NCBI GenBank assembly: GCA_035473775.1 | Contig: DATINV010000099.1 | Coordinates: forward strand, 5,806 to 69,805 | Direction of reading: 5' to 3' | DNA: 64,000 nucleotides | Origin: Chthoniobacterales bacterium | Lineage (GTDB): Bacteria; Verrucomicrobiota; Verrucomicrobiia; Chthoniobacterales; UBA10450 | Shown here: piece by piece, positions 1 through 64,000 of the stretch | How the letters are laid out: each line of letters opens with the position of its first letter | How positions within the stretch are numbered: position 1 is the stretch's first letter | Notes under the pieces: model-generated | Seen by the model: only the letters and a program-made list of their open reading frames with translations | Told to the model about the DNA's origin: nothing | Databases searched by the model: none | Program-made: the position numbers and the translations under genes

Positions 1-1
1 A

Positions 2-160
2 GTCGGCCTTCCTCAATACAGTTCGACGCCGACCTGGATGTTTTTCCGTAACACCATCCTAAGCGATCTGTTTTTCACTCTGCTCTTCGTGGCATGCATT
101 AATTTCGGGCGTCAAACCAGCAGGGTGCGCGCTGGTGCTGCTTTGCCTCGCGTCGCGTAA
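2..160 (+). CDS. C-terminal fragment of an ORF entering from upstream of the window; hydrophobic tail, function unknown
   Basis: Frame is open from the window edge to TAA at 158-160 (..WMFFRNTILSDLFFTLLFVACINFGRQTSRVRAGAALPRVA*). Too short to classify. Confidence 0.2.
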   Translation, partial: VGLPQYSSTPTWMFFRNTILSDLFFTLLFVACINFGRQTSRVRAGAALPRVA

Positions 161-166
161 AATTCA

Positions 167-1144
167 ATGCAGCGTCCCGAGCAACGCGACGAAGTCGAGA
201 TGCTCGCGCTGATGCTGTTGATTCGCCGTTTCGAGGAACGCGCGAGCCAGCAGTATCAGGCGCAGAAGATCGGCGGCTTTTGCCATCTCTACATCGGGCA
301 GGAGGCCGTCGTGGTCGGCGCGGTCGCGGCGGTACGAGATGACGATTACATCATCACCGCATATCGGGACCATGGCCATGCGCTGGCCCGCGGAGTTAGC
401 GCCGACGCCTGCATGGCAGAGCTCTTCGGCAAGTCGACCGGTTGCACGAAAGGACTCGGCGGCTCGATGCATTTCTTCGACAAGCAACGTCACATGTACG
501 GGGGGCACGCGATTGTCGCAGCACACGTTCCACTGGCGGCTGGCCTGGCCTTTGCGTCCAAGTATCGCGAGGAAGATCGGGTCACGCTTTGCTTCTTTGG
601 CGACGGCGCGATTAACCAGGGCTCGTTCCACGAAGCGCTCAATTTGATCGCGCTTTACAAGTTGCCGGTCATTTTGATCTGCGAAAACAATCTCTTCGCC
701 ATGGGCACCTCGGTGACGAGATCCACCTCGTTAAAGCAAATCGTCGATCGCGCAGAAGGTTACGATATTCCGGGCGACATCGTGGACGGGATGAACTTTC
801 GCGAAGTTCGCGACAAAATCGCCGAGGTCGCGGCGTCGATCCGCAAAGATCCGCATCCGGCGTTCCTGGAAGTGCGGACCTATCGTTATCGGGGACATTC
901 GATGTCAGATCCGGCCAGCTATCGAACGAAAGAGGAACTCGAAAAATATCGGCTGGACGATCCGATCATCCGGTTGCGGGCGCAGCTAACGCGCGAGGGC
1001 AAGTTGACCAACGAGCAATTCGACGCGCTCGACAAAAAAGCGAAACAAGCTGCGCTCGATTCGGTGAAATTTGCCGAGCAAAGTCCGGAGCTGCCGGTGG
1101 AAGACGTTTATAAGTACGTTTACGACGAGGGCAACAAATCGTGA
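167..1144 (+). CDS. pdhA: pyruvate dehydrogenase E1 component, alpha subunit (TPP-dependent)
   Basis: 325-aa ORF with E1-alpha motifs GFCHLYIGQEAV, YRDHG, GLGGSMH, GDGAINQG and ENNLFAMGT. Its stop overlaps the start of the E1-beta gene by 4 nt. Confidence 0.93.
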   Translation: MQRPEQRDEVEMLALMLLIRRFEERASQQYQAQKIGGFCHLYIGQEAVVVGAVAAVRDDDYIITAYRDHGHALARGVSADACMAELFGKSTGCTKGLGGSMHFFDKQRHMYGGHAIVAAHVPLAAGLAFASKYREEDRVTLCFFGDGAINQGSFHEALNLIALYKLPVILICENNLFAMGTSVTRSTSLKQIVDRAEGYDIPGDIVDGMNFREVRDKIAEVAASIRKDPHPAFLEVRTYRYRGHSMSDPASYRTKEELEKYRLDDPIIRLRAQLTREGKLTNEQFDALDKKAKQAALDSVKFAEQSPELPVEDVYKYVYDEGNKS

Positions 1145-2124
1145 GGGAAATCACTTACCGTCAGGCCCTGAACGAGGCGCTCGCCGAGGAGCTCGCGCGC
1201 GACCCCAACGTTTTTCTGATGGGCGAGGAAGTTGCCGAATATCACGGCGCTTACAAAGTGAGCCAGGGTTTACTCGAACGGTTTGGCCCGAAGCGAATTA
1301 TCGACACTCCCATCAGTGAGAACGGATTCGCCGGCCTGGGCGTCGGCGCCGCCATGACCGGCTTACGGCCGATCATTGAATTCATGACCTGGAGCTTTTC
1401 ACTGGTCGCGTTCGATCAGGTCGTCAATAACGCGCCCAACATGTTCATGATGTCGGGCGGCCAATTTAATATTCCGATCACGTTTCGCGGACCGAACGGT
1501 CCGGCGCATCAACTCGCGGCGACCCATTCGCACGCGACTGAAAATTTGTATGCCAGCGTACCAGGTTTGAAAGTTTGCACGCCGGCAACGCCTCGTGACG
1601 CCAAAGGATTGCTGAAAACCGCAATCCGTGACGACAATCCGGTCCTCGTTCTAGAGGCGGAACTTCTTTACAGCTCAAAGGGAATGGTAGAGCCACCGGA
1701 TGAGGAATTGTTGATTCCGCTCGGTCAGGCTGAGGTGAAACGCGAAGGCAGCGATGTTTCGATTATTTGCTACGCCCAAACCGTGCCGCTTGCCCTGAAC
1801 GTCGCGACCCAACTCGAAGAGGAGGACATTTCCGCTGAGATCCTCGATCTTCGCTCGATCAAACCTTTGGACGAGGAGGCGATCTACAATTCAGTCGCGA
1901 AGACGCACCGAGTTGTGATCGTGGAACAGGACCGGCCATTTTGCGGCGTTGGCGCGGAAGTCTGTTATCGCATCCAGAAGGATATTTTTGATGAGCTCGA
2001 CGCACCGATCATCCGCGTTTCTCAAGAGGACGTCCCGATGCCTTACAACGAGAAGCTGGAGAAATTTGTTTTGCCAAATGCCGACAAGTTGATGGCTGCT
2101 GTCAAGAAAGTCTGTTACGCCTAA
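1141..2124 (+). CDS. pdhB: pyruvate dehydrogenase E1 component, beta subunit
   Basis: 327 aa. The GTG start overlaps the pdhA stop (GTGA). Carries the transketolase-like pyrimidine-binding block IIDTPISENGFAGLGVGAAMTGLRPIIEFM and sits between E1-alpha and E2. Confidence 0.93.
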   Translation: MREITYRQALNEALAEELARDPNVFLMGEEVAEYHGAYKVSQGLLERFGPKRIIDTPISENGFAGLGVGAAMTGLRPIIEFMTWSFSLVAFDQVVNNAPNMFMMSGGQFNIPITFRGPNGPAHQLAATHSHATENLYASVPGLKVCTPATPRDAKGLLKTAIRDDNPVLVLEAELLYSSKGMVEPPDEELLIPLGQAEVKREGSDVSIICYAQTVPLALNVATQLEEEDISAEILDLRSIKPLDEEAIYNSVAKTHRVVIVEQDRPFCGVGAEVCYRIQKDIFDELDAPIIRVSQEDVPMPYNEKLEKFVLPNADKLMAAVKKVCYA

Positions 2125-2130
2125 CGAGCT

Positions 2131-3486
2131 ATGCCGGAAATACAGATGCCGAAGCTCAGCGACACGATGACGGAGGGAACTCTGGTCGCGTGGAAAAAGA
2201 AGAAAGGCGACCAAGTTTCGGCCGGTGAAGTCATCGCTGAAATCGAAACCGACAAAGCGACTATGGAATGGGAATCGCCGGAGGACGGGACCTTGACCGA
2301 AATTTATGTTCAGGAAGGCGGCAAGGTGAACGTCGGGGACAAGATCGCGTTCATCGGTGAGGAAGGGGAAGCAGCGCCGAAAAAGAAGGAGACGAAAAAG
2401 GAAGAAAAACCGAAGGCGGAAGAGAAAAAAGAAAAGAAACCGCAGACTGAAGCTGAAAAACCTGCGCCGGCGAAAGCGCAAGAGAAAGAAACGGCGCCCC
2501 CGCAGGAAAAGAAGAAAGCGGTGGAGTCCGGCGCCTCGCCTGCAAAGAAAGAGCCGCCGGGGCGGCTGCCACCACAGTCATCGGAGGAAGCACGAGTAAA
2601 AGCATCGCCCGTCGCGCGCCGGGTCGCGGCTGAGCTCGGTATCGACCTCGCGAGTGTCAAAGGAACCGGCCCCGAAGGTCGCGTGACCGAATCAGATGTT
2701 CGCGCGGTTTCAAAAACAAAACGGTCGACTGTAGCGGCGGGCGTGTCGTCCGCACAAGAGCAGCCGGCACGGCTGCCACTACAGAAGAGAGAAGGTGAGA
2801 CCCGCATTCAACTTTCTGGCATGCGTAAAGGAATCGCCGAGCGACTTGTTCAAAGTCTCGGTCCAGTTCCGCATTTTTATCTCACAATCGAAATCAACGC
2901 CGCGCCGTTAATGGCCGCGCGCGAAGAATTGAAATCAGCGGGCGAACAGAGCGATGCCGCGAAAATCACGGTGAATGATTTCGTGTTGAAGGCCGCGGTT
3001 ATGGCCGCGGTCAAAGTTCCGCGCGCGAACGCGTCCTTCGACGGCGATGCAATCGTCCAATATGCCGACGTCGACCTTGGAATCGCGGTCGCGATCGAAG
3101 AAGGGTTGCTCACGCCGGTGGTCCGCGCTGCCCAAAACAAAACGCTCCGCGAGATCAGTGAAGCGGTGAAGGATTTGGCTCATCGCGCACGGAACAAGCG
3201 TATGAAGCCGGAAGAATTTCACGGCGGCTCGTTCACGGTTTCAAATCTCGGCGGAATGGGAATTGATTCTTTCAGCGCGGTAATCAATCCGCCGCAGGGA
3301 TTCATTCTCGCCGTCGGCAAAGTGAACAAGGTTCCGGTGATCGACGATTGCGACCAAATCGTCGTCGGCCAACGGATGTCGATCACGATGAGCTGCGATC
3401 ATCGAGTCGTCGATGGCGCTCTCGGGGCGGAGTATTTGAAAGAACTTCGCCACCTTCTCGAAAATCCCGCGCTGTTGCTTGTTTAG
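2131..3486 (+). CDS. pdhC: dihydrolipoamide acetyltransferase (E2 of pyruvate dehydrogenase), single lipoyl domain
   Basis: 451 aa with four parts in order. A lipoyl domain carries ETDKATME. A Lys/Glu/Pro-rich linker follows. A subunit-binding domain reads ASPVARRVAAELGIDL..GTGPEGRV. The catalytic domain carries DHRVVDG. Confidence 0.92.
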   Translation: MPEIQMPKLSDTMTEGTLVAWKKKKGDQVSAGEVIAEIETDKATMEWESPEDGTLTEIYVQEGGKVNVGDKIAFIGEEGEAAPKKKETKKEEKPKAEEKKEKKPQTEAEKPAPAKAQEKETAPPQEKKKAVESGASPAKKEPPGRLPPQSSEEARVKASPVARRVAAELGIDLASVKGTGPEGRVTESDVRAVSKTKRSTVAAGVSSAQEQPARLPLQKREGETRIQLSGMRKGIAERLVQSLGPVPHFYLTIEINAAPLMAAREELKSAGEQSDAAKITVNDFVLKAAVMAAVKVPRANASFDGDAIVQYADVDLGIAVAIEEGLLTPVVRAAQNKTLREISEAVKDLAHRARNKRMKPEEFHGGSFTVSNLGGMGIDSFSAVINPPQGFILAVGKVNKVPVIDDCDQIVVGQRMSITMSCDHRVVDGALGAEYLKELRHLLENPALLLV

Positions 3487-3944
3487 CGCGACGTTGTTTC
3501 CCAGCTCGTAAACGCGTCCAGCGTCTCGCGTGTTTTTTGGACGGCAAACGCCAGGATCGTGGCGTCGTCCAGGAAACCGAGGCCGGGAATCCAATCGGGA
3601 ATCAGATCTAATGGATCGAGCACGTAAATGATTGCGCCGATGATCAAGACCAGGTTCGCGAACCTGATGTTCCGGTATTCGCCGCGATAGTAGGCGCGCA
3701 TCAAACGCAACATTGCTTGCAAGTAGCCCCACAATTCTGCAAACGGCGCCTTGGGAATCGAGCTCATCTTGCGAGTGGCTTTTTGAACCAGATCACGCAA
3801 CGCTTTCGGATCTTTGGCGTATGATTTTGCTCGCTCCAACGCCTTGGAAAAAACTCGATTACGCTTCGGATCTTTTGGCAATGCCAACCGTTTTCGTTTC
3901 ACAACTCCCCCTAGAATATTTGCCACGCCAATCGGCGTCGTCAA
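3483..3944 (-). CDS. DUF1232 (YkvA-like) membrane protein, paralog 1
   Basis: 153 aa with the core YYRGEYRNI..IIGAIIYVLDPLDLIPDWIPGLGFLDDATILAFAV typical of DUF1232. Its start overlaps the stop of paralog 2 by 4 nt. Confidence 0.75.
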   Translation of the reverse strand: MTTPIGVANILGGVVKRKRLALPKDPKRNRVFSKALERAKSYAKDPKALRDLVQKATRKMSSIPKAPFAELWGYLQAMLRLMRAYYRGEYRNIRFANLVLIIGAIIYVLDPLDLIPDWIPGLGFLDDATILAFAVQKTRETLDAFTSWETTSR

Positions 3945-4417
3945 AATGCGCTTATTTCCCAGGCCATGAAATCGTCAAGCGCTTCGCGGGTGCGCGCCAC
4001 CGCAAACGACATAACTGTTGCGTCATCAACAAATCCAAGGAACGGAACTTCGTCGGGAATGAGGTCGAACGGATCGACGAAATAATTCAGCGCGGTAATT
4101 ATCCACAGGAGTTCGTCCTGGGGAACGTTGCGATATTCGCCGCGACAATAAGCGCGGACCAAACGCAGCATCGCCTGCAAGTAGGGCCATGAATCGAGGA
4201 ATGGCTCCTTCGGAACGGCGGCGGCTTTGCGGGCGGCTTCTTCGAACAAAACCCGCAAGCGTTCGGGATTGTTGGCGTGCGCCTTCGCGTTCGCCAACGC
4301 GCGAGCGAATGCTTCGCTCCTCAGCGCGGCTTTAGGTTGCGAAACGCGGAGCTCGACCTTGTCCGGAGCGGGTTTCTTCTGCGCCCGCGGCTTCGATTTT
4401 CCCCTGGCTTTTGTCAT
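3941..4417 (-). CDS. DUF1232 (YkvA-like) membrane protein, paralog 2
   Basis: 158 aa with the same core (YCRGEYRNV..ALNYFVDPFDLIPDEVPFLGFVDDATVMSFAV) and the same basic N-terminal helix as the downstream paralog. Confidence 0.75.
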   Translation of the reverse strand: MTKARGKSKPRAQKKPAPDKVELRVSQPKAALRSEAFARALANAKAHANNPERLRVLFEEAARKAAAVPKEPFLDSWPYLQAMLRLVRAYCRGEYRNVPQDELLWIITALNYFVDPFDLIPDEVPFLGFVDDATVMSFAVARTREALDDFMAWEISAF

Positions 4418-4497
4418 CGCGCGCTATCAAAGCACCACCTGCTCTCCCTGAGAAGGCGTTTGTCTTGAATTCTTTGGACTGTAAGGTCGACAACAGA

Positions 4498-4836
4498 ATG
4501 GAAACTCCGCGCGAGGAGAACAACCTGAAAGCAGTCTCTTTTGTCGTGCACGCGACGCGGGGCGTGATTCGTGACCAAACAACTCGCAGGAAGGGCATGA
4601 TTGTATGCCTGGCGCTTGCGGTCTTGATGCTGTTGGGGGGATTTACCGTTTTTCAAACGATGCTAAATCCGCGCGAGCATCCCTGGTTCGTTATCTTGTT
4701 CTGGGTTGTCTGTGTCTGGCTAACGTTCACGGCAATGCTGATCGCGATCTTTGATTTGCTGGTCATCAGAGTGGAAGCGCGGCGGGCGCAGCGAGCCTTG
4801 CGCGAAAAATTGGAATCGAGTTCGTCCGAAAAGTGA
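4498..4836 (+). CDS. small membrane protein, two predicted TM helices, unknown function
   Basis: ORF 4411-4836 trimmed to the ATG at 4498, because the longer form overlaps the divergent DUF1232 start. Hydrophobic stretches are MIVCLALAVLMLLGGFTVF and WFVILFWVVCVWLTFTAMLIAIFDLLVI. The stop overlaps the GTG of the next gene. Confidence 0.45.
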   Translation: METPREENNLKAVSFVVHATRGVIRDQTTRRKGMIVCLALAVLMLLGGFTVFQTMLNPREHPWFVILFWVVCVWLTFTAMLIAIFDLLVIRVEARRAQRALREKLESSSSEK

Positions 4837-5951
4837 AGGATGGTTGGAAGACGCGCGAGGAGATGGAGAAAACTGAGCGCGCGACGTTGGCTCCGTTCGC
4901 GCAATGCTCGGGCGAGTCGCGCGGCCGAAAATATCCTGAGCAGAGTCATGCCTATCGCACCGAATTTCAGCGTGACCGCGCCCGGATCATTCATTCGCGC
5001 GCTTTCCGTCGACTTGAATACAAGACCCAGGTTTTTCTCAACGGCACTGGGGACCATTTACGCACGCGATTGACCCATTCGATCGAAGTCGCGTCGATCA
5101 GCCGGACCATCGCGCGTGCACTGTCGTTGAACGAAGACTTAGCGGAAGCGATTGCCCTGGCGCATGATCTCGGCCACACGCCGTTTGGACATTCCGGCGA
5201 AGAAATTCTCGCTGAGTGCATGCGTGATCACGGCGGCTTCGAGCACAATCGGCAAAGCTTGCGGGTGGTTGAGCTACTTGAGAACGCGTATCCCGATTTT
5301 CCGGGCCTGAATCTCACGTTCGAGGTCCGCGAAGGTTTGCAAAAGCACGAACGTAAGGGCGGATTCCCGTCGCTCGAAGCCCAGGTCGCCGATCTGGCGG
5401 ACGAGATCACTTACTACAGCCACGATCTTGATGACGCGGTCGATTTTGAAATTCTGAGCGCGGCGCAATTGGCTGAGAATGAAGTTTGGAGAAAGAGCCA
5501 ACAACATGTCCTGGCGCATTATCCGGACGCACGCGAGCCGGACCTGCACAAATTGATCATTCCAAACATCATCGACGTCCAGGTTCAGGACGTCGTGACC
5601 ACGAGCGCGAAATCGATTGCCCAAGCGAACCCAAAAAATATCGACGAGGTGCGAAAACAATCGGCGAAGCTGATTCATTACAGCGACGATTTGGGCAAGG
5701 CGAACGCCGCTCTTCGAAAATTTCTTTATGCTAACGTTTACTATCATCCGCGCGTTGCGGAAGTGAACCAGCGCGCGGGCGAGATGCTGAAGAAGGTTTT
5801 CGAAAGTTATGTGACCGACCCGCGCCAGTTGGGCGATCTCGCGACCCGCCGGCTCGAGCAGGAAGGACTCCACCGCACGGTGTGCGATTACGTCGCTGGA
5901 ATGACCGATCGCTACTTAATGGAAGAGTTCGCGCGGATCAGTAGGAGGTGA
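4833..5951 (+). CDS. dgt: dGTPase-like HD-domain triphosphohydrolase (dGTP triphosphohydrolase family, short type)
   Basis: 372 aa with FQRDRARIIHSRAFRRLEYKTQVF, the HD motif THSIEVASI..LAHDLGHTPFGHSGE, and a C-terminal DYVAGMTDRY. Confidence 0.85.
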   Translation: MKDGWKTREEMEKTERATLAPFAQCSGESRGRKYPEQSHAYRTEFQRDRARIIHSRAFRRLEYKTQVFLNGTGDHLRTRLTHSIEVASISRTIARALSLNEDLAEAIALAHDLGHTPFGHSGEEILAECMRDHGGFEHNRQSLRVVELLENAYPDFPGLNLTFEVREGLQKHERKGGFPSLEAQVADLADEITYYSHDLDDAVDFEILSAAQLAENEVWRKSQQHVLAHYPDAREPDLHKLIIPNIIDVQVQDVVTTSAKSIAQANPKNIDEVRKQSAKLIHYSDDLGKANAALRKFLYANVYYHPRVAEVNQRAGEMLKKVFESYVTDPRQLGDLATRRLEQEGLHRTVCDYVAGMTDRYLMEEFARISRR

Positions 5952-6581
5952 TCAGGCGGCGCTGCCGATTTCGTCCTGCAAGAAAGTGATGAGCAATCGC
6001 AAGCGTTGGTTGACGGAAGATTCTTCTAGCATTCGCTGACGACGGAGCGGGTCTTCCACGAAGGTGGATGCGACGAGATCGGCAAGCATTTGCAAATCGC
6101 CGAGCTGGCCCAGGTAGCGGTCGACTTTTGGAGGAAGCTGGCGTCCTGCGCGTTTCAGTTTTCGGTAAAGCTCGAGAACTTTTTCGCCGAGCGCTTCGGT
6201 TTCAACGGTTGCCTTGTTCTCCGATTCGACGATGTCGATCTTCGCGACGGGAAATGGAGTTTCCTGTTCGAAGCTGGTGAAGCGCACTCGATGGAGGCCT
6301 TGGAGCACGAGATTCGAAGTGCCGTCGCCCCGACCGACACAGGCGCGGATCAAACCGACAGTGGCGAAATGAAAAAAATCCTCCGGCGCTTGCCACTCGG
6401 GGCAACTCGGCTTGATTAGCGTGACGCTGAACATTCGGTCACGTTGCAGCGCGTGTTCGAGCATTTCCTGATAACGCCGCTCGAAAATGTAAAGTGGGAG
6501 CAAGGCGTGGGGAAAGAGGACCGCGCCCGGCAATGGCATCACCGGAACTTCCTCAGGCAAGCTCACGTCCCCGTTTTTCAT
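5952..6581 (-). CDS. stand-alone Lon N-terminal (LON substrate-binding) domain protein
   Basis: 209 aa. VMPLPGAVLFPHALLPLYIFERRYQEM matches the Lon N-domain signature. No AAA+ or protease domain follows. Confidence 0.8.
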   Translation of the reverse strand: MKNGDVSLPEEVPVMPLPGAVLFPHALLPLYIFERRYQEMLEHALQRDRMFSVTLIKPSCPEWQAPEDFFHFATVGLIRACVGRGDGTSNLVLQGLHRVRFTSFEQETPFPVAKIDIVESENKATVETEALGEKVLELYRKLKRAGRQLPPKVDRYLGQLGDLQMLADLVASTFVEDPLRRQRMLEESSVNQRLRLLITFLQDEIGSAA

Positions 6582-6595
6582 CCCTCGATGGTAAT

Positions 6596-7279
6596 TTACC
6601 GCCCAAGCGCGGAACGCAAGACGGCGATCGAGAGTTGCCCTTCAACGTTGGGCCGTTCAAGTGCGGCGTAATTGAGGACCGAGCCGCATCGCGCCAGCAA
6701 CAAACGCGAAATCCCGCCGAGTTTGCCGATGCCCATCGCGCTGATCGGCAGATGGACGTTTTTGCTGGTCATGAAATCGAGGAGGCGGGAGAGCGCGGCC
6801 GGCGAATCGGTCCGGGTAGCGACTTTGAAAATGTCTGCGCCCAGCGCTTTGGCCTGCTTTGCTTTGGCACACAAGCTGCGCGATGAGGGCGTGGATTTGA
6901 AATTATGGTACGACAAAATCCGACGAACCTTTCGCTTCTTCGCCTCCGCCAGGAGCGATCTGAAATCGCGGACCGAGCGCAACTCGACGTCGAGGAATGT
7001 GGCTTGAGTCAGAAACCGCTGAAGCAACGCGTGTCTCGTTTCGAGAGAAAGATTTCCAATTCCGCCTTCCCGCGGATCGCGCGCGGTGATGATAAGCGGA
7101 ACGGGCAGGCGACAAATTTTTTTCTCGCGGTAATTCGTAATCGGCAAAAGCGAATCGAGACGAAGCTCGAACAGGTCGGGCCGCTGTTTAGTTGCCGCGG
7201 CCGCATCAAGATCCGCAGACGACGCAATCACGGCGACCAGCTTAGCCTGCGGCGCTTTGACCCCTCTTCGCGTTGTCAT
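6596..7279 (-). CDS. aroD: 3-dehydroquinate dehydratase, type I
   Basis: 227 aa with ELRLDSL, ITARDPREGG, SYHNF (catalytic His context) and GADIFKVAT (Schiff-base Lys context). Confidence 0.8.
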   Translation of the reverse strand: MTTRRGVKAPQAKLVAVIASSADLDAAAATKQRPDLFELRLDSLLPITNYREKKICRLPVPLIITARDPREGGIGNLSLETRHALLQRFLTQATFLDVELRSVRDFRSLLAEAKKRKVRRILSYHNFKSTPSSRSLCAKAKQAKALGADIFKVATRTDSPAALSRLLDFMTSKNVHLPISAMGIGKLGGISRLLLARCGSVLNYAALERPNVEGQLSIAVLRSALGR

Positions 7280-7330
7280 ATACTTATCGCTCCCAGTGTC
7301 AGAGGAGAGCGTTAACTGCTCCTTTGTAGC

Positions 7331-8722
7331 ATGCTCGCGCGACGACAGGAATTAAACACGCAGCTGCAAGTAGTGATTGATGGCTTCTTGCTGGCCGCTT
7401 CGCTTTGGGTGGCGTGGGTCCTTCGTTATTACGGCACGTTCTGGTTCGATCTTAAAGATACGGTCGATGCGTTTCATAATTATCATTGGCTGTTCATCGT
7501 AATCATGCCGTTTGGACCGATCTTGCTCGATCTCCAGGGTTTCTATCAATCCCCGCTGAACAAGACGATGTGGCGATCGCTGGTGCAGATCGTGCGAGCA
7601 ATGATTGCGCTGAGCATCATAGTCAGCGGTTGCGTGATTTTTCTTCGGTTCCCGCTGACCAATCGAAGCGTGCCATTGCTTTTTATTGTTATCGGCACAC
7701 TTGCGCTCTTGATTAAGGAGCGTTTAATCGCCACAGAATTGCGCGGGCGTGCCGTCCGTGGGGTGCAACGCGAGCCAGTATTGCTAGCCGGTTTGCCGCA
7801 GGACCTGGCAGCACTCGAACGCACTTTCACTCCCGAACAACGATTGCTCATCGAAGTTGTAGCGCGGATCGACATCGAGCAGCAGCCGATCTCCGATTTA
7901 GTCGAAGCGATGCACAAGCACGCAGTGTCGCGGGTGATCTTCGCCGCCGGCCATAGCCGGTTGAATCGGGTGGAGGAGGCGATTAGCGCCTGTGAAGTCG
8001 AAGGCGTGCCGGCCTGGCTGGTCGCGGATTTTATCCAAACCTCGATTGCCAAGCCTGACTTCGATGCTTTCGCCGGCCGGCCCATGCTGGTCTTCCGTTC
8101 GACGCCTGAAGTTTCATGGGCGCTTTGGATCAAGCGGGGAATTGATTTCATCGGCGCATTGGTCGCCCTGATAATTTTCGCCATCCCGATGGCGATTGTC
8201 GCGCTGATGATCCGGCTGACATCGCATGGACCAGTGATTTTTCGTCAACGGCGGGCCGGCCGCTTCGGCAAACCATTCGTCATGTACAAATTTCGCTCGA
8301 TGACGGACGACGCCGAAATGCGGCGAGCTGAGCTGGAACCGTTCAATCAAATGAGCGGGCCGGTGTTCAAGGTGGAAGCGGATCCGCGCATCACCCCTTT
8401 GGGCCACTGGCTGCGACGCACAAGCTTCGATGAATTACCGCAGCTCTGGAATGTCCTGGCCGGAAACATGAGTTTGGTTGGACCCCGGCCGTTGCCCGTT
8501 TACGAAGTGGAAAGATTTGAGAACACGGCGCAACGACGCCGTTTGAGCGTGAAGCCCGGCCTGACCTGTCTCTGGCAAATCAACGGACGCAATCAGGTCC
8601 GCGATTTCCGGGATTGGGTGCGACTCGACCTTGAGTACATCGATCGGTGGTCGCTGGCGCTGGATTTCAAGATCCTTCTCCGAACTATTCCGGCGGTAAT
8701 CCTGGGCTTCGGGGCGAAGTAG
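7331..8722 (+). CDS. polyprenyl glycosylphosphotransferase (WbaP / exopolysaccharide sugar transferase family), initiating enzyme
   Basis: 463 aa. N-terminal TM helices precede a central Rossmann-like region. The C-terminal bacterial sugar transferase domain reads [45 protein letters not shown]. Confidence 0.85.
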
Positions 8723-8744
8723 CCGGTACTATATATAGAACAGG

Positions 8745-9347
8745 CTACTCTTGCGGCGCGTAGCGGGCGAGCATCCGCTCGACGTATTTGGCTAGGATGT
8801 CGAACTCGATATTCACCAATTCGCCCGCCTGCAAAACATCAATGTTGGTATGCCGTTTAGTGTGCGGAATTATCCAGATGGCGAAGCTTTTCGACAGAAG
8901 CTCCGCGATCGTCAGACTGATTCCATTGACGGCGACGGAGCCTTTGTAAGCTGCGTAATGAGCGAAGTCGGGCGGTAGTTCGATTTCAAGGCGATGGTCA
9001 GTCCCACTTCGTTCGAAGGAAATTACTTTGGAACTGCAATCGATGTGTCCTTGCACAAAGTGGCCGCCTAATGGCTCGCCCGCGAGGAGTGCCCGCTCTA
9101 CGTTTACCAAACCGTCGCGACGAAGTTGTTTCAAGTTCGTGCGGTCCAGCGTTTCCTCGAGGAGATCGAACGTGAGTTGATCTTCGCGTCGAGAGCTAAC
9201 GGTCAAACAACAACCATTTACCGCCACGCTGTCACCGGTGCGAGTCTCAGCTGCAATTCGAGGTGCCGCGACTTGAAGTTGAGTGCCGCGATCGGTCATC
9301 CGGATCCAAAGCACTTTGGCTACCTCCTGGATCAAACCGGTAAACAT
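8745..9347 (-). CDS. ribE: riboflavin synthase (alpha chain)
   Basis: The canonical N-terminus MFTGLIQEVAKV begins at the ATG at 9347, which is the 38th codon of the longest ORF. Duplicated lumazine-binding repeats are present (VAVNGCCLTV / VAVNGISLTI). Confidence 0.88.
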   Translation of the reverse strand: MFTGLIQEVAKVLWIRMTDRGTQLQVAAPRIAAETRTGDSVAVNGCCLTVSSRREDQLTFDLLEETLDRTNLKQLRRDGLVNVERALLAGEPLGGHFVQGHIDCSSKVISFERSGTDHRLEIELPPDFAHYAAYKGSVAVNGISLTIAELLSKSFAIWIIPHTKRHTNIDVLQAGELVNIEFDILAKYVERMLARYAPQE

Positions 9348-9442
9348 GGCGGCGATTTTAATGCCGGAAGCTCGTCCCGCCAACTCCAGACCGCGACATC
9401 TTGTTTGCGTGGGAGTCGGGTAAGTCTTAATTCCACCCAACT

Positions 9443-11209
9443 GTGGGCTCCCGATCATTTTCGAAATTGGTGATCTCCGTCGCCTTGATTGCGATCACGT
9501 GGGCGGTGTTCGGCCAAACCTTGCGCGACAACTTCGTGAATTACGATGATCCGCCTTATGTCAGTGAGAATCGCCAGATCCAAGCGGGGCTGAATTGGCC
9601 CAACGTCGTCTGGGCTTTTACTCATGTTCATTCTCACAACTGGCATCCGCTCACGACGCTTTCGCACATGTTCGATTGCCAGATCTTCGGTCTTCAACCC
9701 GGCGCGCATCATTTCGTTAACGTTGTATTGCACAGTGCGAGCGTGATTCTGCTTTTTCTTTTGCTCGAGCAAACAACCGCATCACTGTGGCGGAGCGCAT
9801 TTGTGGCGGCGGTATTCGCGGTTCATCCGTTGCACGTCGAATCGGTGGCATGGATTTCCGAACGCAAGGACGTGCTCAGCGGTTTGTTTTTTATGCTGAC
9901 TCTCCTGGCCTACGTGCATTACTCGCGAAAACCGGATGCAATCCGTTACTGCGCAATGTCGATTCTGTTCGTCTGCGGTTTGCTCTCGAAGCCGATGTTG
10001 GTCACGCTTCCGGCGGTTCTTTTGTTGTTGGATTATTGGCCGCTTGGAAGATTCAAGACGTCAGAAATCATCCGCCTACGCCAAGGCTACGGCGCGATTC
10101 GTCCAGCTTCCGCAGGCGAAGACATCGGGGATCAGAAGGGTTTAACATTTGCAGGACTAGTTATTGAGAAAACCCCGTTGTTTGTCTTGTCACTCGGTTC
10201 GGCAGTCGCAACGCTGATTGCGCAACGCGGCGGAATCCTTCAAATGGCACATCTGCCGTTGAGCTGGCGAATGGCCAACGCGGCCACGGTTTATCTGATC
10301 TATATCTGGCAAATGTTCTGGCCGGTGAACTTGGCGGTGATTTATCCGCATCCCGGTCAATTGCCATTTTGGAAAACGGCGCTGGCGACTGCGCTATTGA
10401 TTATCGTGACGGTGCTTGCTTTTGTTTCGCGGAAGCAACGCTCTTATTTCATTACCGGCTGGTTTTGGTACTTGATCATGTTAGTGCCGGTCCTCGGATT
10501 GGTTCAGGTCGGCAGTCAGGCGCACGCGGATCGTTACACCTATTTGCCGCAACTCGGCCTTTACGTTGCAGTTGTTTGGGGCATTGCTGATCTTCTCCAA
10601 CCGTTTCGTTACCGGCGGCAACTTTGTGCGGTCTTTGCACCGCTCATCATCGCGGTGCTGGGTTGGCGCGCCTGGGTTCAAACCGGCTATTGGCGCGACA
10701 CGGAACGCTTGTGGAACCGAGCCCTCGCAGTCACCGGGCAAAACGATTTCGCTCATTTCGGACTCGGCGAATTTCTTCTGAAGATTCACCGATTAGATGA
10801 GGCCATTGCGCAGTTCAAAATCGTGCTGTCTACCCATCCGAACGAACCGGATATCAATTTTCAAATGGGTTATGCGTTAATGGAGAAAGGCGACACCGAC
10901 GTGGCGATGGTCCATTTCGAACAAACCTTGAAAGCTAGACCGGGAGATCCCGATGCGGAGACAAACCTCGGCAACTTGCTGCTAAAGTCCGATCGGATTG
11001 AGGAAGCGGTGCAACATTATCGCAATGTGGTCCAACAGAGACCGTCAAGCGCATTGGCCCACTACAATCTTGCGGTCGGTCTTCATCGCCTGGGACGACT
11101 CCCGGAAGCAATTGCTCAATATAAAGAGACGCTCGCGCTCGATCCGAATTATCCCGATGCCGCCGGTTTTTTGTTGGAAGCGCAGGTGCAAAACGGGCCA
11201 GGCAAATGA
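9443..11209 (+). CDS. TMTC/DUF1736-like polytopic membrane protein with C-terminal TPR repeats (putative GT-C protein O-glycosyltransferase), paralog 1
   Basis: 588 aa. NFVNYDDPPYV follows TM1. Also present are HSHNWHPLTTLSHMFDC, FAVHPLHVESVAWISERKDVLSG, SKPMLVTLP..LLLLDYWPL and HADRYTYLPQ, then about 5 TPRs. Confidence 0.75.
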   Translation: MGSRSFSKLVISVALIAITWAVFGQTLRDNFVNYDDPPYVSENRQIQAGLNWPNVVWAFTHVHSHNWHPLTTLSHMFDCQIFGLQPGAHHFVNVVLHSASVILLFLLLEQTTASLWRSAFVAAVFAVHPLHVESVAWISERKDVLSGLFFMLTLLAYVHYSRKPDAIRYCAMSILFVCGLLSKPMLVTLPAVLLLLDYWPLGRFKTSEIIRLRQGYGAIRPASAGEDIGDQKGLTFAGLVIEKTPLFVLSLGSAVATLIAQRGGILQMAHLPLSWRMANAATVYLIYIWQMFWPVNLAVIYPHPGQLPFWKTALATALLIIVTVLAFVSRKQRSYFITGWFWYLIMLVPVLGLVQVGSQAHADRYTYLPQLGLYVAVVWGIADLLQPFRYRRQLCAVFAPLIIAVLGWRAWVQTGYWRDTERLWNRALAVTGQNDFAHFGLGEFLLKIHRLDEAIAQFKIVLSTHPNEPDINFQMGYALMEKGDTDVAMVHFEQTLKARPGDPDAETNLGNLLLKSDRIEEAVQHYRNVVQQRPSSALAHYNLAVGLHRLGRLPEAIAQYKETLALDPNYPDAAGFLLEAQVQNGPGK

Positions 11210-11243
11210 GTTGGAGAAACGCTGAGGTGGTTACTTTGTCGTC

Positions 11244-13166
11244 GTGAGCATGACCGAATCCTGGCGAACGCGATTAGGCATTGCGGTTTTTCTGGTCGCG
11301 ATCACGTGGGCTGTGTTTGGGCAGACGTTCCATCATCAGTTCATCAATTACGACGATCCCCTCTATGTCTACGACAACCCGCACGTGCGCGCGGGGCTGA
11401 GCTGGCAGGGAATCGGATGGGCGTTCACACATGTCCATTCTCAAAACTGGCATCCGCTTACGACGATTTCGCACATGCTCGATTGCCAGCTCTTCGGGGT
11501 CACTCCCGGTCCGCACCATTTAGTCAATGTGTTTTGGCACAGTCTCGCGACGCTGCTGCTTTTCATTTTCCTCACCCGAACCACTGGCGCTGTGTGGGCG
11601 AGCGCATTCGTCGCCGCTATTTTTGCGGTTCACCCATTGCGGGTCGAATCCGTCGCTTGGATCGCGGAGCGCAAAGACGTGTTGAGCGGTGCTTTCTTCA
11701 TGATGACCCTGCTCGCTTATTGTCGCTGGGCTCGCGCACAAACGCTCGGTGGCTATTTAACAACAGCGATCCTTTTCGGCTGCGGTTTAATGTCGAAGCC
11801 GATGCTCGTGACAACCCCGGTTGTCCTGTTACTGCTCGATTACTGGCCGTTGAAGAGGTTCCAGAGGTCCCGCCTTGGCCAAGGCTGCGGCAGGCAAGCA
11901 GAGGTCGGAGGTAGGACCTCAGCAAACCTGATAGTTGAAAAGATTCCGTTGTTCGCATTGTCGGCCGGTTCAATTGTCGCAACCTTGTGGGCCCAAAATT
12001 TCGCGCTCGGCTCTACCGAATTTCTTCCGCTGAAATGGCGCATCACCAATGCCGTCTTCAGTTATTTCGAATACGTCCGGCAAATGTTTTGGCCGGTGAA
12101 TTTGATTCCTTTTTATGTTCATCCGGAAAACCGGCTGGGGATTTGGCGGCTCGCAATTGCGATTGTTTTTCTAATTGCGGTAACGACGGTCGCGTTCGTT
12201 CGCCGGCGGCAAAACCCGTACCTGATCGTCGGCTGGCTTTGGTATCTGGTGATGTTGATTCCTGTGATCGGAATCGTGCAAGTCGGCTTGCAAGGTCACG
12301 CCGACCGTTACACGTATCTTCCGCAAGTCGGGCTTTACCTTGCTATCACCTGGCTCGTTTGCGATCTGATGAAAGATTGCCTGTCGCGCCGTAGCCATTT
12401 CGCGAAGGCGGAGTCCGCGCAGAAAAAGATTTTGGGCGTAGCAGGGACGCTCGTTGTTGGAACGTTGTCGATCTTGTCCGCCAAACAAACGAGTTATTGG
12501 CGCGATACCGAAACATTGTGGCGCCATACGCTCGCGGTGACGCCGGACAGTGACGTTGCGCACACCGGTCTGGGAGGAATTCTGTTTGTGCGCGGCCAAG
12601 TTGACGACGCGATTGAGCATTACGAGCAAGCGCTGCGTTTGCGCGACGGCAACGTGGCGGCGCATTTTGGATTGGCCCGCGCGTTGACGGCACGGCAAAA
12701 AATCGACGCGTCAATTTCTCATCTCCAAAGAGCTCTCGAAATTCAGCCTGATTACATCGCGGCCAGTAACGATCTCGGTGTGCTGCTGGCGAGCAAAGGC
12801 GAAATCAAAGAGGCGATCTTGGCCTGGCAGCGAACGTTGTCATTCGATCCGGACAATCCGGATGCGGCCAATAATATTGCGTGGGTGCGATCGACTGCAT
12901 CCGATTCGGATTTGCGCGATGGCAAGGAAGCGCTCGAACTGGTCCGGCGCGCGGTTCGAAGTGGCGGCGAGAACCCGGTTGTCTTACGAACTCTGGCGGC
13001 GGCCCAAGCCGAGAATGGCGAATTTCGGGAAGCGATTGCGAGTTGCCGGCGCGGCGAAGAACTAGCGCAGAAAAATAATGACCAGGCGATGGTCGAAAGT
13101 TTGAGGCAATGCGCCGACTCGTTCCGCCGCCGCGAGGCCTTGCGCGGGACCCAAGTTTCACACTGA
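11244..13166 (+). CDS. TMTC/DUF1736-like polytopic membrane protein with C-terminal TPR repeats, paralog 2
   Basis: 640 aa, with a GTG at 11244 or an ATG at 11250. Same motif set as paralog 1 (QFINYDDPLYV, FAVHPLRVESVAWIAERKDVLSG, LLLLDYWPL, HADRYTYLPQ) and a longer TPR tail. Confidence 0.75.
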   Translation: MSMTESWRTRLGIAVFLVAITWAVFGQTFHHQFINYDDPLYVYDNPHVRAGLSWQGIGWAFTHVHSQNWHPLTTISHMLDCQLFGVTPGPHHLVNVFWHSLATLLLFIFLTRTTGAVWASAFVAAIFAVHPLRVESVAWIAERKDVLSGAFFMMTLLAYCRWARAQTLGGYLTTAILFGCGLMSKPMLVTTPVVLLLLDYWPLKRFQRSRLGQGCGRQAEVGGRTSANLIVEKIPLFALSAGSIVATLWAQNFALGSTEFLPLKWRITNAVFSYFEYVRQMFWPVNLIPFYVHPENRLGIWRLAIAIVFLIAVTTVAFVRRRQNPYLIVGWLWYLVMLIPVIGIVQVGLQGHADRYTYLPQVGLYLAITWLVCDLMKDCLSRRSHFAKAESAQKKILGVAGTLVVGTLSILSAKQTSYWRDTETLWRHTLAVTPDSDVAHTGLGGILFVRGQVDDAIEHYEQALRLRDGNVAAHFGLARALTARQKIDASISHLQRALEIQPDYIAASNDLGVLLASKGEIKEAILAWQRTLSFDPDNPDAANNIAWVRSTASDSDLRDGKEALELVRRAVRSGGENPVVLRTLAAAQAENGEFREAIASCRRGEELAQKNNDQAMVESLRQCADSFRRREALRGTQVSH

Positions 13167-13398
13167 AATCGCCGCTGAGCCCTCCTCACGCCTGGGGTGG
13201 GGGGTCGAAAATTCTTTAATTTTTTTCTAGGCAGCCGCCGGGAAATCCGATAGAACCGCCGGAAAACGGGGACTGGCTCAGACAATGGGCCCGTTTGCCC
13301 GTTCAAAAAAATTCCAAAAAACTGAAAAAAAACCTTGTCAGCCTGACGACTTTTCAATAATCCCTAGCGCAAACCTAACCAAACCCATGGAGAAACCA

Positions 13399-16300
13399 AT
13401 GACTAGAAACGTGCAAAAAACGTTGGGAATTCGCGTCGCTCTCGTAGCAGCCGCATTTCCATTAATCATCGCGATGAGCGCGCGTGCTCAAGATGCCACC
13501 GCGCCGGCACCGGCGACGACGACTGGATCAAATATCGCCCCGAATGCGGCCCCAGCCGCGACGGAAGCGACAGCTGAGCGCGTTGTCGTAACCGGTTCGA
13601 ACATTCCGACTGCAGAAGAAGTCGGCCCGAACCCGGTTGATACATATCGCCGCGACGACATTACCCGACTGGGTGTGCGCACTGCCACCGACCTGATCCT
13701 GCGCCTTCCGGCGTCGACTGGATCAAACACCACTGAAAACAACACCAACGGTGGTGACGGCAGCACCCGTATCAGTCTTCGTGGTATCGACCCGAAAGAA
13801 ACTCTTGTGTTGCAGGACGGCCGTCGTCTCGCTTATGCGGGCACCGCTTCCATCGACTTCAACCAGTTTCCGTTGGGTTTGATCGATCACATCGACATCC
13901 TGAAGGACGGCGCTTCGCCAATTTACGGCACCGAGGCTGTCGCCGGCGTAGTAAACGTGTTTTTGATTAAGCACTTCCGTGGGTTGGAGGTTTACGCCAG
14001 CTATGGCAACACGAATCTTGGTTTCGCGGGTGACCGGGGTGAAGAGACGGGCTACATGCTTGCAGGTACTGGTGACGACAAGACCAACATCGTCGTTTAT
14101 GCCGGCATTTATAATTCCTCGGCGATCTATTCGCGCGATGTGAATATTTCGCACGATCCGGATAAGTCTGCCTACGGCAGCTTCGATGTCCGTTCCGGTA
14201 ACTTGGCGGGACGCGTGACCGGGGCCTGGTTTCTCGGATTGGCCCAGCAGCCGTTCAAACTGAACTTGAAGACGCCGACTCCACACGCTTCGGCCAACCA
14301 GTTCACCGATACGCAGTACACTGCCCCGGGGTTGACACCTACCTCGGCGATTACGAGCGAGCGTTTCCTGTTCAACTTCGCCGATCTAACGCCCGACATT
14401 GCCGCGACCGATCGCGAGTATTTATATGGTTCGTTTGATCGCGACCTCTGCGACAAATACCTGACCGTAATGGCGGACTTTAAGTATTTCCGCCAATTCT
14501 GGGATGGTGGTTTGGCGCCGACACCGTTCACGCCTGATATCTGGACGGACACGGGTGGTTTTGCGCCGAGCTTCATTAGTGCAGCCAATCCGCTCGGCAC
14601 GGTCGGGGCACACCCCTTCGGTATCAGCAGCGCGGGCATCAGCGTGCCGACACAGAACGCGTTCAATCCGTTCACGACTGGGGACTATACCTCGAATGGC
14701 GGCTTCAACGGCACTTTTCCGGTATTCTCGATCCCGAGCGCCGCGCCTCCGGGAACAGTGTTTACAACTGGCGTGCGTTACCGCTCGCTCGAAGCGGGCT
14801 TGCGCACGGTCAAGATCCAGACCGCCAACTACGTGTTTACCGGTGTCTTGAAGGGTAACTTGGGCGAATTCTCCAATGCCTGGGACCAACTCAAGACCTG
14901 GGAATGGGAATTCGGTTTCCGTTACAATGAAAGTAACCGGGTGGCCAACACCGGTGGAATCGTGAACAACAACGCCTTGCGGGCCTTCTTGCTGGATACC
15001 GATCCGGCTACGGCCTTCAATCCCTTCGGCAAGAACGTAAACAACAAGCGGACGATTAATCAGGTCTTCACGACGACCCACGATGTGGAAGAGTCGACGA
15101 TTATGACTGAGGACTTCGCTCTCCGTGGCGATATGTTCAATCTGCCGGGCGGCGCGGTCCGCTTCGCGATCGGCGGTGCACACCTTGGCAACACCTTCCA
15201 CGATCAGCCCGACCCGCTGACAGTTACCGGCCAAACAACCGGTTCGACTAACGGGCAGGCTACCAAAGGAAACCGCGATACGTGGTCGCTCTACTGGGAA
15301 GCTCGCGTCCCGGTTACCGGACCAACTTGGAACTTCCCAGGCGCCTACAGCTTGGAACTTGGCTACGCCGAGCGGTTTGAGAGCTATAGCGATTTCGGTC
15401 AAACCGAGCGTCCGAAGTTCGACGTTCGCTGGCAGCCGATTGATCAGTCTCTGACTCTGCGCGCGGCTTACATTGAAGCGTTCCACGCTCCAACGCTGTT
15501 TGAATTGTTTGGTGGCACCACGCAGACATTCCCGGCAGTTAAAGATACCTGCAGCACCTGCGGTACCGAGCCACAGGTTGAGCAGCACTTGCAGGGAAAT
15601 CCGAATCTGAAGCCGGAAATAGCTTACGAGTATACCTACGGTGGTGTGATTACTCCGGGCAAATGGTGGGCTCCGTTGTCGGGCTTGACCGTGTCCGCTG
15701 ACTACATCCACATCGACATCCGCGGTTTCACTACAACTCTCGATGCGCAATCACTAATCAACGCGACGAGCAGTATCGCACCAGATGCGAACGGAACCCA
15801 AACCTTGGGCGTGTCCCAGGTGCAACGTGCGGGCGGCGTCGGAACGCCGATCACCCTGTTGCTGACGCCGGAACAGAACCTCGGCTTGGAAGTGCTGAGT
15901 GCTTGGGACTTCGAAGTAGTTGAGATCTTCGAAACCAGCCGCTTGGGCCACGGCGATTGGGGAACGTTCACCGCCACGTGGAATGAAACCTATATGGCGG
16001 ACGTTGACGTCGCGCTTCTGCCGGCGACGAAGGGCGTGCCTGCAAGCAAGCGCCGCACAGTGGTCGGCAAATTCGGCGGCGGCTTTCAAGGCACCAACGG
16101 TGGCGGTTCGTTCACCCATAATCGTTGGTACGCCAGCTTGTTCTACGACGGTCCGTCCGGCTCCTGGATGCAAGGCATCGATGGCGGTTTGGTTGTCCAC
16201 TATATCGGCCAATACTGGGATGACCCTTCGCTCCAGCCCCATGGGCACACATTCGCTGGTGGCAATCCGGCCAACGGACCGAGCGCAAATGGCAAGTTTC

Positions 16301-16650
16301 CCGGCTCACGCAAGGTTCGCGAGTGGGTTACGCTCGACCTGATCATCAACTACACCTTCAATCTACCACCGCCTGCGGCTCAATCCGAAGTTGCGGGTTA
16401 CTCCAAGGATGGCGGCAAGAACGTGAAGATGAGTGGCAAGGACAAGAACGTGATGCCGGTTTCCACGGCTGAATACAATCCGTGCGGTTGGAGAGCCTGG
16501 CTCAACCAAACCACGCTCACGTTTGGTATCGATAACCTCTTCGACTCGGAGCCGCCATTCGTGGCCGGCGCATTTGAGAACGGTTACGACGAAAGCACCA
16601 CGAACGCCAAAGGCCGTCTCTGGTACCTCGGTGTCAAGAAACGCTTCTAA
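13399..16650 (+). CDS. TonB-dependent outer-membrane receptor
   Basis: The signal peptide MTRNVQKTLGIRVALVAAAFPLIIAMSARAQD starts at the ATG at 13399; alternatives are 13387 and 13285. An Ala/Pro-rich linker follows, then the TonB-box/plug ERVVVTGSNIPT..LRGIDPKETLVLQDGRR. A long beta-barrel ends in the aromatic ..LGVKKRF. Confidence 0.85.
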   Translation: MTRNVQKTLGIRVALVAAAFPLIIAMSARAQDATAPAPATTTGSNIAPNAAPAATEATAERVVVTGSNIPTAEEVGPNPVDTYRRDDITRLGVRTATDLILRLPASTGSNTTENNTNGGDGSTRISLRGIDPKETLVLQDGRRLAYAGTASIDFNQFPLGLIDHIDILKDGASPIYGTEAVAGVVNVFLIKHFRGLEVYASYGNTNLGFAGDRGEETGYMLAGTGDDKTNIVVYAGIYNSSAIYSRDVNISHDPDKSAYGSFDVRSGNLAGRVTGAWFLGLAQQPFKLNLKTPTPHASANQFTDTQYTAPGLTPTSAITSERFLFNFADLTPDIAATDREYLYGSFDRDLCDKYLTVMADFKYFRQFWDGGLAPTPFTPDIWTDTGGFAPSFISAANPLGTVGAHPFGISSAGISVPTQNAFNPFTTGDYTSNGGFNGTFPVFSIPSAAPPGTVFTTGVRYRSLEAGLRTVKIQTANYVFTGVLKGNLGEFSNAWDQLKTWEWEFGFRYNESNRVANTGGIVNNNALRAFLLDTDPATAFNPFGKNVNNKRTINQVFTTTHDVEESTIMTEDFALRGDMFNLPGGAVRFAIGGAHLGNTFHDQPDPLTVTGQTTGSTNGQATKGNRDTWSLYWEARVPVTGPTWNFPGAYSLELGYAERFESYSDFGQTERPKFDVRWQPIDQSLTLRAAYIEAFHAPTLFELFGGTTQTFPAVKDTCSTCGTEPQVEQHLQGNPNLKPEIAYEYTYGGVITPGKWWAPLSGLTVSADYIHIDIRGFTTTLDAQSLINATSSIAPDANGTQTLGVSQVQRAGGVGTPITLLLTPEQNLGLEVLSAWDFEVVEIFETSRLGHGDWGTFTATWNETYMADVDVALLPATKGVPASKRRTVVGKFGGGFQGTNGGGSFTHNRWYASLFYDGPSGSWMQGIDGGLVVHYIGQYWDDPSLQPHGHTFAGGNPANGPSANGKFPGSRKVREWVTLDLIINYTFNLPPPAAQSEVAGYSKDGGKNVKMSGKDKNVMPVSTAEYNPCGWRAWLNQTTLTFGIDNLFDSEPPFVAGAFENGYDESTTNAKGRLWYLGVKKRF

Positions 16651-16673
16651 CCGATCAGCAATTTAGATTTCAG

Positions 16674-16710
16674 CGGCCGGGTTCCGAATGGGACCCGGCC
16701 GTTTGCTTTT
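16674..16710 (+). terminator. rho-independent terminator between convergent genes
   Basis: A 9-bp GC-rich stem (CGGCCGGGT at 16674-16682 pairs with ACCCGGCCG at 16693-16701) with a 10-nt loop, followed by TTTGCTTTT. Confidence 0.6.
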
Positions 16711-16770
16711 ACGCCGTGTTGTTAATTTGAAATCCCGCAGACGCCGCAACTAAGGGAAACCCCGCGCCAC

Positions 16771-18837
16771 CTAATCACGGAGCGGCGAACCTTCTTCGAA
16801 GAGCTTAATGTTCGCCTGTAAGGTCTGAGCGAGTGCCGAGTTCCCCTCCGCTTCAGCGAGGGCCAGTCCGTTTTGGGCAGCTTTGATTGCTTCAGGAAAC
16901 CGACCCGCCTCAGCATAAGCCGCCGCGGCGAGACGCCATATTCTGGCATTCTTTCCGCCGGACAATTGAATCGCCTTCTCGGCCGATTCGACGGCCTGCG
17001 TCCCGTTGCGGACCGCAGAGTCCGGAAACGTGGCGAAGACCCAAGCCAGATTGCATTGCGCTTCGAGATTGTTTGAATCAATGAGTAGGGTTCTTTTCCA
17101 CTCGCCGATTGCTTCCCGCATCTGTCCTTTTTGTGACAAGACGATCGCCAGATTGTTATGCGCTTCCGGATAATTTGGATTCAATTTCAGAGCGATTCGG
17201 AGATGCCCAAGCGCCTCGTCGATTTTTCCGGTACGCAACAAAGCATTCGCGAGATTATTGTGTCCCTCCGGAAAGTTCGGATACAACTGAAGCTCGGTCT
17301 CGTAGTTGGAGACGGCGTCGGCCATTTGTCCGCGCTCCATCAGAATGTTCGCCAAATTAAAGTGAACGCGTGCCAACTTTGGATTGAGTTGAAGTGCCTT
17401 CTCCAAATACGCAAGCGCTTCGTCCAAACGTCCTTTTCGCGCGAGCGCTGCGCCCAAAACGCCCTGGGCGTCTGCGCTGCCCGCTCGGGCGTCGACGGCG
17501 CGTCGCGCGGCCGCAACAGCATCATCGATCCGTCCTTTTTCGAGGTAAGCATCCGAAAGATGCTCTTCTGCGTTTTCATTCTCGGGCGTTACCGCCGTAG
17601 CGTGTTCCCAAAGCGCCTCACTCGAACGCCAGTAGGATGTTTGAATGCGAGCAACCCAAGTGAATGCAACCAGCGCAGTAACGGAAATCGCAGTAAAAAT
17701 CAGGTCCCGATATCGAATCGCGCCCAGCAAATCAGCAATTCCCCAGCTCATTGCTAATCCAAGCCCGATTTGAGGAAGATAGGTGTAACGATCAGCGTAG
17801 GCCTGATTGCCAACCTGGATAATACCCAGCACGGGGACCAGCATCCCCACGAACCAAAACCATCCTGCGATCAAATAGGGACAGCGGCGCCTGAGGATCC
17901 AGGCTGACCCGGAAATCGCGATGATTAGCGCGATTGAAAGAGCGATCGCGGACCCTGACAGTGTCTGCAGTGGGTGCGGATAAAAGCACGCCAGATCACG
18001 TGGGACAAATGTCTGCCGCAGATAGATCCCAATGCTGACGCAGGCGTTGGCAATTCGCGAGGACAGCGGCAAGTTCACCGCGTTCCGATCGGGATGTTGC
18101 GTTAAAAGCGCGACCACTGATGTAGCCGCCGACAAAACGACAAAAGGAATCTTTTCCAGGATCAACAGCAGCCAGCCGGAGAGGCGACGACCGCCAATGC
18201 TCGCAGTCGCGTCTCGGTAACGTCTCAACGGCCAATAGTCGACGAGCAAAAGAACAAACGGCAACGTCACCAGCATCGGTTTGGACATCAGCCCAAAAGC
18301 GAAGAGAACTGCGACTAAAAAGTATTTCCCAATTCCGGGTCGGCGGCTGTAAGCGACGTAAGCCGCTAACGTTAACATGAAGAACAATCCGCTTAAGACG
18401 TCTTTGCGTTCTGCGATCCACGCGACTGATTCAACGTGCAAGGGATGGACGGCAAAAATGCCCGCAACCGCCGCGCTTCGCCAGACGGCTCCGGTCATCG
18501 CTTGCAGCGTCAGAAACAGCACCAGCACTGACAAGGTATGCAGAATCGTGTTGGTAAGATGATGACCCCACGGCTGCACCCCGTATATGCGACAATCGAG
18601 CATATGCGACAGCATGGTTAGAGGATGCCAGTTGCCCGCCACTGGCTGAGTAAACGCCCGGCCTACCTGTTGCAGGGTAATTCCCTGCCTGATGTCGAAA
18701 TTCCGGTAGACGTAGGCGCCGTCGTCGAAATTTACGAACTGGTGTGACAAGGTTTGTCCGAAGACGATCCAGGTCAGTGTTACCAATCCAATAGCAACAG
18801 CGACGATCTTCCAAAGCGGTATCGTTCGAGTTGTCAT
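16771..18837 (-). CDS. TMTC/DUF1736-like polytopic membrane protein with long C-terminal TPR domain, paralog 3
   Basis: 688 aa with QFVNFDDGAYV, NWHPLTMLSHMLDC, FAVHPLHVESVAWIAERKDVLSG, SKPMLVTLP..LLLVDYWPL and YADRYTYLPQ. About 8 TPRs follow. Confidence 0.75.
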   Translation of the reverse strand: MTTRTIPLWKIVAVAIGLVTLTWIVFGQTLSHQFVNFDDGAYVYRNFDIRQGITLQQVGRAFTQPVAGNWHPLTMLSHMLDCRIYGVQPWGHHLTNTILHTLSVLVLFLTLQAMTGAVWRSAAVAGIFAVHPLHVESVAWIAERKDVLSGLFFMLTLAAYVAYSRRPGIGKYFLVAVLFAFGLMSKPMLVTLPFVLLLVDYWPLRRYRDATASIGGRRLSGWLLLILEKIPFVVLSAATSVVALLTQHPDRNAVNLPLSSRIANACVSIGIYLRQTFVPRDLACFYPHPLQTLSGSAIALSIALIIAISGSAWILRRRCPYLIAGWFWFVGMLVPVLGIIQVGNQAYADRYTYLPQIGLGLAMSWGIADLLGAIRYRDLIFTAISVTALVAFTWVARIQTSYWRSSEALWEHATAVTPENENAEEHLSDAYLEKGRIDDAVAAARRAVDARAGSADAQGVLGAALARKGRLDEALAYLEKALQLNPKLARVHFNLANILMERGQMADAVSNYETELQLYPNFPEGHNNLANALLRTGKIDEALGHLRIALKLNPNYPEAHNNLAIVLSQKGQMREAIGEWKRTLLIDSNNLEAQCNLAWVFATFPDSAVRNGTQAVESAEKAIQLSGGKNARIWRLAAAAYAEAGRFPEAIKAAQNGLALAEAEGNSALAQTLQANIKLFEEGSPLRD

Positions 18838-18969
18838 TTCCGAATCGATAGATTCTTCATCGCTTTTCGGTCAAAACAAGCGGACTTGAATCAGCGGTCG
18901 ACTCCGGCGGTCGGTGCCGTTGCTTTATGCGCGGCCTTCAGTCAAAATCCCGCGGATCCGAAAACTTCT

Positions 18970-21900
18970 ATGTTTGCGCGCACTCGATTGGTTGCTCCGC
19001 TGCTTTTCGGCTCAGGGTTCTGTGCGCTGATCTATCAGACGACGTGGCTTCGTGAATTCCGATTAATTTTTGGCTCATCTACGGCGGCGACGGCAGCCGT
19101 GATAGGCGTCTTCATGGCCGGGTTGGGCTTTGGGGGAATTATCTTGGGGCAACGCTCAGAGACCAAGGCGCAACCACTCGCTTTCTACGCAACTTTGGAA
19201 TTGTTCATTGCGGTCAGCGCGGGCATTTCTCCGTTGCTCATTTTTGCGGCCCGACACCTCTACATCGCTCTCGGAGGAACCGAAGCTTTGGGACTGCCCT
19301 TCGGGACCCTGTTTCGCTTGATTCTGGCGGCGTTGATTATGGGAACGCCAACCTTTCTTATGGGTGGAACTTTACCCGCGGCCGCTCGCGCCGTCGTTGG
19401 CCAGACAGATGTTGAGCGGCGGTCGATCGGCGCTTTGTATGGCGCCAATACTCTTGGCGCGGTCGCAGGCGTGGCGGTTGGCACGTTTTATTGTTTTGAA
19501 AATCTTGGTAATCAACTGACGCTTTGGCTCGCGGCGGCAGTCAACGTTGCGATTGCACTGGCTGGTTTTCGTCTTTCGAAGGTGATGGCAAGCCGCAAGA
19601 TTGCGCGAGAATCACCTTCCAAGCCGCTGTCTGAAGAAGCGCCGGTTTTGGCAAGTCTGAAGTTCGTCTTGATCGCAGCCGGGATCGTCGGTTTCGCGTT
19701 TTTCTTGATGGAGCTTGTATGGTACCGAATGTTGGCGCCGCTTTTGGGTGGGTCGACATTTTCTTTCGGTCTGATTCTTGCCGTTGCTTTGCTCGGAATC
19801 GGCCTCGGCGGGATCGCATATGGATTTTTCGGGTTGCAGCGCTCTGCATCCTTACAGTTCTTCGCAGTCACCTGCGCGGCGGAAGCATTCTTCATTGCCT
19901 TGCCTTATGCGTTCGGGGATCGGATTGCGATGGTGGCCATGCTCCTTCGACCACTAGGCACGATAGGGTTCCATGGTCACATCATGGCTTGGACCGCATT
20001 ATGTTCGTTCGTCGTTTTGCCGGCCGCATTTGTCTCAGGTCTGCAATTTCCGCTCTTGATTGCTCTACTCGGCAAGGGCAAAAAGCTGGTCGGTTCGCAA
20101 ACTGGCGCTACCTACGCCTGGAATACAATTGGAGCATTGGCCGGTTCGTTGGCGGGTGGTTTCGGGTTCATCCCAAAGTTTTCAGCGCCGGGGGTCTGGA
20201 GAATGGTGATCGTGCTGCTTTGTGTGCTGTCGCTTACTGCCACGCTGCTTGCTCTCCGTGAGCGCGGCCACTGGAGAGCAATCATTGCTCCGGTCGTAAC
20301 GGCGTTCTTCGCGGTATCGATGTTGGCAGCCACTGGCCCGACGGCGTTTTGGCGTCACAGCCAGATCGGCACGGGTCACCTCACACAATTTCAAGGGTCG
20401 GCCAACGACATGCGTGAACTCATCCAAAAATTTCGGCGCGAAACCATTTGGGAAGCGGATGGAATCGAGAGCAGTGTTGCTTTGTCCAGCGGTGATGGAT
20501 TGGCATTCATTGTCAATGGGCGTGCCGACGGCAACGCGAAACGTGATGCCGGGACCCAGGTTATGCTCGGCTTAATCGGCGCGGCAGTGCATCCCGAACC
20601 AATAAAGGCGTTAGTCATAGGATTGGGCACGGGAAGTACGGCGGGCTGGCTCGCCGCGGTGCCGAGTATCGTCAAAGTTGACGCTATTGAGCTCGAACCC
20701 GCCGTTTTGAAAGTGGCAGAGCGATGCGCCCCAGTTAATCACGATGCCATTCTTAATCCAAAACTGCATGTCACCATCGGGGATGCACGGGAAGTTCTTC
20801 TAACCGCCCGTGAAAAATACGATCTTATTGTTTCCGAGCCGTCAAACCCCTACCGGGCCGGAATCGCGGGACTCTTTACCGAAGGATATTATCAATCAGT
20901 CGACCGGTGTTTGCAGCCGGGCGGAATATTTCTTCAATGGGTCCAAGCCTACGATATCGACGATCCAACGATTCAAAGTATTTACCGAACGCTAGGATCA
21001 GTGTTTCCGACGATCGAGACGTGGCAGACCCAGACTGGCGATCTTGCCCTAATGGCATCTCGTTCACCCGTGCACTATGGAGTGGAGGCATTGCGAGCTC
21101 GGCTTGCTCAGGAACCTTTCCAGAGTGCTCTGCGGGTTTCGTGGCAAGCGACAGGGGTGGAAGATTTTCTCGGACATTACGTCGGTAACAATGTCCTAGC
21201 TGATACACTGCAGCATCTCTCACCCGTCCCGATTAATACTGACGATCGGACCGTAATTGAATTCTCGTTAGTCCGATCTTTGAATCAAGCGAACGGCTTC
21301 CAGATCGCAAACCTTCGAGCGAGCGCTCACGATGCGCATGTTGATCGTCCTCAGAATATCGATGGAGAAGTCGATTGGTCCTTGGTTGATGAATCTCGCC
21401 TTTCCATGTTTGGACCGTTGAGTCGAGCCGAGCAAAGCCAAATGAGCTGGACTGCGCCGCAACGAGCTCGTGCGGCGTCGTTCGCGAGTTATTCAGACGG
21501 AGATCTCCCCGACGCTTTACGAAGTTGGCGAGCGCAGGATCAGGAACCGAAGACCGTGACTCAGTTGATGATGATTGGAGAGTGCTTGGCAGAACAAGGC
21601 GATAGCGCCGCGCTTTCTTATATCGATAAGATCCGGGAATCTTTTCCATGGGACGCTGATGCCATTCATGCTGAACTTCTGTGGCGGCAACGAAGACCAG
21701 AAGAGGCGGCAGAAACTCTGGAGAAGCTATTTCGCGCTTTATCGGATAATCCGTGGCCGAACCGTGAATTGATTAATCGTTCGCTTACCCGGGCCGAATC
21801 ACTCGCGAGGTCGGACCGCTCCGGAGTTGTAGCCGGTTTTCTTTACGACGCTTTAAGTAAACCGTTCTCGGTCTTTAACAACGAAAGCGATCGAATGGCC

Positions 21901-22188
21901 ACCAGGTTGGCGATTGGTATTTATGCGGATGGTGGTCGCTCCGGCGAAAAGACATTGGCCGCAATCGAGTCTTATGAGCCGCATATTGTTTGGCGACGGC
22001 AATTCCTCCAGTTGCGAAAAGATTGCTACATAGCCTTAAATAGCCCGCGGGCCGAACAGGCCCGTCGTGACCTCGACGAATTTATGCGACACGAAGCAGC
22101 GAGCGATGACGTATCCACCCTGACCAAGGAAATCCAAGCCCGGACGATGAGCGGGGCCAGTCAGGAGCGAACCGAAACCGGCCAATAA
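18970..22188 (+). CDS. fusion protein: N-terminal polytopic (MFS-like) membrane domain, spermidine-synthase-fold domain, C-terminal helical-repeat region
   Basis: Start set at the ATG at 18970 (MFARTRLVAPLLFGSGFCALIYQTTWLREF). More than 12 hydrophobic segments follow. The Rossmann/aminopropyltransferase-like core reads LVIGLGTGSTAGWL..DLIVSEPSNPYRAGIAGLFT..GGIFLQW. A helical tail of about 330 aa ends the protein. Confidence 0.7.
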   Translation: MFARTRLVAPLLFGSGFCALIYQTTWLREFRLIFGSSTAATAAVIGVFMAGLGFGGIILGQRSETKAQPLAFYATLELFIAVSAGISPLLIFAARHLYIALGGTEALGLPFGTLFRLILAALIMGTPTFLMGGTLPAAARAVVGQTDVERRSIGALYGANTLGAVAGVAVGTFYCFENLGNQLTLWLAAAVNVAIALAGFRLSKVMASRKIARESPSKPLSEEAPVLASLKFVLIAAGIVGFAFFLMELVWYRMLAPLLGGSTFSFGLILAVALLGIGLGGIAYGFFGLQRSASLQFFAVTCAAEAFFIALPYAFGDRIAMVAMLLRPLGTIGFHGHIMAWTALCSFVVLPAAFVSGLQFPLLIALLGKGKKLVGSQTGATYAWNTIGALAGSLAGGFGFIPKFSAPGVWRMVIVLLCVLSLTATLLALRERGHWRAIIAPVVTAFFAVSMLAATGPTAFWRHSQIGTGHLTQFQGSANDMRELIQKFRRETIWEADGIESSVALSSGDGLAFIVNGRADGNAKRDAGTQVMLGLIGAAVHPEPIKALVIGLGTGSTAGWLAAVPSIVKVDAIELEPAVLKVAERCAPVNHDAILNPKLHVTIGDAREVLLTAREKYDLIVSEPSNPYRAGIAGLFTEGYYQSVDRCLQPGGIFLQWVQAYDIDDPTIQSIYRTLGSVFPTIETWQTQTGDLALMASRSPVHYGVEALRARLAQEPFQSALRVSWQATGVEDFLGHYVGNNVLADTLQHLSPVPINTDDRTVIEFSLVRSLNQANGFQIANLRASAHDAHVDRPQNIDGEVDWSLVDESRLSMFGPLSRAEQSQMSWTAPQRARAASFASYSDGDLPDALRSWRAQDQEPKTVTQLMMIGECLAEQGDSAALSYIDKIRESFPWDADAIHAELLWRQRRPEEAAETLEKLFRALSDNPWPNRELINRSLTRAESLARSDRSGVVAGFLYDALSKPFSVFNNESDRMATRLAIGIYADGGRSGEKTLAAIESYEPHIVWRRQFLQLRKDCYIALNSPRAEQARRDLDEFMRHEAASDDVSTLTKEIQARTMSGASQERTETGQ

Positions 22189-22273
22189 ACAAGCGCAACT
22201 TTCAACCTGGCGCTCCGGGCGACGCATTACTTGTGATCATCGTTTCCTTTCTACCACTAATCTTCGACACCTG

Positions 22274-23923
22274 ATGCAAAGGCGTAGCCTGGGCTGGCTT
22301 AATATCCTTTTATTGGTCGTGCCGGTGGTTGCCGTTACGGTTTGTGTTTATCAGCCGGTTTGGCATGGCGGATTCATCTGGGATGACGATCGCTACGTTA
22401 CAAACAATCCGCTGCTCACTGCCTCAGACGGGTTGCGCCGAATTTGGTTTTCACTAGACGCGCCGTCCCAATATTTTCCGCTTTCTTATACGCTCCTGCG
22501 TTTCGAACACGCCTGGTGGGGCCTGAATCCGGCTGGGTATCATTGGGTCAACATTCTTCTGCACGTCGCGAATGCGCTCCTCGTCTGGCGAGTGCTGGTG
22601 CGTCTTCAAGTGCCGGGATCATGGCTGGCCGCGGCAATCTTCGCGTTGCACCCCGTCCAAGTCGAATCAGTCGCGTGGATTTCCGAAGTGAAGAATCTCC
22701 TGATGGGATTCTTTTTTCTGCTGACTCTTTTGGCATGGATTGAATACGTCGATTCGCAAACCCAACGCCGAAGAATCATCTATCTCGCGGCTCTTCTATT
22801 TTATTTCCTCGCGCTCGCCGCGAAATCCACTGCCTGTACGTTGCCAGCGGCTTTAGTCTTGATCCTTTGGTTGAGAAAGAAGCCGATCGACCGCCGCGCA
22901 ATTTTCGAAATTATTCCCTTTCTCGTTCTCGCCCTTGGCGCCGGACTGATCGCAGTTTGGTGGGAGAAATATCATCAAGGCACGCGGGTCCTGGTTTCAC
23001 TCGCGCCCATGGAGCGACTGCTGATCGCGAGCCGCGCGGTGTGGTTTTATCTGAGCAAGATTTTCTGGCCCTCAAATCTGACCTTCATTTATCCGCAATG
23101 GAAGATCGACCCTTCTGATGCGTCGGCTTACTTCTGGTTGGTCGCAACCAGCGCGCTCATCCTGGTCGTTTACTTTTCGAAACGGTTTTTTGGTCGCGGT
23201 ATCGAAGTCGGATTTCTATTTTTTGTTGCTACGTTGTCCCCGCTGCTCGGCTTCATCATGCTCTACACGTTTCGCTACACTTTCGTCGCGGACCATTATC
23301 AATACCTGGCGTGCCTCGGACCGATCGCGCTTGCGTCGGCCGGTTTTACCAAATCCCTCGAGCGGATGGGAAATGCACAGTGGATTAGGTGGACGACTGC
23401 TTTGGCAGCAATTGCCTGTCTCAGCGTGTTAACATTTCGACAAAGCGCGACGTATCACGACCTCGAGACGCTTTGGAGAGCCACGATTGCAAAGGATCCA
23501 AGCTCGTGGATGGCCTACAATAATCTGGGCGTTGTTGAGGTCGAAAAAGGCAACCTCGATGATGCCATTGCTAACTATCAACGATCTCTTCAACTTCATC
23601 CTGAGTATCCGGAAGCGCTTTATAATCTCGGAAGCGCGTTACTCCAGAAAGGTGAAGCGGACAAAGCGGTCGAGCTATGCGAGCAAGCGCTAAAGCTTCA
23701 ACCGAACGACGTGGACGCGCATGTTGTTCTCGGCAATGCGCTAATGGCGAAACAGGATATTGATCGCGCAATCAGTCATTATCACGAGGCGTTAAAGCTT
23801 CAGCCAGACGATTCCAACGCTCATCATAACTTGGGCGTTGCTTTGCAGCAGCAAGGCAAAAATGACGAAGCGGCCCGCGAATTTGAAAAAGCGGGAGAGG
23901 GGCGGTCGAACCGAAAGCAGTAA
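22274..23923 (+). CDS. TMTC/DUF1736-like polytopic membrane protein with C-terminal TPR repeats, divergent paralog 4
   Basis: 549 aa with GFIWDDDRYV after TM1, FALHPVQVESVAWISEVKNLLMG and VADHYQYLACLG. Its 4-5 TPRs include AYNNLGVVEVEKGNLDDAIANYQRSLQLHPEYPEA. Confidence 0.7.
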   Translation: MQRRSLGWLNILLLVVPVVAVTVCVYQPVWHGGFIWDDDRYVTNNPLLTASDGLRRIWFSLDAPSQYFPLSYTLLRFEHAWWGLNPAGYHWVNILLHVANALLVWRVLVRLQVPGSWLAAAIFALHPVQVESVAWISEVKNLLMGFFFLLTLLAWIEYVDSQTQRRRIIYLAALLFYFLALAAKSTACTLPAALVLILWLRKKPIDRRAIFEIIPFLVLALGAGLIAVWWEKYHQGTRVLVSLAPMERLLIASRAVWFYLSKIFWPSNLTFIYPQWKIDPSDASAYFWLVATSALILVVYFSKRFFGRGIEVGFLFFVATLSPLLGFIMLYTFRYTFVADHYQYLACLGPIALASAGFTKSLERMGNAQWIRWTTALAAIACLSVLTFRQSATYHDLETLWRATIAKDPSSWMAYNNLGVVEVEKGNLDDAIANYQRSLQLHPEYPEALYNLGSALLQKGEADKAVELCEQALKLQPNDVDAHVVLGNALMAKQDIDRAISHYHEALKLQPDDSNAHHNLGVALQQQGKNDEAAREFEKAGEGRSNRKQ

Positions 23924-23927
23924 GTGC

Positions 23928-24926
23928 TCAAGCCCAGTAATGGGCGTGGTGCTTTCGATAATATTCGAGTGTCTTACTTAACCCATTTTCCAACGTCATT
24001 TTTGGTGACCAATCCAACAGACGTTCGATCTTTCGGAAATCGGCGTAGTAATCTCCGATATCAATCGTCTTTCGATCTTCGGGGAAGGGAACCAGCTCGT
24101 AACGTCCGCCGCCGTTGATCCGAACAAGCAATTCGGCCAGTTGCTTTAAGTTCACATGTTCGCGACCTCCAAGATTGAAAATTTGGCCGTTGGAACGATC
24201 GCTCGCGGCAGCGCTCAACAGCGCTTCAATCACGTCGGTCACAAAATTGAAATCGCGTCGCTGTTCTCCGGTTCCGAAGACGTAGATCGGTTTTTGTTCT
24301 ACTAATTGCCGGATCCAAATCCCGAGAAAGGTTTGCCGGGCGTCCTTCACCCGCATGCCCGGACCGTAAGTGTTAGTTAATCGCAAGGCGCAGGCGCGAA
24401 TTCCATAAACGTCACTGTAAAGCAGGTGATACCATTCGCCGGCAAGCTTGTTGATTCCATTTACGTCGACCGGATTGATCGGGTGATTTTCGTCGACTGG
24501 AAGTTGCTTCGGTCGGCCGTAAACCTGCCGGGTGCTAGCAAAAACAATCTTCAAGTCGCGATTGTGCAGACGGCAAGCTTCCAGAATTTGCAATTGGGCT
24601 GCGGCGTTGATGTTCAAGTCAGTCAATGGATCGGTCATCGAATCAAGGTGGCTGGTTTGGCCGGCGAGATTGAAGAGGAACTGCCGATCCTTAATTAGCG
24701 CCGACATCGCTGCCGCATCCCGAACATCGGTAAGATCTACCGTCACCCGATCCCGAATGTCGGAAATATTGAAAGGATTACCGCCATACTCAGGGATCAG
24801 ACTGTCAACCAGGGTGACTTTCGCGCCGAGAGCCACCAGGCGTCGCGCCAAGGCACTCCCGATGAACCCAAGGCCGCCGGTGACGAGGACATCGGCGCCG
24901 GCGAAGATATCATGGTCCCGAGGCAC
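23928..24926 (-). CDS. extended-SDR NAD-dependent sugar-nucleotide epimerase/dehydratase family protein (atypical active site)
   Basis: 332 aa with VLVTGGLGFIGSAL and FASTRQVYG. The expected PYGxSK reads VNGINK. The C-terminal substrate domain looks typical. Confidence 0.85.
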   Translation of the reverse strand: MPRDHDIFAGADVLVTGGLGFIGSALARRLVALGAKVTLVDSLIPEYGGNPFNISDIRDRVTVDLTDVRDAAAMSALIKDRQFLFNLAGQTSHLDSMTDPLTDLNINAAAQLQILEACRLHNRDLKIVFASTRQVYGRPKQLPVDENHPINPVDVNGINKLAGEWYHLLYSDVYGIRACALRLTNTYGPGMRVKDARQTFLGIWIRQLVEQKPIYVFGTGEQRRDFNFVTDVIEALLSAAASDRSNGQIFNLGGREHVNLKQLAELLVRINGGGRYELVPFPEDRKTIDIGDYYADFRKIERLLDWSPKMTLENGLSKTLEYYRKHHAHYWA

Positions 24927-25000
24927 CCTTGAATTGTAGGGTGCGAACGAAAAGATTTCCTATAACTTTCCACGGTTTTTTTGGCACAATCGGGGCTGCA

Positions 25001-25972
25001 ATGGTCCAGGAAACAACTCCCGAGTTATCGCTGGTGATTCCGGTTTACAACGGCAGTCGCACGATTGGACCGCTGGTTGAGCAAATCACCAGGGTCTTTG
25101 CTTCGACATCGTTCGAAGTGGTTTTAGTCAACGACGGTTCCGAAGACAACAGCGAAGCGGTCTGTGCCGGGCTCGCTGAAGAGTATCCGCAGACGGTCGT
25201 GTTTGTGCATTTGAGCCGGAATTTCGGCGAGCACAACGCCGTGCTCGCCGGATTCATGCAAAGCCGCGGTCGTTACGCCGCAGTCCTTGACGATGACGGT
25301 CAAAATCCCCCGGAAGAAGTGAAACGGATGTTGGAGGACTTGAAACACAAGAATTACGACGTCGTCTACGGTCACTACATCGAAAAAAAACATTCGGCGT
25401 TCAGAAACTTCGGAAGTTGGTTCAACGGCCGGATCGCGACGATCATGCTGCATAAGCCTAAAGACCTTTATCTTTCGAGTTTTAAGGTGATGAATCGATT
25501 TGTAGTCAACGAGATCATCAAATATCGCGGACCCTATCCCTACACCGACGGTCTGATCTATCGGGTAACGCGAAACATCGGCCAACTCCCGGTCGAGCAC
25601 CGGGTAAGCGCGAGCGGGCCGTCGCGGTATACGTTTCGAAGGTTGGTCCGGCTATGGCTCAACATGTTCTTGAATTTTTCGATCAAGCCCCTCCGACTCT
25701 CGATCTACGTTGGATTGATCACATCCTGCTTGAGCGTAGTCGCATTGATTGGAATTTTGATCGACCGGCTTTGGATCACGCCGAACGTGACTCTTGGAAT
25801 TCCCACCGTGTTGGGGACCATCGTCCTTCTCGCGGGCATTCAGCTGATGATTCTCGGATTGGTTGGTGAATATCTCGGTCGGCTCTATCTCGATCAAACT
25901 GGCACTCCGCAGTACGTCCTTCGTTATACGATTCGCTCAGGAAGCAAAGACGGTCCGTCGCCGTCACCATGA
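25001..25972 (+). CDS. GT2 polyprenyl-phosphate glycosyltransferase (ArnC/GtrB-like)
   Basis: Start at the ATG at 25001. Motifs are LSLVIPVYNG, VLVNDGSEDNS, LSRNFGEHNAVLAGF and LDDDGQNPPEE. Two C-terminal TM helices end in GLVGEYLGRLY, matching ArnC architecture. Confidence 0.85.
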   Translation: MVQETTPELSLVIPVYNGSRTIGPLVEQITRVFASTSFEVVLVNDGSEDNSEAVCAGLAEEYPQTVVFVHLSRNFGEHNAVLAGFMQSRGRYAAVLDDDGQNPPEEVKRMLEDLKHKNYDVVYGHYIEKKHSAFRNFGSWFNGRIATIMLHKPKDLYLSSFKVMNRFVVNEIIKYRGPYPYTDGLIYRVTRNIGQLPVEHRVSASGPSRYTFRRLVRLWLNMFLNFSIKPLRLSIYVGLITSCLSVVALIGILIDRLWITPNVTLGIPTVLGTIVLLAGIQLMILGLVGEYLGRLYLDQTGTPQYVLRYTIRSGSKDGPSPSP

Positions 25973-25987
25973 TTTCGGGTCATACTC

Positions 25988-27964
25988 GTGTTGCCCGTTG
26001 ACCTTCGTCGCGCCTGGCCCGTGGCGACGGCAGCCCTGGTCTTACTAATTCTTGCGTTTGTCCCGCTTGAGCCGGTTCGGATTATCGCCCGCTACGTCCT
26101 GGTCGCCTATTTGCCCGGGCTCGCAATTTGGAAGCGGGTCAGAACAGAATCAGCATCGCTTGTCGATATCGTCCTTTATCCATCGTTGCTGTCGATGTTG
26201 CCATTTGCCTGGGTGAGTTTTGTCGCAGCGGCGCTCGGCTCGGGCTTGGTCGCAGCTGGCTGGATAGCAATTGCTTTCTTCGTCGGAGGTTGGTTGTGGC
26301 CTGCGCGGGGCGGTGATATTCGCGAACAAAAAGGAGACCGGATTGCAATCGGCCTCAGTCTCATTCTGACCGCTCTTCTGCTAGCTATTCCATTTGCGGT
26401 CAATTCTTTTCAGGCTGTCGCCTGGGATGCGCTTCTGCACGCGTCCATCGTCTCTCGAATTCTCTCCGGGGTAATTCCACCAGATTCGCCATGGATGGCG
26501 GGACAGCCCGTGAATTATTACTGGCTCTATCATTTTTATGTAGCGCTGTTACAGCGCCTCACCGGCTTGTCGACGTTCCAAGTCTTCGCAATGCTAAATC
26601 TGCATGCGTTGGTCCTTCTGGCGCTCGCAGGCTATCGGGTCGCAAGTCGTCTGACCGCTAACGTGTTTGGCCGAATTTCTGCAGCCTGGCTGCTAATATT
26701 CGGGCTTAACGCATTTGGGTGGATCATTTTTCTTTCGTATGGATCTCAAAATCCCGACAAGTGGTACTCGCTAGTATCGTCTTTCGCGATGGTTCGAGGC
26801 TACACCGTCTCACTTGGAAGTTTAATTCGTGAATTTTTAGATGGTTTTCCATTTCCTCTAAGCTTTGCCTTCGATGTTGCGTGGCTTGATGTAATTTTGG
26901 CACGCATTCAGGGTGAACGTCGCTTCGCGATTGGCGGCGGCTTTATTATTTTGGCAACTGCCCTCCATATTCATCCTCTAAGTGCAGTGTTCTTGCTGGG
27001 AGCTTCCCTCGTCGCTGTAGTGGTTCTTGTGTCGGTCGACCGCAATTCGCTGGTCGCTAACCATCGTCATCTCCTCACGGATATTGGTTGGACTTCGTTT
27101 GCGGCGGTCGCCGTCACGCTGCCGTATGCCTGGAACATTATGCACGCCAAGACCGGGATCCCATTATCGGTGCAGCTGAATTCCGATTTCCTGGCTAGTC
27201 AAGGTTGGAGCATTCTGGCGGCGGTCGGATTGATTGGAGTGCTCGTCGCCCCGGCGGTCTGGCTCGTTATTCGCCAGAAAGAGCCCGCAACCTTGTTCCT
27301 ACTTTTTTTCGCGGGAGCAACCACTGTTATTGCTTTGGTGATACACGTTTCTCTGGAAGCAGAGTACAAGGTCATTTACTTGCTTGCCTTCGGTCTCGCC
27401 CCCCTGGTCGCTGTGAGTTGGAACTTCTGGAAGCGGTCCACCTTAACGCGCCTCGCTTTTTGTTTAGGACTGGCGGTATGTGTTCCAACAAACGCAATCC
27501 AGAGTTACTGTTTCATAACTCAGCCACCGCGCGAAGCGAGGGATCCGGCAAGATCTCGATTGCTTTCGTGGATCCGCGAACAAACTCCCGTCGATGCGAT
27601 ATTAGTGGAGTATCCTTGGTGGGTGGAATACCAGAACTCCGATGCAACGTTTCTCTATCTGGACCGTTATTTCTTCGACATCGGTGTTTACGGCAACCGA
27701 CGTCAGTTGATTGGCTATAAGGGCATGCTTGAACAATGGGGATATCGCGATATCGACCTGCGAGAAAAGTTGTCTCTAAAACTTATGGCAGGCGTTCATT
27801 TGGACTCCTCGGATGTTGCCTATCTCAGTTCGCTCCGCGCGCCGATCATCGTGGTGACGAATTTATCGCAAGTAGGGGAACAGGGGTTCGACCGCGCGGG
27901 TTACACTCCCATTTATGAAGACGGCGATTTGCGGGCATATCGTGTGGTCTTGGCGAAACCGTGA
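25988..27964 (+). CDS. large polytopic membrane protein with C-terminal soluble domain; possible GT-C-type glycosyltransferase or polymerase
   Basis: 658 aa, GTG start, with at least 12 hydrophobic segments. The C-terminal block LLSWIREQTPVDAILVEYPWW.. resembles the tail module of the ArnT/PMT_2-like proteins in this locus. The stop overlaps the next start by 4 nt. Confidence 0.5.
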   Translation: MLPVDLRRAWPVATAALVLLILAFVPLEPVRIIARYVLVAYLPGLAIWKRVRTESASLVDIVLYPSLLSMLPFAWVSFVAAALGSGLVAAGWIAIAFFVGGWLWPARGGDIREQKGDRIAIGLSLILTALLLAIPFAVNSFQAVAWDALLHASIVSRILSGVIPPDSPWMAGQPVNYYWLYHFYVALLQRLTGLSTFQVFAMLNLHALVLLALAGYRVASRLTANVFGRISAAWLLIFGLNAFGWIIFLSYGSQNPDKWYSLVSSFAMVRGYTVSLGSLIREFLDGFPFPLSFAFDVAWLDVILARIQGERRFAIGGGFIILATALHIHPLSAVFLLGASLVAVVVLVSVDRNSLVANHRHLLTDIGWTSFAAVAVTLPYAWNIMHAKTGIPLSVQLNSDFLASQGWSILAAVGLIGVLVAPAVWLVIRQKEPATLFLLFFAGATTVIALVIHVSLEAEYKVIYLLAFGLAPLVAVSWNFWKRSTLTRLAFCLGLAVCVPTNAIQSYCFITQPPREARDPARSRLLSWIREQTPVDAILVEYPWWVEYQNSDATFLYLDRYFFDIGVYGNRRQLIGYKGMLEQWGYRDIDLREKLSLKLMAGVHLDSSDVAYLSSLRAPIIVVTNLSQVGEQGFDRAGYTPIYEDGDLRAYRVVLAKP

Positions 27965-30072
27965 TGCTGCAAAAAAAACCGCTGTCACGCTGGCGATCGC
28001 CTACCCGGTTGGTGTTGTTCTTTTTAATCCTGCTGACGTTCTCCGGCGTGGCCTTCCAAACGCAACGACGGATCGTGCTCGATGTCACCGAACCAAGCAG
28101 CGCGAAATTCCTGGATCACTTCTATCCATCTGAGAATGGAGTGCGCTGGACCGAGCGTCGATCAGCAATTTGGTTGCCGGGCTTGGGCGGCGGGAATCTT
28201 TCCTGGCGCATTGGCGTAACGCTGAGTGGATCGCGTCCCGAAATGTTTGCGACACCCGCGCACGTCGTAGTGCGCGTAAGCGGCGCAACGGTTGCGGAAT
28301 TCGACGCCCGAAACCAGGAACAGGACTACGAATGGGAAATCCGGCCCTGGCAGTTAGGCCTTAATGGCGACCTGTTATTGGAAATTGATTCCAGCACGTT
28401 TCGACCTTCGTCGGACGATGAAGCTGAACTTGGAGTTCGGGTCGCTCGGATTTGGCTGACGCGCTCGGATGGTATTGCGTTTCCTCCAGTCCGAGGATTT
28501 CTTCTAACGCTAACTCTCGTCGGATGTTTCACGGCCCTCCTCCAAATGTCGTCGAGCGCAGGATTGATACGGATCCCGCGGAGTGCACTCGTACAATTCA
28601 TCGACCCGCTGCGAAATCGTTGGGCATGGTTCCTCGTTGTCGTGTGGTTGGCGGTCATCGTGCTGCAGGGCTGCAACCATTACGAAGCATCATGGTGGCT
28701 CCAAACGATCACGTTCGGTTTATTGCTCACCACTATTTTGATCTGGGCAATTGCGCGCATCTTATCTGGATCACTCACGCCGGAACAAGCCTTCGCTCTC
28801 GTGGCCATTTTTATAATCGCCGCGCTGGTTCGCATTCCGTTTGATCTCGGCCGCGGGTACGAAGGGGACATCGCCAGTTATGGAAAACAAGGCGACATCG
28901 CCACCTACATTGCGCTCACGTGGAAGACGGTTAGCTATGGAATTCAATCGGCGTATGTGCAGGTAAGCGAATCGCCGCCATCCGACAATCCGCCAGTCCT
29001 ACTCTATCCGTTTTGGTTTCTTGGTTGGTTGTACGAACAGTTGATCTCGCCCTTGTTCGGGCGCACCCATTTGGGCGATCCAGCCATGCTCCGGTTCATG
29101 CTGCGATTACCGGGGCTCGTCTCGGATTTGCTGGCCGGCGCCCTTGTTTTTCGTGCGTTGCGACAGCGGGAATCGGTTTCCTTTAAGACTGCTCTCTTTG
29201 CGACAGGCGCGTATTTGCTCAATCCCGCGCTGATTTGTGATTCGGCTTACTGGGGACAAACCGCGGCGGTGCACGCCTTATTCATGTTACTTTCAGTAAT
29301 GGCGACTGATCGTCGCGCCTATGGGTGGGCTGGAGTTTCTCTGGCAACGGCGATCTTAACTAAGCCGCAGGCCATCGCGATCGCGCCCTTGATCCTGCTG
29401 TTTGCGTCTCGCGACCGCGGGTTACTACGTTTGACCGCCGCCGGGGCAGCCGCTGCGTTGCTCATAACAATGCCATTCATCATAGCGGGAAATAGCGCCG
29501 ATGTGTTGCATCAGTATACGAAGGTGACGCAGTACCATCCGTTTATCGCAGTGAACGCTCATAACTTTTGGTGGTTTATTACCGGCGGCCGTGGCTGGCT
29601 AAGTGATGCCACCGCTATTGGGCCGATCACGTTCCGCCAGGCGGGCTTTTTGCTTTTTGGATGCGCGACGTTGCTTTCGTTGATTCTGGTTTGGCGCAAT
29701 CGCCAAATGATATTTTTGATCGCCGCCTATCAATGCCTTGCTTTCTTTATGCTGAACACTCAGATTCACGAGAACCATTCGCTTGCAATGTTCGCTCCGC
29801 TGATCATCGCGGCCGCATTCGATCGAGCGGCTTGGTGGTTTTACTGCGCGTTTATGTTCACGGTGTTGGCTAACATGACGCTACACGATCCGCGCCTGTT
29901 TGCCTGGCTAGGATATCCCAGTAATGAGATTTACGGAGGACCGGCGCTGGCTTTGCCGCGGTGGTTGAACGCTGCGTTTCAGACAGTGTTATTTGCAGGG
30001 CTCTCATTGCGACTTGTCACTGCTTCGACAGCGGGATTGCGTGCAGAATCCTCAAGCCTGGAAGCTACGTAG
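27961..30072 (+). CDS. polytopic membrane protein, GT-C fold candidate (DUF2029/GT87-like mannosyltransferase family), with N-terminal extracytoplasmic domain
   Basis: 703 aa. One TM is followed by a soluble domain of about 170 aa and then multiple TMs. SDNPPVLLYPFWF and LRLPGLVSDLLAGALVFRAL resemble the DUF2029/PIG-V-type loop and helix. Confidence 0.55.
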   Translation: MMLQKKPLSRWRSPTRLVLFFLILLTFSGVAFQTQRRIVLDVTEPSSAKFLDHFYPSENGVRWTERRSAIWLPGLGGGNLSWRIGVTLSGSRPEMFATPAHVVVRVSGATVAEFDARNQEQDYEWEIRPWQLGLNGDLLLEIDSSTFRPSSDDEAELGVRVARIWLTRSDGIAFPPVRGFLLTLTLVGCFTALLQMSSSAGLIRIPRSALVQFIDPLRNRWAWFLVVVWLAVIVLQGCNHYEASWWLQTITFGLLLTTILIWAIARILSGSLTPEQAFALVAIFIIAALVRIPFDLGRGYEGDIASYGKQGDIATYIALTWKTVSYGIQSAYVQVSESPPSDNPPVLLYPFWFLGWLYEQLISPLFGRTHLGDPAMLRFMLRLPGLVSDLLAGALVFRALRQRESVSFKTALFATGAYLLNPALICDSAYWGQTAAVHALFMLLSVMATDRRAYGWAGVSLATAILTKPQAIAIAPLILLFASRDRGLLRLTAAGAAAALLITMPFIIAGNSADVLHQYTKVTQYHPFIAVNAHNFWWFITGGRGWLSDATAIGPITFRQAGFLLFGCATLLSLILVWRNRQMIFLIAAYQCLAFFMLNTQIHENHSLAMFAPLIIAAAFDRAAWWFYCAFMFTVLANMTLHDPRLFAWLGYPSNEIYGGPALALPRWLNAAFQTVLFAGLSLRLVTASTAGLRAESSSLEAT

Positions 30073-30106
30073 GCTGCAAATAGTGCAAGTTGCAGAATAT
30101 GAAACG

Positions 30107-30808
30107 ATGTTTCGCGTCGAGGAGACGCACTGGTGGTATCGCGCGTTACATCAGCTGATTTTCCAAACCCTGGAAGCTGAGCTGCCCGATTGGCGTAATA
30201 AAGCGATTCTCGACGCCGGTTGCGGCACAGGCGCAATTTTGCAACGCCTCGGCAATCCGGGCAAGAATGCCGGTGTCGACTTGGCCCCCGAAGCAATTGC
30301 ATTCTGCCGTGAGCGCGGCCTCAACAACGCTCAGCAGGGAAATATCTTGGCATTGCCTTTTGTCGATGCCTCGTTCGATGCGGTAATTTCTTCCAGTGTT
30401 CTCTATCACGCATGGGTGGGCGACGTTGCCGCCGCCGTTCGTGAAATGCGCCGAGTCCTTCGCCCCAACGGCTTGCTGATCATTAATGTTCCCGCCTTTC
30501 GTTTTCTACACAGCGCGCACGACGACGCTGTTATGACGGCGCGCCGGTTTAGAAAACCAGAACTGCGGAAGTTACTGCGCGATCAGAACTTTACGATCAA
30601 TCGGTTGACCTATTGGACGAGCTTGCTTTTTCCGTTGGCGGTCGTAGCGCGCACACTCGGAGTTTCACAGATGGGCCGCGACTTTGAAGCGAAAGAACTG
30701 TCCTTTTCTCAACGTGTGTTCGCGCAAGTGATGTCGCTCGAACTTCGTTTGCTGCGCGGAGGCTCGTTTCCCTTTGGAGTAGCGTTATTAGCCACTGCCC
30801 GAAAGTAG
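30107..30808 (+). CDS. class I SAM-dependent methyltransferase
   Basis: Motif I is ILDAGCGTGAILQRL, motif post-I is NAGVDLAPEA, and motif II/III is FDAVISSSVLYH..LRPNGLLIINVP. The start is the ATG at 30107 or the in-frame GTG at 30083. The longer ORF from 29993 overlaps the upstream gene. Confidence 0.8.
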   Translation: MFRVEETHWWYRALHQLIFQTLEAELPDWRNKAILDAGCGTGAILQRLGNPGKNAGVDLAPEAIAFCRERGLNNAQQGNILALPFVDASFDAVISSSVLYHAWVGDVAAAVREMRRVLRPNGLLIINVPAFRFLHSAHDDAVMTARRFRKPELRKLLRDQNFTINRLTYWTSLLFPLAVVARTLGVSQMGRDFEAKELSFSQRVFAQVMSLELRLLRGGSFPFGVALLATARK

Positions 30809-30809
30809 G

Positions 30810-32555
30810 TCAGTCACCGCCCGGCCAATCCACTCGGGCGACTCGTGACTTCGGAAAAGTTTGAGTCCGGGGAAACAGATATGTCCCGTCAGAAAAGCGA
30901 TGGAAATGAATGTCTTCGCGGTTTTCCCAAACGGTTTCGTCGATTTCCAGGACGGTGGTAATTTGTCCGCCGCGTTCGGCCAGATCTTTCAAGACATCGT
31001 TGATCGCGTAACCGGGGCCTGTTTCCCAGGCCGATCGCCAAACGATCCAACGGGCGTGATCGACCCCAAAGACGAATTCCGGAAGGCCCATTTCGCGGGC
31101 GCGTTCATATACTGGGTAACTTTGCAGAATGCCCATCGCCTGCCGTAGGCGCGTGTAAAAGTAAGTTGGTTCCATCCCGTAGTTCACGATCAGGACGTCA
31201 TCAGGCTTTGCGTTTTGCTGTAGGAACTTACAGGTCTTCTCCACCGTTCCGGGATTTTCGCACCACAAGTCGCGGACAAACAGATACAGGCCACTTCCGA
31301 GAAAACGATCGACAATTCTCGCCGGCACGTGCGCTCCGACTGAATATTTTCCTAAGTGAATAAATCCGCTCGGATTCCATGATACCCAGGGCGTGAGCTG
31401 GGCCAGTTTTGTAAAAGCGAATACGAACATCAAAGCAGCCCAGATCAGTATCTTTCCGCGGGATAATTTGACGATTGCGATTGCGGCAGCCATCGCCGCC
31501 AATGGAAGAACCGCGGACGCGTAGCGCATTCCAGCTAGCCAGAGACTGTCGCTGGATTGCGTTACAACAGTTCCAAATCCGTAAACAACTACTGTCGCGA
31601 GCACGCTGAGGAGAATCGACGCCTCATTTTCCTGCAGGAGCTTGCAGGAAACCGGAGGAGTTGTCGTATCGTCAGCGCTTGCCACCGGCTCTCGCTTTCC
31701 CAAACATAACCAGAGGGCGCCCATGACTAGTAGGATTGCGCTACCGATGAGCGGCGTTACCGATGTCGTTTCAATGGTTGCTTGAACAGCTCGTTCGATG
31801 ACCTCGCCGACTGATGCCGGCATGGTTGTGTTCAGCTCGGAGCCGCTTGAAGAAAGCGAGGAGAGCGCGAGCCAAGGCAAAGTAAGCAGGGCGACTGCGG
31901 GCGCGGCAAACAAAATCCAGCGACGCTGAGCTTTTAATGGAGGATAAATGAAGCTTAGACCGCCGAGGGCCACGACCGGAGCGAGCCCATACGGATGTGA
32001 GTGAAAAAGAAGAGTAGCGGCGAGAACAAAGGAGACGCAACCGCGCGCGGATCTCATATTGAAGAACGCCCAAAAAAGCCAGACGACCAGCAGCATGTTG
32101 AGCGAGCAATAACGGCATTGCCTCGCGTAAAGTAAGAATTGAACTGAAAGCGTGAGGAGGGCACAGGCCGAGAATGCGGTCAGACGATTCTGGGTCAGGC
32201 GCCAGAGAAAAAAATAGACGAACAAGATTGAAAACCAGCTGGCGACCGCGAAAGGAAACCGCGCGGCAAAAGTATTTTGGCCGAAGACGATGAACGAACC
32301 GGCTGCCAGATAATACTGGATCCACGGATGAGTCACCATCACGAGATTGCGATCGAGTCGCGCACCATGGTCCGAATCGAGAAAAGCAGAACCATCCCAC
32401 GCTTTGGGCACGCCGAACTTCAAGATGTTCACGGCGAGCGCAGCAGTGTCACCCTCATCTTCCCAAAGGTAATCCAGGCCGAGATTCGTGAATAGGAACA
32501 CCGCGCTCACCACTGCGATAATTGCCGCAGGCCAGTGCAAATGCAGCCAGCGCAA
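30810..32555 (-). CDS. ArnT/PMT_2-like GT-C glycosyltransferase candidate, paralog A
   Basis: 581 aa. DYLWEDEGDTAALAVNILKFGVPKAWDG directly follows TM1. About 11 TMs are followed by a conserved C-terminal soluble domain (..GLPEFVFGVDHARWIVWR..WENREDIHFHRF..RVDWP). Confidence 0.65.
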   Translation of the reverse strand: MRWLHLHWPAAIIAVVSAVFLFTNLGLDYLWEDEGDTAALAVNILKFGVPKAWDGSAFLDSDHGARLDRNLVMVTHPWIQYYLAAGSFIVFGQNTFAARFPFAVASWFSILFVYFFLWRLTQNRLTAFSACALLTLSVQFLLYARQCRYCSLNMLLVVWLFWAFFNMRSARGCVSFVLAATLLFHSHPYGLAPVVALGGLSFIYPPLKAQRRWILFAAPAVALLTLPWLALSSLSSSGSELNTTMPASVGEVIERAVQATIETTSVTPLIGSAILLVMGALWLCLGKREPVASADDTTTPPVSCKLLQENEASILLSVLATVVVYGFGTVVTQSSDSLWLAGMRYASAVLPLAAMAAAIAIVKLSRGKILIWAALMFVFAFTKLAQLTPWVSWNPSGFIHLGKYSVGAHVPARIVDRFLGSGLYLFVRDLWCENPGTVEKTCKFLQQNAKPDDVLIVNYGMEPTYFYTRLRQAMGILQSYPVYERAREMGLPEFVFGVDHARWIVWRSAWETGPGYAINDVLKDLAERGGQITTVLEIDETVWENREDIHFHRFSDGTYLFPRTQTFPKSRVARVDWPGGD

Positions 32556-32607
32556 GTGGAAGAATGAAGTAGGCAGAATTCGTGTTCGAATTGTCAGAGC
32601 GATCTCC

Positions 32608-33474
32608 CTAGAGCTTCATCCTCTGATCGATCAGATCAGCCAAGAGACCTATGAACAACGTCTGAATGCCGGTCAACGTCATCGTAATGGAGAGGCCACC
32701 CAAATGATGCTGTTGGCTGTAATCAATTGTGCCCTTCACGATACCGAGCAGAATCAGCAACAACGCTGGCGGCACAAAAACATTCAGCGGTTTGAAGCAA
32801 GCACAAATTCGAATGATCAAAATCACAAAGTTGATGAAGTCTCGGATTGGATGAATCGAGGATTTGCCGAGACGCTTGCGGTAGTTAATTGGCAGAAACT
32901 GGACTCGGTAATGGTTTGTCAGCATTGCCAGGGTGATTGTCGTTGTGAACGAAAACCCGTCCGGATACATCGCTAGAAAACGTAGCGCGATGTCTTTGCG
33001 AAAAATCCGCAAGCCGGAATTCAAATCCGGAATTTTTTGGCCGCTCAGATACTCCGCTAGTTGAGTGATGATCCATTTTCCGACGCGACGGAGAAATGGA
33101 ATGTGCACATCCTCGCCGGTGCGCGCCCCGACGATCATGTCGAATTTTTCAATGTCAGTCGCCAAACGCGGGATCTCCTCGAGCGGGTAAGTCCCGTCCG
33201 CATCCGCGATTAGAATCAGGTCGTTCTTCGCTATTCGAAGTCCATCTTTAAGCGATGCTCCGTATCCGCGGGTGGTGTCGTGCTCGATTAAGACAACCGG
33301 CAGGGTTCGCGCAATCTCCGCGGTGCGGTCGCGCGAGCCATCGTTGATCACGATGATTTCCATTTCCCGGAACAGACCGTGGTGCTTCTCGATTGCAGCG
33401 ACGGTGTCAGCCAGGCTTACCTCTTCGTTGCACGCGGGAATCAATACGCTTACGGAACTCTGGACGGCGTTCAT
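32608..33474 (-). CDS. GT2 polyprenyl-phosphate glycosyltransferase (GtrB/DPM1-like)
   Basis: 288 aa with VSVLIPACNEE, IIVINDGSRDRT, RGYGASLKDG and IADADGTYPLEEIP. Two C-terminal TM helices are present. Confidence 0.85.
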   Translation of the reverse strand: MNAVQSSVSVLIPACNEEVSLADTVAAIEKHHGLFREMEIIVINDGSRDRTAEIARTLPVVLIEHDTTRGYGASLKDGLRIAKNDLILIADADGTYPLEEIPRLATDIEKFDMIVGARTGEDVHIPFLRRVGKWIITQLAEYLSGQKIPDLNSGLRIFRKDIALRFLAMYPDGFSFTTTITLAMLTNHYRVQFLPINYRKRLGKSSIHPIRDFINFVILIIRICACFKPLNVFVPPALLLILLGIVKGTIDYSQQHHLGGLSITMTLTGIQTLFIGLLADLIDQRMKL

Positions 33475-33593
33475 CGAGCGGAGCCTGACTGGTATCGAAA
33501 TCAGAAATTTTGGTCAAGAAAACGCCGCGCCGGCGGAGCCCGCTCGACAGGAATTGCAGTGCTTGATAGTTCTTCAAATGTAATCTTCAGGCC

Positions 33594-35234
33594 GTGCGTC
33601 GCCGATTATTGATTTTGATGCTGTTGTCCGTGGCCCTGAAATTCTGGCTGATTGCGGGGCAGCCGGTGGTGGCACACGCCAATGCATCTTTTGACGATCG
33701 GCTGTTTCTGGCGCTGGCCGAACAAATCGTGAAAGGCCGTTGGCTTGGCCCGTACAGTCAATTCACTTTGATGAAGGGGCCGATGTACTCGATCTTCGTC
33801 GCGGCCGCCTATATTGCACACCTCCCTCTTCCAATAGCCCAACACCTTCTTTACTTGTCCGGATGCGCGCTACTGGTGCGGGCATTGCGCCCGTGCTTGA
33901 GCGCAAATTGGCAAGCTCCGGTCCTGTTCACCCTGCTTTGGTGGCAGCCGATGAGCTACTTCGAGTTGGATGTTCTGCGTCAAAACATTTACACGCCGCT
34001 GACGCTTTTGGTTTTCGCGGGTTTGATTGCGCTCCAAACTCGACAGCAGTCGTCGTTTTATTTCCGATTGTTGTGGGGAGTCTTGCTTGGCGTCAGCGCA
34101 GGGGCCTTTTACCTTACGCGTGAAGAAGGAATTTGGATTATTCCCGGAGCAGCGCTGCTGATTGGATGGGCGGCGCTAAGTTCGTGGCGGTTGGGAAGAC
34201 AATTTTGGCGCACGCTGGCGCAGATTTCGGTGGCACTTGTGTTTGCTATCGGAATCGTGAGCACAGTCTGCGCGCTGAATTACCGTTATTACGGCTGGTT
34301 CGGAACGGTCGAATTTCGTGCGCCCGAATTCATTTCCGCTTATGGCGCATTGCAGAGACCGATTGCTTCGGAGGAGATTCCTTACGTCCCGGTCACGAGG
34401 GATGTCCGTTTAAGATCGTACGAAGTCAGCCCGGCCTTTGCTGAATTGCGCTTGTGTTTGGAAGGCTCAGTTGGACAAGAGTGGGCCAACTATTCCGACT
34501 ATCTGACCGGACGCCCTGGCAAAGAATTCCAAATCGGTGGCGGTTCGTTCATGTGGGCTTTGCGTGATTGTGTGGCTGCGTCGGGTCATGCCGAAAATGC
34601 GAGGGATGCATTACAATTCTATCGGGCAATCGGAGACGAAATTAATCGAGCGTGCGATGACGGGCGCGCTGGTCCATGTCGAACTCGTCGGGACACCATG
34701 CTGCCGCGCTCCAAGCCAGGCCAGATCCAACGTCTGATCCAAATTCTTCCGAGTTACACCGCCGATTTCCTTCTCTTTCGCGGATTCACCGCTTACCCGA
34801 CTGAAAGTTGGGGCTCGTCCGATTTATTGGAGTTATTTCAACGGCTGACCCGCTGGCAACTTGCTCCTTCGAAGGAAGCTCCGGAGATCGCTCCGACTGT
34901 CTCGCAGATCGACCACTCTCGACTTGGCGTTTTGCAGTTTATTGGTCAGACGATTCGCTGGTTATGCATTGCTGTCGTTGCCACGGGAATTTTTGCCTGG
35001 TCGCTGGCGGGATACCGTCTCATTCGAGATCGGCGATTCAGTTATCTATTTTTGGTTTCGACGGCAGCGTTCGGCTCCGCCCTCGCTGTGCTTGCGGTAA
35101 ACGTGCTTGTGCACGCGTGGGCGTTTAGAAATCAGGGGCCTACCGCTCTACACGAAGGATATCCGTTACTTGTCTTATTTGGAACAACAGCGTTGTTCGA
35201 ATTAGTCGCAAGACGAGATCCACTCGGAAAGTAG
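33594..35234 (+). CDS. polytopic membrane protein, GT-C-like candidate, unknown family
   Basis: 546 aa, GTG start. NASFDDRLFLALAEQIVKG follows TM1. About 8 N-terminal TMs precede a soluble domain of about 190 aa and 3 C-terminal TMs. Confidence 0.45.
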   Translation: MRRRLLILMLLSVALKFWLIAGQPVVAHANASFDDRLFLALAEQIVKGRWLGPYSQFTLMKGPMYSIFVAAAYIAHLPLPIAQHLLYLSGCALLVRALRPCLSANWQAPVLFTLLWWQPMSYFELDVLRQNIYTPLTLLVFAGLIALQTRQQSSFYFRLLWGVLLGVSAGAFYLTREEGIWIIPGAALLIGWAALSSWRLGRQFWRTLAQISVALVFAIGIVSTVCALNYRYYGWFGTVEFRAPEFISAYGALQRPIASEEIPYVPVTRDVRLRSYEVSPAFAELRLCLEGSVGQEWANYSDYLTGRPGKEFQIGGGSFMWALRDCVAASGHAENARDALQFYRAIGDEINRACDDGRAGPCRTRRDTMLPRSKPGQIQRLIQILPSYTADFLLFRGFTAYPTESWGSSDLLELFQRLTRWQLAPSKEAPEIAPTVSQIDHSRLGVLQFIGQTIRWLCIAVVATGIFAWSLAGYRLIRDRRFSYLFLVSTAAFGSALAVLAVNVLVHAWAFRNQGPTALHEGYPLLVLFGTTALFELVARRDPLGK

Positions 35235-35253
35235 GCAAAAACTCGGGCCAGGG

Positions 35254-36945
35254 TCACTGAGTAGGCCAATCGACCCGGAAGATTTTGGCGGGTTCAAGAG
35301 CAGTGTCCTGCGAAAATAGGTAAACGTCGCCGGCGAAGCGGTGGAAATGAATGTTTTCCCGATTTTCCCAACCGGTTTCCTTTAGGGTGGCCACCTCACT
35401 GACTTGTCCACCTTCTTGCGCGAGATGTTGCGCAACTTCAGGCCAGCGAATTCCCAGATAATCGTCCCAGTTAAACCGCCAAACAACCCAGCGAGCATGA
35501 TCAACTCCAAAGACGTAATCAGGTAAGCCACGATTTCGGGCTGCCTCGTAGATCGCATCTTGCGTCATTATCTTCATCCCCTGTGGCAAACCGGTGTGAA
35601 AATAAAGCGGCTCCGACTCGTAGTTGGTGATAACCAGATCGCCGGGCGAGGCGTGTTGCCGAAGGAATTCAACAGACTGACCAAGTGTTCCAATATTTTT
35701 TTGAAATAAGTCACGCACGAACAAAAGATTTTCTGTCGGCAGGAAGGCATCAATCGCCTTCTTGGGCGCGTGCAGGTCTACCAGCAGCTTGTCCTCAGGA
35801 TTTTTGTTAACCCAAAGTGCCCAGGGCGTGATCTGGTCAAACTTTGTGAGAGCGAACACAACCACGAGCGACACAAGAACAATGTTGTTGCGGCGGCTGA
35901 CCTTGATGATCAATAGACTAGCGACGATCGCTAAGAGCGGAATAATTGCCGACGTATAACGAACCCCGGTCACCCAGATTGCCGCGCTGCGTTCAGTTGC
36001 GACAGCGCCAAGGGCGAGGGAAAGACTTACCGCGGCAATCACAACAAGAAGAGCGCGCTCAGCAGCCTGAAACCGTTGCGTGGTCGAACGGGCGATCAAA
36101 GCAAACAAACAAAGAGCAACTATTCCAACCAACGGCGTAACCGACGCGCACTCAACCAGGTATTGGATCAAGCGAAGAAAAAAATCGCGGACGGAGGGAA
36201 CCAAGACGGTATTTTCGGTATAGCCGGTTCGGGCTTGAAAAAACCAAGGCGTCGTCAGCGCCAGGATCGCCGGCAGAGTTAGCCAGTACCACCTCCGTTG
36301 CGTGGAAAAATTTGAATCGACCAACGTTAAACCGCCGAGGGCGAGAACTGGAATAATCCCAATCGGATGAGTGTGAAAAAGAAGTATGGCGCAAATCCCG
36401 AACGCCACAGCTCGCCTGAGTGATCGCATCTGCAAGAAAAATTCGACCAACAAGCAGGTCAACAACGTTGCCAGGGTGTAGTAACGCGACTGACGACAGA
36501 AAAGAAGGAATTGGACGGAACCAATCATCAAGATGCTTCCACAGAGCGCGGCGCGACGATCTGCGGTCGCGGTCCAGATGAGGCGATAGACCAGGAGAAT
36601 GGTTAACCATCCCGCCAACGCGAAAGGAAATCGCGCCGCAAACGTGCTCTCGCCGAAAAGGGCGAATGATGCTGCCGTGACGTAGTATTGCAGCCAGGGA
36701 CTACTCACCATCACCAGGTCGCTGTTCACCCGCGCGCCGAAATCCGAGTCCATGAAAGTCTTTCCGTCCCAGGCTCGGGGAAGACCAAATTTATCGATGT
36801 TATGCGCTAGGACCGCGGTGTCCCCTTCATCGGCCCATAAGTAGCCAGATCCAAGATTCGTGAAGATGAGGACCCCGCCGATCACGGCCACAATTAAAAA
36901 TCCGCAGTGGCGTCGCAAATCCGAACACATTTCGAGCGCATTCAT
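35254..36945 (-). CDS. ArnT/PMT_2-like GT-C glycosyltransferase candidate, paralog B
   Basis: Start set at the ATG at 36945, which leaves 1 nt between it and the upstream stop (36947-36949). GYLWADEGDTAVLAHNIDKFGLPRAWDG follows TM1. The C-terminal domain is nearly identical in motifs to paralog A (GLPDYVFGVDHARWVVWR..WENRENIHFHRF..RVDWP). Confidence 0.65.
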   Translation of the reverse strand: MNALEMCSDLRRHCGFLIVAVIGGVLIFTNLGSGYLWADEGDTAVLAHNIDKFGLPRAWDGKTFMDSDFGARVNSDLVMVSSPWLQYYVTAASFALFGESTFAARFPFALAGWLTILLVYRLIWTATADRRAALCGSILMIGSVQFLLFCRQSRYYTLATLLTCLLVEFFLQMRSLRRAVAFGICAILLFHTHPIGIIPVLALGGLTLVDSNFSTQRRWYWLTLPAILALTTPWFFQARTGYTENTVLVPSVRDFFLRLIQYLVECASVTPLVGIVALCLFALIARSTTQRFQAAERALLVVIAAVSLSLALGAVATERSAAIWVTGVRYTSAIIPLLAIVASLLIIKVSRRNNIVLVSLVVVFALTKFDQITPWALWVNKNPEDKLLVDLHAPKKAIDAFLPTENLLFVRDLFQKNIGTLGQSVEFLRQHASPGDLVITNYESEPLYFHTGLPQGMKIMTQDAIYEAARNRGLPDYVFGVDHARWVVWRFNWDDYLGIRWPEVAQHLAQEGGQVSEVATLKETGWENRENIHFHRFAGDVYLFSQDTALEPAKIFRVDWPTQ

Positions 36946-36946
36946 T

Positions 36947-38173
36947 TCAGGTCGAGCTCGCAGTCGAAGGTGATTGACGCCGAATTGCGGCAATCAAAAA
37001 TGTGCATGCGCTTACGACAAAGAAGGCGACCGCTAAATCGCGCAAACACAAAATCGGAAAAGGCAAAATTGGGTGCGCGCCAAAATCCCAGTTCCCCAGC
37101 AGCAACGCGCTTCCGGAAAAAAACGAATGCAAGGCATAGAGATATGCGCTGGTGAGCGAGATGGCGGGAATCGAAAAACGCCACCGAAGGAAGAACCAGA
37201 ACGGAAGGGACCAGGCAAAATATTGGAAAGCCCAGTTATCACTGAATCCAAGCAGGATCACGTAACCCATTGCGATCGTAGCGCAGACTTCCTCGGGAGC
37301 GCGACGCTCCCTTCGTAGCCACATTAGGACGAGCATCGCCGCAATCGCGATATCCCAGCTCTGCTCGAGAACAAACAACGTTACGTGCAGCAGTTTCTCG
37401 GGCCAAACTTGGATAGGTGCAAAGGTTGAGAAAAGCAGAACACTCGGTCCCCATAATGGAACGCCGGTCGCCGTCTGCAAAACCAGACCGCGATATCCAA
37501 AGACGTTCTTCAGCACAATTTGATAATCCTGAATCAGTGCTGGGAGATAGGTTGATAGCGCGGTCGCCGCTGCGGCTAAGGTGAAAATTCCTCGACTGCG
37601 CCAAGTTCGGAACCAGATCATGAACGCGGGAAAGGCAAGTATCGTTGGCACCTTTATCCAAAGGCCCGCTCCGAAAGCCACTCCGCTCCAAGGTGTTCTC
37701 ATTCGCGTGGCCACCCACATTGAAAGTAGAAGAACGAAAGCGATGGCCGTATCGGTGTTGCCATGATACGCGGAGATGATGATTGCAGCCGGGCTAAGCC
37801 AGTAAATTGCTGTCGCCAAGGACCGCGAGCGACCTGCCGGTAACAGTCGAAATAGCAACAGAGCATTTCCGACATCGAACAGGACGAACAGTCCCCTAAA
37901 TGGAATTCGAAATGGGACGCGGACTGCGGTCGAAATCTGCAACATCAGCGACGCCGCTTCGCTGATGAATGGCGGATGATTCTCGAACGAATTGGCGTGG
38001 TAATATCCGATCAGGCCGCGATCATGGACTTGCTGCGCGTGATCCTCCCAATCGTCCATGTCTCCGGTGCCGTTCGTGAATCCGACGCAGTAGATTCGAA
38101 GCGCGGCGCCAATCACCATCGCGGTCCAAAAGGCAATTCTCCGCCCGTCTGGCCCGAAATCTTTTCCAATCAT
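36947..38173 (-). CDS. polytopic membrane protein, DUF2029/GT87-like mannosyltransferase candidate
   Basis: 408 aa. The acidic loop GDMDDWEDHAQ follows TM1, then ENHPPFISEA. About 10 TMs. It is separated by 3 nt from the upstream gene. Confidence 0.55.
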   Translation of the reverse strand: MIGKDFGPDGRRIAFWTAMVIGAALRIYCVGFTNGTGDMDDWEDHAQQVHDRGLIGYYHANSFENHPPFISEAASLMLQISTAVRVPFRIPFRGLFVLFDVGNALLLFRLLPAGRSRSLATAIYWLSPAAIIISAYHGNTDTAIAFVLLLSMWVATRMRTPWSGVAFGAGLWIKVPTILAFPAFMIWFRTWRSRGIFTLAAAATALSTYLPALIQDYQIVLKNVFGYRGLVLQTATGVPLWGPSVLLFSTFAPIQVWPEKLLHVTLFVLEQSWDIAIAAMLVLMWLRRERRAPEEVCATIAMGYVILLGFSDNWAFQYFAWSLPFWFFLRWRFSIPAISLTSAYLYALHSFFSGSALLLGNWDFGAHPILPFPILCLRDLAVAFFVVSACTFLIAAIRRQSPSTASST

Positions 38174-38176
38174 GAA

Positions 38177-46146: not shown

Positions 46147-46884
46147 ATGGCTGATTATCTCTTAATAGACATCAGCAACTCGTTCACGAAACTCGCGTTC
46201 GCAACGCCGCGAAAAATTTCGAACCCAAAACGGATCGAAACACCCAGACTGACCAGCGTCGCCCTCAAACGCCTCATTCGAAATCGGACGATTGACCGGG
46301 TAGTGGTTTGTTCGGTCGTCCCGACAAAGAATGCAGCGGTTCGATCGGCTGCGAAACGATCGAAGATTTTGTGGTTAACACCGGACATTAAACTCGGCGT
46401 CGGAATTGATTACCCAAATCCCAGAGCGATTGGCGCGGATCGGCTCGCCAATGCTGCCGCGGTCGCAGCGCTTTATGGTTGTCCGGCAATCGTCGTCGAT
46501 TTCGGAACTGCGGTGACGTTCGATATTGTTTCCAGGCAACGGAAATACATTGGGGGCGTGATCGCGCCCGGCTTGGAATCGATGACAAATTTTCTTTATC
46601 AACGCACCGCTTTGTTACCGAAGCTCTCGCTCAAGGAGCCAAAATCAGCGGTTGGCAGATCGACCCTGGAAGCGATGCGGGCCGGAGCTGTAATCGGCTA
46701 CCGTGGATTGGTGCGGGAGATCATTGCTCGGATCAAAGCAGAGCGTTTTGCTAAGCAAAAGGTGCGAGTGATTGCCACTGGCGGCTATGCCGGCTTGATT
46801 GCGGCGCACCTGCGCGAAATCGACTCGGTTCATTCGAATTTGACCCTGGAAGGGCTGCGAATCGTGGCCAATTTGAACCGGTAG
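46147..46884 (+). CDS. coaX: type III pantothenate kinase
   Basis: MADYLLIDISNSFTK (the DxGNT-type phosphate-1 motif), IGADRLANA, VVDFGTAVTFD and ATGGYA. The ATG at 46147 is preferred over the GTG at 46138. Confidence 0.85.
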   Translation: MADYLLIDISNSFTKLAFATPRKISNPKRIETPRLTSVALKRLIRNRTIDRVVVCSVVPTKNAAVRSAAKRSKILWLTPDIKLGVGIDYPNPRAIGADRLANAAAVAALYGCPAIVVDFGTAVTFDIVSRQRKYIGGVIAPGLESMTNFLYQRTALLPKLSLKEPKSAVGRSTLEAMRAGAVIGYRGLVREIIARIKAERFAKQKVRVIATGGYAGLIAAHLREIDSVHSNLTLEGLRIVANLNR

Positions 46885-46988
46885 AACACCTTCGGCACGG
46901 GGCTCCGGCCAGACCCTCAAAAATATCTGGGGGGCGCACATTTTAGGCTTGTAATCGAAGCTTCAAAACGGTTTCATACTCCGAGGCC

Positions 46989-49900
46989 ATGAAATTCCGG
47001 AAAATCGCGGCTATCGCCGTGCTCGTACTTGGGTCTTTGGCGGCGGACAATGTTGCTCCGTCGAAGGCGGAACTGGAAGGAATGTATGACAAGGCGTTTC
47101 GCGCTTTCGATTCGAGCAATTTCCCGGAGGCATTAAAACAACTCGACGCTATCGATACGCGTCAACCCGATCTGGCCGAGTCGCAAAATTTGCGCGGCGT
47201 GATTTACATGCGGCAGGGGATTTACGACAAAGCGGAAGCCGCGTTGCGTGAAGCGTTGCGAATCGATCCGAAATTCTGGAACGCGCGTTTCAATTTGGCC
47301 GAAATTCCGTTTTTGAGAAAAGATTGGGCCGATGCGCGCAATCGTTTTCAGGAATTGCTTTCCAGCAACGCTTCCGAACTGCAAGGGGAAGCGACTCAGC
47401 TCATCCAATACAAAATTCTCCTGACTTATTTGCTCGAAGGAAAGGAGAACATGGTCGATTCGATTCTGGCCAAGTTTGAACTTTCGCCGGACACGCCGGC
47501 AGTGCATTACGCTAATGCCGCGATCGCACTCCAACAAAAGAATACTCAAGAAGCGCGTGATTGGATGGCGCAGGCCGAAAAGAATTTTTCGCCTCAGCTC
47601 AATAAACTTTTCGCCGAATCGTTGTACGAAGTCGGCTGGTTGCAGAAACAAGCTGGCCAGCAGCGCGCGGCGCTCGAGTTGACCTCGGCTTCGGAGCGCT
47701 CGGCAAAATCAAAAGCGTTTGCCAAATCACGAGTTGAGCAGGCGCGCCAGGCGTTTCAGCAGCGCGACCTCACGTCGGCTTTGAAATTTGTGAACGACGC
47801 GGACGCGGCGGATCCGAACCAGGCCAGCATCTTCAATCTCCGCGGTGAGATTTTGATGGAGCAAAAGCAATTCGATCAGTCCGAGGCCGAATTCAAAAAA
47901 GCGTTGAAGACCGATCCGAAATTCCGCCAGGCGCAATTCAATCTGGCGTTGGTGCCACTGAAGAAAAAAGATTACACCACGGCGCGCGATCGCTTCGAAG
48001 CGCTTTTGGGCAAAACGCCCGGCGGAGACAAGAGTGAGGGCGCCCAGATCATCAAGTTCAACGTCTTCATGACTTTCTTGCTGGAGGGCAAAGAAAGCCG
48101 TGCCCAGAAGATGATGGAGCAATTCCAATTTACCGGCGACACACCGGCGCTTTATTACGCGCAAGCCGCCTGGGAGTTTAAACATAACAATCCAAACAAG
48201 GCGACGGACTGGATCACTTCCGCGAAGAAAATTTATTCGCCCGCTTTGAATCTGGTTTTTGCGGATTCATTTTACGATCTCGGCTGGTTGCAAAGCCCGG
48301 CTGTGGCCACTTCTCCGGCGCCCGCGGCCGAAGCGGCGACGGCGTTGGCGGAAGCTCAAACCGAAGCCAGCCCGGCGATCGAGCCAAGTCCGATTCCAGG
48401 AGCTGCGCTTGCCAAGAATAAGGCTGGTGCACCAGCGATTGCCGGAATGGAAGCAACCGCACCCAAGGCGGAGGAAAGTTTGGCCAGTGCCGCTGTGAAG
48501 GAAGCCACCTCCCGCGCGCCTCAATCGTTTGCTGCGGGAAGTCCAGCCAAGCCAGACGAAATTCCGACTGCTGCGGCGCCCACATTCTCTCCAGTAGTAG
48601 AGACGCCAGTCGCGGCAGCGAACGCTCCGGCTTCGGCAGCAGTTCCGAAAGAGCAGCCGGCGAAGACGGAGACAAGCAAAGCAACGTCTCAAGCTCCACT
48701 ACAAGCAAAAGCTCCTGCAGTTGCTGAAGCGAAAGCGCCAGCCGCTAAGCCAGCCGAATCTGCGCCCGCAACCGTTCTCGCGCCCGCGCGAGTTGCCGAA
48801 GGTTCGCGAAGCAAGTTTGATGGACAGAGTCTGCTGGTTGGAGCGCTCGTGCTGACGGGAATTGGTCTGCTCGCCTGGGTGTTTGTCCCTGTTGTTCGCC
48901 GTCGCGGAATTCAGTTGCCCAATTTCCGTCGCCCGGCGCCTGCAACCGGTCCGCAATTGAGCGGTATGGAACTTGCAGCGTCGGCTTCGCCACAAAAGGA
49001 AATGAAGGTGATGCCGCGAGTGACTGGAGGTCCCAGACAAGTTTCGCTGAAACTGAAAGCGTCTGAGCCGTCGCTGCGTCGCGCGGTAGTACCGTTGAGC
49101 AAACCCGGCCGCGTATTTGGTAACGGTAATGGCAACGGCAATGGCGGGGCCGCGGTTGTGGAACCGGCGATCGAAGGCAACGGCAAACGTCATGTTGTGA
49201 TGCCCGAGCCTGTGGTGGAAGAAGCGTTCGAGGCCGTCGGACCGGTCGTGGAATCCGTTGGACCGGTAATGGAATCGGTTGGGCCGGTCTTTGAACAAGG
49301 CGCGGTGACCGCAGCAGCAGCGCCTGTCGCCGAACCGGAATGGGTTTCACAACCAGTTGAAACCCCGACGTTCGATATGCCGCAGCCACTCGTTACCGAG
49401 CTCGAACCACTCGTTAGCGAGCCCGAACCAATCGTTGCCGAGCCTGAACCAATCGTTTTTGAGCCAGAACCGGTTACAATGCCAGAACCGGAACCACTGT
49501 TCGCGCAGATGCCAATTGTGGCCGAGCCGGAGGTTGAGCCGGTGGGTCAAGGACAACCCATTCCTCAGTTGACGCCTGTTGAGGAACCGTCGATCATTGA
49601 GGTCACCGAACCCGAACCGGCTGCAGTCGAGGCGTTTCGTCAACCAGGCGAACCGTTTATTTCGCCGGAACCGGTCATTGAAACACCAGTTTACGAACCA
49701 ACCACACCAGTAATCATGCCTGAACCGATCCAAATCCCAACCGCTCAACGAGGTGGCTCACCTCAACCTGCCGGCGCCATGCAAACCGCCGTGCAACTCA
49801 CCTTCGCTTTCGAGATTGCGTCGATGCAGCTGACTCCGTCCTTCAAGATGGGCGCTTTGCAATTGCGGCCCTCCTCGAAGGTTGTGACGATGCGCCTCGC

Positions 49901-50363
49901 CGGTTCTTCACCGCAGCCTGCGATGAATCTGCAGGTGACTTTCGAGATCGCTCGGATCCAGCCAGCCGGCGGGACTCTCGGCAGCGTTCGTCTGACCCCA
50001 TCGCAACAGCAACGTCCGTCCGTTGTTGGCTCGCCCTCCTTCACGGTTGGCGGCCTTCATCTGGTTTCAGACTTTGCCGCCGCGCCGTTGCAACTAACGC
50101 CGTCCCAACAGGGTCAGGCGGCCGTGCACGTGGTCGCGCCGTTCCAGATCGCAACGGTTGAATTCTCACCATCGTTCGAAATTTCGTCGATCGTGCTGAA
50201 CTCCAATTCGAAGCAAGTAATGGTGCAATTGCCGACCGCCGCAGGAACCGCAGTCGAAGGCGCTCCAATGTTCGAGATTTCGAACCTGCAACTCACCGGC
50301 AGTGGCGAAATCGGAATGATGCAGCTGAACCTGCTCGGCCAGGGTCCGCGCCGCGCCGCGTAA
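46989..50363 (+). CDS. large envelope-spanning protein: signal peptide, TPR domain, Ala/Pro-rich spacer, single TM helix, acidic Pro/Glu repeats, novel C-terminal repeat module
   Basis: 1124 aa with the signal MKFRKIAAIAVLVLGSLAADN. TPR-like helices span roughly residues 30-430. A low-complexity A/P/E/K region follows, then a TM at about 48830-48897 (LLVGALVLTGIGLLAWVFVPVV-RRRG). After that come GNGNGNGNG, (V/I)xEPEP repeats and FEI..QLTPS repeats. Confidence 0.6.
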   Translation: MKFRKIAAIAVLVLGSLAADNVAPSKAELEGMYDKAFRAFDSSNFPEALKQLDAIDTRQPDLAESQNLRGVIYMRQGIYDKAEAALREALRIDPKFWNARFNLAEIPFLRKDWADARNRFQELLSSNASELQGEATQLIQYKILLTYLLEGKENMVDSILAKFELSPDTPAVHYANAAIALQQKNTQEARDWMAQAEKNFSPQLNKLFAESLYEVGWLQKQAGQQRAALELTSASERSAKSKAFAKSRVEQARQAFQQRDLTSALKFVNDADAADPNQASIFNLRGEILMEQKQFDQSEAEFKKALKTDPKFRQAQFNLALVPLKKKDYTTARDRFEALLGKTPGGDKSEGAQIIKFNVFMTFLLEGKESRAQKMMEQFQFTGDTPALYYAQAAWEFKHNNPNKATDWITSAKKIYSPALNLVFADSFYDLGWLQSPAVATSPAPAAEAATALAEAQTEASPAIEPSPIPGAALAKNKAGAPAIAGMEATAPKAEESLASAAVKEATSRAPQSFAAGSPAKPDEIPTAAAPTFSPVVETPVAAANAPASAAVPKEQPAKTETSKATSQAPLQAKAPAVAEAKAPAAKPAESAPATVLAPARVAEGSRSKFDGQSLLVGALVLTGIGLLAWVFVPVVRRRGIQLPNFRRPAPATGPQLSGMELAASASPQKEMKVMPRVTGGPRQVSLKLKASEPSLRRAVVPLSKPGRVFGNGNGNGNGGAAVVEPAIEGNGKRHVVMPEPVVEEAFEAVGPVVESVGPVMESVGPVFEQGAVTAAAAPVAEPEWVSQPVETPTFDMPQPLVTELEPLVSEPEPIVAEPEPIVFEPEPVTMPEPEPLFAQMPIVAEPEVEPVGQGQPIPQLTPVEEPSIIEVTEPEPAAVEAFRQPGEPFISPEPVIETPVYEPTTPVIMPEPIQIPTAQRGGSPQPAGAMQTAVQLTFAFEIASMQLTPSFKMGALQLRPSSKVVTMRLAGSSPQPAMNLQVTFEIARIQPAGGTLGSVRLTPSQQQRPSVVGSPSFTVGGLHLVSDFAAAPLQLTPSQQGQAAVHVVAPFQIATVEFSPSFEISSIVLNSNSKQVMVQLPTAAGTAVEGAPMFEISNLQLTGSGEIGMMQLNLLGQGPRRAA
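49119..49148 (+). repeat. in-frame (GGY-AAY)n hexanucleotide repeat encoding GNGNGNGNGG
   Basis: ggt aac ggt aat ggc aac ggc aat ggc ggg, read directly and in the frame of the 46989 ORF. Confidence 0.9.
49236..49298 (+). repeat. three in-frame 21-nt tandem units (VGPVVES / VGPVMES / VGPVFEQ)
   Basis: gtcggaccggtcgtggaatcc / gttggaccggtaatggaatcg / gttgggccggtctttgaacaa, read directly. Confidence 0.9.
49386..49496 (+). repeat. four in-frame 21-nt tandem units plus a longer fifth unit, encoding acidic P-(L/I)V-x-E-(L/P)-E heptads
   Basis: The encoded units are PLVTELE, PLVSEPE, PIVAEPE, PIVFEPE and PVTMPEPEP. The DNA units ccactcgtt..gaa / ccaatcgtt..gaa are clearly related. Confidence 0.85.
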
Positions 50364-50384
50364 CCATCGCTAACAAACTTTCGT

Positions 50385-50417
50385 CAGAGCGACTCGCCCG
50401 AGTCGCTCTGTTTGTGT
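50385..50417 (+). terminator. rho-independent terminator
   Basis: Inverted repeat CAGAGCGACTCG-cc-CGAGTCGCTCTG followed by TTTGTGT. It lies 22 nt after the stop at 50363. Confidence 0.65.
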
Positions 50418-50428
50418 ACGGCCTTCGG

Positions 50429-51547
50429 CTATTTTCCTTTGCCGAACGAGCTGCGATTTAACGAGCGCAGCTCTTTCGGAAGAAATTCTCCGTCACGACG
50501 GATCAATTCCCCGTCGAAATAGATCTCACCGCCGCCGTAACTTTTCCGTTGGATACAGACCATGTCCCAATGCACCTGGCTTCGGTTGCCATTGTCGGCT
50601 TCTTCGTAGGCCTGGCCCGGCGTGAAATGAAACGAACCGGCGATTTTTTCGTCGAAAAGAATGTCCCGCATCGGCTCGAGCACATAAGGGTTAAATCCGA
50701 ACGAAAACTCGCCGACGTAGCGCGCTCCCGCGTCGGAGTTGAGGATCTTGTTTAGTTTCTCGGTTTGGTTGCTCGTTGCCTTAACGACTTTACCGTTTCG
50801 GAAATCGAGACGGATCCCGTCAAAGGCGATGCTTTGATAAATCGTGGGCGCGTTGAACGTGACGTGCCCTTCCACAGAGTTCTTGACTGGTGCCGTGAAA
50901 ACCTCGCCGTCCGGAATGTTTCGATCGCCGCCGCAAATGATTGCCGGAATTCCTTTGATGCTGAACCGCAGATTTGTTCCCGGTCCTTTAATTTGTACGC
51001 GATCGGCGCTTTCCATTAAGTTCTTCAACGCCTTCATGCCCGGCTGCAGTTTCTGGTAGTCGAGCGTGCAAACGTCGAAATAGAAATCTTCAAAGGCTTC
51101 GGTGCTCATTCCGGCCAGCTGGGCCATCGACGGAGACGGCCAGCGCAGAACACACCACTTCGTTTTCTTCACCCGCTGGTCCTGGACCGGCCGCATTTTC
51201 TTCGCCACCAGCTGCATTTTCGTGACTGGCACATCCGACAATTCGGTAATGTTATTGCTACCCCGAAGCGCGATATAGGCCTGCATCTTCTTCATTCGGG
51301 CAAGTTCGTGGGCGGCCGCAATATTCAATTGGCGATCGGACGCCTCCAATGCCAACTCGCGGCTGATTCGGTTACGCTGAACCTGGACGAATGGAATCGC
51401 GCCGGCTTTTCGAGCGGCGCGCACGAGCGCAATCGTCATTTCGTCCGGAACATCGAAGGCTTCAATCAAGACGTTCTCGTTCCGTTTGAGTCTGGTCGAA
51501 TATTCGACCAATAATTTGGCGAGCTTATCGAAGCGGGCGTCATGCAT
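50429..51547 (-). CDS. aminopeptidase, M29 (AmpS/PepS) family
   Basis: Start at the ATG at 51547 ([17 protein letters not shown]). The family-like blocks are [19 protein letters not shown] and [16 protein letters not shown]. Confidence 0.8.
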
Positions 51548-51610
51548 AGGGTGGTACGATTCCATTCCGGGGCAGGGATGCAACCCTCAGCGCAGGTTGA
51601 CTCGACTAGT

Positions 51611-52861
51611 CTAGTTCGTCCGACGAAATCTTGCCGCAAAAGCGCCGTCAAAATGATTCGTGAATGGAAGACATTTTCGTTGCTCCTCCAATTTAAAGCT
51701 CGGCATATCGCGGATCAGCGCTCGCGTGACCTCTTCATTTTCTTCGCGTTCAAGACTGCACGTGCTGTAAACGAGAATCCCAGCCGGTTTCAGCAACGCC
51801 GAAACCGCATGCGCGATTTCCAACTGGCGGTCTCGCATACGTCCAAATTCGGTTGGCTTTAATCGCCACCGGACATCCACCCGCCGGCGCATGACGCCGG
51901 TGTTGCTGCAGGGCGCGTCGATCAGGATTCGGTCGAAGGGAGCCAGCGAATGGATCGCCTCGGGCGTTTCTGTTTTTGTCCAGTCGTGTCGAAAGATCTC
52001 CGCGATCCGAGCACCGAGCCGGTCGACGTTTTCTTGAACGAGACTCAATCGATCTGCCTCACGGTCGCAAGCCAGGATCAAACCATCGTTTTGCATCAAC
52101 TCGGCGAGATAGGCTGTTTTTCCGCCAGGTGCCGCGCATGCGTCGAGGATCTTCTCGCCGGGTTTTGGTTCCAATAATTCACACGCGATCGCTGTGCTCG
52201 GGTCCTGGATGTAACAGTCTCCCTGACTGAGCGCCTTATTTGGCGAAGAGAGCTCTACGAAGTTTGCAATGTTTGGGATCGAGCGAGCGTCGCGATATCG
52301 CTCCAGAAAATTCGGAAGATCGGTCTTCAGCCGATTGATGCGCGCGTAGATCGGCGGCGGCCGATTGTTCCATTCACACAATGCGGTGGTTGCCTCGTCC
52401 CCAAATTCTTTGCCCCAGCGTTCGATCAAGAATTTGGGGTGCGAAAATCGAATGTCCTGCGGCTGTGATCGTAGCTCTTGCCGCAAATCGGTTTCCTTTC
52501 GAATCGCCGATCGCAGGATTCCATTTATGATTGGTCGCTGCCGTTTTGTGACCAGGTGAACAGTCTCGTAGACGGCTGCATGCTCGGACGTCTTCGCAAT
52601 AAACAATTGGTAAAGCCCTAGCCGCAAAACATCTCGAACATCGACATCTATTCGACGTGGCCGCAGTGAGGCGATCCAGAAATCAAGCAGGGTGAGGTTT
52701 CGTAGAACCCCGTAAAAAAGTTCGACCGCGAAGGCGCGATCGGTTGATTTCAACAGCGCATCGTCTAAGAGCCGCGAAATGACACGATCGGCAAAATACC
52801 GTCTCGTCCGCCAGATTTTCAGCGCGGCGAGGGCGACTCGGCGAGCTGAAAGCTGCGCCAC
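51611..52861 (-). CDS. rsmB: 16S rRNA (cytosine-C5)-methyltransferase RsmB/Sun
   Basis: 416 aa. An N-terminal NusB-like domain precedes ILDACAAPGGKT, DRILIDAPCSNTGVMRR and VYSTCSLE. Confidence 0.88.
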   Translation of the reverse strand: MAQLSARRVALAALKIWRTRRYFADRVISRLLDDALLKSTDRAFAVELFYGVLRNLTLLDFWIASLRPRRIDVDVRDVLRLGLYQLFIAKTSEHAAVYETVHLVTKRQRPIINGILRSAIRKETDLRQELRSQPQDIRFSHPKFLIERWGKEFGDEATTALCEWNNRPPPIYARINRLKTDLPNFLERYRDARSIPNIANFVELSSPNKALSQGDCYIQDPSTAIACELLEPKPGEKILDACAAPGGKTAYLAELMQNDGLILACDREADRLSLVQENVDRLGARIAEIFRHDWTKTETPEAIHSLAPFDRILIDAPCSNTGVMRRRVDVRWRLKPTEFGRMRDRQLEIAHAVSALLKPAGILVYSTCSLEREENEEVTRALIRDMPSFKLEEQRKCLPFTNHFDGAFAARFRRTN

Positions 52862-52868
52862 GGTAGTT

Positions 52869-54182
52869 TTATCGCGGGATGGTGCTGGCGCGGCCCATCG
52901 AATGATAATGAAAGCCGAACTCGCCCATCGTCTCGGGATTTAAGAGATTCCGTCCGTCGAAAACGATTGGTGTGGTCATGCGTTTCTTGACCTCGGCGAA
53001 ATCGATGTTGGCAAACTCCGGCCATTCCGTCGCAATCACCAGCGCTTCGGCCCCATCGACCGCGTCCAAGGCCGACTTTGCAAAATTCGCGTCCGCGACG
53101 GCTTTCAACTCGCGAGCTTTCTCCATTCCTTTTGGATCGTAAACGCTGACGTGCGCGCCTTCGCGTAGCATCGAGTCAACCAGCTCGACCGCAACAGATG
53201 AGCGAACGTCATCCGTATCAGGTTTAAAGGTCAGACCCCAAACTGCGATCCGTTTTTCACGCAATACCCACAACGTGTCGCGAATGAGTTTCAGGAAACG
53301 CTCCTTTTGCAATCCATTTATCCGCTGCACTTCCTTCAAGAGCGTGAATGGCACGCCAAGCTGATCGCTGATGTGGATGAAGGCGGCCACATCTTTGGGA
53401 AAGCAGGAGCCGCCGTAACCGATGCCGGCGTTCAGGAATTGTCGTCCGATTCGCCGATCCATTCCGATTCCATCGGCGACCTTCTCGACGTCCGCCCCGC
53501 TAACTTGGCAGATCGCGGAAATGGCGTTGATGTAGGAAATCTTCAGCGCCAAAAAAGAATTGGCCGCGTGCTTGATCAGTTCTGCGCTGTTGATGTCGGT
53601 GACCAATATTGGCGCCATGAAGGGCTCATACACTTTCTTCATCAGGTCCACCGCATTCTGACTTTGCGCGCCGATAACAATTCGGTCCGGATGCATCAAA
53701 TCGTGAATGGCGCAGCCCTCGCGGAGAAATTCGGGATTGCTAACGACATCAAACTTCGCGCCGTGGCGGTTGTAGCGTTTGATCGTCTCAGCGACGCGTT
53801 CGCCGGTCTTCACCGGCACAGTGCTTTTGTCGACGATTACTCGATAGTCACTCAATACGTCGGCAATTTCGCGGGAAACTTTTTCGATGAAGCTGAGATC
53901 GACTTCTCCGTTAGGCTGAGGCGGCGTTGGGACGGCAATGAAAACGATTTGTGAATTGTCCACTCCTTCGCGAATGCTGCTGCTAAAGCGCAGACGATGG
54001 GCCGAGACATTGCGGTGGATGATCTGTTCCAGGCCAGGTTCGTAAATTGGAATGCGGCCTGCCTGCAAGGTTTTGACTTTGGCTTCGTCGTTGTCGACGC
54101 AAACCACGTTGTGCCCGACGTCGGCAAAACAAGCGCCGGTAACAAGACCTACATAGCCCGAACCGATGATCGAAATATCCAT
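52869..54182 (-). CDS. ugd: UDP-glucose 6-dehydrogenase
   Basis: 437 aa with ISIIGSGYVGLVTGACFA, the catalytic Cys context GYGGSCFPKD, and a C-terminal UDP-binding domain. Confidence 0.92.
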   Translation of the reverse strand: MDISIIGSGYVGLVTGACFADVGHNVVCVDNDEAKVKTLQAGRIPIYEPGLEQIIHRNVSAHRLRFSSSIREGVDNSQIVFIAVPTPPQPNGEVDLSFIEKVSREIADVLSDYRVIVDKSTVPVKTGERVAETIKRYNRHGAKFDVVSNPEFLREGCAIHDLMHPDRIVIGAQSQNAVDLMKKVYEPFMAPILVTDINSAELIKHAANSFLALKISYINAISAICQVSGADVEKVADGIGMDRRIGRQFLNAGIGYGGSCFPKDVAAFIHISDQLGVPFTLLKEVQRINGLQKERFLKLIRDTLWVLREKRIAVWGLTFKPDTDDVRSSVAVELVDSMLREGAHVSVYDPKGMEKARELKAVADANFAKSALDAVDGAEALVIATEWPEFANIDFAEVKKRMTTPIVFDGRNLLNPETMGEFGFHYHSMGRASTIPR

Positions 54183-54232
54183 GAATGAAGAATGTTGCTA
54201 GCGGCTCAACCTAGCACAGTCCCAGGGGATGT

Positions 54233-56479
54233 TCATTGCCCCTGGCTTCCCGGATCGAAGTTCAAATCAAATCCAAATTTGGGAAAAGCCTTGAGGCTGA
54301 AAGTCAGCAGAATGCCGTATTCCTTTTTGTTTCCGGTGTTGTCTCGAACGACCGCGCCAACGGACGCCACCCAATTCGTTAGGTCGCGATAAATGGCGTA
54401 ACGCTGTTCCTGGAAAATGCCGACGGTTCCTTCGTATTGCTCCTGAAATCCGAAGCCCCAGTTGTCACTGACCCGGTAATATCCTCCGACCACAAAGAGA
54501 CTGCTATGCTGGAAAAACGGATTGTCGTTCAGGTAGCGATGGCCCGCGTTGATTTGCAGATTGGCCGCCGGTTGAACGGAAAGGGTTGTGTTGACTTCAG
54601 TGAAACCGGAACTGAAGGCTGGAACCTGCGAATCAATCGAGAGCGAAGCCCAGGGCAACGGAGTGAAGCGCAGTTTGTTAAAAAAATTCGAGTAGGTGCG
54701 GCGGTCGTATGGATCGTCGAAGTTAACGTCGAAGAACGTGTCCAATTCCAGCCAGGTCACGGTGACGTCATCACGTCGCGTTTCCAAGCGATTGCGAATT
54801 CCATTGCGCCAGATCGTCCAGCTCGCAATCGAGTCGATCGTGGTAAACTGCGGGAAATCGATTGGACGTAACTGCGTCGACGGCTCAAACCGATCAAACT
54901 GCAAAATCGAAGAAGGGTCGAGTCCGTCTTCATGGACATATGAGAAATCCGAATACGGTTGGATGACATGAAGCAATCCATCCAACCCGAGGGTGCGGTT
55001 CGCGACGTCGTCCCAGGCGCGAGACAACTTGAAGGAGGCTTCGACGCCGGCGTCGTAAACGGTCCGCACTCCACTGCCGGCATCAATGATCGGATTTGCC
55101 GGGGTCGGGTCTTGAGGAATAAAATTTGGAATCAACGGATCCTGGCTGGTCGGAAATAAGGTGTTCCCGAGGTCGCGAGTCTTATCATAGTAGGTCGCCC
55201 GGAAGCCCGCGCGCGGCACCACGGACAGCCAGCCAAAGTAGGTGTTCGGATAAAGTAGCTGGTGAAACGTGTCGACTCGGGTCGCCCCGTAATCTTCAAA
55301 GCCGGAACCCTCCGCAAAACTGCGATGTAATTCGCCGAAGCTGCTCTCGCCTTCGTAATAAATCGGACCGCCGAATAAAGCATGACGTTTGATATCGAGC
55401 ACGACTTCTGGCAGACGCTCGGTTTGTTCGAAGAAATCGTTAGCTTGAAACCGCGCGGTAGCGGTAATCGTGTAGAACGGATCGGTTTTGGCCAAGGCGA
55501 TGACGTTGTCGGGGTTGGGATCAATTCGAAATTCGCTTTGATAGAAGTCCTGCATCAAGAACGCGTCACTTAATTTGGTCACATTGACGATCCCGTAGAT
55601 ATCTTTAGTGACCTGCGTCGTGTCCTGCACAGTCACCCGGTAGCGATTAGGGTCGAGCAGGGGGCGCTTGATTGCGGTCGGATTGATGTCCGGATTTTGG
55701 TCATCGGCGTAGTAAGTTTTGAGTTTGAGATTGCTGGACTTGTCCTTCCCGTAGTCAACGTCCGAATCGAAACCAATCGCGACCCCGCGACGTCCGCGAT
55801 AATCCAGCCGAAGCCGTCCCTTAATGTCATCCGTGATCGGAAAGGTAACTTGAGTGAGGAGCGAAGGTCCCCAGGAACTCAAATCGGCGGGCGCGATCGA
55901 AAAACTAAATGCATCATTGAGGGACTGATAAAGGTATGGCCACCAAAAGACCGGAACTTTGCCGATGTAAAAGGTCACGTTTTGAAACACGACGTGGTCG
56001 TTTTCATAAACACGGACCGTTCGCGCATGGAGGTGAAAATCCGGTCGCGGAGAATCGTCCGTCGTAAAAGTCGCGTCCTGCACGTGATAGACGTTGGCCG
56101 AACTTTCGTTGACGTTCTGCCCGCTGAGAAAATACGGGTGATATTCCGTTCGCACGTCGCTGGTGCGGATTTGTTTGGTGTCGACGTTATAAATACCTTC
56201 GTCGGCGACGTAGAGACTTACATCGCGATAAATTCGGACATTTCCCCGGACTAATACTTCGTGGGTGCGGGAGTTATATTGAGCAAAGTCGCCATAAATA
56301 TCGGTATCGCCAATGTGGATCGCGACGTTGTCCCGGGCGGTGGCGACCCCGTTATCGTAAGTCGTTTCGCCGCTGGAAGTAATCTCAACCGGGTCGTGTT
56401 GGGACGTACTGTTATTCGCCGCTCTTGCCAAGCCGGCCGCCCAAAACAAAAAAAAGACCCCCCAGACCAGCATTCGCAT
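54233..56479 (-). CDS. lptD: LPS-assembly outer-membrane protein LptD (OstA family)
   Basis: Start set at the ATG at 56479, giving the signal peptide MRMLVWGVFFLFWAAGLARA. An OstA-like N-terminal beta-jellyroll (..GETTYDNGVATARDNVAIHIGD..) is followed by a very large beta-barrel region rich in aromatic-x-aromatic strands. Confidence 0.7.
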   Translation of the reverse strand: MRMLVWGVFFLFWAAGLARAANNSTSQHDPVEITSSGETTYDNGVATARDNVAIHIGDTDIYGDFAQYNSRTHEVLVRGNVRIYRDVSLYVADEGIYNVDTKQIRTSDVRTEYHPYFLSGQNVNESSANVYHVQDATFTTDDSPRPDFHLHARTVRVYENDHVVFQNVTFYIGKVPVFWWPYLYQSLNDAFSFSIAPADLSSWGPSLLTQVTFPITDDIKGRLRLDYRGRRGVAIGFDSDVDYGKDKSSNLKLKTYYADDQNPDINPTAIKRPLLDPNRYRVTVQDTTQVTKDIYGIVNVTKLSDAFLMQDFYQSEFRIDPNPDNVIALAKTDPFYTITATARFQANDFFEQTERLPEVVLDIKRHALFGGPIYYEGESSFGELHRSFAEGSGFEDYGATRVDTFHQLLYPNTYFGWLSVVPRAGFRATYYDKTRDLGNTLFPTSQDPLIPNFIPQDPTPANPIIDAGSGVRTVYDAGVEASFKLSRAWDDVANRTLGLDGLLHVIQPYSDFSYVHEDGLDPSSILQFDRFEPSTQLRPIDFPQFTTIDSIASWTIWRNGIRNRLETRRDDVTVTWLELDTFFDVNFDDPYDRRTYSNFFNKLRFTPLPWASLSIDSQVPAFSSGFTEVNTTLSVQPAANLQINAGHRYLNDNPFFQHSSLFVVGGYYRVSDNWGFGFQEQYEGTVGIFQEQRYAIYRDLTNWVASVGAVVRDNTGNKKEYGILLTFSLKAFPKFGFDLNFDPGSQGQ

Positions 56480-56547
56480 GGCGGACGCCGAACGTACTGT
56501 GTTGGCCCCCTCGTTGCAAAGGCAAAAGGAGGTAGGGCGCGGCCTGT

Positions 56548-57666
56548 TTAAGTCGATAATCGCAGCCCCGCCGCTTGCTGGTTTAGGCCGCACGCTAAAA
56601 CGATCGCACTCGAGCCACTCCTGCTTGCTGTCTCGGACAACCGAAGCCCTGCGTCCGTGGAGCCATGTGCCATTGGAGGAAGTTGTCCTTTTACCAGAGC
56701 TTGGCCGGCGATAATCACCTGCCAAAGGGCACTGGCTCCCACACTTTCGCCGATCGCCGGTTTGGGAGTGTAAACGGGCGAATGCGGCATCTGTTTCTTG
56801 ATCGCATCCCGCTCCGCTAGATCGACGAAAGTGCCGTTCGCACTGGCGACGATACAACCGTTTTGGTCGCGAAGGTCCCATAGAATCCGTTCAACTACCT
56901 CACCCGCGTTTCGTTGATGCGCGAAATTTCCACCGGCATTTATTGCGTCGACTTGGAGGGCTCCTTCGCGACCAAGTAACACAGCGCCCGCGCCTTCGCT
57001 CAGGATTGTGCCGTGCGGCCGATCCAAAAAAACTTCAATCGGCGGTGATGATCTGGTCAACCGCCATTTGCTATACGCATCGCAAAGTACCCAGTCCGCT
57101 TCTTCGGCGGCGACGACCAGACAGTAATCAACAGCGTTCGTTTCTAGAAGATCGCTCGCCATTTTGATTCCGAGGATTCCAACCGCTCCGTCGCCGACAA
57201 TTGTATAACTCGCACCCTCAACTCCGAGAATTGCGGCGAGGTGGCTGGCCGGAGCGTTAAATACCGTCTCGGGAAAAAGGAGAGGACTGGCGGACTGCGC
57301 GCCAGATTCGACAATGCCATGATAAAACCGTTTCGTGTAAATCACGCCGCCGTTCGAAACTGCGAAGATCAGCGCGAGTTTCGCCACGTCGATCTTAAGG
57401 CCCATCGACGTCGCCTCCGCGATCGCGTCGAGTCCAGCTGCCGCCGCGAAGCGTGAAATCGCGCTGGCTCGGCGGAGTCTCGAATGAGGCGGCAGATTGC
57501 GCACCGCTTCGGCCGGAACCAAAAACGCCTGGTACGTTTCGTTGCCTTCGTCGCGAGAAATTGTTTGCGCTGGCGATTCATCTCCGTGCAGCAAACGGTT
57601 CCAAACTTTGTCAACGCCACGTCCGAGCGGCGTGATCCAGCCCATCCCCGAGATGCGAGAGCTCAT
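56548..57666 (-). CDS. beta-ketoacyl synthase-like protein lacking the Cys-His-His triad (chain-length-factor-like partner)
   Basis: 372 aa with the thiolase-fold N-terminus ISGMGWITPLGRGVDKVWNRLL. The positions aligned with the partner's ACASG / HGTAT / GHSLG read GDGAVG / NGTFV / GESVG. Its start overlaps the upstream KS stop by 4 nt. Confidence 0.75.
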   Translation of the reverse strand: MSSRISGMGWITPLGRGVDKVWNRLLHGDESPAQTISRDEGNETYQAFLVPAEAVRNLPPHSRLRRASAISRFAAAAGLDAIAEATSMGLKIDVAKLALIFAVSNGGVIYTKRFYHGIVESGAQSASPLLFPETVFNAPASHLAAILGVEGASYTIVGDGAVGILGIKMASDLLETNAVDYCLVVAAEEADWVLCDAYSKWRLTRSSPPIEVFLDRPHGTILSEGAGAVLLGREGALQVDAINAGGNFAHQRNAGEVVERILWDLRDQNGCIVASANGTFVDLAERDAIKKQMPHSPVYTPKPAIGESVGASALWQVIIAGQALVKGQLPPMAHGSTDAGLRLSETASRSGSSAIVLACGLNQQAAGLRLST

Positions 57667-58889
57667 GCCGCCACTTTCCGGATCAGAACCGATGCATTCG
57701 TGCCGCCAAACCCAAACGAATTGGAAAGAACGATGTCGATCTTCGCGTCGCGCGATTCGTTGGCGACGATATTGAGAACCAGGCCGGGATCCGACGCGCG
57801 AAAATTAATGTTCGGCGGCAAGAATTGCGATTGCAGCGCAAGCAAACAAACGACCGCTTCGATCGCCCCGGCCGCGCCTAGAGAATGACCAATCATACTC
57901 TTGGTCGAACTGACCGGAACGTTTCCGAACAATTCTGAAATCGCCTTGCCCTCGGCCGCATCATTGAATGGCGTCGCGGTTCCATGGGCGTTGATGTAGT
58001 CCACTTTGTCTGGCGAGCAGTTAGCGCTTTGCAGCGCCAGTTCCATTGCGCGTCTTGGTCCGCTTCCGGATGGGTCGGGCTGCGTCAGATGATGATTATC
58101 GGTCGAAATTCCGTAGCCGAGGATTTCACCGATGATCTTCGCGCCTCGTTCCTTTGCGCTTTCCAAATTTTCCAGTGCCAGCACGGCTGCGCCTTCGCCC
58201 AGAACCATGCCGGTGCGGTCGCGGTCGAATGGTCTGCATTTTTCCGGTGTTGCGGCTTGTAGCGAATCGAACCCGACAAAAACTAATTCCGAGAGCGCAT
58301 CATATCCACCGGTCAGCACTCGCTGGCATTTTCCCGATCGGACGGATTCGAACGCTCGACCGATCGCATTGGTTCCGGACGCGCAAGCATTCGCAATCAC
58401 GAAACAGGGAGAGGAGATCTCGAATACTTTCAGCGCGTCAAGGACAGGTTTTTGGGGTGGGTAATTCGCGATCCATTCCGGCGAACGGCGCAGGTTCTGG
58501 TGCCGGTGTAGGGCGCGATAATAATCTTCGCCGAACGACATCCCGCCGCTAGTCGTGCCGATCACCGTCACTTCCGGTTTGAATTCGGGATCGCGGTCGA
58601 AGAGTTCCGTCATGGCTGCGATCATCATGTGCGAGGCCCGGTGCAGCCGCGCATTTTTGCGGCTATTCTCTCGGTTAGCGAGGAGACGCTGGTCGGGGAT
58701 TTGGGCGGCGGTTTTGCAGCGGCAGCTGGCGACGTCGAAGCGGGAAACGGCGGCTATGCAATCAGTGGCGTTACGGAGGGCTTGGAGGGTCTCGGCGAGG
58801 CCAAAACCCAGGGGACTGACGATTCCGGCGGCCACGACGGCTACGCGGCAGTTCTTACTTGTTCCGTTAAAGGCGTTACAACTCGACAT
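57663..58889 (-). CDS. fabF: beta-ketoacyl-ACP synthase II-like (FabF family)
   Basis: 408 aa with the active-site Cys in IANACASGTNAIG, and His residues in NAHGTATPFND and MIGHSLGAAG. The C-terminus reads NSFGFGGTNASV. Confidence 0.85.
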   Translation of the reverse strand: MSSCNAFNGTSKNCRVAVVAAGIVSPLGFGLAETLQALRNATDCIAAVSRFDVASCRCKTAAQIPDQRLLANRENSRKNARLHRASHMMIAAMTELFDRDPEFKPEVTVIGTTSGGMSFGEDYYRALHRHQNLRRSPEWIANYPPQKPVLDALKVFEISSPCFVIANACASGTNAIGRAFESVRSGKCQRVLTGGYDALSELVFVGFDSLQAATPEKCRPFDRDRTGMVLGEGAAVLALENLESAKERGAKIIGEILGYGISTDNHHLTQPDPSGSGPRRAMELALQSANCSPDKVDYINAHGTATPFNDAAEGKAISELFGNVPVSSTKSMIGHSLGAAGAIEAVVCLLALQSQFLPPNINFRASDPGLVLNIVANESRDAKIDIVLSNSFGFGGTNASVLIRKVAA

Positions 58890-59074
58890 GTCGCCCGTAG
58901 TTCGCCTGCGATTTTTGATTGCTTTCCAAATCGAAGCAATCTACACAATGACCCCGAAAGGAGAAAACAGCAGCTCGGAAGGTCCGCCGATTGTCACATA
59001 GAAAATAATCAGCGGCAATTTGATGTTCAACAGTGGGCACCAGCGTCCTGGCGGCGTTTTCCAGATTAGACTCA

Positions 59075-59407
59075 ATGGCAACCAAATTATACGTGGGAAA
59101 TCTCCCATTTAATACCACCGAAAACGAACTTCAGGAGCTTTTTTCACAAGCCGGCGCCGTGCAGGAAGTCATGCTGATGCAGGACAAATTCACCGGCAAA
59201 TCGCGCGGCTTCGCCTTTGTGACGATGGGCTCCGATGCAGATGCGCAAAAGGCGATCGCGGAGATCAATGGCAAGACCATGGAAGGTCGGGCCTTGACCG
59301 TGAACGAAGCGCGTCCACGCGAAGCGCGGCCGCCCGGCGGGGGTGGCGGTGGTTATGGTGGGGATCGGCGTCGTGATGGCGGCGGCGGTCAACGTCGCGG
59401 ACGTTAG
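59075..59407 (+). CDS. RRM-type RNA-binding protein with Gly/Arg-rich tail
   Basis: Start at the ATG at 59075. RNP-2 is KLYVGNL and RNP-1 is RGFAFVTM. The C-terminus reads PPGGGGGGYGGDRRRDGGGGQRRGR. Confidence 0.85.
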   Translation: MATKLYVGNLPFNTTENELQELFSQAGAVQEVMLMQDKFTGKSRGFAFVTMGSDADAQKAIAEINGKTMEGRALTVNEARPREARPPGGGGGGYGGDRRRDGGGGQRRGR

Positions 59408-59431
59408 TTCGTACCGTTTATAGATTTTAAA

Positions 59432-59464
59432 AAAGCGGTCGCTTCGGCGGCCGCTTTTTGTTTT
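59432..59464 (+). terminator. rho-independent terminator
   Basis: An 11-bp stem (AAAGCGGTCGC / GCGGCCGCTTT, with one G-U pair) closed by a TTCG tetraloop, running into TTTTTGTTTT. Confidence 0.7.
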
Positions 59465-59537
59465 GCACGGCCGGCGCCCGACCGGACCGCGAATCATTTA
59501 CGGATATAAGCTTTAAAAAATCACGGAGGGCTCCACT

Positions 59538-59921
59538 ATGGCTGACAGATCAGACGCACAACACAAAGAAGACATAGAAGTTCCACCAATCCCGAAGGAG
59601 ACCGCGGGCGCAGTGGCCGGGGCGGCCCTGGGAAGTGTCATGGGACTTCCTGGTGCGGTGGTGGGTGGAATCGTCGGCGCCATTGCTGGCAAAGCGGCTG
59701 GCGAAGGACGATTGAAGCCGGCAGTCAAGAAGGCCACCGCGCGCGTGTTTAAACCCGCGCCTAAGCCCGTCAAAAAAGCAGCGCGCAAGGTCGTAGCGAA
59801 AAGAAATCCAGCCCGAGGCGCAACCAAATCGCGGAAGCGCAAACCAACCAAGCGCGCCAAAGCGAAGCCGCGACGAAAATCGCCATCAGCGCGACGCACG
59901 ACAAAACGCCGTCGTCGTTAA
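59538..59921 (+). CDS. small protein with N-terminal glycine-zipper segment and Lys/Arg/Ala/Pro-rich histone-H1-like tail
   Basis: 127 aa. GGAGGG lies 7 nt upstream of the ATG. The N-terminal segment is GAVAGAALGSVMGLPGAVVGGIVGAIAGKAAG, followed by KPAVKKATARVFKPAPKPVKKAARKVVAKR..KRKPTKRAKAKPRRK..KRRRR. Confidence 0.55.
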   Translation: MADRSDAQHKEDIEVPPIPKETAGAVAGAALGSVMGLPGAVVGGIVGAIAGKAAGEGRLKPAVKKATARVFKPAPKPVKKAARKVVAKRNPARGATKSRKRKPTKRAKAKPRRKSPSARRTTKRRRR

Positions 59922-59962
59922 GCGACTGAGCTGCGTAAGGCTGAGCTTATACGCGGAAAAAG

Positions 59963-60046
59963 TGGGCAGGGCTGGATTCGAACCAGCGAAGGCGTAAAGC
60001 CAGCAGATTTACAGTCTGCCCCGTTTGGCCACTTCGGTACCTACCC
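59963..60046 (-). tRNA. tRNA-Tyr (anticodon GTA), class II with long variable arm; CCA not encoded
   Basis: The reverse complement reads GGGTAGGTACCGAAGTGGCCAAACGGGGCAGACTGTAAATCTGCTGGCTTTACGCCTTCGCTGGTTCGAATCCAGCCCTGCCCA. It has a 7-bp acceptor stem, the anticodon loop CTGTAAA and the T-loop GGTTCGAATCC. It is closely similar to bacterial tRNA-Tyr. Confidence 0.93.
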
Positions 60047-60070
60047 GCGACGGTTCTGGGGTCTTGATCT

Positions 60071-61255
60071 CTAGCTGAAAAACTGCGCGATGCAATTTAC
60101 TACGTAGTGCTGCGCTTCGCGCGGAATTTCCGGATAAATCGGCAGGGCTAAACTCTCGCGGGCTGCGCGTTCCGCTTCCGGAAAATCGCCGGCCTTGTAG
60201 CCCAGATATTCGAAACAAGGCTGCTCGTGCAGCGCCAGTGGATAATAAATCGCAGTTTCAACTTCTCGATCGGCCAGATGCCGGCGCAATTCGTCCCGGC
60301 GGGTCGATCGGATTACGTATTGGTGGTAAATGTGATGATTCGTTAGGCCGCTCTGGGCATAGAGTTCTACCGGAAGGTCAATTTTATTGTCTAATCCTAG
60401 GCCCTGAAATTCTTTGGTGTAGAAGCTGGCCGCTTCGCGCCGCGCTGCCGACCAACTGTCGAGATGCGGCAGTTTTACGTTCAGAATCGCCGCCTGGATT
60501 TCGTCCATTCGAAAATTGCCGCCGACAAAGTCGTGTCGATATTGTGCCCCCATTCCGTGATTGCGACATCGTCGAAGGCGCTCGGCGAATTGCTCGTTGC
60601 GGCCAACCACCAGACCGGCGTCGCCCGCGGCGCCGAGATTCTTGGAGGGATAGAAACTGAAGCAACCGACATCGCCCATTGTTCCCGCTTTGGCAGACCC
60701 GTTTGCCAGCGGAAATTCGGCGCCGATCGCTTGCGCGGCGTCTTCAATCAGAATCAAATTGTGCTCGCGCGCAACGGCGAGCATTTCGTTCATGTCGCAA
60801 CACAAACCAAAGAGATGAGCGGGAACTAGAGCGGCAATAATCTGCCGATTTTCGTTTACCAATTTGCCCTCCACGGTACGGCAATATTTTTCGACATAAC
60901 GTCGCAACGCTTTGGCGGAGATGTCGTAAGTGTTCGGCTCGATGTCGATAAACACCGGGGTTGCGCCCACCCGCGCGATGCAGCCGGCGGTCGCGAAAAA
61001 CGAATAGGCGGTTGTAATAATCGCGTCGCCGGGGCCGATTTCGTGCGCCATCAAGACTGCGAGAAGGGCATCGGTGCCGGATGAAACACCGACGGCGTAG
61101 GGGGAGCCGCAATAGGCTGCCGCGGCTTTCTCAAATTCGATCAATTTTGGGCCAAGGATGAAGCGTTGGCTCGACAACACCAGATCCGTCGCGGCGCGAA
61201 TCTCTTCCGACAGGGCGCGGTATTGCTCACTGAGGTCCAAAAGCCGGACTCGCAT
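60071..61255 (-). CDS. DegT/DnrJ/EryC1/StrS family PLP-dependent sugar aminotransferase
   Basis: 394 aa with GDAIITTAYSFFATA, IEDAAQAIGA and the PLP-Lys context FSFYPSKNLGAAGDAG. Confidence 0.88.
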   Translation of the reverse strand: MRVRLLDLSEQYRALSEEIRAATDLVLSSQRFILGPKLIEFEKAAAAYCGSPYAVGVSSGTDALLAVLMAHEIGPGDAIITTAYSFFATAGCIARVGATPVFIDIEPNTYDISAKALRRYVEKYCRTVEGKLVNENRQIIAALVPAHLFGLCCDMNEMLAVAREHNLILIEDAAQAIGAEFPLANGSAKAGTMGDVGCFSFYPSKNLGAAGDAGLVVGRNEQFAERLRRCRNHGMGAQYRHDFVGGNFRMDEIQAAILNVKLPHLDSWSAARREAASFYTKEFQGLGLDNKIDLPVELYAQSGLTNHHIYHQYVIRSTRRDELRRHLADREVETAIYYPLALHEQPCFEYLGYKAGDFPEAERAARESLALPIYPEIPREAQHYVVNCIAQFFS

Positions 61256-61353
61256 CGGTTTAGCTTGTCAGTTCCGCTCGAACGATCAATCCGAACTTTG
61301 GCTCCCCAGCCGTCCGATTGACCGATAACTTACGCTCAGCTACTCTTGGCAGC

Positions 61354-61533
61354 ATGTCTCTCTTGCGCGGACTATTCTGGCTCGCTCTCTTTGTCTTCTT
61401 CACATTTTGCTTCGTGGTTCTATTTGAATACGGCACGCACGATTTCATGACCGGTTTTCAAAAGGAATCCAATCGAATCAAGACGTTCGTCATGACGCAG
61501 GTTGGCAAAGAAAAGAAGCAGGAGAAAAAGTAG
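61354..61533 (+). CDS. small single-TM protein, unknown function
   Basis: 59 aa from the ATG at 61354 (MSLLRGLFWLALFVFFTFCFVVLFEYG..KEKKQEKK). There is no homology clue. Confidence 0.3.
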   Translation: MSLLRGLFWLALFVFFTFCFVVLFEYGTHDFMTGFQKESNRIKTFVMTQVGKEKKQEKK

Positions 61534-62409
61534 TTAGTCGACGAACTCAATTTCCGCCGGCTTGTCGACGTAACCGGCTTCCCGAGCGTCTCCTAGGAAT
61601 CTACGAATCGCGGCCCGCCCTTTGTCCCCGTAATCGCGCGTAAAATCGTTTACATACATACCGATGAATTTGTCGGCTAGTTGCTCGTTCATGTCGCGGG
61701 CGTAAGGCATCGAATGGGCGACTGCTTCGTCGCGGTGCGCCAGCCCGTAATCGATGCTTTCGCGCATGATCTCAAGGAGATCGTGCCGAACGTCCGACGG
61801 AATATCTTTTCGAATCACGTTTCCACCGAGAGGAAGCGGGAGATTCGTTTCTTGTTTCCACCACTCACCCAGATCGACAATTTTTTCAAAGCCTGACTTT
61901 GCGTAGGTCAATTGCCCTTCGTGAATAATTAAGCCCGCGCCAGCTTGGCCTTTGCTGACGGCATCGAAAATTTGGTCGAACGGAACGACAACGTATTTGA
62001 AATCACCGAGATAAAGTTTCAAGGCCAGGAATGCGCTGGTCATTGTTCCGGGGACCGCGATTACCTGCTCGCGCAGCCAATTTCGGATTTCGGCATTTTC
62101 GGTTGGGATTTGGGATTTGGCGTTCGGGGCTTTCCTGACAAGGAGTGGGCCGTACCCGTCGCCCATGCTTGCTCCACAGGGAAGCAACGCGTATTTGTTG
62201 GCGATGTAGGCGTAAGCGTGAATTGAAACGGCCGAAATGTGCAACTCGCCGCGCATCGCGCGTTCATTCAGGGTTTGGATGTCTTCCAAACGGTGTTCGA
62301 AGCGATATCCGCGAAGATCGATCTTATTCTTCGCGATCGCGTAAAACATGAAGGCATCGTCCGGATCCGGAGAATGTCCGAGAGTGAAAATTTCCGGCGC
62401 GCGCCACAT
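61534..62409 (-). CDS. menaquinone biosynthesis protein of the MqnA/MqnD family (futalosine pathway), MqnD-like
   Basis: 291 aa. LGHSPDPDDAFMFYAIAKNKID..LEDIQTLNERAMRGELHISAVSIHAYAY matches the VitK2_biosynth/periplasmic-binding-like fold signature. Confidence 0.65.
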   Translation of the reverse strand: MWRAPEIFTLGHSPDPDDAFMFYAIAKNKIDLRGYRFEHRLEDIQTLNERAMRGELHISAVSIHAYAYIANKYALLPCGASMGDGYGPLLVRKAPNAKSQIPTENAEIRNWLREQVIAVPGTMTSAFLALKLYLGDFKYVVVPFDQIFDAVSKGQAGAGLIIHEGQLTYAKSGFEKIVDLGEWWKQETNLPLPLGGNVIRKDIPSDVRHDLLEIMRESIDYGLAHRDEAVAHSMPYARDMNEQLADKFIGMYVNDFTRDYGDKGRAAIRRFLGDAREAGYVDKPAEIEFVD

Positions 62410-62501
62410 CGCCGCATGCTATCTGCCACCGCGACGGGCGCAACATCGGCTGACTTGATTGCTGTTTGCGTTGTCCAAATGCTTCCGATAGCGTCATTCA
62501 C

Positions 62502-63428
62502 ATGGCGAAGTCTGGACTCGGTAAAGGACTGAGCGCGTTAATCAGTTCTCAGCCGCGTTCGACAAGCTCCCACCACGGCGGGCAGGCAGGGCAAGCCGCA
62601 CCGCCACATGAGATGGTCGACGTCGGCGAGCAAGTCAGCAAAGTCCGGCTCGCCAGTATCGTTCCCAGTCCTTTGCAGCCACGCAAGGATTTTGGCGAGG
62701 AAGCGTTGCGGGAGTTGGTCGATTCGATTCGACAGCACGGAATCATTCAACCGCTCATTGTCCGTAGAGTGAATGGCGGTACTCACGAACTGATCGCTGG
62801 CGAGCGCCGCTGGCGCGCAGCCCAGGAGGTTGGTTTAACCGAAGTCCCAGTCATCATTCGTCCGGCCACTGATTTGGAAGTGCTGGAGCTTTCGTTGATC
62901 GAAAACCTGCAACGGAGTGACCTCAACCCGATCGAAGAAGCGCACGGCTACGCGCGGTTGCGGGATGAGTTCGGAATGAAACAGGAGGAAATCTCGCACA
63001 AGGTTGGCCGCAGCCGTGCTGCGATCGCGAACGCGATGCGTTTGCTCGATCTCCATCCGCAACTTCAAACTTGGGTGGCGCAGGATTTACTTTCGGTTGG
63101 GCATGCCAAAGTTTTGCTTGGAGTAAAAGCGCCGGAAGAACAGCTGCAGCTGGGCGAGACGATTGTGCGCCGCAGTTCGAGCGTGCGACAGACCGAACGA
63201 CTCGTCACACGGTTCCTGGGTGGTTGGAAAAAACGTCGGGGCAGTCCGCGGGTTGTCGTCAGCTCCGCGGCGATTGGCGATTTACAGGACAAACTTCGTC
63301 AGCATTTCGGCACGAATGTCACCATTCATCACACTCCTAAGCGGGGCCGAATCGAAATTGAATATTATGGTGACGACGATCTCCAACGTATCTTGAACAT
63401 CGTCGGTTTGAACGCCGTCGAGCGTTAA
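62502..63428 (+). CDS. parB: chromosome partitioning protein ParB (Spo0J)
   Basis: Start at the ATG at 62502 (MAKSGLGKGLSALI). ParB box motifs are GIIQPLIVR and ELIAGERRWRAA, and the HTH region is QEEISHKVGRSRAAIANAMRLL. Confidence 0.9.
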   Translation: MAKSGLGKGLSALISSQPRSTSSHHGGQAGQAAPPHEMVDVGEQVSKVRLASIVPSPLQPRKDFGEEALRELVDSIRQHGIIQPLIVRRVNGGTHELIAGERRWRAAQEVGLTEVPVIIRPATDLEVLELSLIENLQRSDLNPIEEAHGYARLRDEFGMKQEEISHKVGRSRAAIANAMRLLDLHPQLQTWVAQDLLSVGHAKVLLGVKAPEEQLQLGETIVRRSSSVRQTERLVTRFLGGWKKRRGSPRVVVSSAAIGDLQDKLRQHFGTNVTIHHTPKRGRIEIEYYGDDDLQRILNIVGLNAVER

Positions 63429-63436
63429 TTGCTCGA

Positions 63437-64000
63437 ATGTCGCTTTCGTTTCGGGCTATTACTTTGGCCTTCGGTTGTCTGTTGCTTGCGAATTCCTGCG
63501 CAAAGACTCCGGCAAAGAAAATTTGGACGGAGTTTTCGGGCGATAAATCCTTGGCGCATGTTCAAGCCCTGGTGGATCTCGGGCCGCGGCCACCCGGCTC
63601 AGACGCAATCGTTCGGGCACGCGCCTACATTGAAGAGCAGCTCGAGTCCTTGGGCTGGAATGTGACCGAACAGGCGTTTTCGGACCAGACTCCACGGGGC
63701 GAGGTGAAGTTTGTAAATCTCGTTGCCAGGTTCGGGACCGCATCGAAACCATCATTTTTGCTTTGCTCGCACTACGATACAAAGATTTTTGATTCCTTTA
63801 AGTTTGTCGGCGCGAATGACGGCGGATCCAGCACCGGCCTCCTTTTGGAATTGGCCAGAGTTCTGGCATTAGATCCGCGGTTGGCCCAAAAAATCGAACT
63901 GGCTTTCTTCGACGGTGAAGAAGCCGTCGAAAATTTTAGTCAGACTGACGGAATTTACGGCAGTCGCCATTTCGCGCAGGAACTTGGGAAAGATGGATCG
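63437..64000 (+). CDS. M28 family peptidase / glutaminyl-cyclase-like lipoprotein (5' part, runs off window)
   Basis: My own translation gives MSLSFRAITLAFGCLLLANSC.. (a lipobox-like Cys), LLCSHYDTK, GANDGGSSTGLLLELARVL and ELAFFDGEE. The frame is open to the window end. Confidence 0.7.
   Translation, partial: MSLSFRAITLAFGCLLLANSCAKTPAKKIWTEFSGDKSLAHVQALVDLGPRPPGSDAIVRARAYIEEQLESLGWNVTEQAFSDQTPRGEVKFVNLVARFGTASKPSFLLCSHYDTKIFDSFKFVGANDGGSSTGLLLELARVLALDPRLAQKIELAFFDGEEAVENFSQTDGIYGSRHFAQELGKDGS

What the first reader, a model, noticed from the sequence alone, without database searches (positions are those of the whole stretch)
9443..23923. Four paralogous bacterial TMTC-like (DUF1736 + TPR) proteins clustered within 14.5 kb
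The ORFs at 9443, 11244, 16771(-) and 22274 share one architecture: roughly 400 aa of TM helices followed by 4-8 TPRs. They also share near-identical signature blocks. The first three carry NWHPLT..SHM.DC, FAVHPL.VESVAWI.ERKDVLSG, SKPMLVT.P..LLL.DYWPL and HADRYTYLPQ. The fourth is a diverged version (FALHPVQVESVAWISEVKNLLMG, VADHYQYLACLG). The HP..VE.V.W...R block is the DUF1736 signature of eukaryotic TMTC1-4, which are Dol-P-Man-dependent protein O-mannosyltransferases that use a lumenal TPR domain. Four copies with differently sized TPR tails suggest several acceptor specificities. Two polyprenyl-P sugar synthase genes lie only a few kb away. Bacterial members of this family have essentially no experimental characterisation that I know of.
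Basis: partly seen in the sequence, partly recalled or inferred. Interest (0 to 1): 0.7.

Follow-up and report, generated by a model that had tools for sequence, protein, structure and literature searches.

The report
Four bacterial TMTC-like membrane glycosyltransferase paralogs
Four neighbouring genes in a soil Verrucomicrobia genome encode membrane enzymes related to the animal TMTC protein-mannosylating enzymes; they are ordinary members of a very large, already auto-annotated but experimentally untested bacterial family.

Summary
Four paralogous ORFs (A 9443-11209, B 11244-13166, C 16771-18837 minus strand, D 22274-23923) each have about 410 aa of membrane helices followed by 5 to 8 TPR-like hairpins, and the quoted motifs are present.

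The membrane domain is specifically homologous to animal TMTC1-4: a TMTC profile hits only these four ORFs (E 5e-29 to 6e-20), profile-profile probability is 99.6% over all 11 helices, and the reciprocal search scores 60-97 bits against 2-4 bits for ArnT and Pmt1. The AlphaFold model matches only GT-C glycosyltransferases.

The DUF1736 label is wrong. Pfam DUF1736 matches none of the four. The quoted HP..VE block is the helix 3 / loop 2 motif, not DUF1736.

ORF D belongs to a separate conserved subfamily with a remodelled active site (Arg to His in the phosphate-binding motif).

The family is huge (33,829 cluster representatives at E<=1e-30), spans many phyla, and tandem arrays are common. JGI already names many members "protein O-mannosyl-transferase".

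Most likely function: periplasmic glycosyl transfer from polyprenyl-phosphate sugars, probably onto proteins. Neither substrate is known.

Verdict: new member of a known kind, moderate interest.

The parts
9443..11209 (+). Paralog A, 588 aa as ORF (NCBI model 579 aa, start about 9470). TMTC-like GT-C domain about aa 1-418, TPR tail aa 420-584.
   Evidence: TMTC profile E 4.5e-29, 96 bits. AlphaFold pLDDT 84.6, pTM 0.83, 11 TM helices plus 10 TPR helices. 100% identical to P0001 'tetratricopeptide repeat protein [Chthoniobacterales bacterium]'.
11244..13166 (+). Paralog B, 640 aa. Canonical subtype with a longer TPR tail that includes the conserved C-terminal 'N.AW..T...R.G..A' module. Lies 35 bp downstream of A on the same strand.
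   Evidence: TMTC profile E 3.5e-23. PMT_2 23.7 bits, below the 26.1 cutoff.
16771..18837 (-). Paralog C, 688 aa. Canonical subtype with the longest TPR tail (about 8 hairpins).
   Evidence: TMTC profile E 5.5e-20. PMT_2 24.3 bits, below cutoff.
22274..23923 (+). Paralog D, 549 aa. Member of a separate conserved subfamily. It keeps DD, HP..E, K183, T188, R276 and D..Y.Y but has R141V, D143N, D197L, R364H and NWH->QYF (numbering of A).
   Evidence: (E 2.3e-23).
13285..16650 (+). TonB-dependent receptor gene lying between B and C. The same position is conserved in a relative.
   Evidence: Plug and TonB_dep_Rec_b-barrel. Same order in L001/L002.
18754..22188 (+). Fused MFS / spermidine-synthase-like protein with a C-terminal TPR, lying between C and D. 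Conserved neighbour. The upstream part of the ORF overlaps C, so the true start is probably later.
   Evidence: NF037959 115.6 bits, Spermine_synth 55 bits. About 10 hydrophobic segments. Conserved in L001/L002.
7331..8722 (+). Polyprenyl glycosylphosphotransferase (initiating sugar-phosphate transferase), 0.7 kb upstream of A.
   Evidence: Bac_transf 224 bits. TIGR03025 375 bits, above its cutoff of 295.55. Conserved in L001.
23928..24926 (-). NAD-dependent sugar-nucleotide epimerase/dehydratase, immediately downstream of D.
   Evidence: Epimerase 170 bits, GDP_Man_Dehyd 155 bits. Only sub-threshold equivalog hits.
24929..25972 (+). GT2 resembling polyprenyl-phosphate sugar synthases (ArnC / PgfS / GtrB type), with 2 C-terminal TM segments. 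Candidate maker of a lipid-linked donor.
   Evidence: Full-length matches to PgfS (2.1e-44) and ArnC (2.4e-44), both far below the equivalog cutoffs. TM segments.
32608..33474 (-). Second GT2, resembling AglJ / dolichyl-phosphate hexose transferase, with 3 C-terminal TM segments. Candidate maker of a lipid-linked donor.
   Evidence: TIGR04182 2.2e-34, NF041391 5.2e-29, both below cutoffs. TM segments.

Best explanation
A, B, C and D are inner-membrane GT-C glycosyltransferases of the TMTC-like family (CAZy GT105 kind). Each has an 11-helix catalytic domain with the N-terminus in the cytoplasm. The catalytic Asp-Asp loop and the C-terminal TPR solenoid face the periplasm.

The proposed mechanism has four steps, all inferred:
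1. A cytoplasmic-face GT2 loads a sugar onto undecaprenyl or another polyprenyl phosphate. Candidates are the genes at 24929-25972 and 32608-33474.
2. The lipid-linked sugar is flipped to the periplasmic face. No flippase was identified.
3. The GT-C domain transfers the single sugar to an acceptor held by the TPR domain. By analogy with TMTC1-4 and with the architecturally identical pilin glycosyltransferase TfpW, the acceptor is most likely Ser/Thr of periplasmic or outer-membrane proteins.
4. The different TPR tails (about 5, 6-7, 8 and 5 hairpins) would give different acceptor ranges.

D represents a second, conserved subtype whose donor-binding residues are remodelled (Arg to His in [DE]RxxY, RxD lost). 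It probably uses a different donor or has a different role.

Shown here: paralogy, specific TMTC homology, GT-C fold, conserved catalytic motifs, family size and spread, conserved synteny.

Inferred: topology (from hydropathy, charge bias and homology), the lipid-linked donor, a protein acceptor, and the division of labour among paralogs.
For: - A profile of 7 animal TMTC N-domains hits only these four ORFs among the 305 ORFs of the window, with E 4.5e-29 to 5.5e-20.
- hhalign of the family against TMTC gives probability 99.6%, E 4.7e-24, 375 columns, collinear over residues 15-414.
- The reciprocal family HMM scores TMTCs at 60-97 bits, against ArnT 2.0, Pmt1 N-half 3.6, and no more than 0.7 for the other GT-C-like proteins of the window that scored at all.
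- For the AlphaFold model of the TM domain (pLDDT 83.8, pTM 0.87), all 28 best Foldseek PDB matches are GT-C enzymes that use lipid-linked donors. These include Pmt4 (E 1.4e-4, TM-score 0.49), STT3/PglB/AglB, ArnT, AftA and DPY19.
- Residues invariant in about 293 family members coincide with TMTC functional motifs as defined in PMC7801869: D35-D36 (M1), H128-P129..E133, R141.D143 (M3), K183....T188 (M4), D363-R364..Y367 (M7).
- Charge bias fits N-in / TPR-out. The 62-aa DD loop has 2 K/R and 5 D/E. The predicted cytoplasmic loops carry 3 to 6 K/R each. The model has 11 TM helices.
- TPR domains are strong in all four proteins.
- Two polyprenyl-P sugar-synthase-like GT2 genes and a phosphoglycosyltransferase gene are nearby.
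- The gene order is conserved in a 62%-identical relative, which carries an extra tandem copy.
- D's substitutions are fixed in 120/120 subfamily members, so they are under selection and not decay.
- TfpW, which has 11 TM helices, a periplasmic TPR and an essential DDx motif, O-glycosylates pilin Ser/Thr from a polyprenyl-P donor (bioRxiv 10.1101/2020.04.19.049825).
Against: - No biochemical data exist for any bacterial member. Donor and acceptor are unknown.
- Two TMTC metal and phosphate ligands are not conserved. The Glu of KE(T/Q)xxT is Pro, and the Asp of the DW motif is hydrophobic. The EL4 loop is too diverged for Pfam DUF1736.
- Linkage to GT2 synthase-like genes is weak across the family, about 13 of 80 loci within 10 kb, and there was no baseline for comparison.
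- In this window the GT2 genes sit next to other GT-C-like genes that could be their real partners.
- No flippase gene was found.
- The locus looks like a polysaccharide/LPS locus, so a glycan or lipid acceptor is possible.
- Homology to TfpW was not tested.
Confidence: 0.55

Rival explanations
1. Same enzyme class (TMTC-like GT-C using a polyprenyl-phosphate sugar), but the acceptor is not a protein. The enzymes would decorate LPS, lipid A, capsule, exopolysaccharide or another envelope glycan in the periplasm, as in ArnT or the Gtr-type three-component systems. The TPR domain would bind the glycan or dock onto export machinery.
For: - The four genes sit in a locus with a polyprenyl glycosylphosphotransferase, a sugar-nucleotide epimerase/dehydratase, two GT2 genes and at least four further GT-C-like genes.
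- UDP-glucose dehydrogenase and LptD genes are also in the window.
- Three-component periplasmic glycan modification is a well-documented bacterial use of GT-C enzymes (PMC11127046).
Against: - The family is specifically related to TMTCs, which are protein O-mannosyltransferases, and not to ArnT or the PMT_2-type GT-Cs in the same window.
- The architecture is that of TfpW, which acts on a protein.
- In TMTCs and in O-GlcNAc transferase the TPRs bind protein substrates (established knowledge).
- The GT2 genes are adjacent to other GT-C-like genes, not to A-D.
Confidence: 0.28
2. D, and possibly other copies, is a non-catalytic or regulatory paralog. It could be a partner subunit of a heteromer with A, B or C, as Pmt1 pairs with Pmt2, or a TPR-bearing substrate receptor.
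For: D lacks residues that are almost invariant elsewhere: R141 (149/150), D197 (150/150) and R364 (148/150). R364 corresponds to the TMTC arginine that is modelled to bind the donor phosphate (PMC7801869).
Against: - D keeps the DD motif, HP..E, K183, T188, R276 and D..Y.Y.
- Its substitute residues are themselves fixed (N143, H364 and Q-Y-F in 120/120) in a subfamily of at least 6,044 proteins. That looks like an alternative active site. His can still bind phosphate.
Confidence: 0.12
3. These are not enzymes at all. They would be membrane-anchored TPR scaffold proteins, as the public names suggest (tetratricopeptide repeat protein, PilF, TadD, CcmH/NrfG).
For: NCBI and many JGI names for close homologs refer only to the TPR part. 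NCBIfam gives only sub-threshold TPR hits.
Against: - The 410-aa membrane domain is the most conserved part of the protein.
- It carries the GT-C catalytic motifs, has a GT-C fold and is homologous to TMTC.
- The scaffold names come from TPR-only matches.
Confidence: 0.04

Closest known systems
Animal TMTC1-4 (CAZy GT105), ER protein O-mannosyltransferases for cadherins and protocadherins
   Same: - 11-TM GT-C domain followed by an extracytoplasmic TPR domain.
- Significant, collinear sequence homology over the whole N-domain.
- Shared DD motif, 'FAVHP.H.E.V....R.D', K....T and [DE]RxxY.
   Different: [quoted passage not shown]
- The Glu of KE(T/Q)xxT is Pro, and the Asp of DW is hydrophobic.
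- SHKSYRP is replaced by (H)S.NWHP.
- The host is a bacterium, so the donor must be a bacterial polyprenyl-P sugar, not Dol-P-Man.
- Cadherin-type acceptors are not expected.
- The genes occur in tandem arrays.
TfpW of Pseudomonas aeruginosa Pa5196/PA7, a pilin O-arabinofuranosyltransferase
   Same: According to bioRxiv 10.1101/2020.04.19.049825, TfpW is a bacterial inner-membrane GT-C with a cytoplasmic N-terminus, 11 TM helices, an essential DDx motif in periplasmic loop 1 and a periplasmic C-terminal TPR domain. It O-glycosylates Ser/Thr of a protein using a polyprenyl-P-linked sugar.
   Different: - Sequence homology to the window family was not tested, because no TfpW sequence was at hand.
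- tfpW lies directly downstream of its pilin substrate gene. Nothing identified next to A-D matched a pilin family in Pfam or NCBIfam.
- TfpW also polymerises its sugar.
Three-component periplasmic glycosylation systems (GtrA/GtrB/Gtr*, ArnC/ArnE-F/ArnT, streptococcal PgfS/PgfM1)
   Same: The logic is the same: a GT2 polyprenyl-P sugar synthase plus a GT-C transferase acting outside the cytoplasm (PMC11127046, PMC12041528). The window's GT2 at 24929-25972 matches PgfS and ArnC over their full length.
   Different: - Their GT-C components belong to other families (GT83, YfhO-like, GT136) and lack TPR tails.
- The family HMM does not hit ArnT.
- No flippase gene was found here.
- Genetic linkage of A-D to a GT2 gene is loose.
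PMT / POMT (GT39) protein O-mannosyltransferases, including the actinobacterial Pmt
   Same: GT-C fold. The best Foldseek match is Pmt4. A lipid-phosphate sugar donor and Ser/Thr protein acceptors. B and C show weak PMT_2 similarity.
   Different: - PMTs use a DE motif and a lumenal MIR domain, not TPRs.
- Pfam PMT_2 is below its threshold in B and C and absent in A and D.
- The family HMM scores the Pmt1 N-half at 3.6 bits.

Membership tests
TMTC / CAZy GT105 | N-terminal multi-pass domain homologous to the TMTC N-domain | tested here: met
   TMTC HMM against the window ORFs: only A-D hit, at 66-96 bits. hhalign probability 99.6%, E 4.7e-24, 375 columns. Reciprocal search 60-97 bits.
TMTC / CAZy GT105 | Pfam TMTC_DUF1736 (PF08409) domain in the TM7-TM8 loop | tested here: not met
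   No hit at E<=10 in A-D. Absent from the precomputed Pfam lists of 240 homologs. Not among the 25 families most matched by 70 representatives. Positive control: TMTC3 and TMTC4 hit at 1e-31 and 8e-33. The region still aligns at profile level, and R276 and P294 are shared with TMTCs.
TMTC / CAZy GT105 | DD motif (M1) in the first extracytoplasmic loop | tested here: met
   D35-D36 are present in A-D, in 149/150 representatives and in 7/7 TMTCs.
TMTC / CAZy GT105 | SHKSYRP motif (M2) in EL1 | tested here: inconclusive
   It aligns to (H)S.NWHP. Only the Pro (P69) is invariant in both groups. K, S and R are not conserved.
TMTC / CAZy GT105 | RxD motif (M3) after 'HP.H.E' in EL2 | tested here: met
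   A, B and C have ERKD. R141 is R in 149/150 and D143 is D in 147/150 representatives. TMTCs have R and D/E. Not met in D, which has EVKN, fixed as (L/V)KN in its subfamily.
TMTC / CAZy GT105 | KE(T/Q)xxT motif (M4) in EL3, where K binds phosphate and E binds metal | tested here: inconclusive
   K183 is 150/150 and T188 is 143/150, both conserved. The Glu position is Pro in 124/150 representatives and Ser/Ala in the D subtype.
TMTC / CAZy GT105 | DW motif (M5) in EL4, where Asp binds metal | tested here: not met
   hhalign pairs DW with I-Y of 'IYPHP'. The Asp position is hydrophobic, and the Trp position is Tyr (Y301, 149/150).
TMTC / CAZy GT105 | ERxxY motif (M7) in EL5, where Arg binds the donor phosphate | tested here: met
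   A, B and C have DRYTY. D363 and R364 are each 148/150 and Y367 is 149/150. D has DHYQY, with His fixed in 120/120 of its subfamily.
TMTC / CAZy GT105 | C-terminal TPR domain on the non-cytoplasmic side; 11 TM helices; N-terminus cytoplasmic | tested here: inconclusive
   TPR presence is certain. The AlphaFold model shows 11 TM helices. Positive-inside charge bias and homology both point to N-in / TPR-out. The orientation is predicted, not measured.
TMTC / CAZy GT105 | Dol-P-Man donor and O-mannosylation of protein Ser/Thr | not testable with these tools
   Needs biochemistry or glycoproteomics. JGI's name 'protein O-mannosyl-transferase' is an automatic transfer, not evidence.
GT-C fold superfamily | GT-C membrane fold with the catalytic acidic residue(s) in the first extracytoplasmic loop | tested here: met
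   In the Foldseek PDB search with the TM-domain model, the 28 best matches are all GT-C enzymes, with probability 0.96-1.00 and TM-score up to 0.52. Non-GT-C hits start at E 0.15 with probability of 0.3 or less. The DD motif is in loop 1.
PMT_2 (PF13231) / ArnT-PMT type GT-C | Score above Pfam's gathering threshold of 26.1 bits | tested here: not met
   B 23.7 bits, C 24.3 bits, A and D no hit. 25 of 70 wider family members match at E<=0.01. The family HMM does not hit ArnT or Pmt1.
Three-component periplasmic glycosylation system | Polyprenyl-P sugar synthase (GT2), flippase and GT-C encoded together | tested here: inconclusive
   GT2 candidates lie 1 kb and 9 kb from D, both below the equivalog cutoffs. 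No GtrA/SMR/MATE-like gene was recognised; the locus is tightly packed with large ORFs. GT2 co-occurrence was seen in about 13 of 80 related loci.
TfpW-type pilin glycosyltransferase | Sequence homology to TfpW, and position next to its pilin substrate gene | not tested
Only the architecture as described in the paper matches. None of the flanking genes scanned matched a pilin family.

The most novel reading that the evidence does not exclude
The canonical (A-C) and His-type (D) enzymes together form a multi-enzyme periplasmic protein O-glycosylation system. TPR tails of different length would select different envelope protein classes, and the two active-site subtypes would use different lipid-linked sugars. 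If so, this family of about 10^5 clusters is the bacterial root of eukaryotic TMTC O-mannosylation. It would also mean that protein O-glycosylation is widespread and unrecognised in Verrucomicrobiota, Planctomycetota, Acidobacteriota, Desulfobacterota and other phyla.
Probability: 0.3. Interest if true: 0.7.

Novelty: new member of a known kind. Interest (0 to 1): 0.42.

Why it matters
TMTC1-4 are disease-linked human enzymes. In the literature and the PDB copy searched here I found no solved TMTC structure, and in 2021 their own transferase activity had still not been shown directly (PMC7801869). Bacterial homologs that keep most of the catalytic motifs would be tractable material for structure and mechanism work.

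The bacterial family is very large: 33,829 50%-identity clusters at E<=1e-30. It is spread over many environmental phyla, often in tandem arrays, yet I found no experimental study of it. If the acceptors are proteins, a major bacterial protein-glycosylation route is unexplored.

The finding itself is not surprising. Prokaryotic TMTC homologs were noted in 2021 (PMC7801869), JGI already names many members 'protein O-mannosyl-transferase', and GT105 is already reported in CAZyme surveys of bacterial genomes and microbiomes.

Tried and rejected
- Pfam and NCBIfam on the full proteins gave only TPR hits plus sub-threshold PMT_2. A sequence search of the PDB with the TM domain of A gave nothing.
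- Foldseek with the full-length model was swamped by TPR proteins such as OGT and APC/C subunits, and was uninformative for the membrane part. I repeated it with a model of the TM domain alone.
- A crude Kyte-Doolittle scan found only 9-10 segments and split or merged some helices. I used the AlphaFold helices for the helix count.
I repeated it with 70. That output lists only the 25 most-matched families, so 'no DUF1736 match at all' is not proven for those 70, only that fewer members match it than match the 25th family listed (19 members).
- One literature search combining TMTC with phylum names was badly designed and returned only community-survey papers.
- Co-occurrence of the family with GT2, TonB-receptor, MFS/spermidine-synthase-like and other window genes in 83 loci was low outside close relatives. 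I do not use it as evidence for a functional link.
- I considered that D might be a decaying copy. I rejected this because its substitutions are fixed across a large subfamily of uniform length.

Full report
**What is there**

The window (about 55% G+C) carries four ORFs at the stated coordinates:
- A, 9443-11209 (+), 588 aa
- B, 11244-13166 (+), 640 aa
- C, 16771-18837 (-), 688 aa
- D, 22274-23923 (+), 549 aa

Their translations contain the quoted blocks. In a joint alignment B, C and D are 53%, 46% and 31% identical to A. All four have strong C-terminal TPR matches and a hydrophobic N-terminal part of about 400 aa. A is 100% identical to a GenBank protein named 'tetratricopeptide repeat protein [Chthoniobacterales bacterium]' on an 80.8-kb MAG contig. 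The source is therefore a soil-type Verrucomicrobiota genome. NCBI's model is 579 aa, so A probably starts about 9470.

**Is it TMTC-like?**

Pfam does not say so directly. Run on the isolated membrane domains at E<=10, it gives nothing for A and D and only sub-threshold PMT_2 for B and C (23.7 and 24.3 bits against a cutoff of 26.1). There is no DUF1736 hit.

I therefore took the N-terminal domains of animal TMTC1, TMTC3 and TMTC4 from Additional file 1 of Eisenhaber et al. 2021 (PMC7801869) and aligned seven of them (A2). The tests gave these results:
- An HMM of that alignment, searched against all 305 six-frame ORFs of at least 80 aa in the window, hits exactly A, D, B and C. E-values are 4.5e-29, 2.3e-23, 3.5e-23 and 5.5e-20, at 66-96 bits. 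Nothing else hits, not even the other GT-C-like proteins of the window.
- Profile-profile comparison of 44 bacterial family members against the TMTC alignment gives probability 99.6% and E 4.7e-24. The 375 aligned columns run collinearly from residue 15 to 414 of A, that is, over all 11 helices.
- In the reverse direction, the bacterial family HMM scores the seven TMTCs at 60-97 bits. It scores ArnT (5EZM) at 2.0, the N-half of yeast Pmt1 at 3.6, and no more than 0.7 for the other multi-pass proteins of the window that scored at all.

The relationship to TMTC is therefore real and specific.

**Fold**

AlphaFold2 with a 62-sequence alignment gave a confident model of full-length A (pLDDT 84.6, pTM 0.83). 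A second run gave a confident model of its membrane domain alone (pLDDT 83.8, pTM 0.87).

The model has 11 long membrane helices. [quoted passage not shown] This is the layout that Eisenhaber et al. derived for TMTCs.

Foldseek against the PDB with the full model returned only TPR proteins. With the membrane domain alone, the 28 best matches are all GT-C glycosyltransferases that use lipid-linked donors:
- Pmt4 (9i5k, E 1.4e-4, TM-score 0.49)
- STT3, PglB and AglB
- ArnT
- AftA
- DPY19

Unrelated transporters start at E 0.15 with probability of 0.3 or less. No TMTC chain appeared among the matches in the PDB copy. [quoted passage not shown]

**The DUF1736 claim**

According to PMC7801869, DUF1736 is the lumenal loop between TM7 and TM8, which contains the DW motif. 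That is the end of TM3 plus loop EL2 with motif M3 (RxD).

The evidence on Pfam PF08409 is as follows:
- It finds human TMTC3 and TMTC4 N-domains at 1.1e-31 and 8e-33 in the same library.
- It finds none of the four window proteins.
- It is in none of the precomputed Pfam lists of 240 close homologs.
- It is not among the 25 families most often matched by 70 diverse representatives, whereas PMT_2 is matched by 25 of them.

The loop is still homologous at profile level, and R276 and P294 are shared with TMTCs. It is simply too diverged for the Pfam model. 'TMTC-like' is right; 'DUF1736 + TPR' is not.

**Catalytic motifs**

I aligned 150 representatives, 143 ORFs from related loci and the TMTCs to the family HMM. 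These positions are almost invariant in bacteria and identical or conservative in TMTCs:
- D35-D36, motif M1, the catalytic DD
- P69
- H128-P129 and E133
- R141 and D143, motif M3
- K183 and T188, motif M4
- D197
- R276 and P294
- Y301 (Trp in TMTC)
- D363-R364..Y367, motif M7; this Arg is modelled to bind the donor phosphate in TMTCs and is conserved in OST/PglB

These positions are not conserved:
- the Glu of KE(T/Q)xxT, which is Pro here
- the Asp of DW, which is hydrophobic here
- most of SHKSYRP, which reads (H)S.NWHP here

**Paralog D is a different subtype**

D departs from positions that are otherwise nearly invariant: R141V, D143N, D197L, W199L, N279I, R364H and N66-W67-H68 to Q-Y-F.

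A search with D's membrane domain returned at least 6,044 proteins at E<=1e-20. The best 120 are 68-100% identical to D and of very uniform length (median 550 aa). In all 120 the alternative residues are fixed: N143, H364 and Q-Y-F in 120/120, L/V141 in 120/120. The DD, HP..E, K183, R276 and D..Y.Y residues are kept.

D is therefore not a decaying copy. It belongs to a conserved second subtype with a remodelled donor site.

**Topology**

This is inferred, not measured. The 62-aa loop after TM1 that carries the DD motif has 2 K/R and 5 D/E. The loops predicted to be cytoplasmic by the 11-helix model are K/R-rich: 6, 3 and 3 in the last three. Homology to TMTCs (N-terminus cytoplasmic, TPR lumenal) agrees with this. 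The DD loop and the TPRs are thus placed in the periplasm.

**Context**

Upstream of A lies a polyprenyl glycosylphosphotransferase (7331-8722; TIGR03025 at 375 bits, above its cutoff). Between the paralogs lie a TonB-dependent receptor (13285-16650) and a 1144-aa fused MFS/spermidine-synthase-like protein with a TPR tail (18754-22188).

Downstream of D the genes are:
- a sugar-nucleotide epimerase/dehydratase (23928-24926, minus strand)
- a GT2 that matches ArnC and PgfS over their full length (24929-25972, E about 2e-44, 2 C-terminal TM segments)
- a run of further multi-pass, GT-C-like proteins
- a second GT2 of AglJ / Dol-P-hexose transferase type (32608-33474, minus strand, E 2e-34, 3 C-terminal TM segments)

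Both are far below the equivalog cutoffs, so the sugars are unknown. They are also adjacent to other GT-C-like genes that may be their real partners. No GtrA/SMR/MATE-like flippase gene was recognised.

In a Chthoniobacterales MAG with a 62%-identical ortholog, the gene order is conserved: glycosylphosphotransferase, riboflavin-synthase-like gene, TMTC-like genes, TonB receptor, TMTC-like gene on the minus strand, then the MFS/spermidine-synthase-like gene. That MAG has three tandem copies where this window has A and B.

**How common is this?**

A profile of the four membrane domains finds the following numbers of 50%-identity cluster representatives among 1.84 billion:

| E-value cutoff | Representatives |
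|---|---|
| 1e-3 | 112,649 |
| 1e-10 | 84,457 |
| 1e-30 | 33,829 |

The best 80 come from Verrucomicrobiota, Planctomycetota, Desulfobacterota/Syntrophia, Acidobacteriota, Nitrospirota, Nitrospinota, Gemmatimonadota, Armatimonadota, Chlorobi and Hydrogenedentota.

In those loci (21 kb or less each) the number of family ORFs per locus is:

| Family ORFs per locus | Loci |
|---|---|
| 1 | 41 |
| 2 | 24 |
| 3 | 5 |
| 4 | 5 |
| 5 | 7 |
| 6 | 1 |

Tandem arrays are therefore a normal trait of the family, not a peculiarity of this window.

JGI already names many members 'protein O-mannosyl-transferase'. Papers that mention GT105 include CAZyme surveys of bacterial genomes and microbiomes. Eisenhaber et al. 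noted 'homologues even among prokaryotes'.

**Mechanism and rivals**

The best-supported reading is that these are periplasm-facing GT-C transferases that take a single sugar from a polyprenyl-phosphate donor. This is the general three-component logic of bacterial extracytoplasmic glycosylation (PMC11127046, PMC12041528).

I consider protein Ser/Thr the most likely acceptor. The only characterised relatives, TMTCs, and the only characterised bacterial enzyme of identical architecture, TfpW, both glycosylate proteins, and TPRs usually bind proteins or peptides.

The locus also looks like a glycan-biosynthesis locus, so a polysaccharide or LPS acceptor is a serious rival (0.28). A purely structural TPR role is very unlikely (0.04). 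D may use another donor, or may act as a non-catalytic partner (0.12).

**Verdict**

- It is wrong on the DUF1736 assignment, and it overstates how special the clustering is.
- This is a new member of a known, widely auto-annotated but experimentally untouched kind.
- Interest is moderate (0.42). It comes mainly from the size of the unexplored family and from the two active-site subtypes sitting side by side.

Noticed in passing
window 24929-39787: A dense block of envelope-glycosylation genes lies beyond the finding. It holds two GT2 polyprenyl-P-sugar-synthase-like genes, a SAM methyltransferase and at least six multi-pass proteins, several of them GT-C-like. These include 38177-39787(-) with PMT_2 at 60 bits and 'ERDEGEYAY'; 36947-38173(-), GT87-like; 30810-32555(-) and 35254-36993(-), paralogs that share 'YLW(E/A)DEGDTA' after TM1; 25988-27964 with a weak DUF2298 match; and 27961-30072 and 33594-35234 with no family match. 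Counting A-D, the window may encode ten or so lipid-donor glycosyltransferases.
   Followed up: partly
window 18754-22188 (+): A 1144-aa protein has about 10 hydrophobic segments, a spermidine-synthase-like methyltransferase-fold domain (NF037959 'fused MFS/spermidine synthase', 115 bits) and a C-terminal TPR. It sits between paralogs C and D, and the same position is conserved in a related MAG (L001/L002). Its function is unknown. The ORF's 5' end overlaps C by 84 bp, so the real start is probably later.
   Followed up: partly
window 22274-23923 (D) and homologs P0271-P0390: D defines a separate, very uniform subfamily of about 550 aa. The phosphate-binding Arg of [DE]RxxY is always His, the RxD motif is (L/V)KN, and NWH is QYF, each in 120/120 sequences. 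At least 6,044 homologs score E<=1e-20.
   Followed up: yes
window 12900-13160 (end of B) and 16780-17050 (end of C): B and C, but not A or D, end in a conserved module: 'N(I/L)AW...T..DS..R(D/N)G..A.E......SGG.N.....(T/L)(L/A)AAA.AE.G.F.EAI'. The same module appears in the consensus of the wider family (alignments A6 and A7). It may be a distinct C-terminal binding unit.
   Followed up: no
window 13285-16650 (+): A TonB-dependent receptor of 1121 aa is embedded between the paralogs. The same placement is conserved in a related Chthoniobacterales MAG (L001/L002), and TonB-receptor homologs occur within 10 kb in four further loci from related Verrucomicrobiota. It could be an acceptor or simply a neighbour.
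   Followed up: partly
window 9443-9470 / 8745-9458(-): The longest ORF for A overlaps the start of the divergent riboflavin-synthase-like gene by 16 bp. NCBI's 579-aa model implies a start about 9470, which removes the overlap.
   Followed up: partly
window 46989-50363 (+): A further large TPR protein of 1124 aa has an N-terminal signal-like segment and one internal hydrophobic segment. It is not related to the GT-C family, since the TMTC profile does not hit it.
   Followed up: no
loci L021, L032, L048, L060, L081 (genome contigs): Arrays of five or six tandem family members within 12-21 kb occur in Smithellaceae, Planctomycetota, Phycisphaerales, Sedimentisphaerales and Acidobacteriaceae MAGs. 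These are larger arrays than the one in this window.
   Followed up: partly
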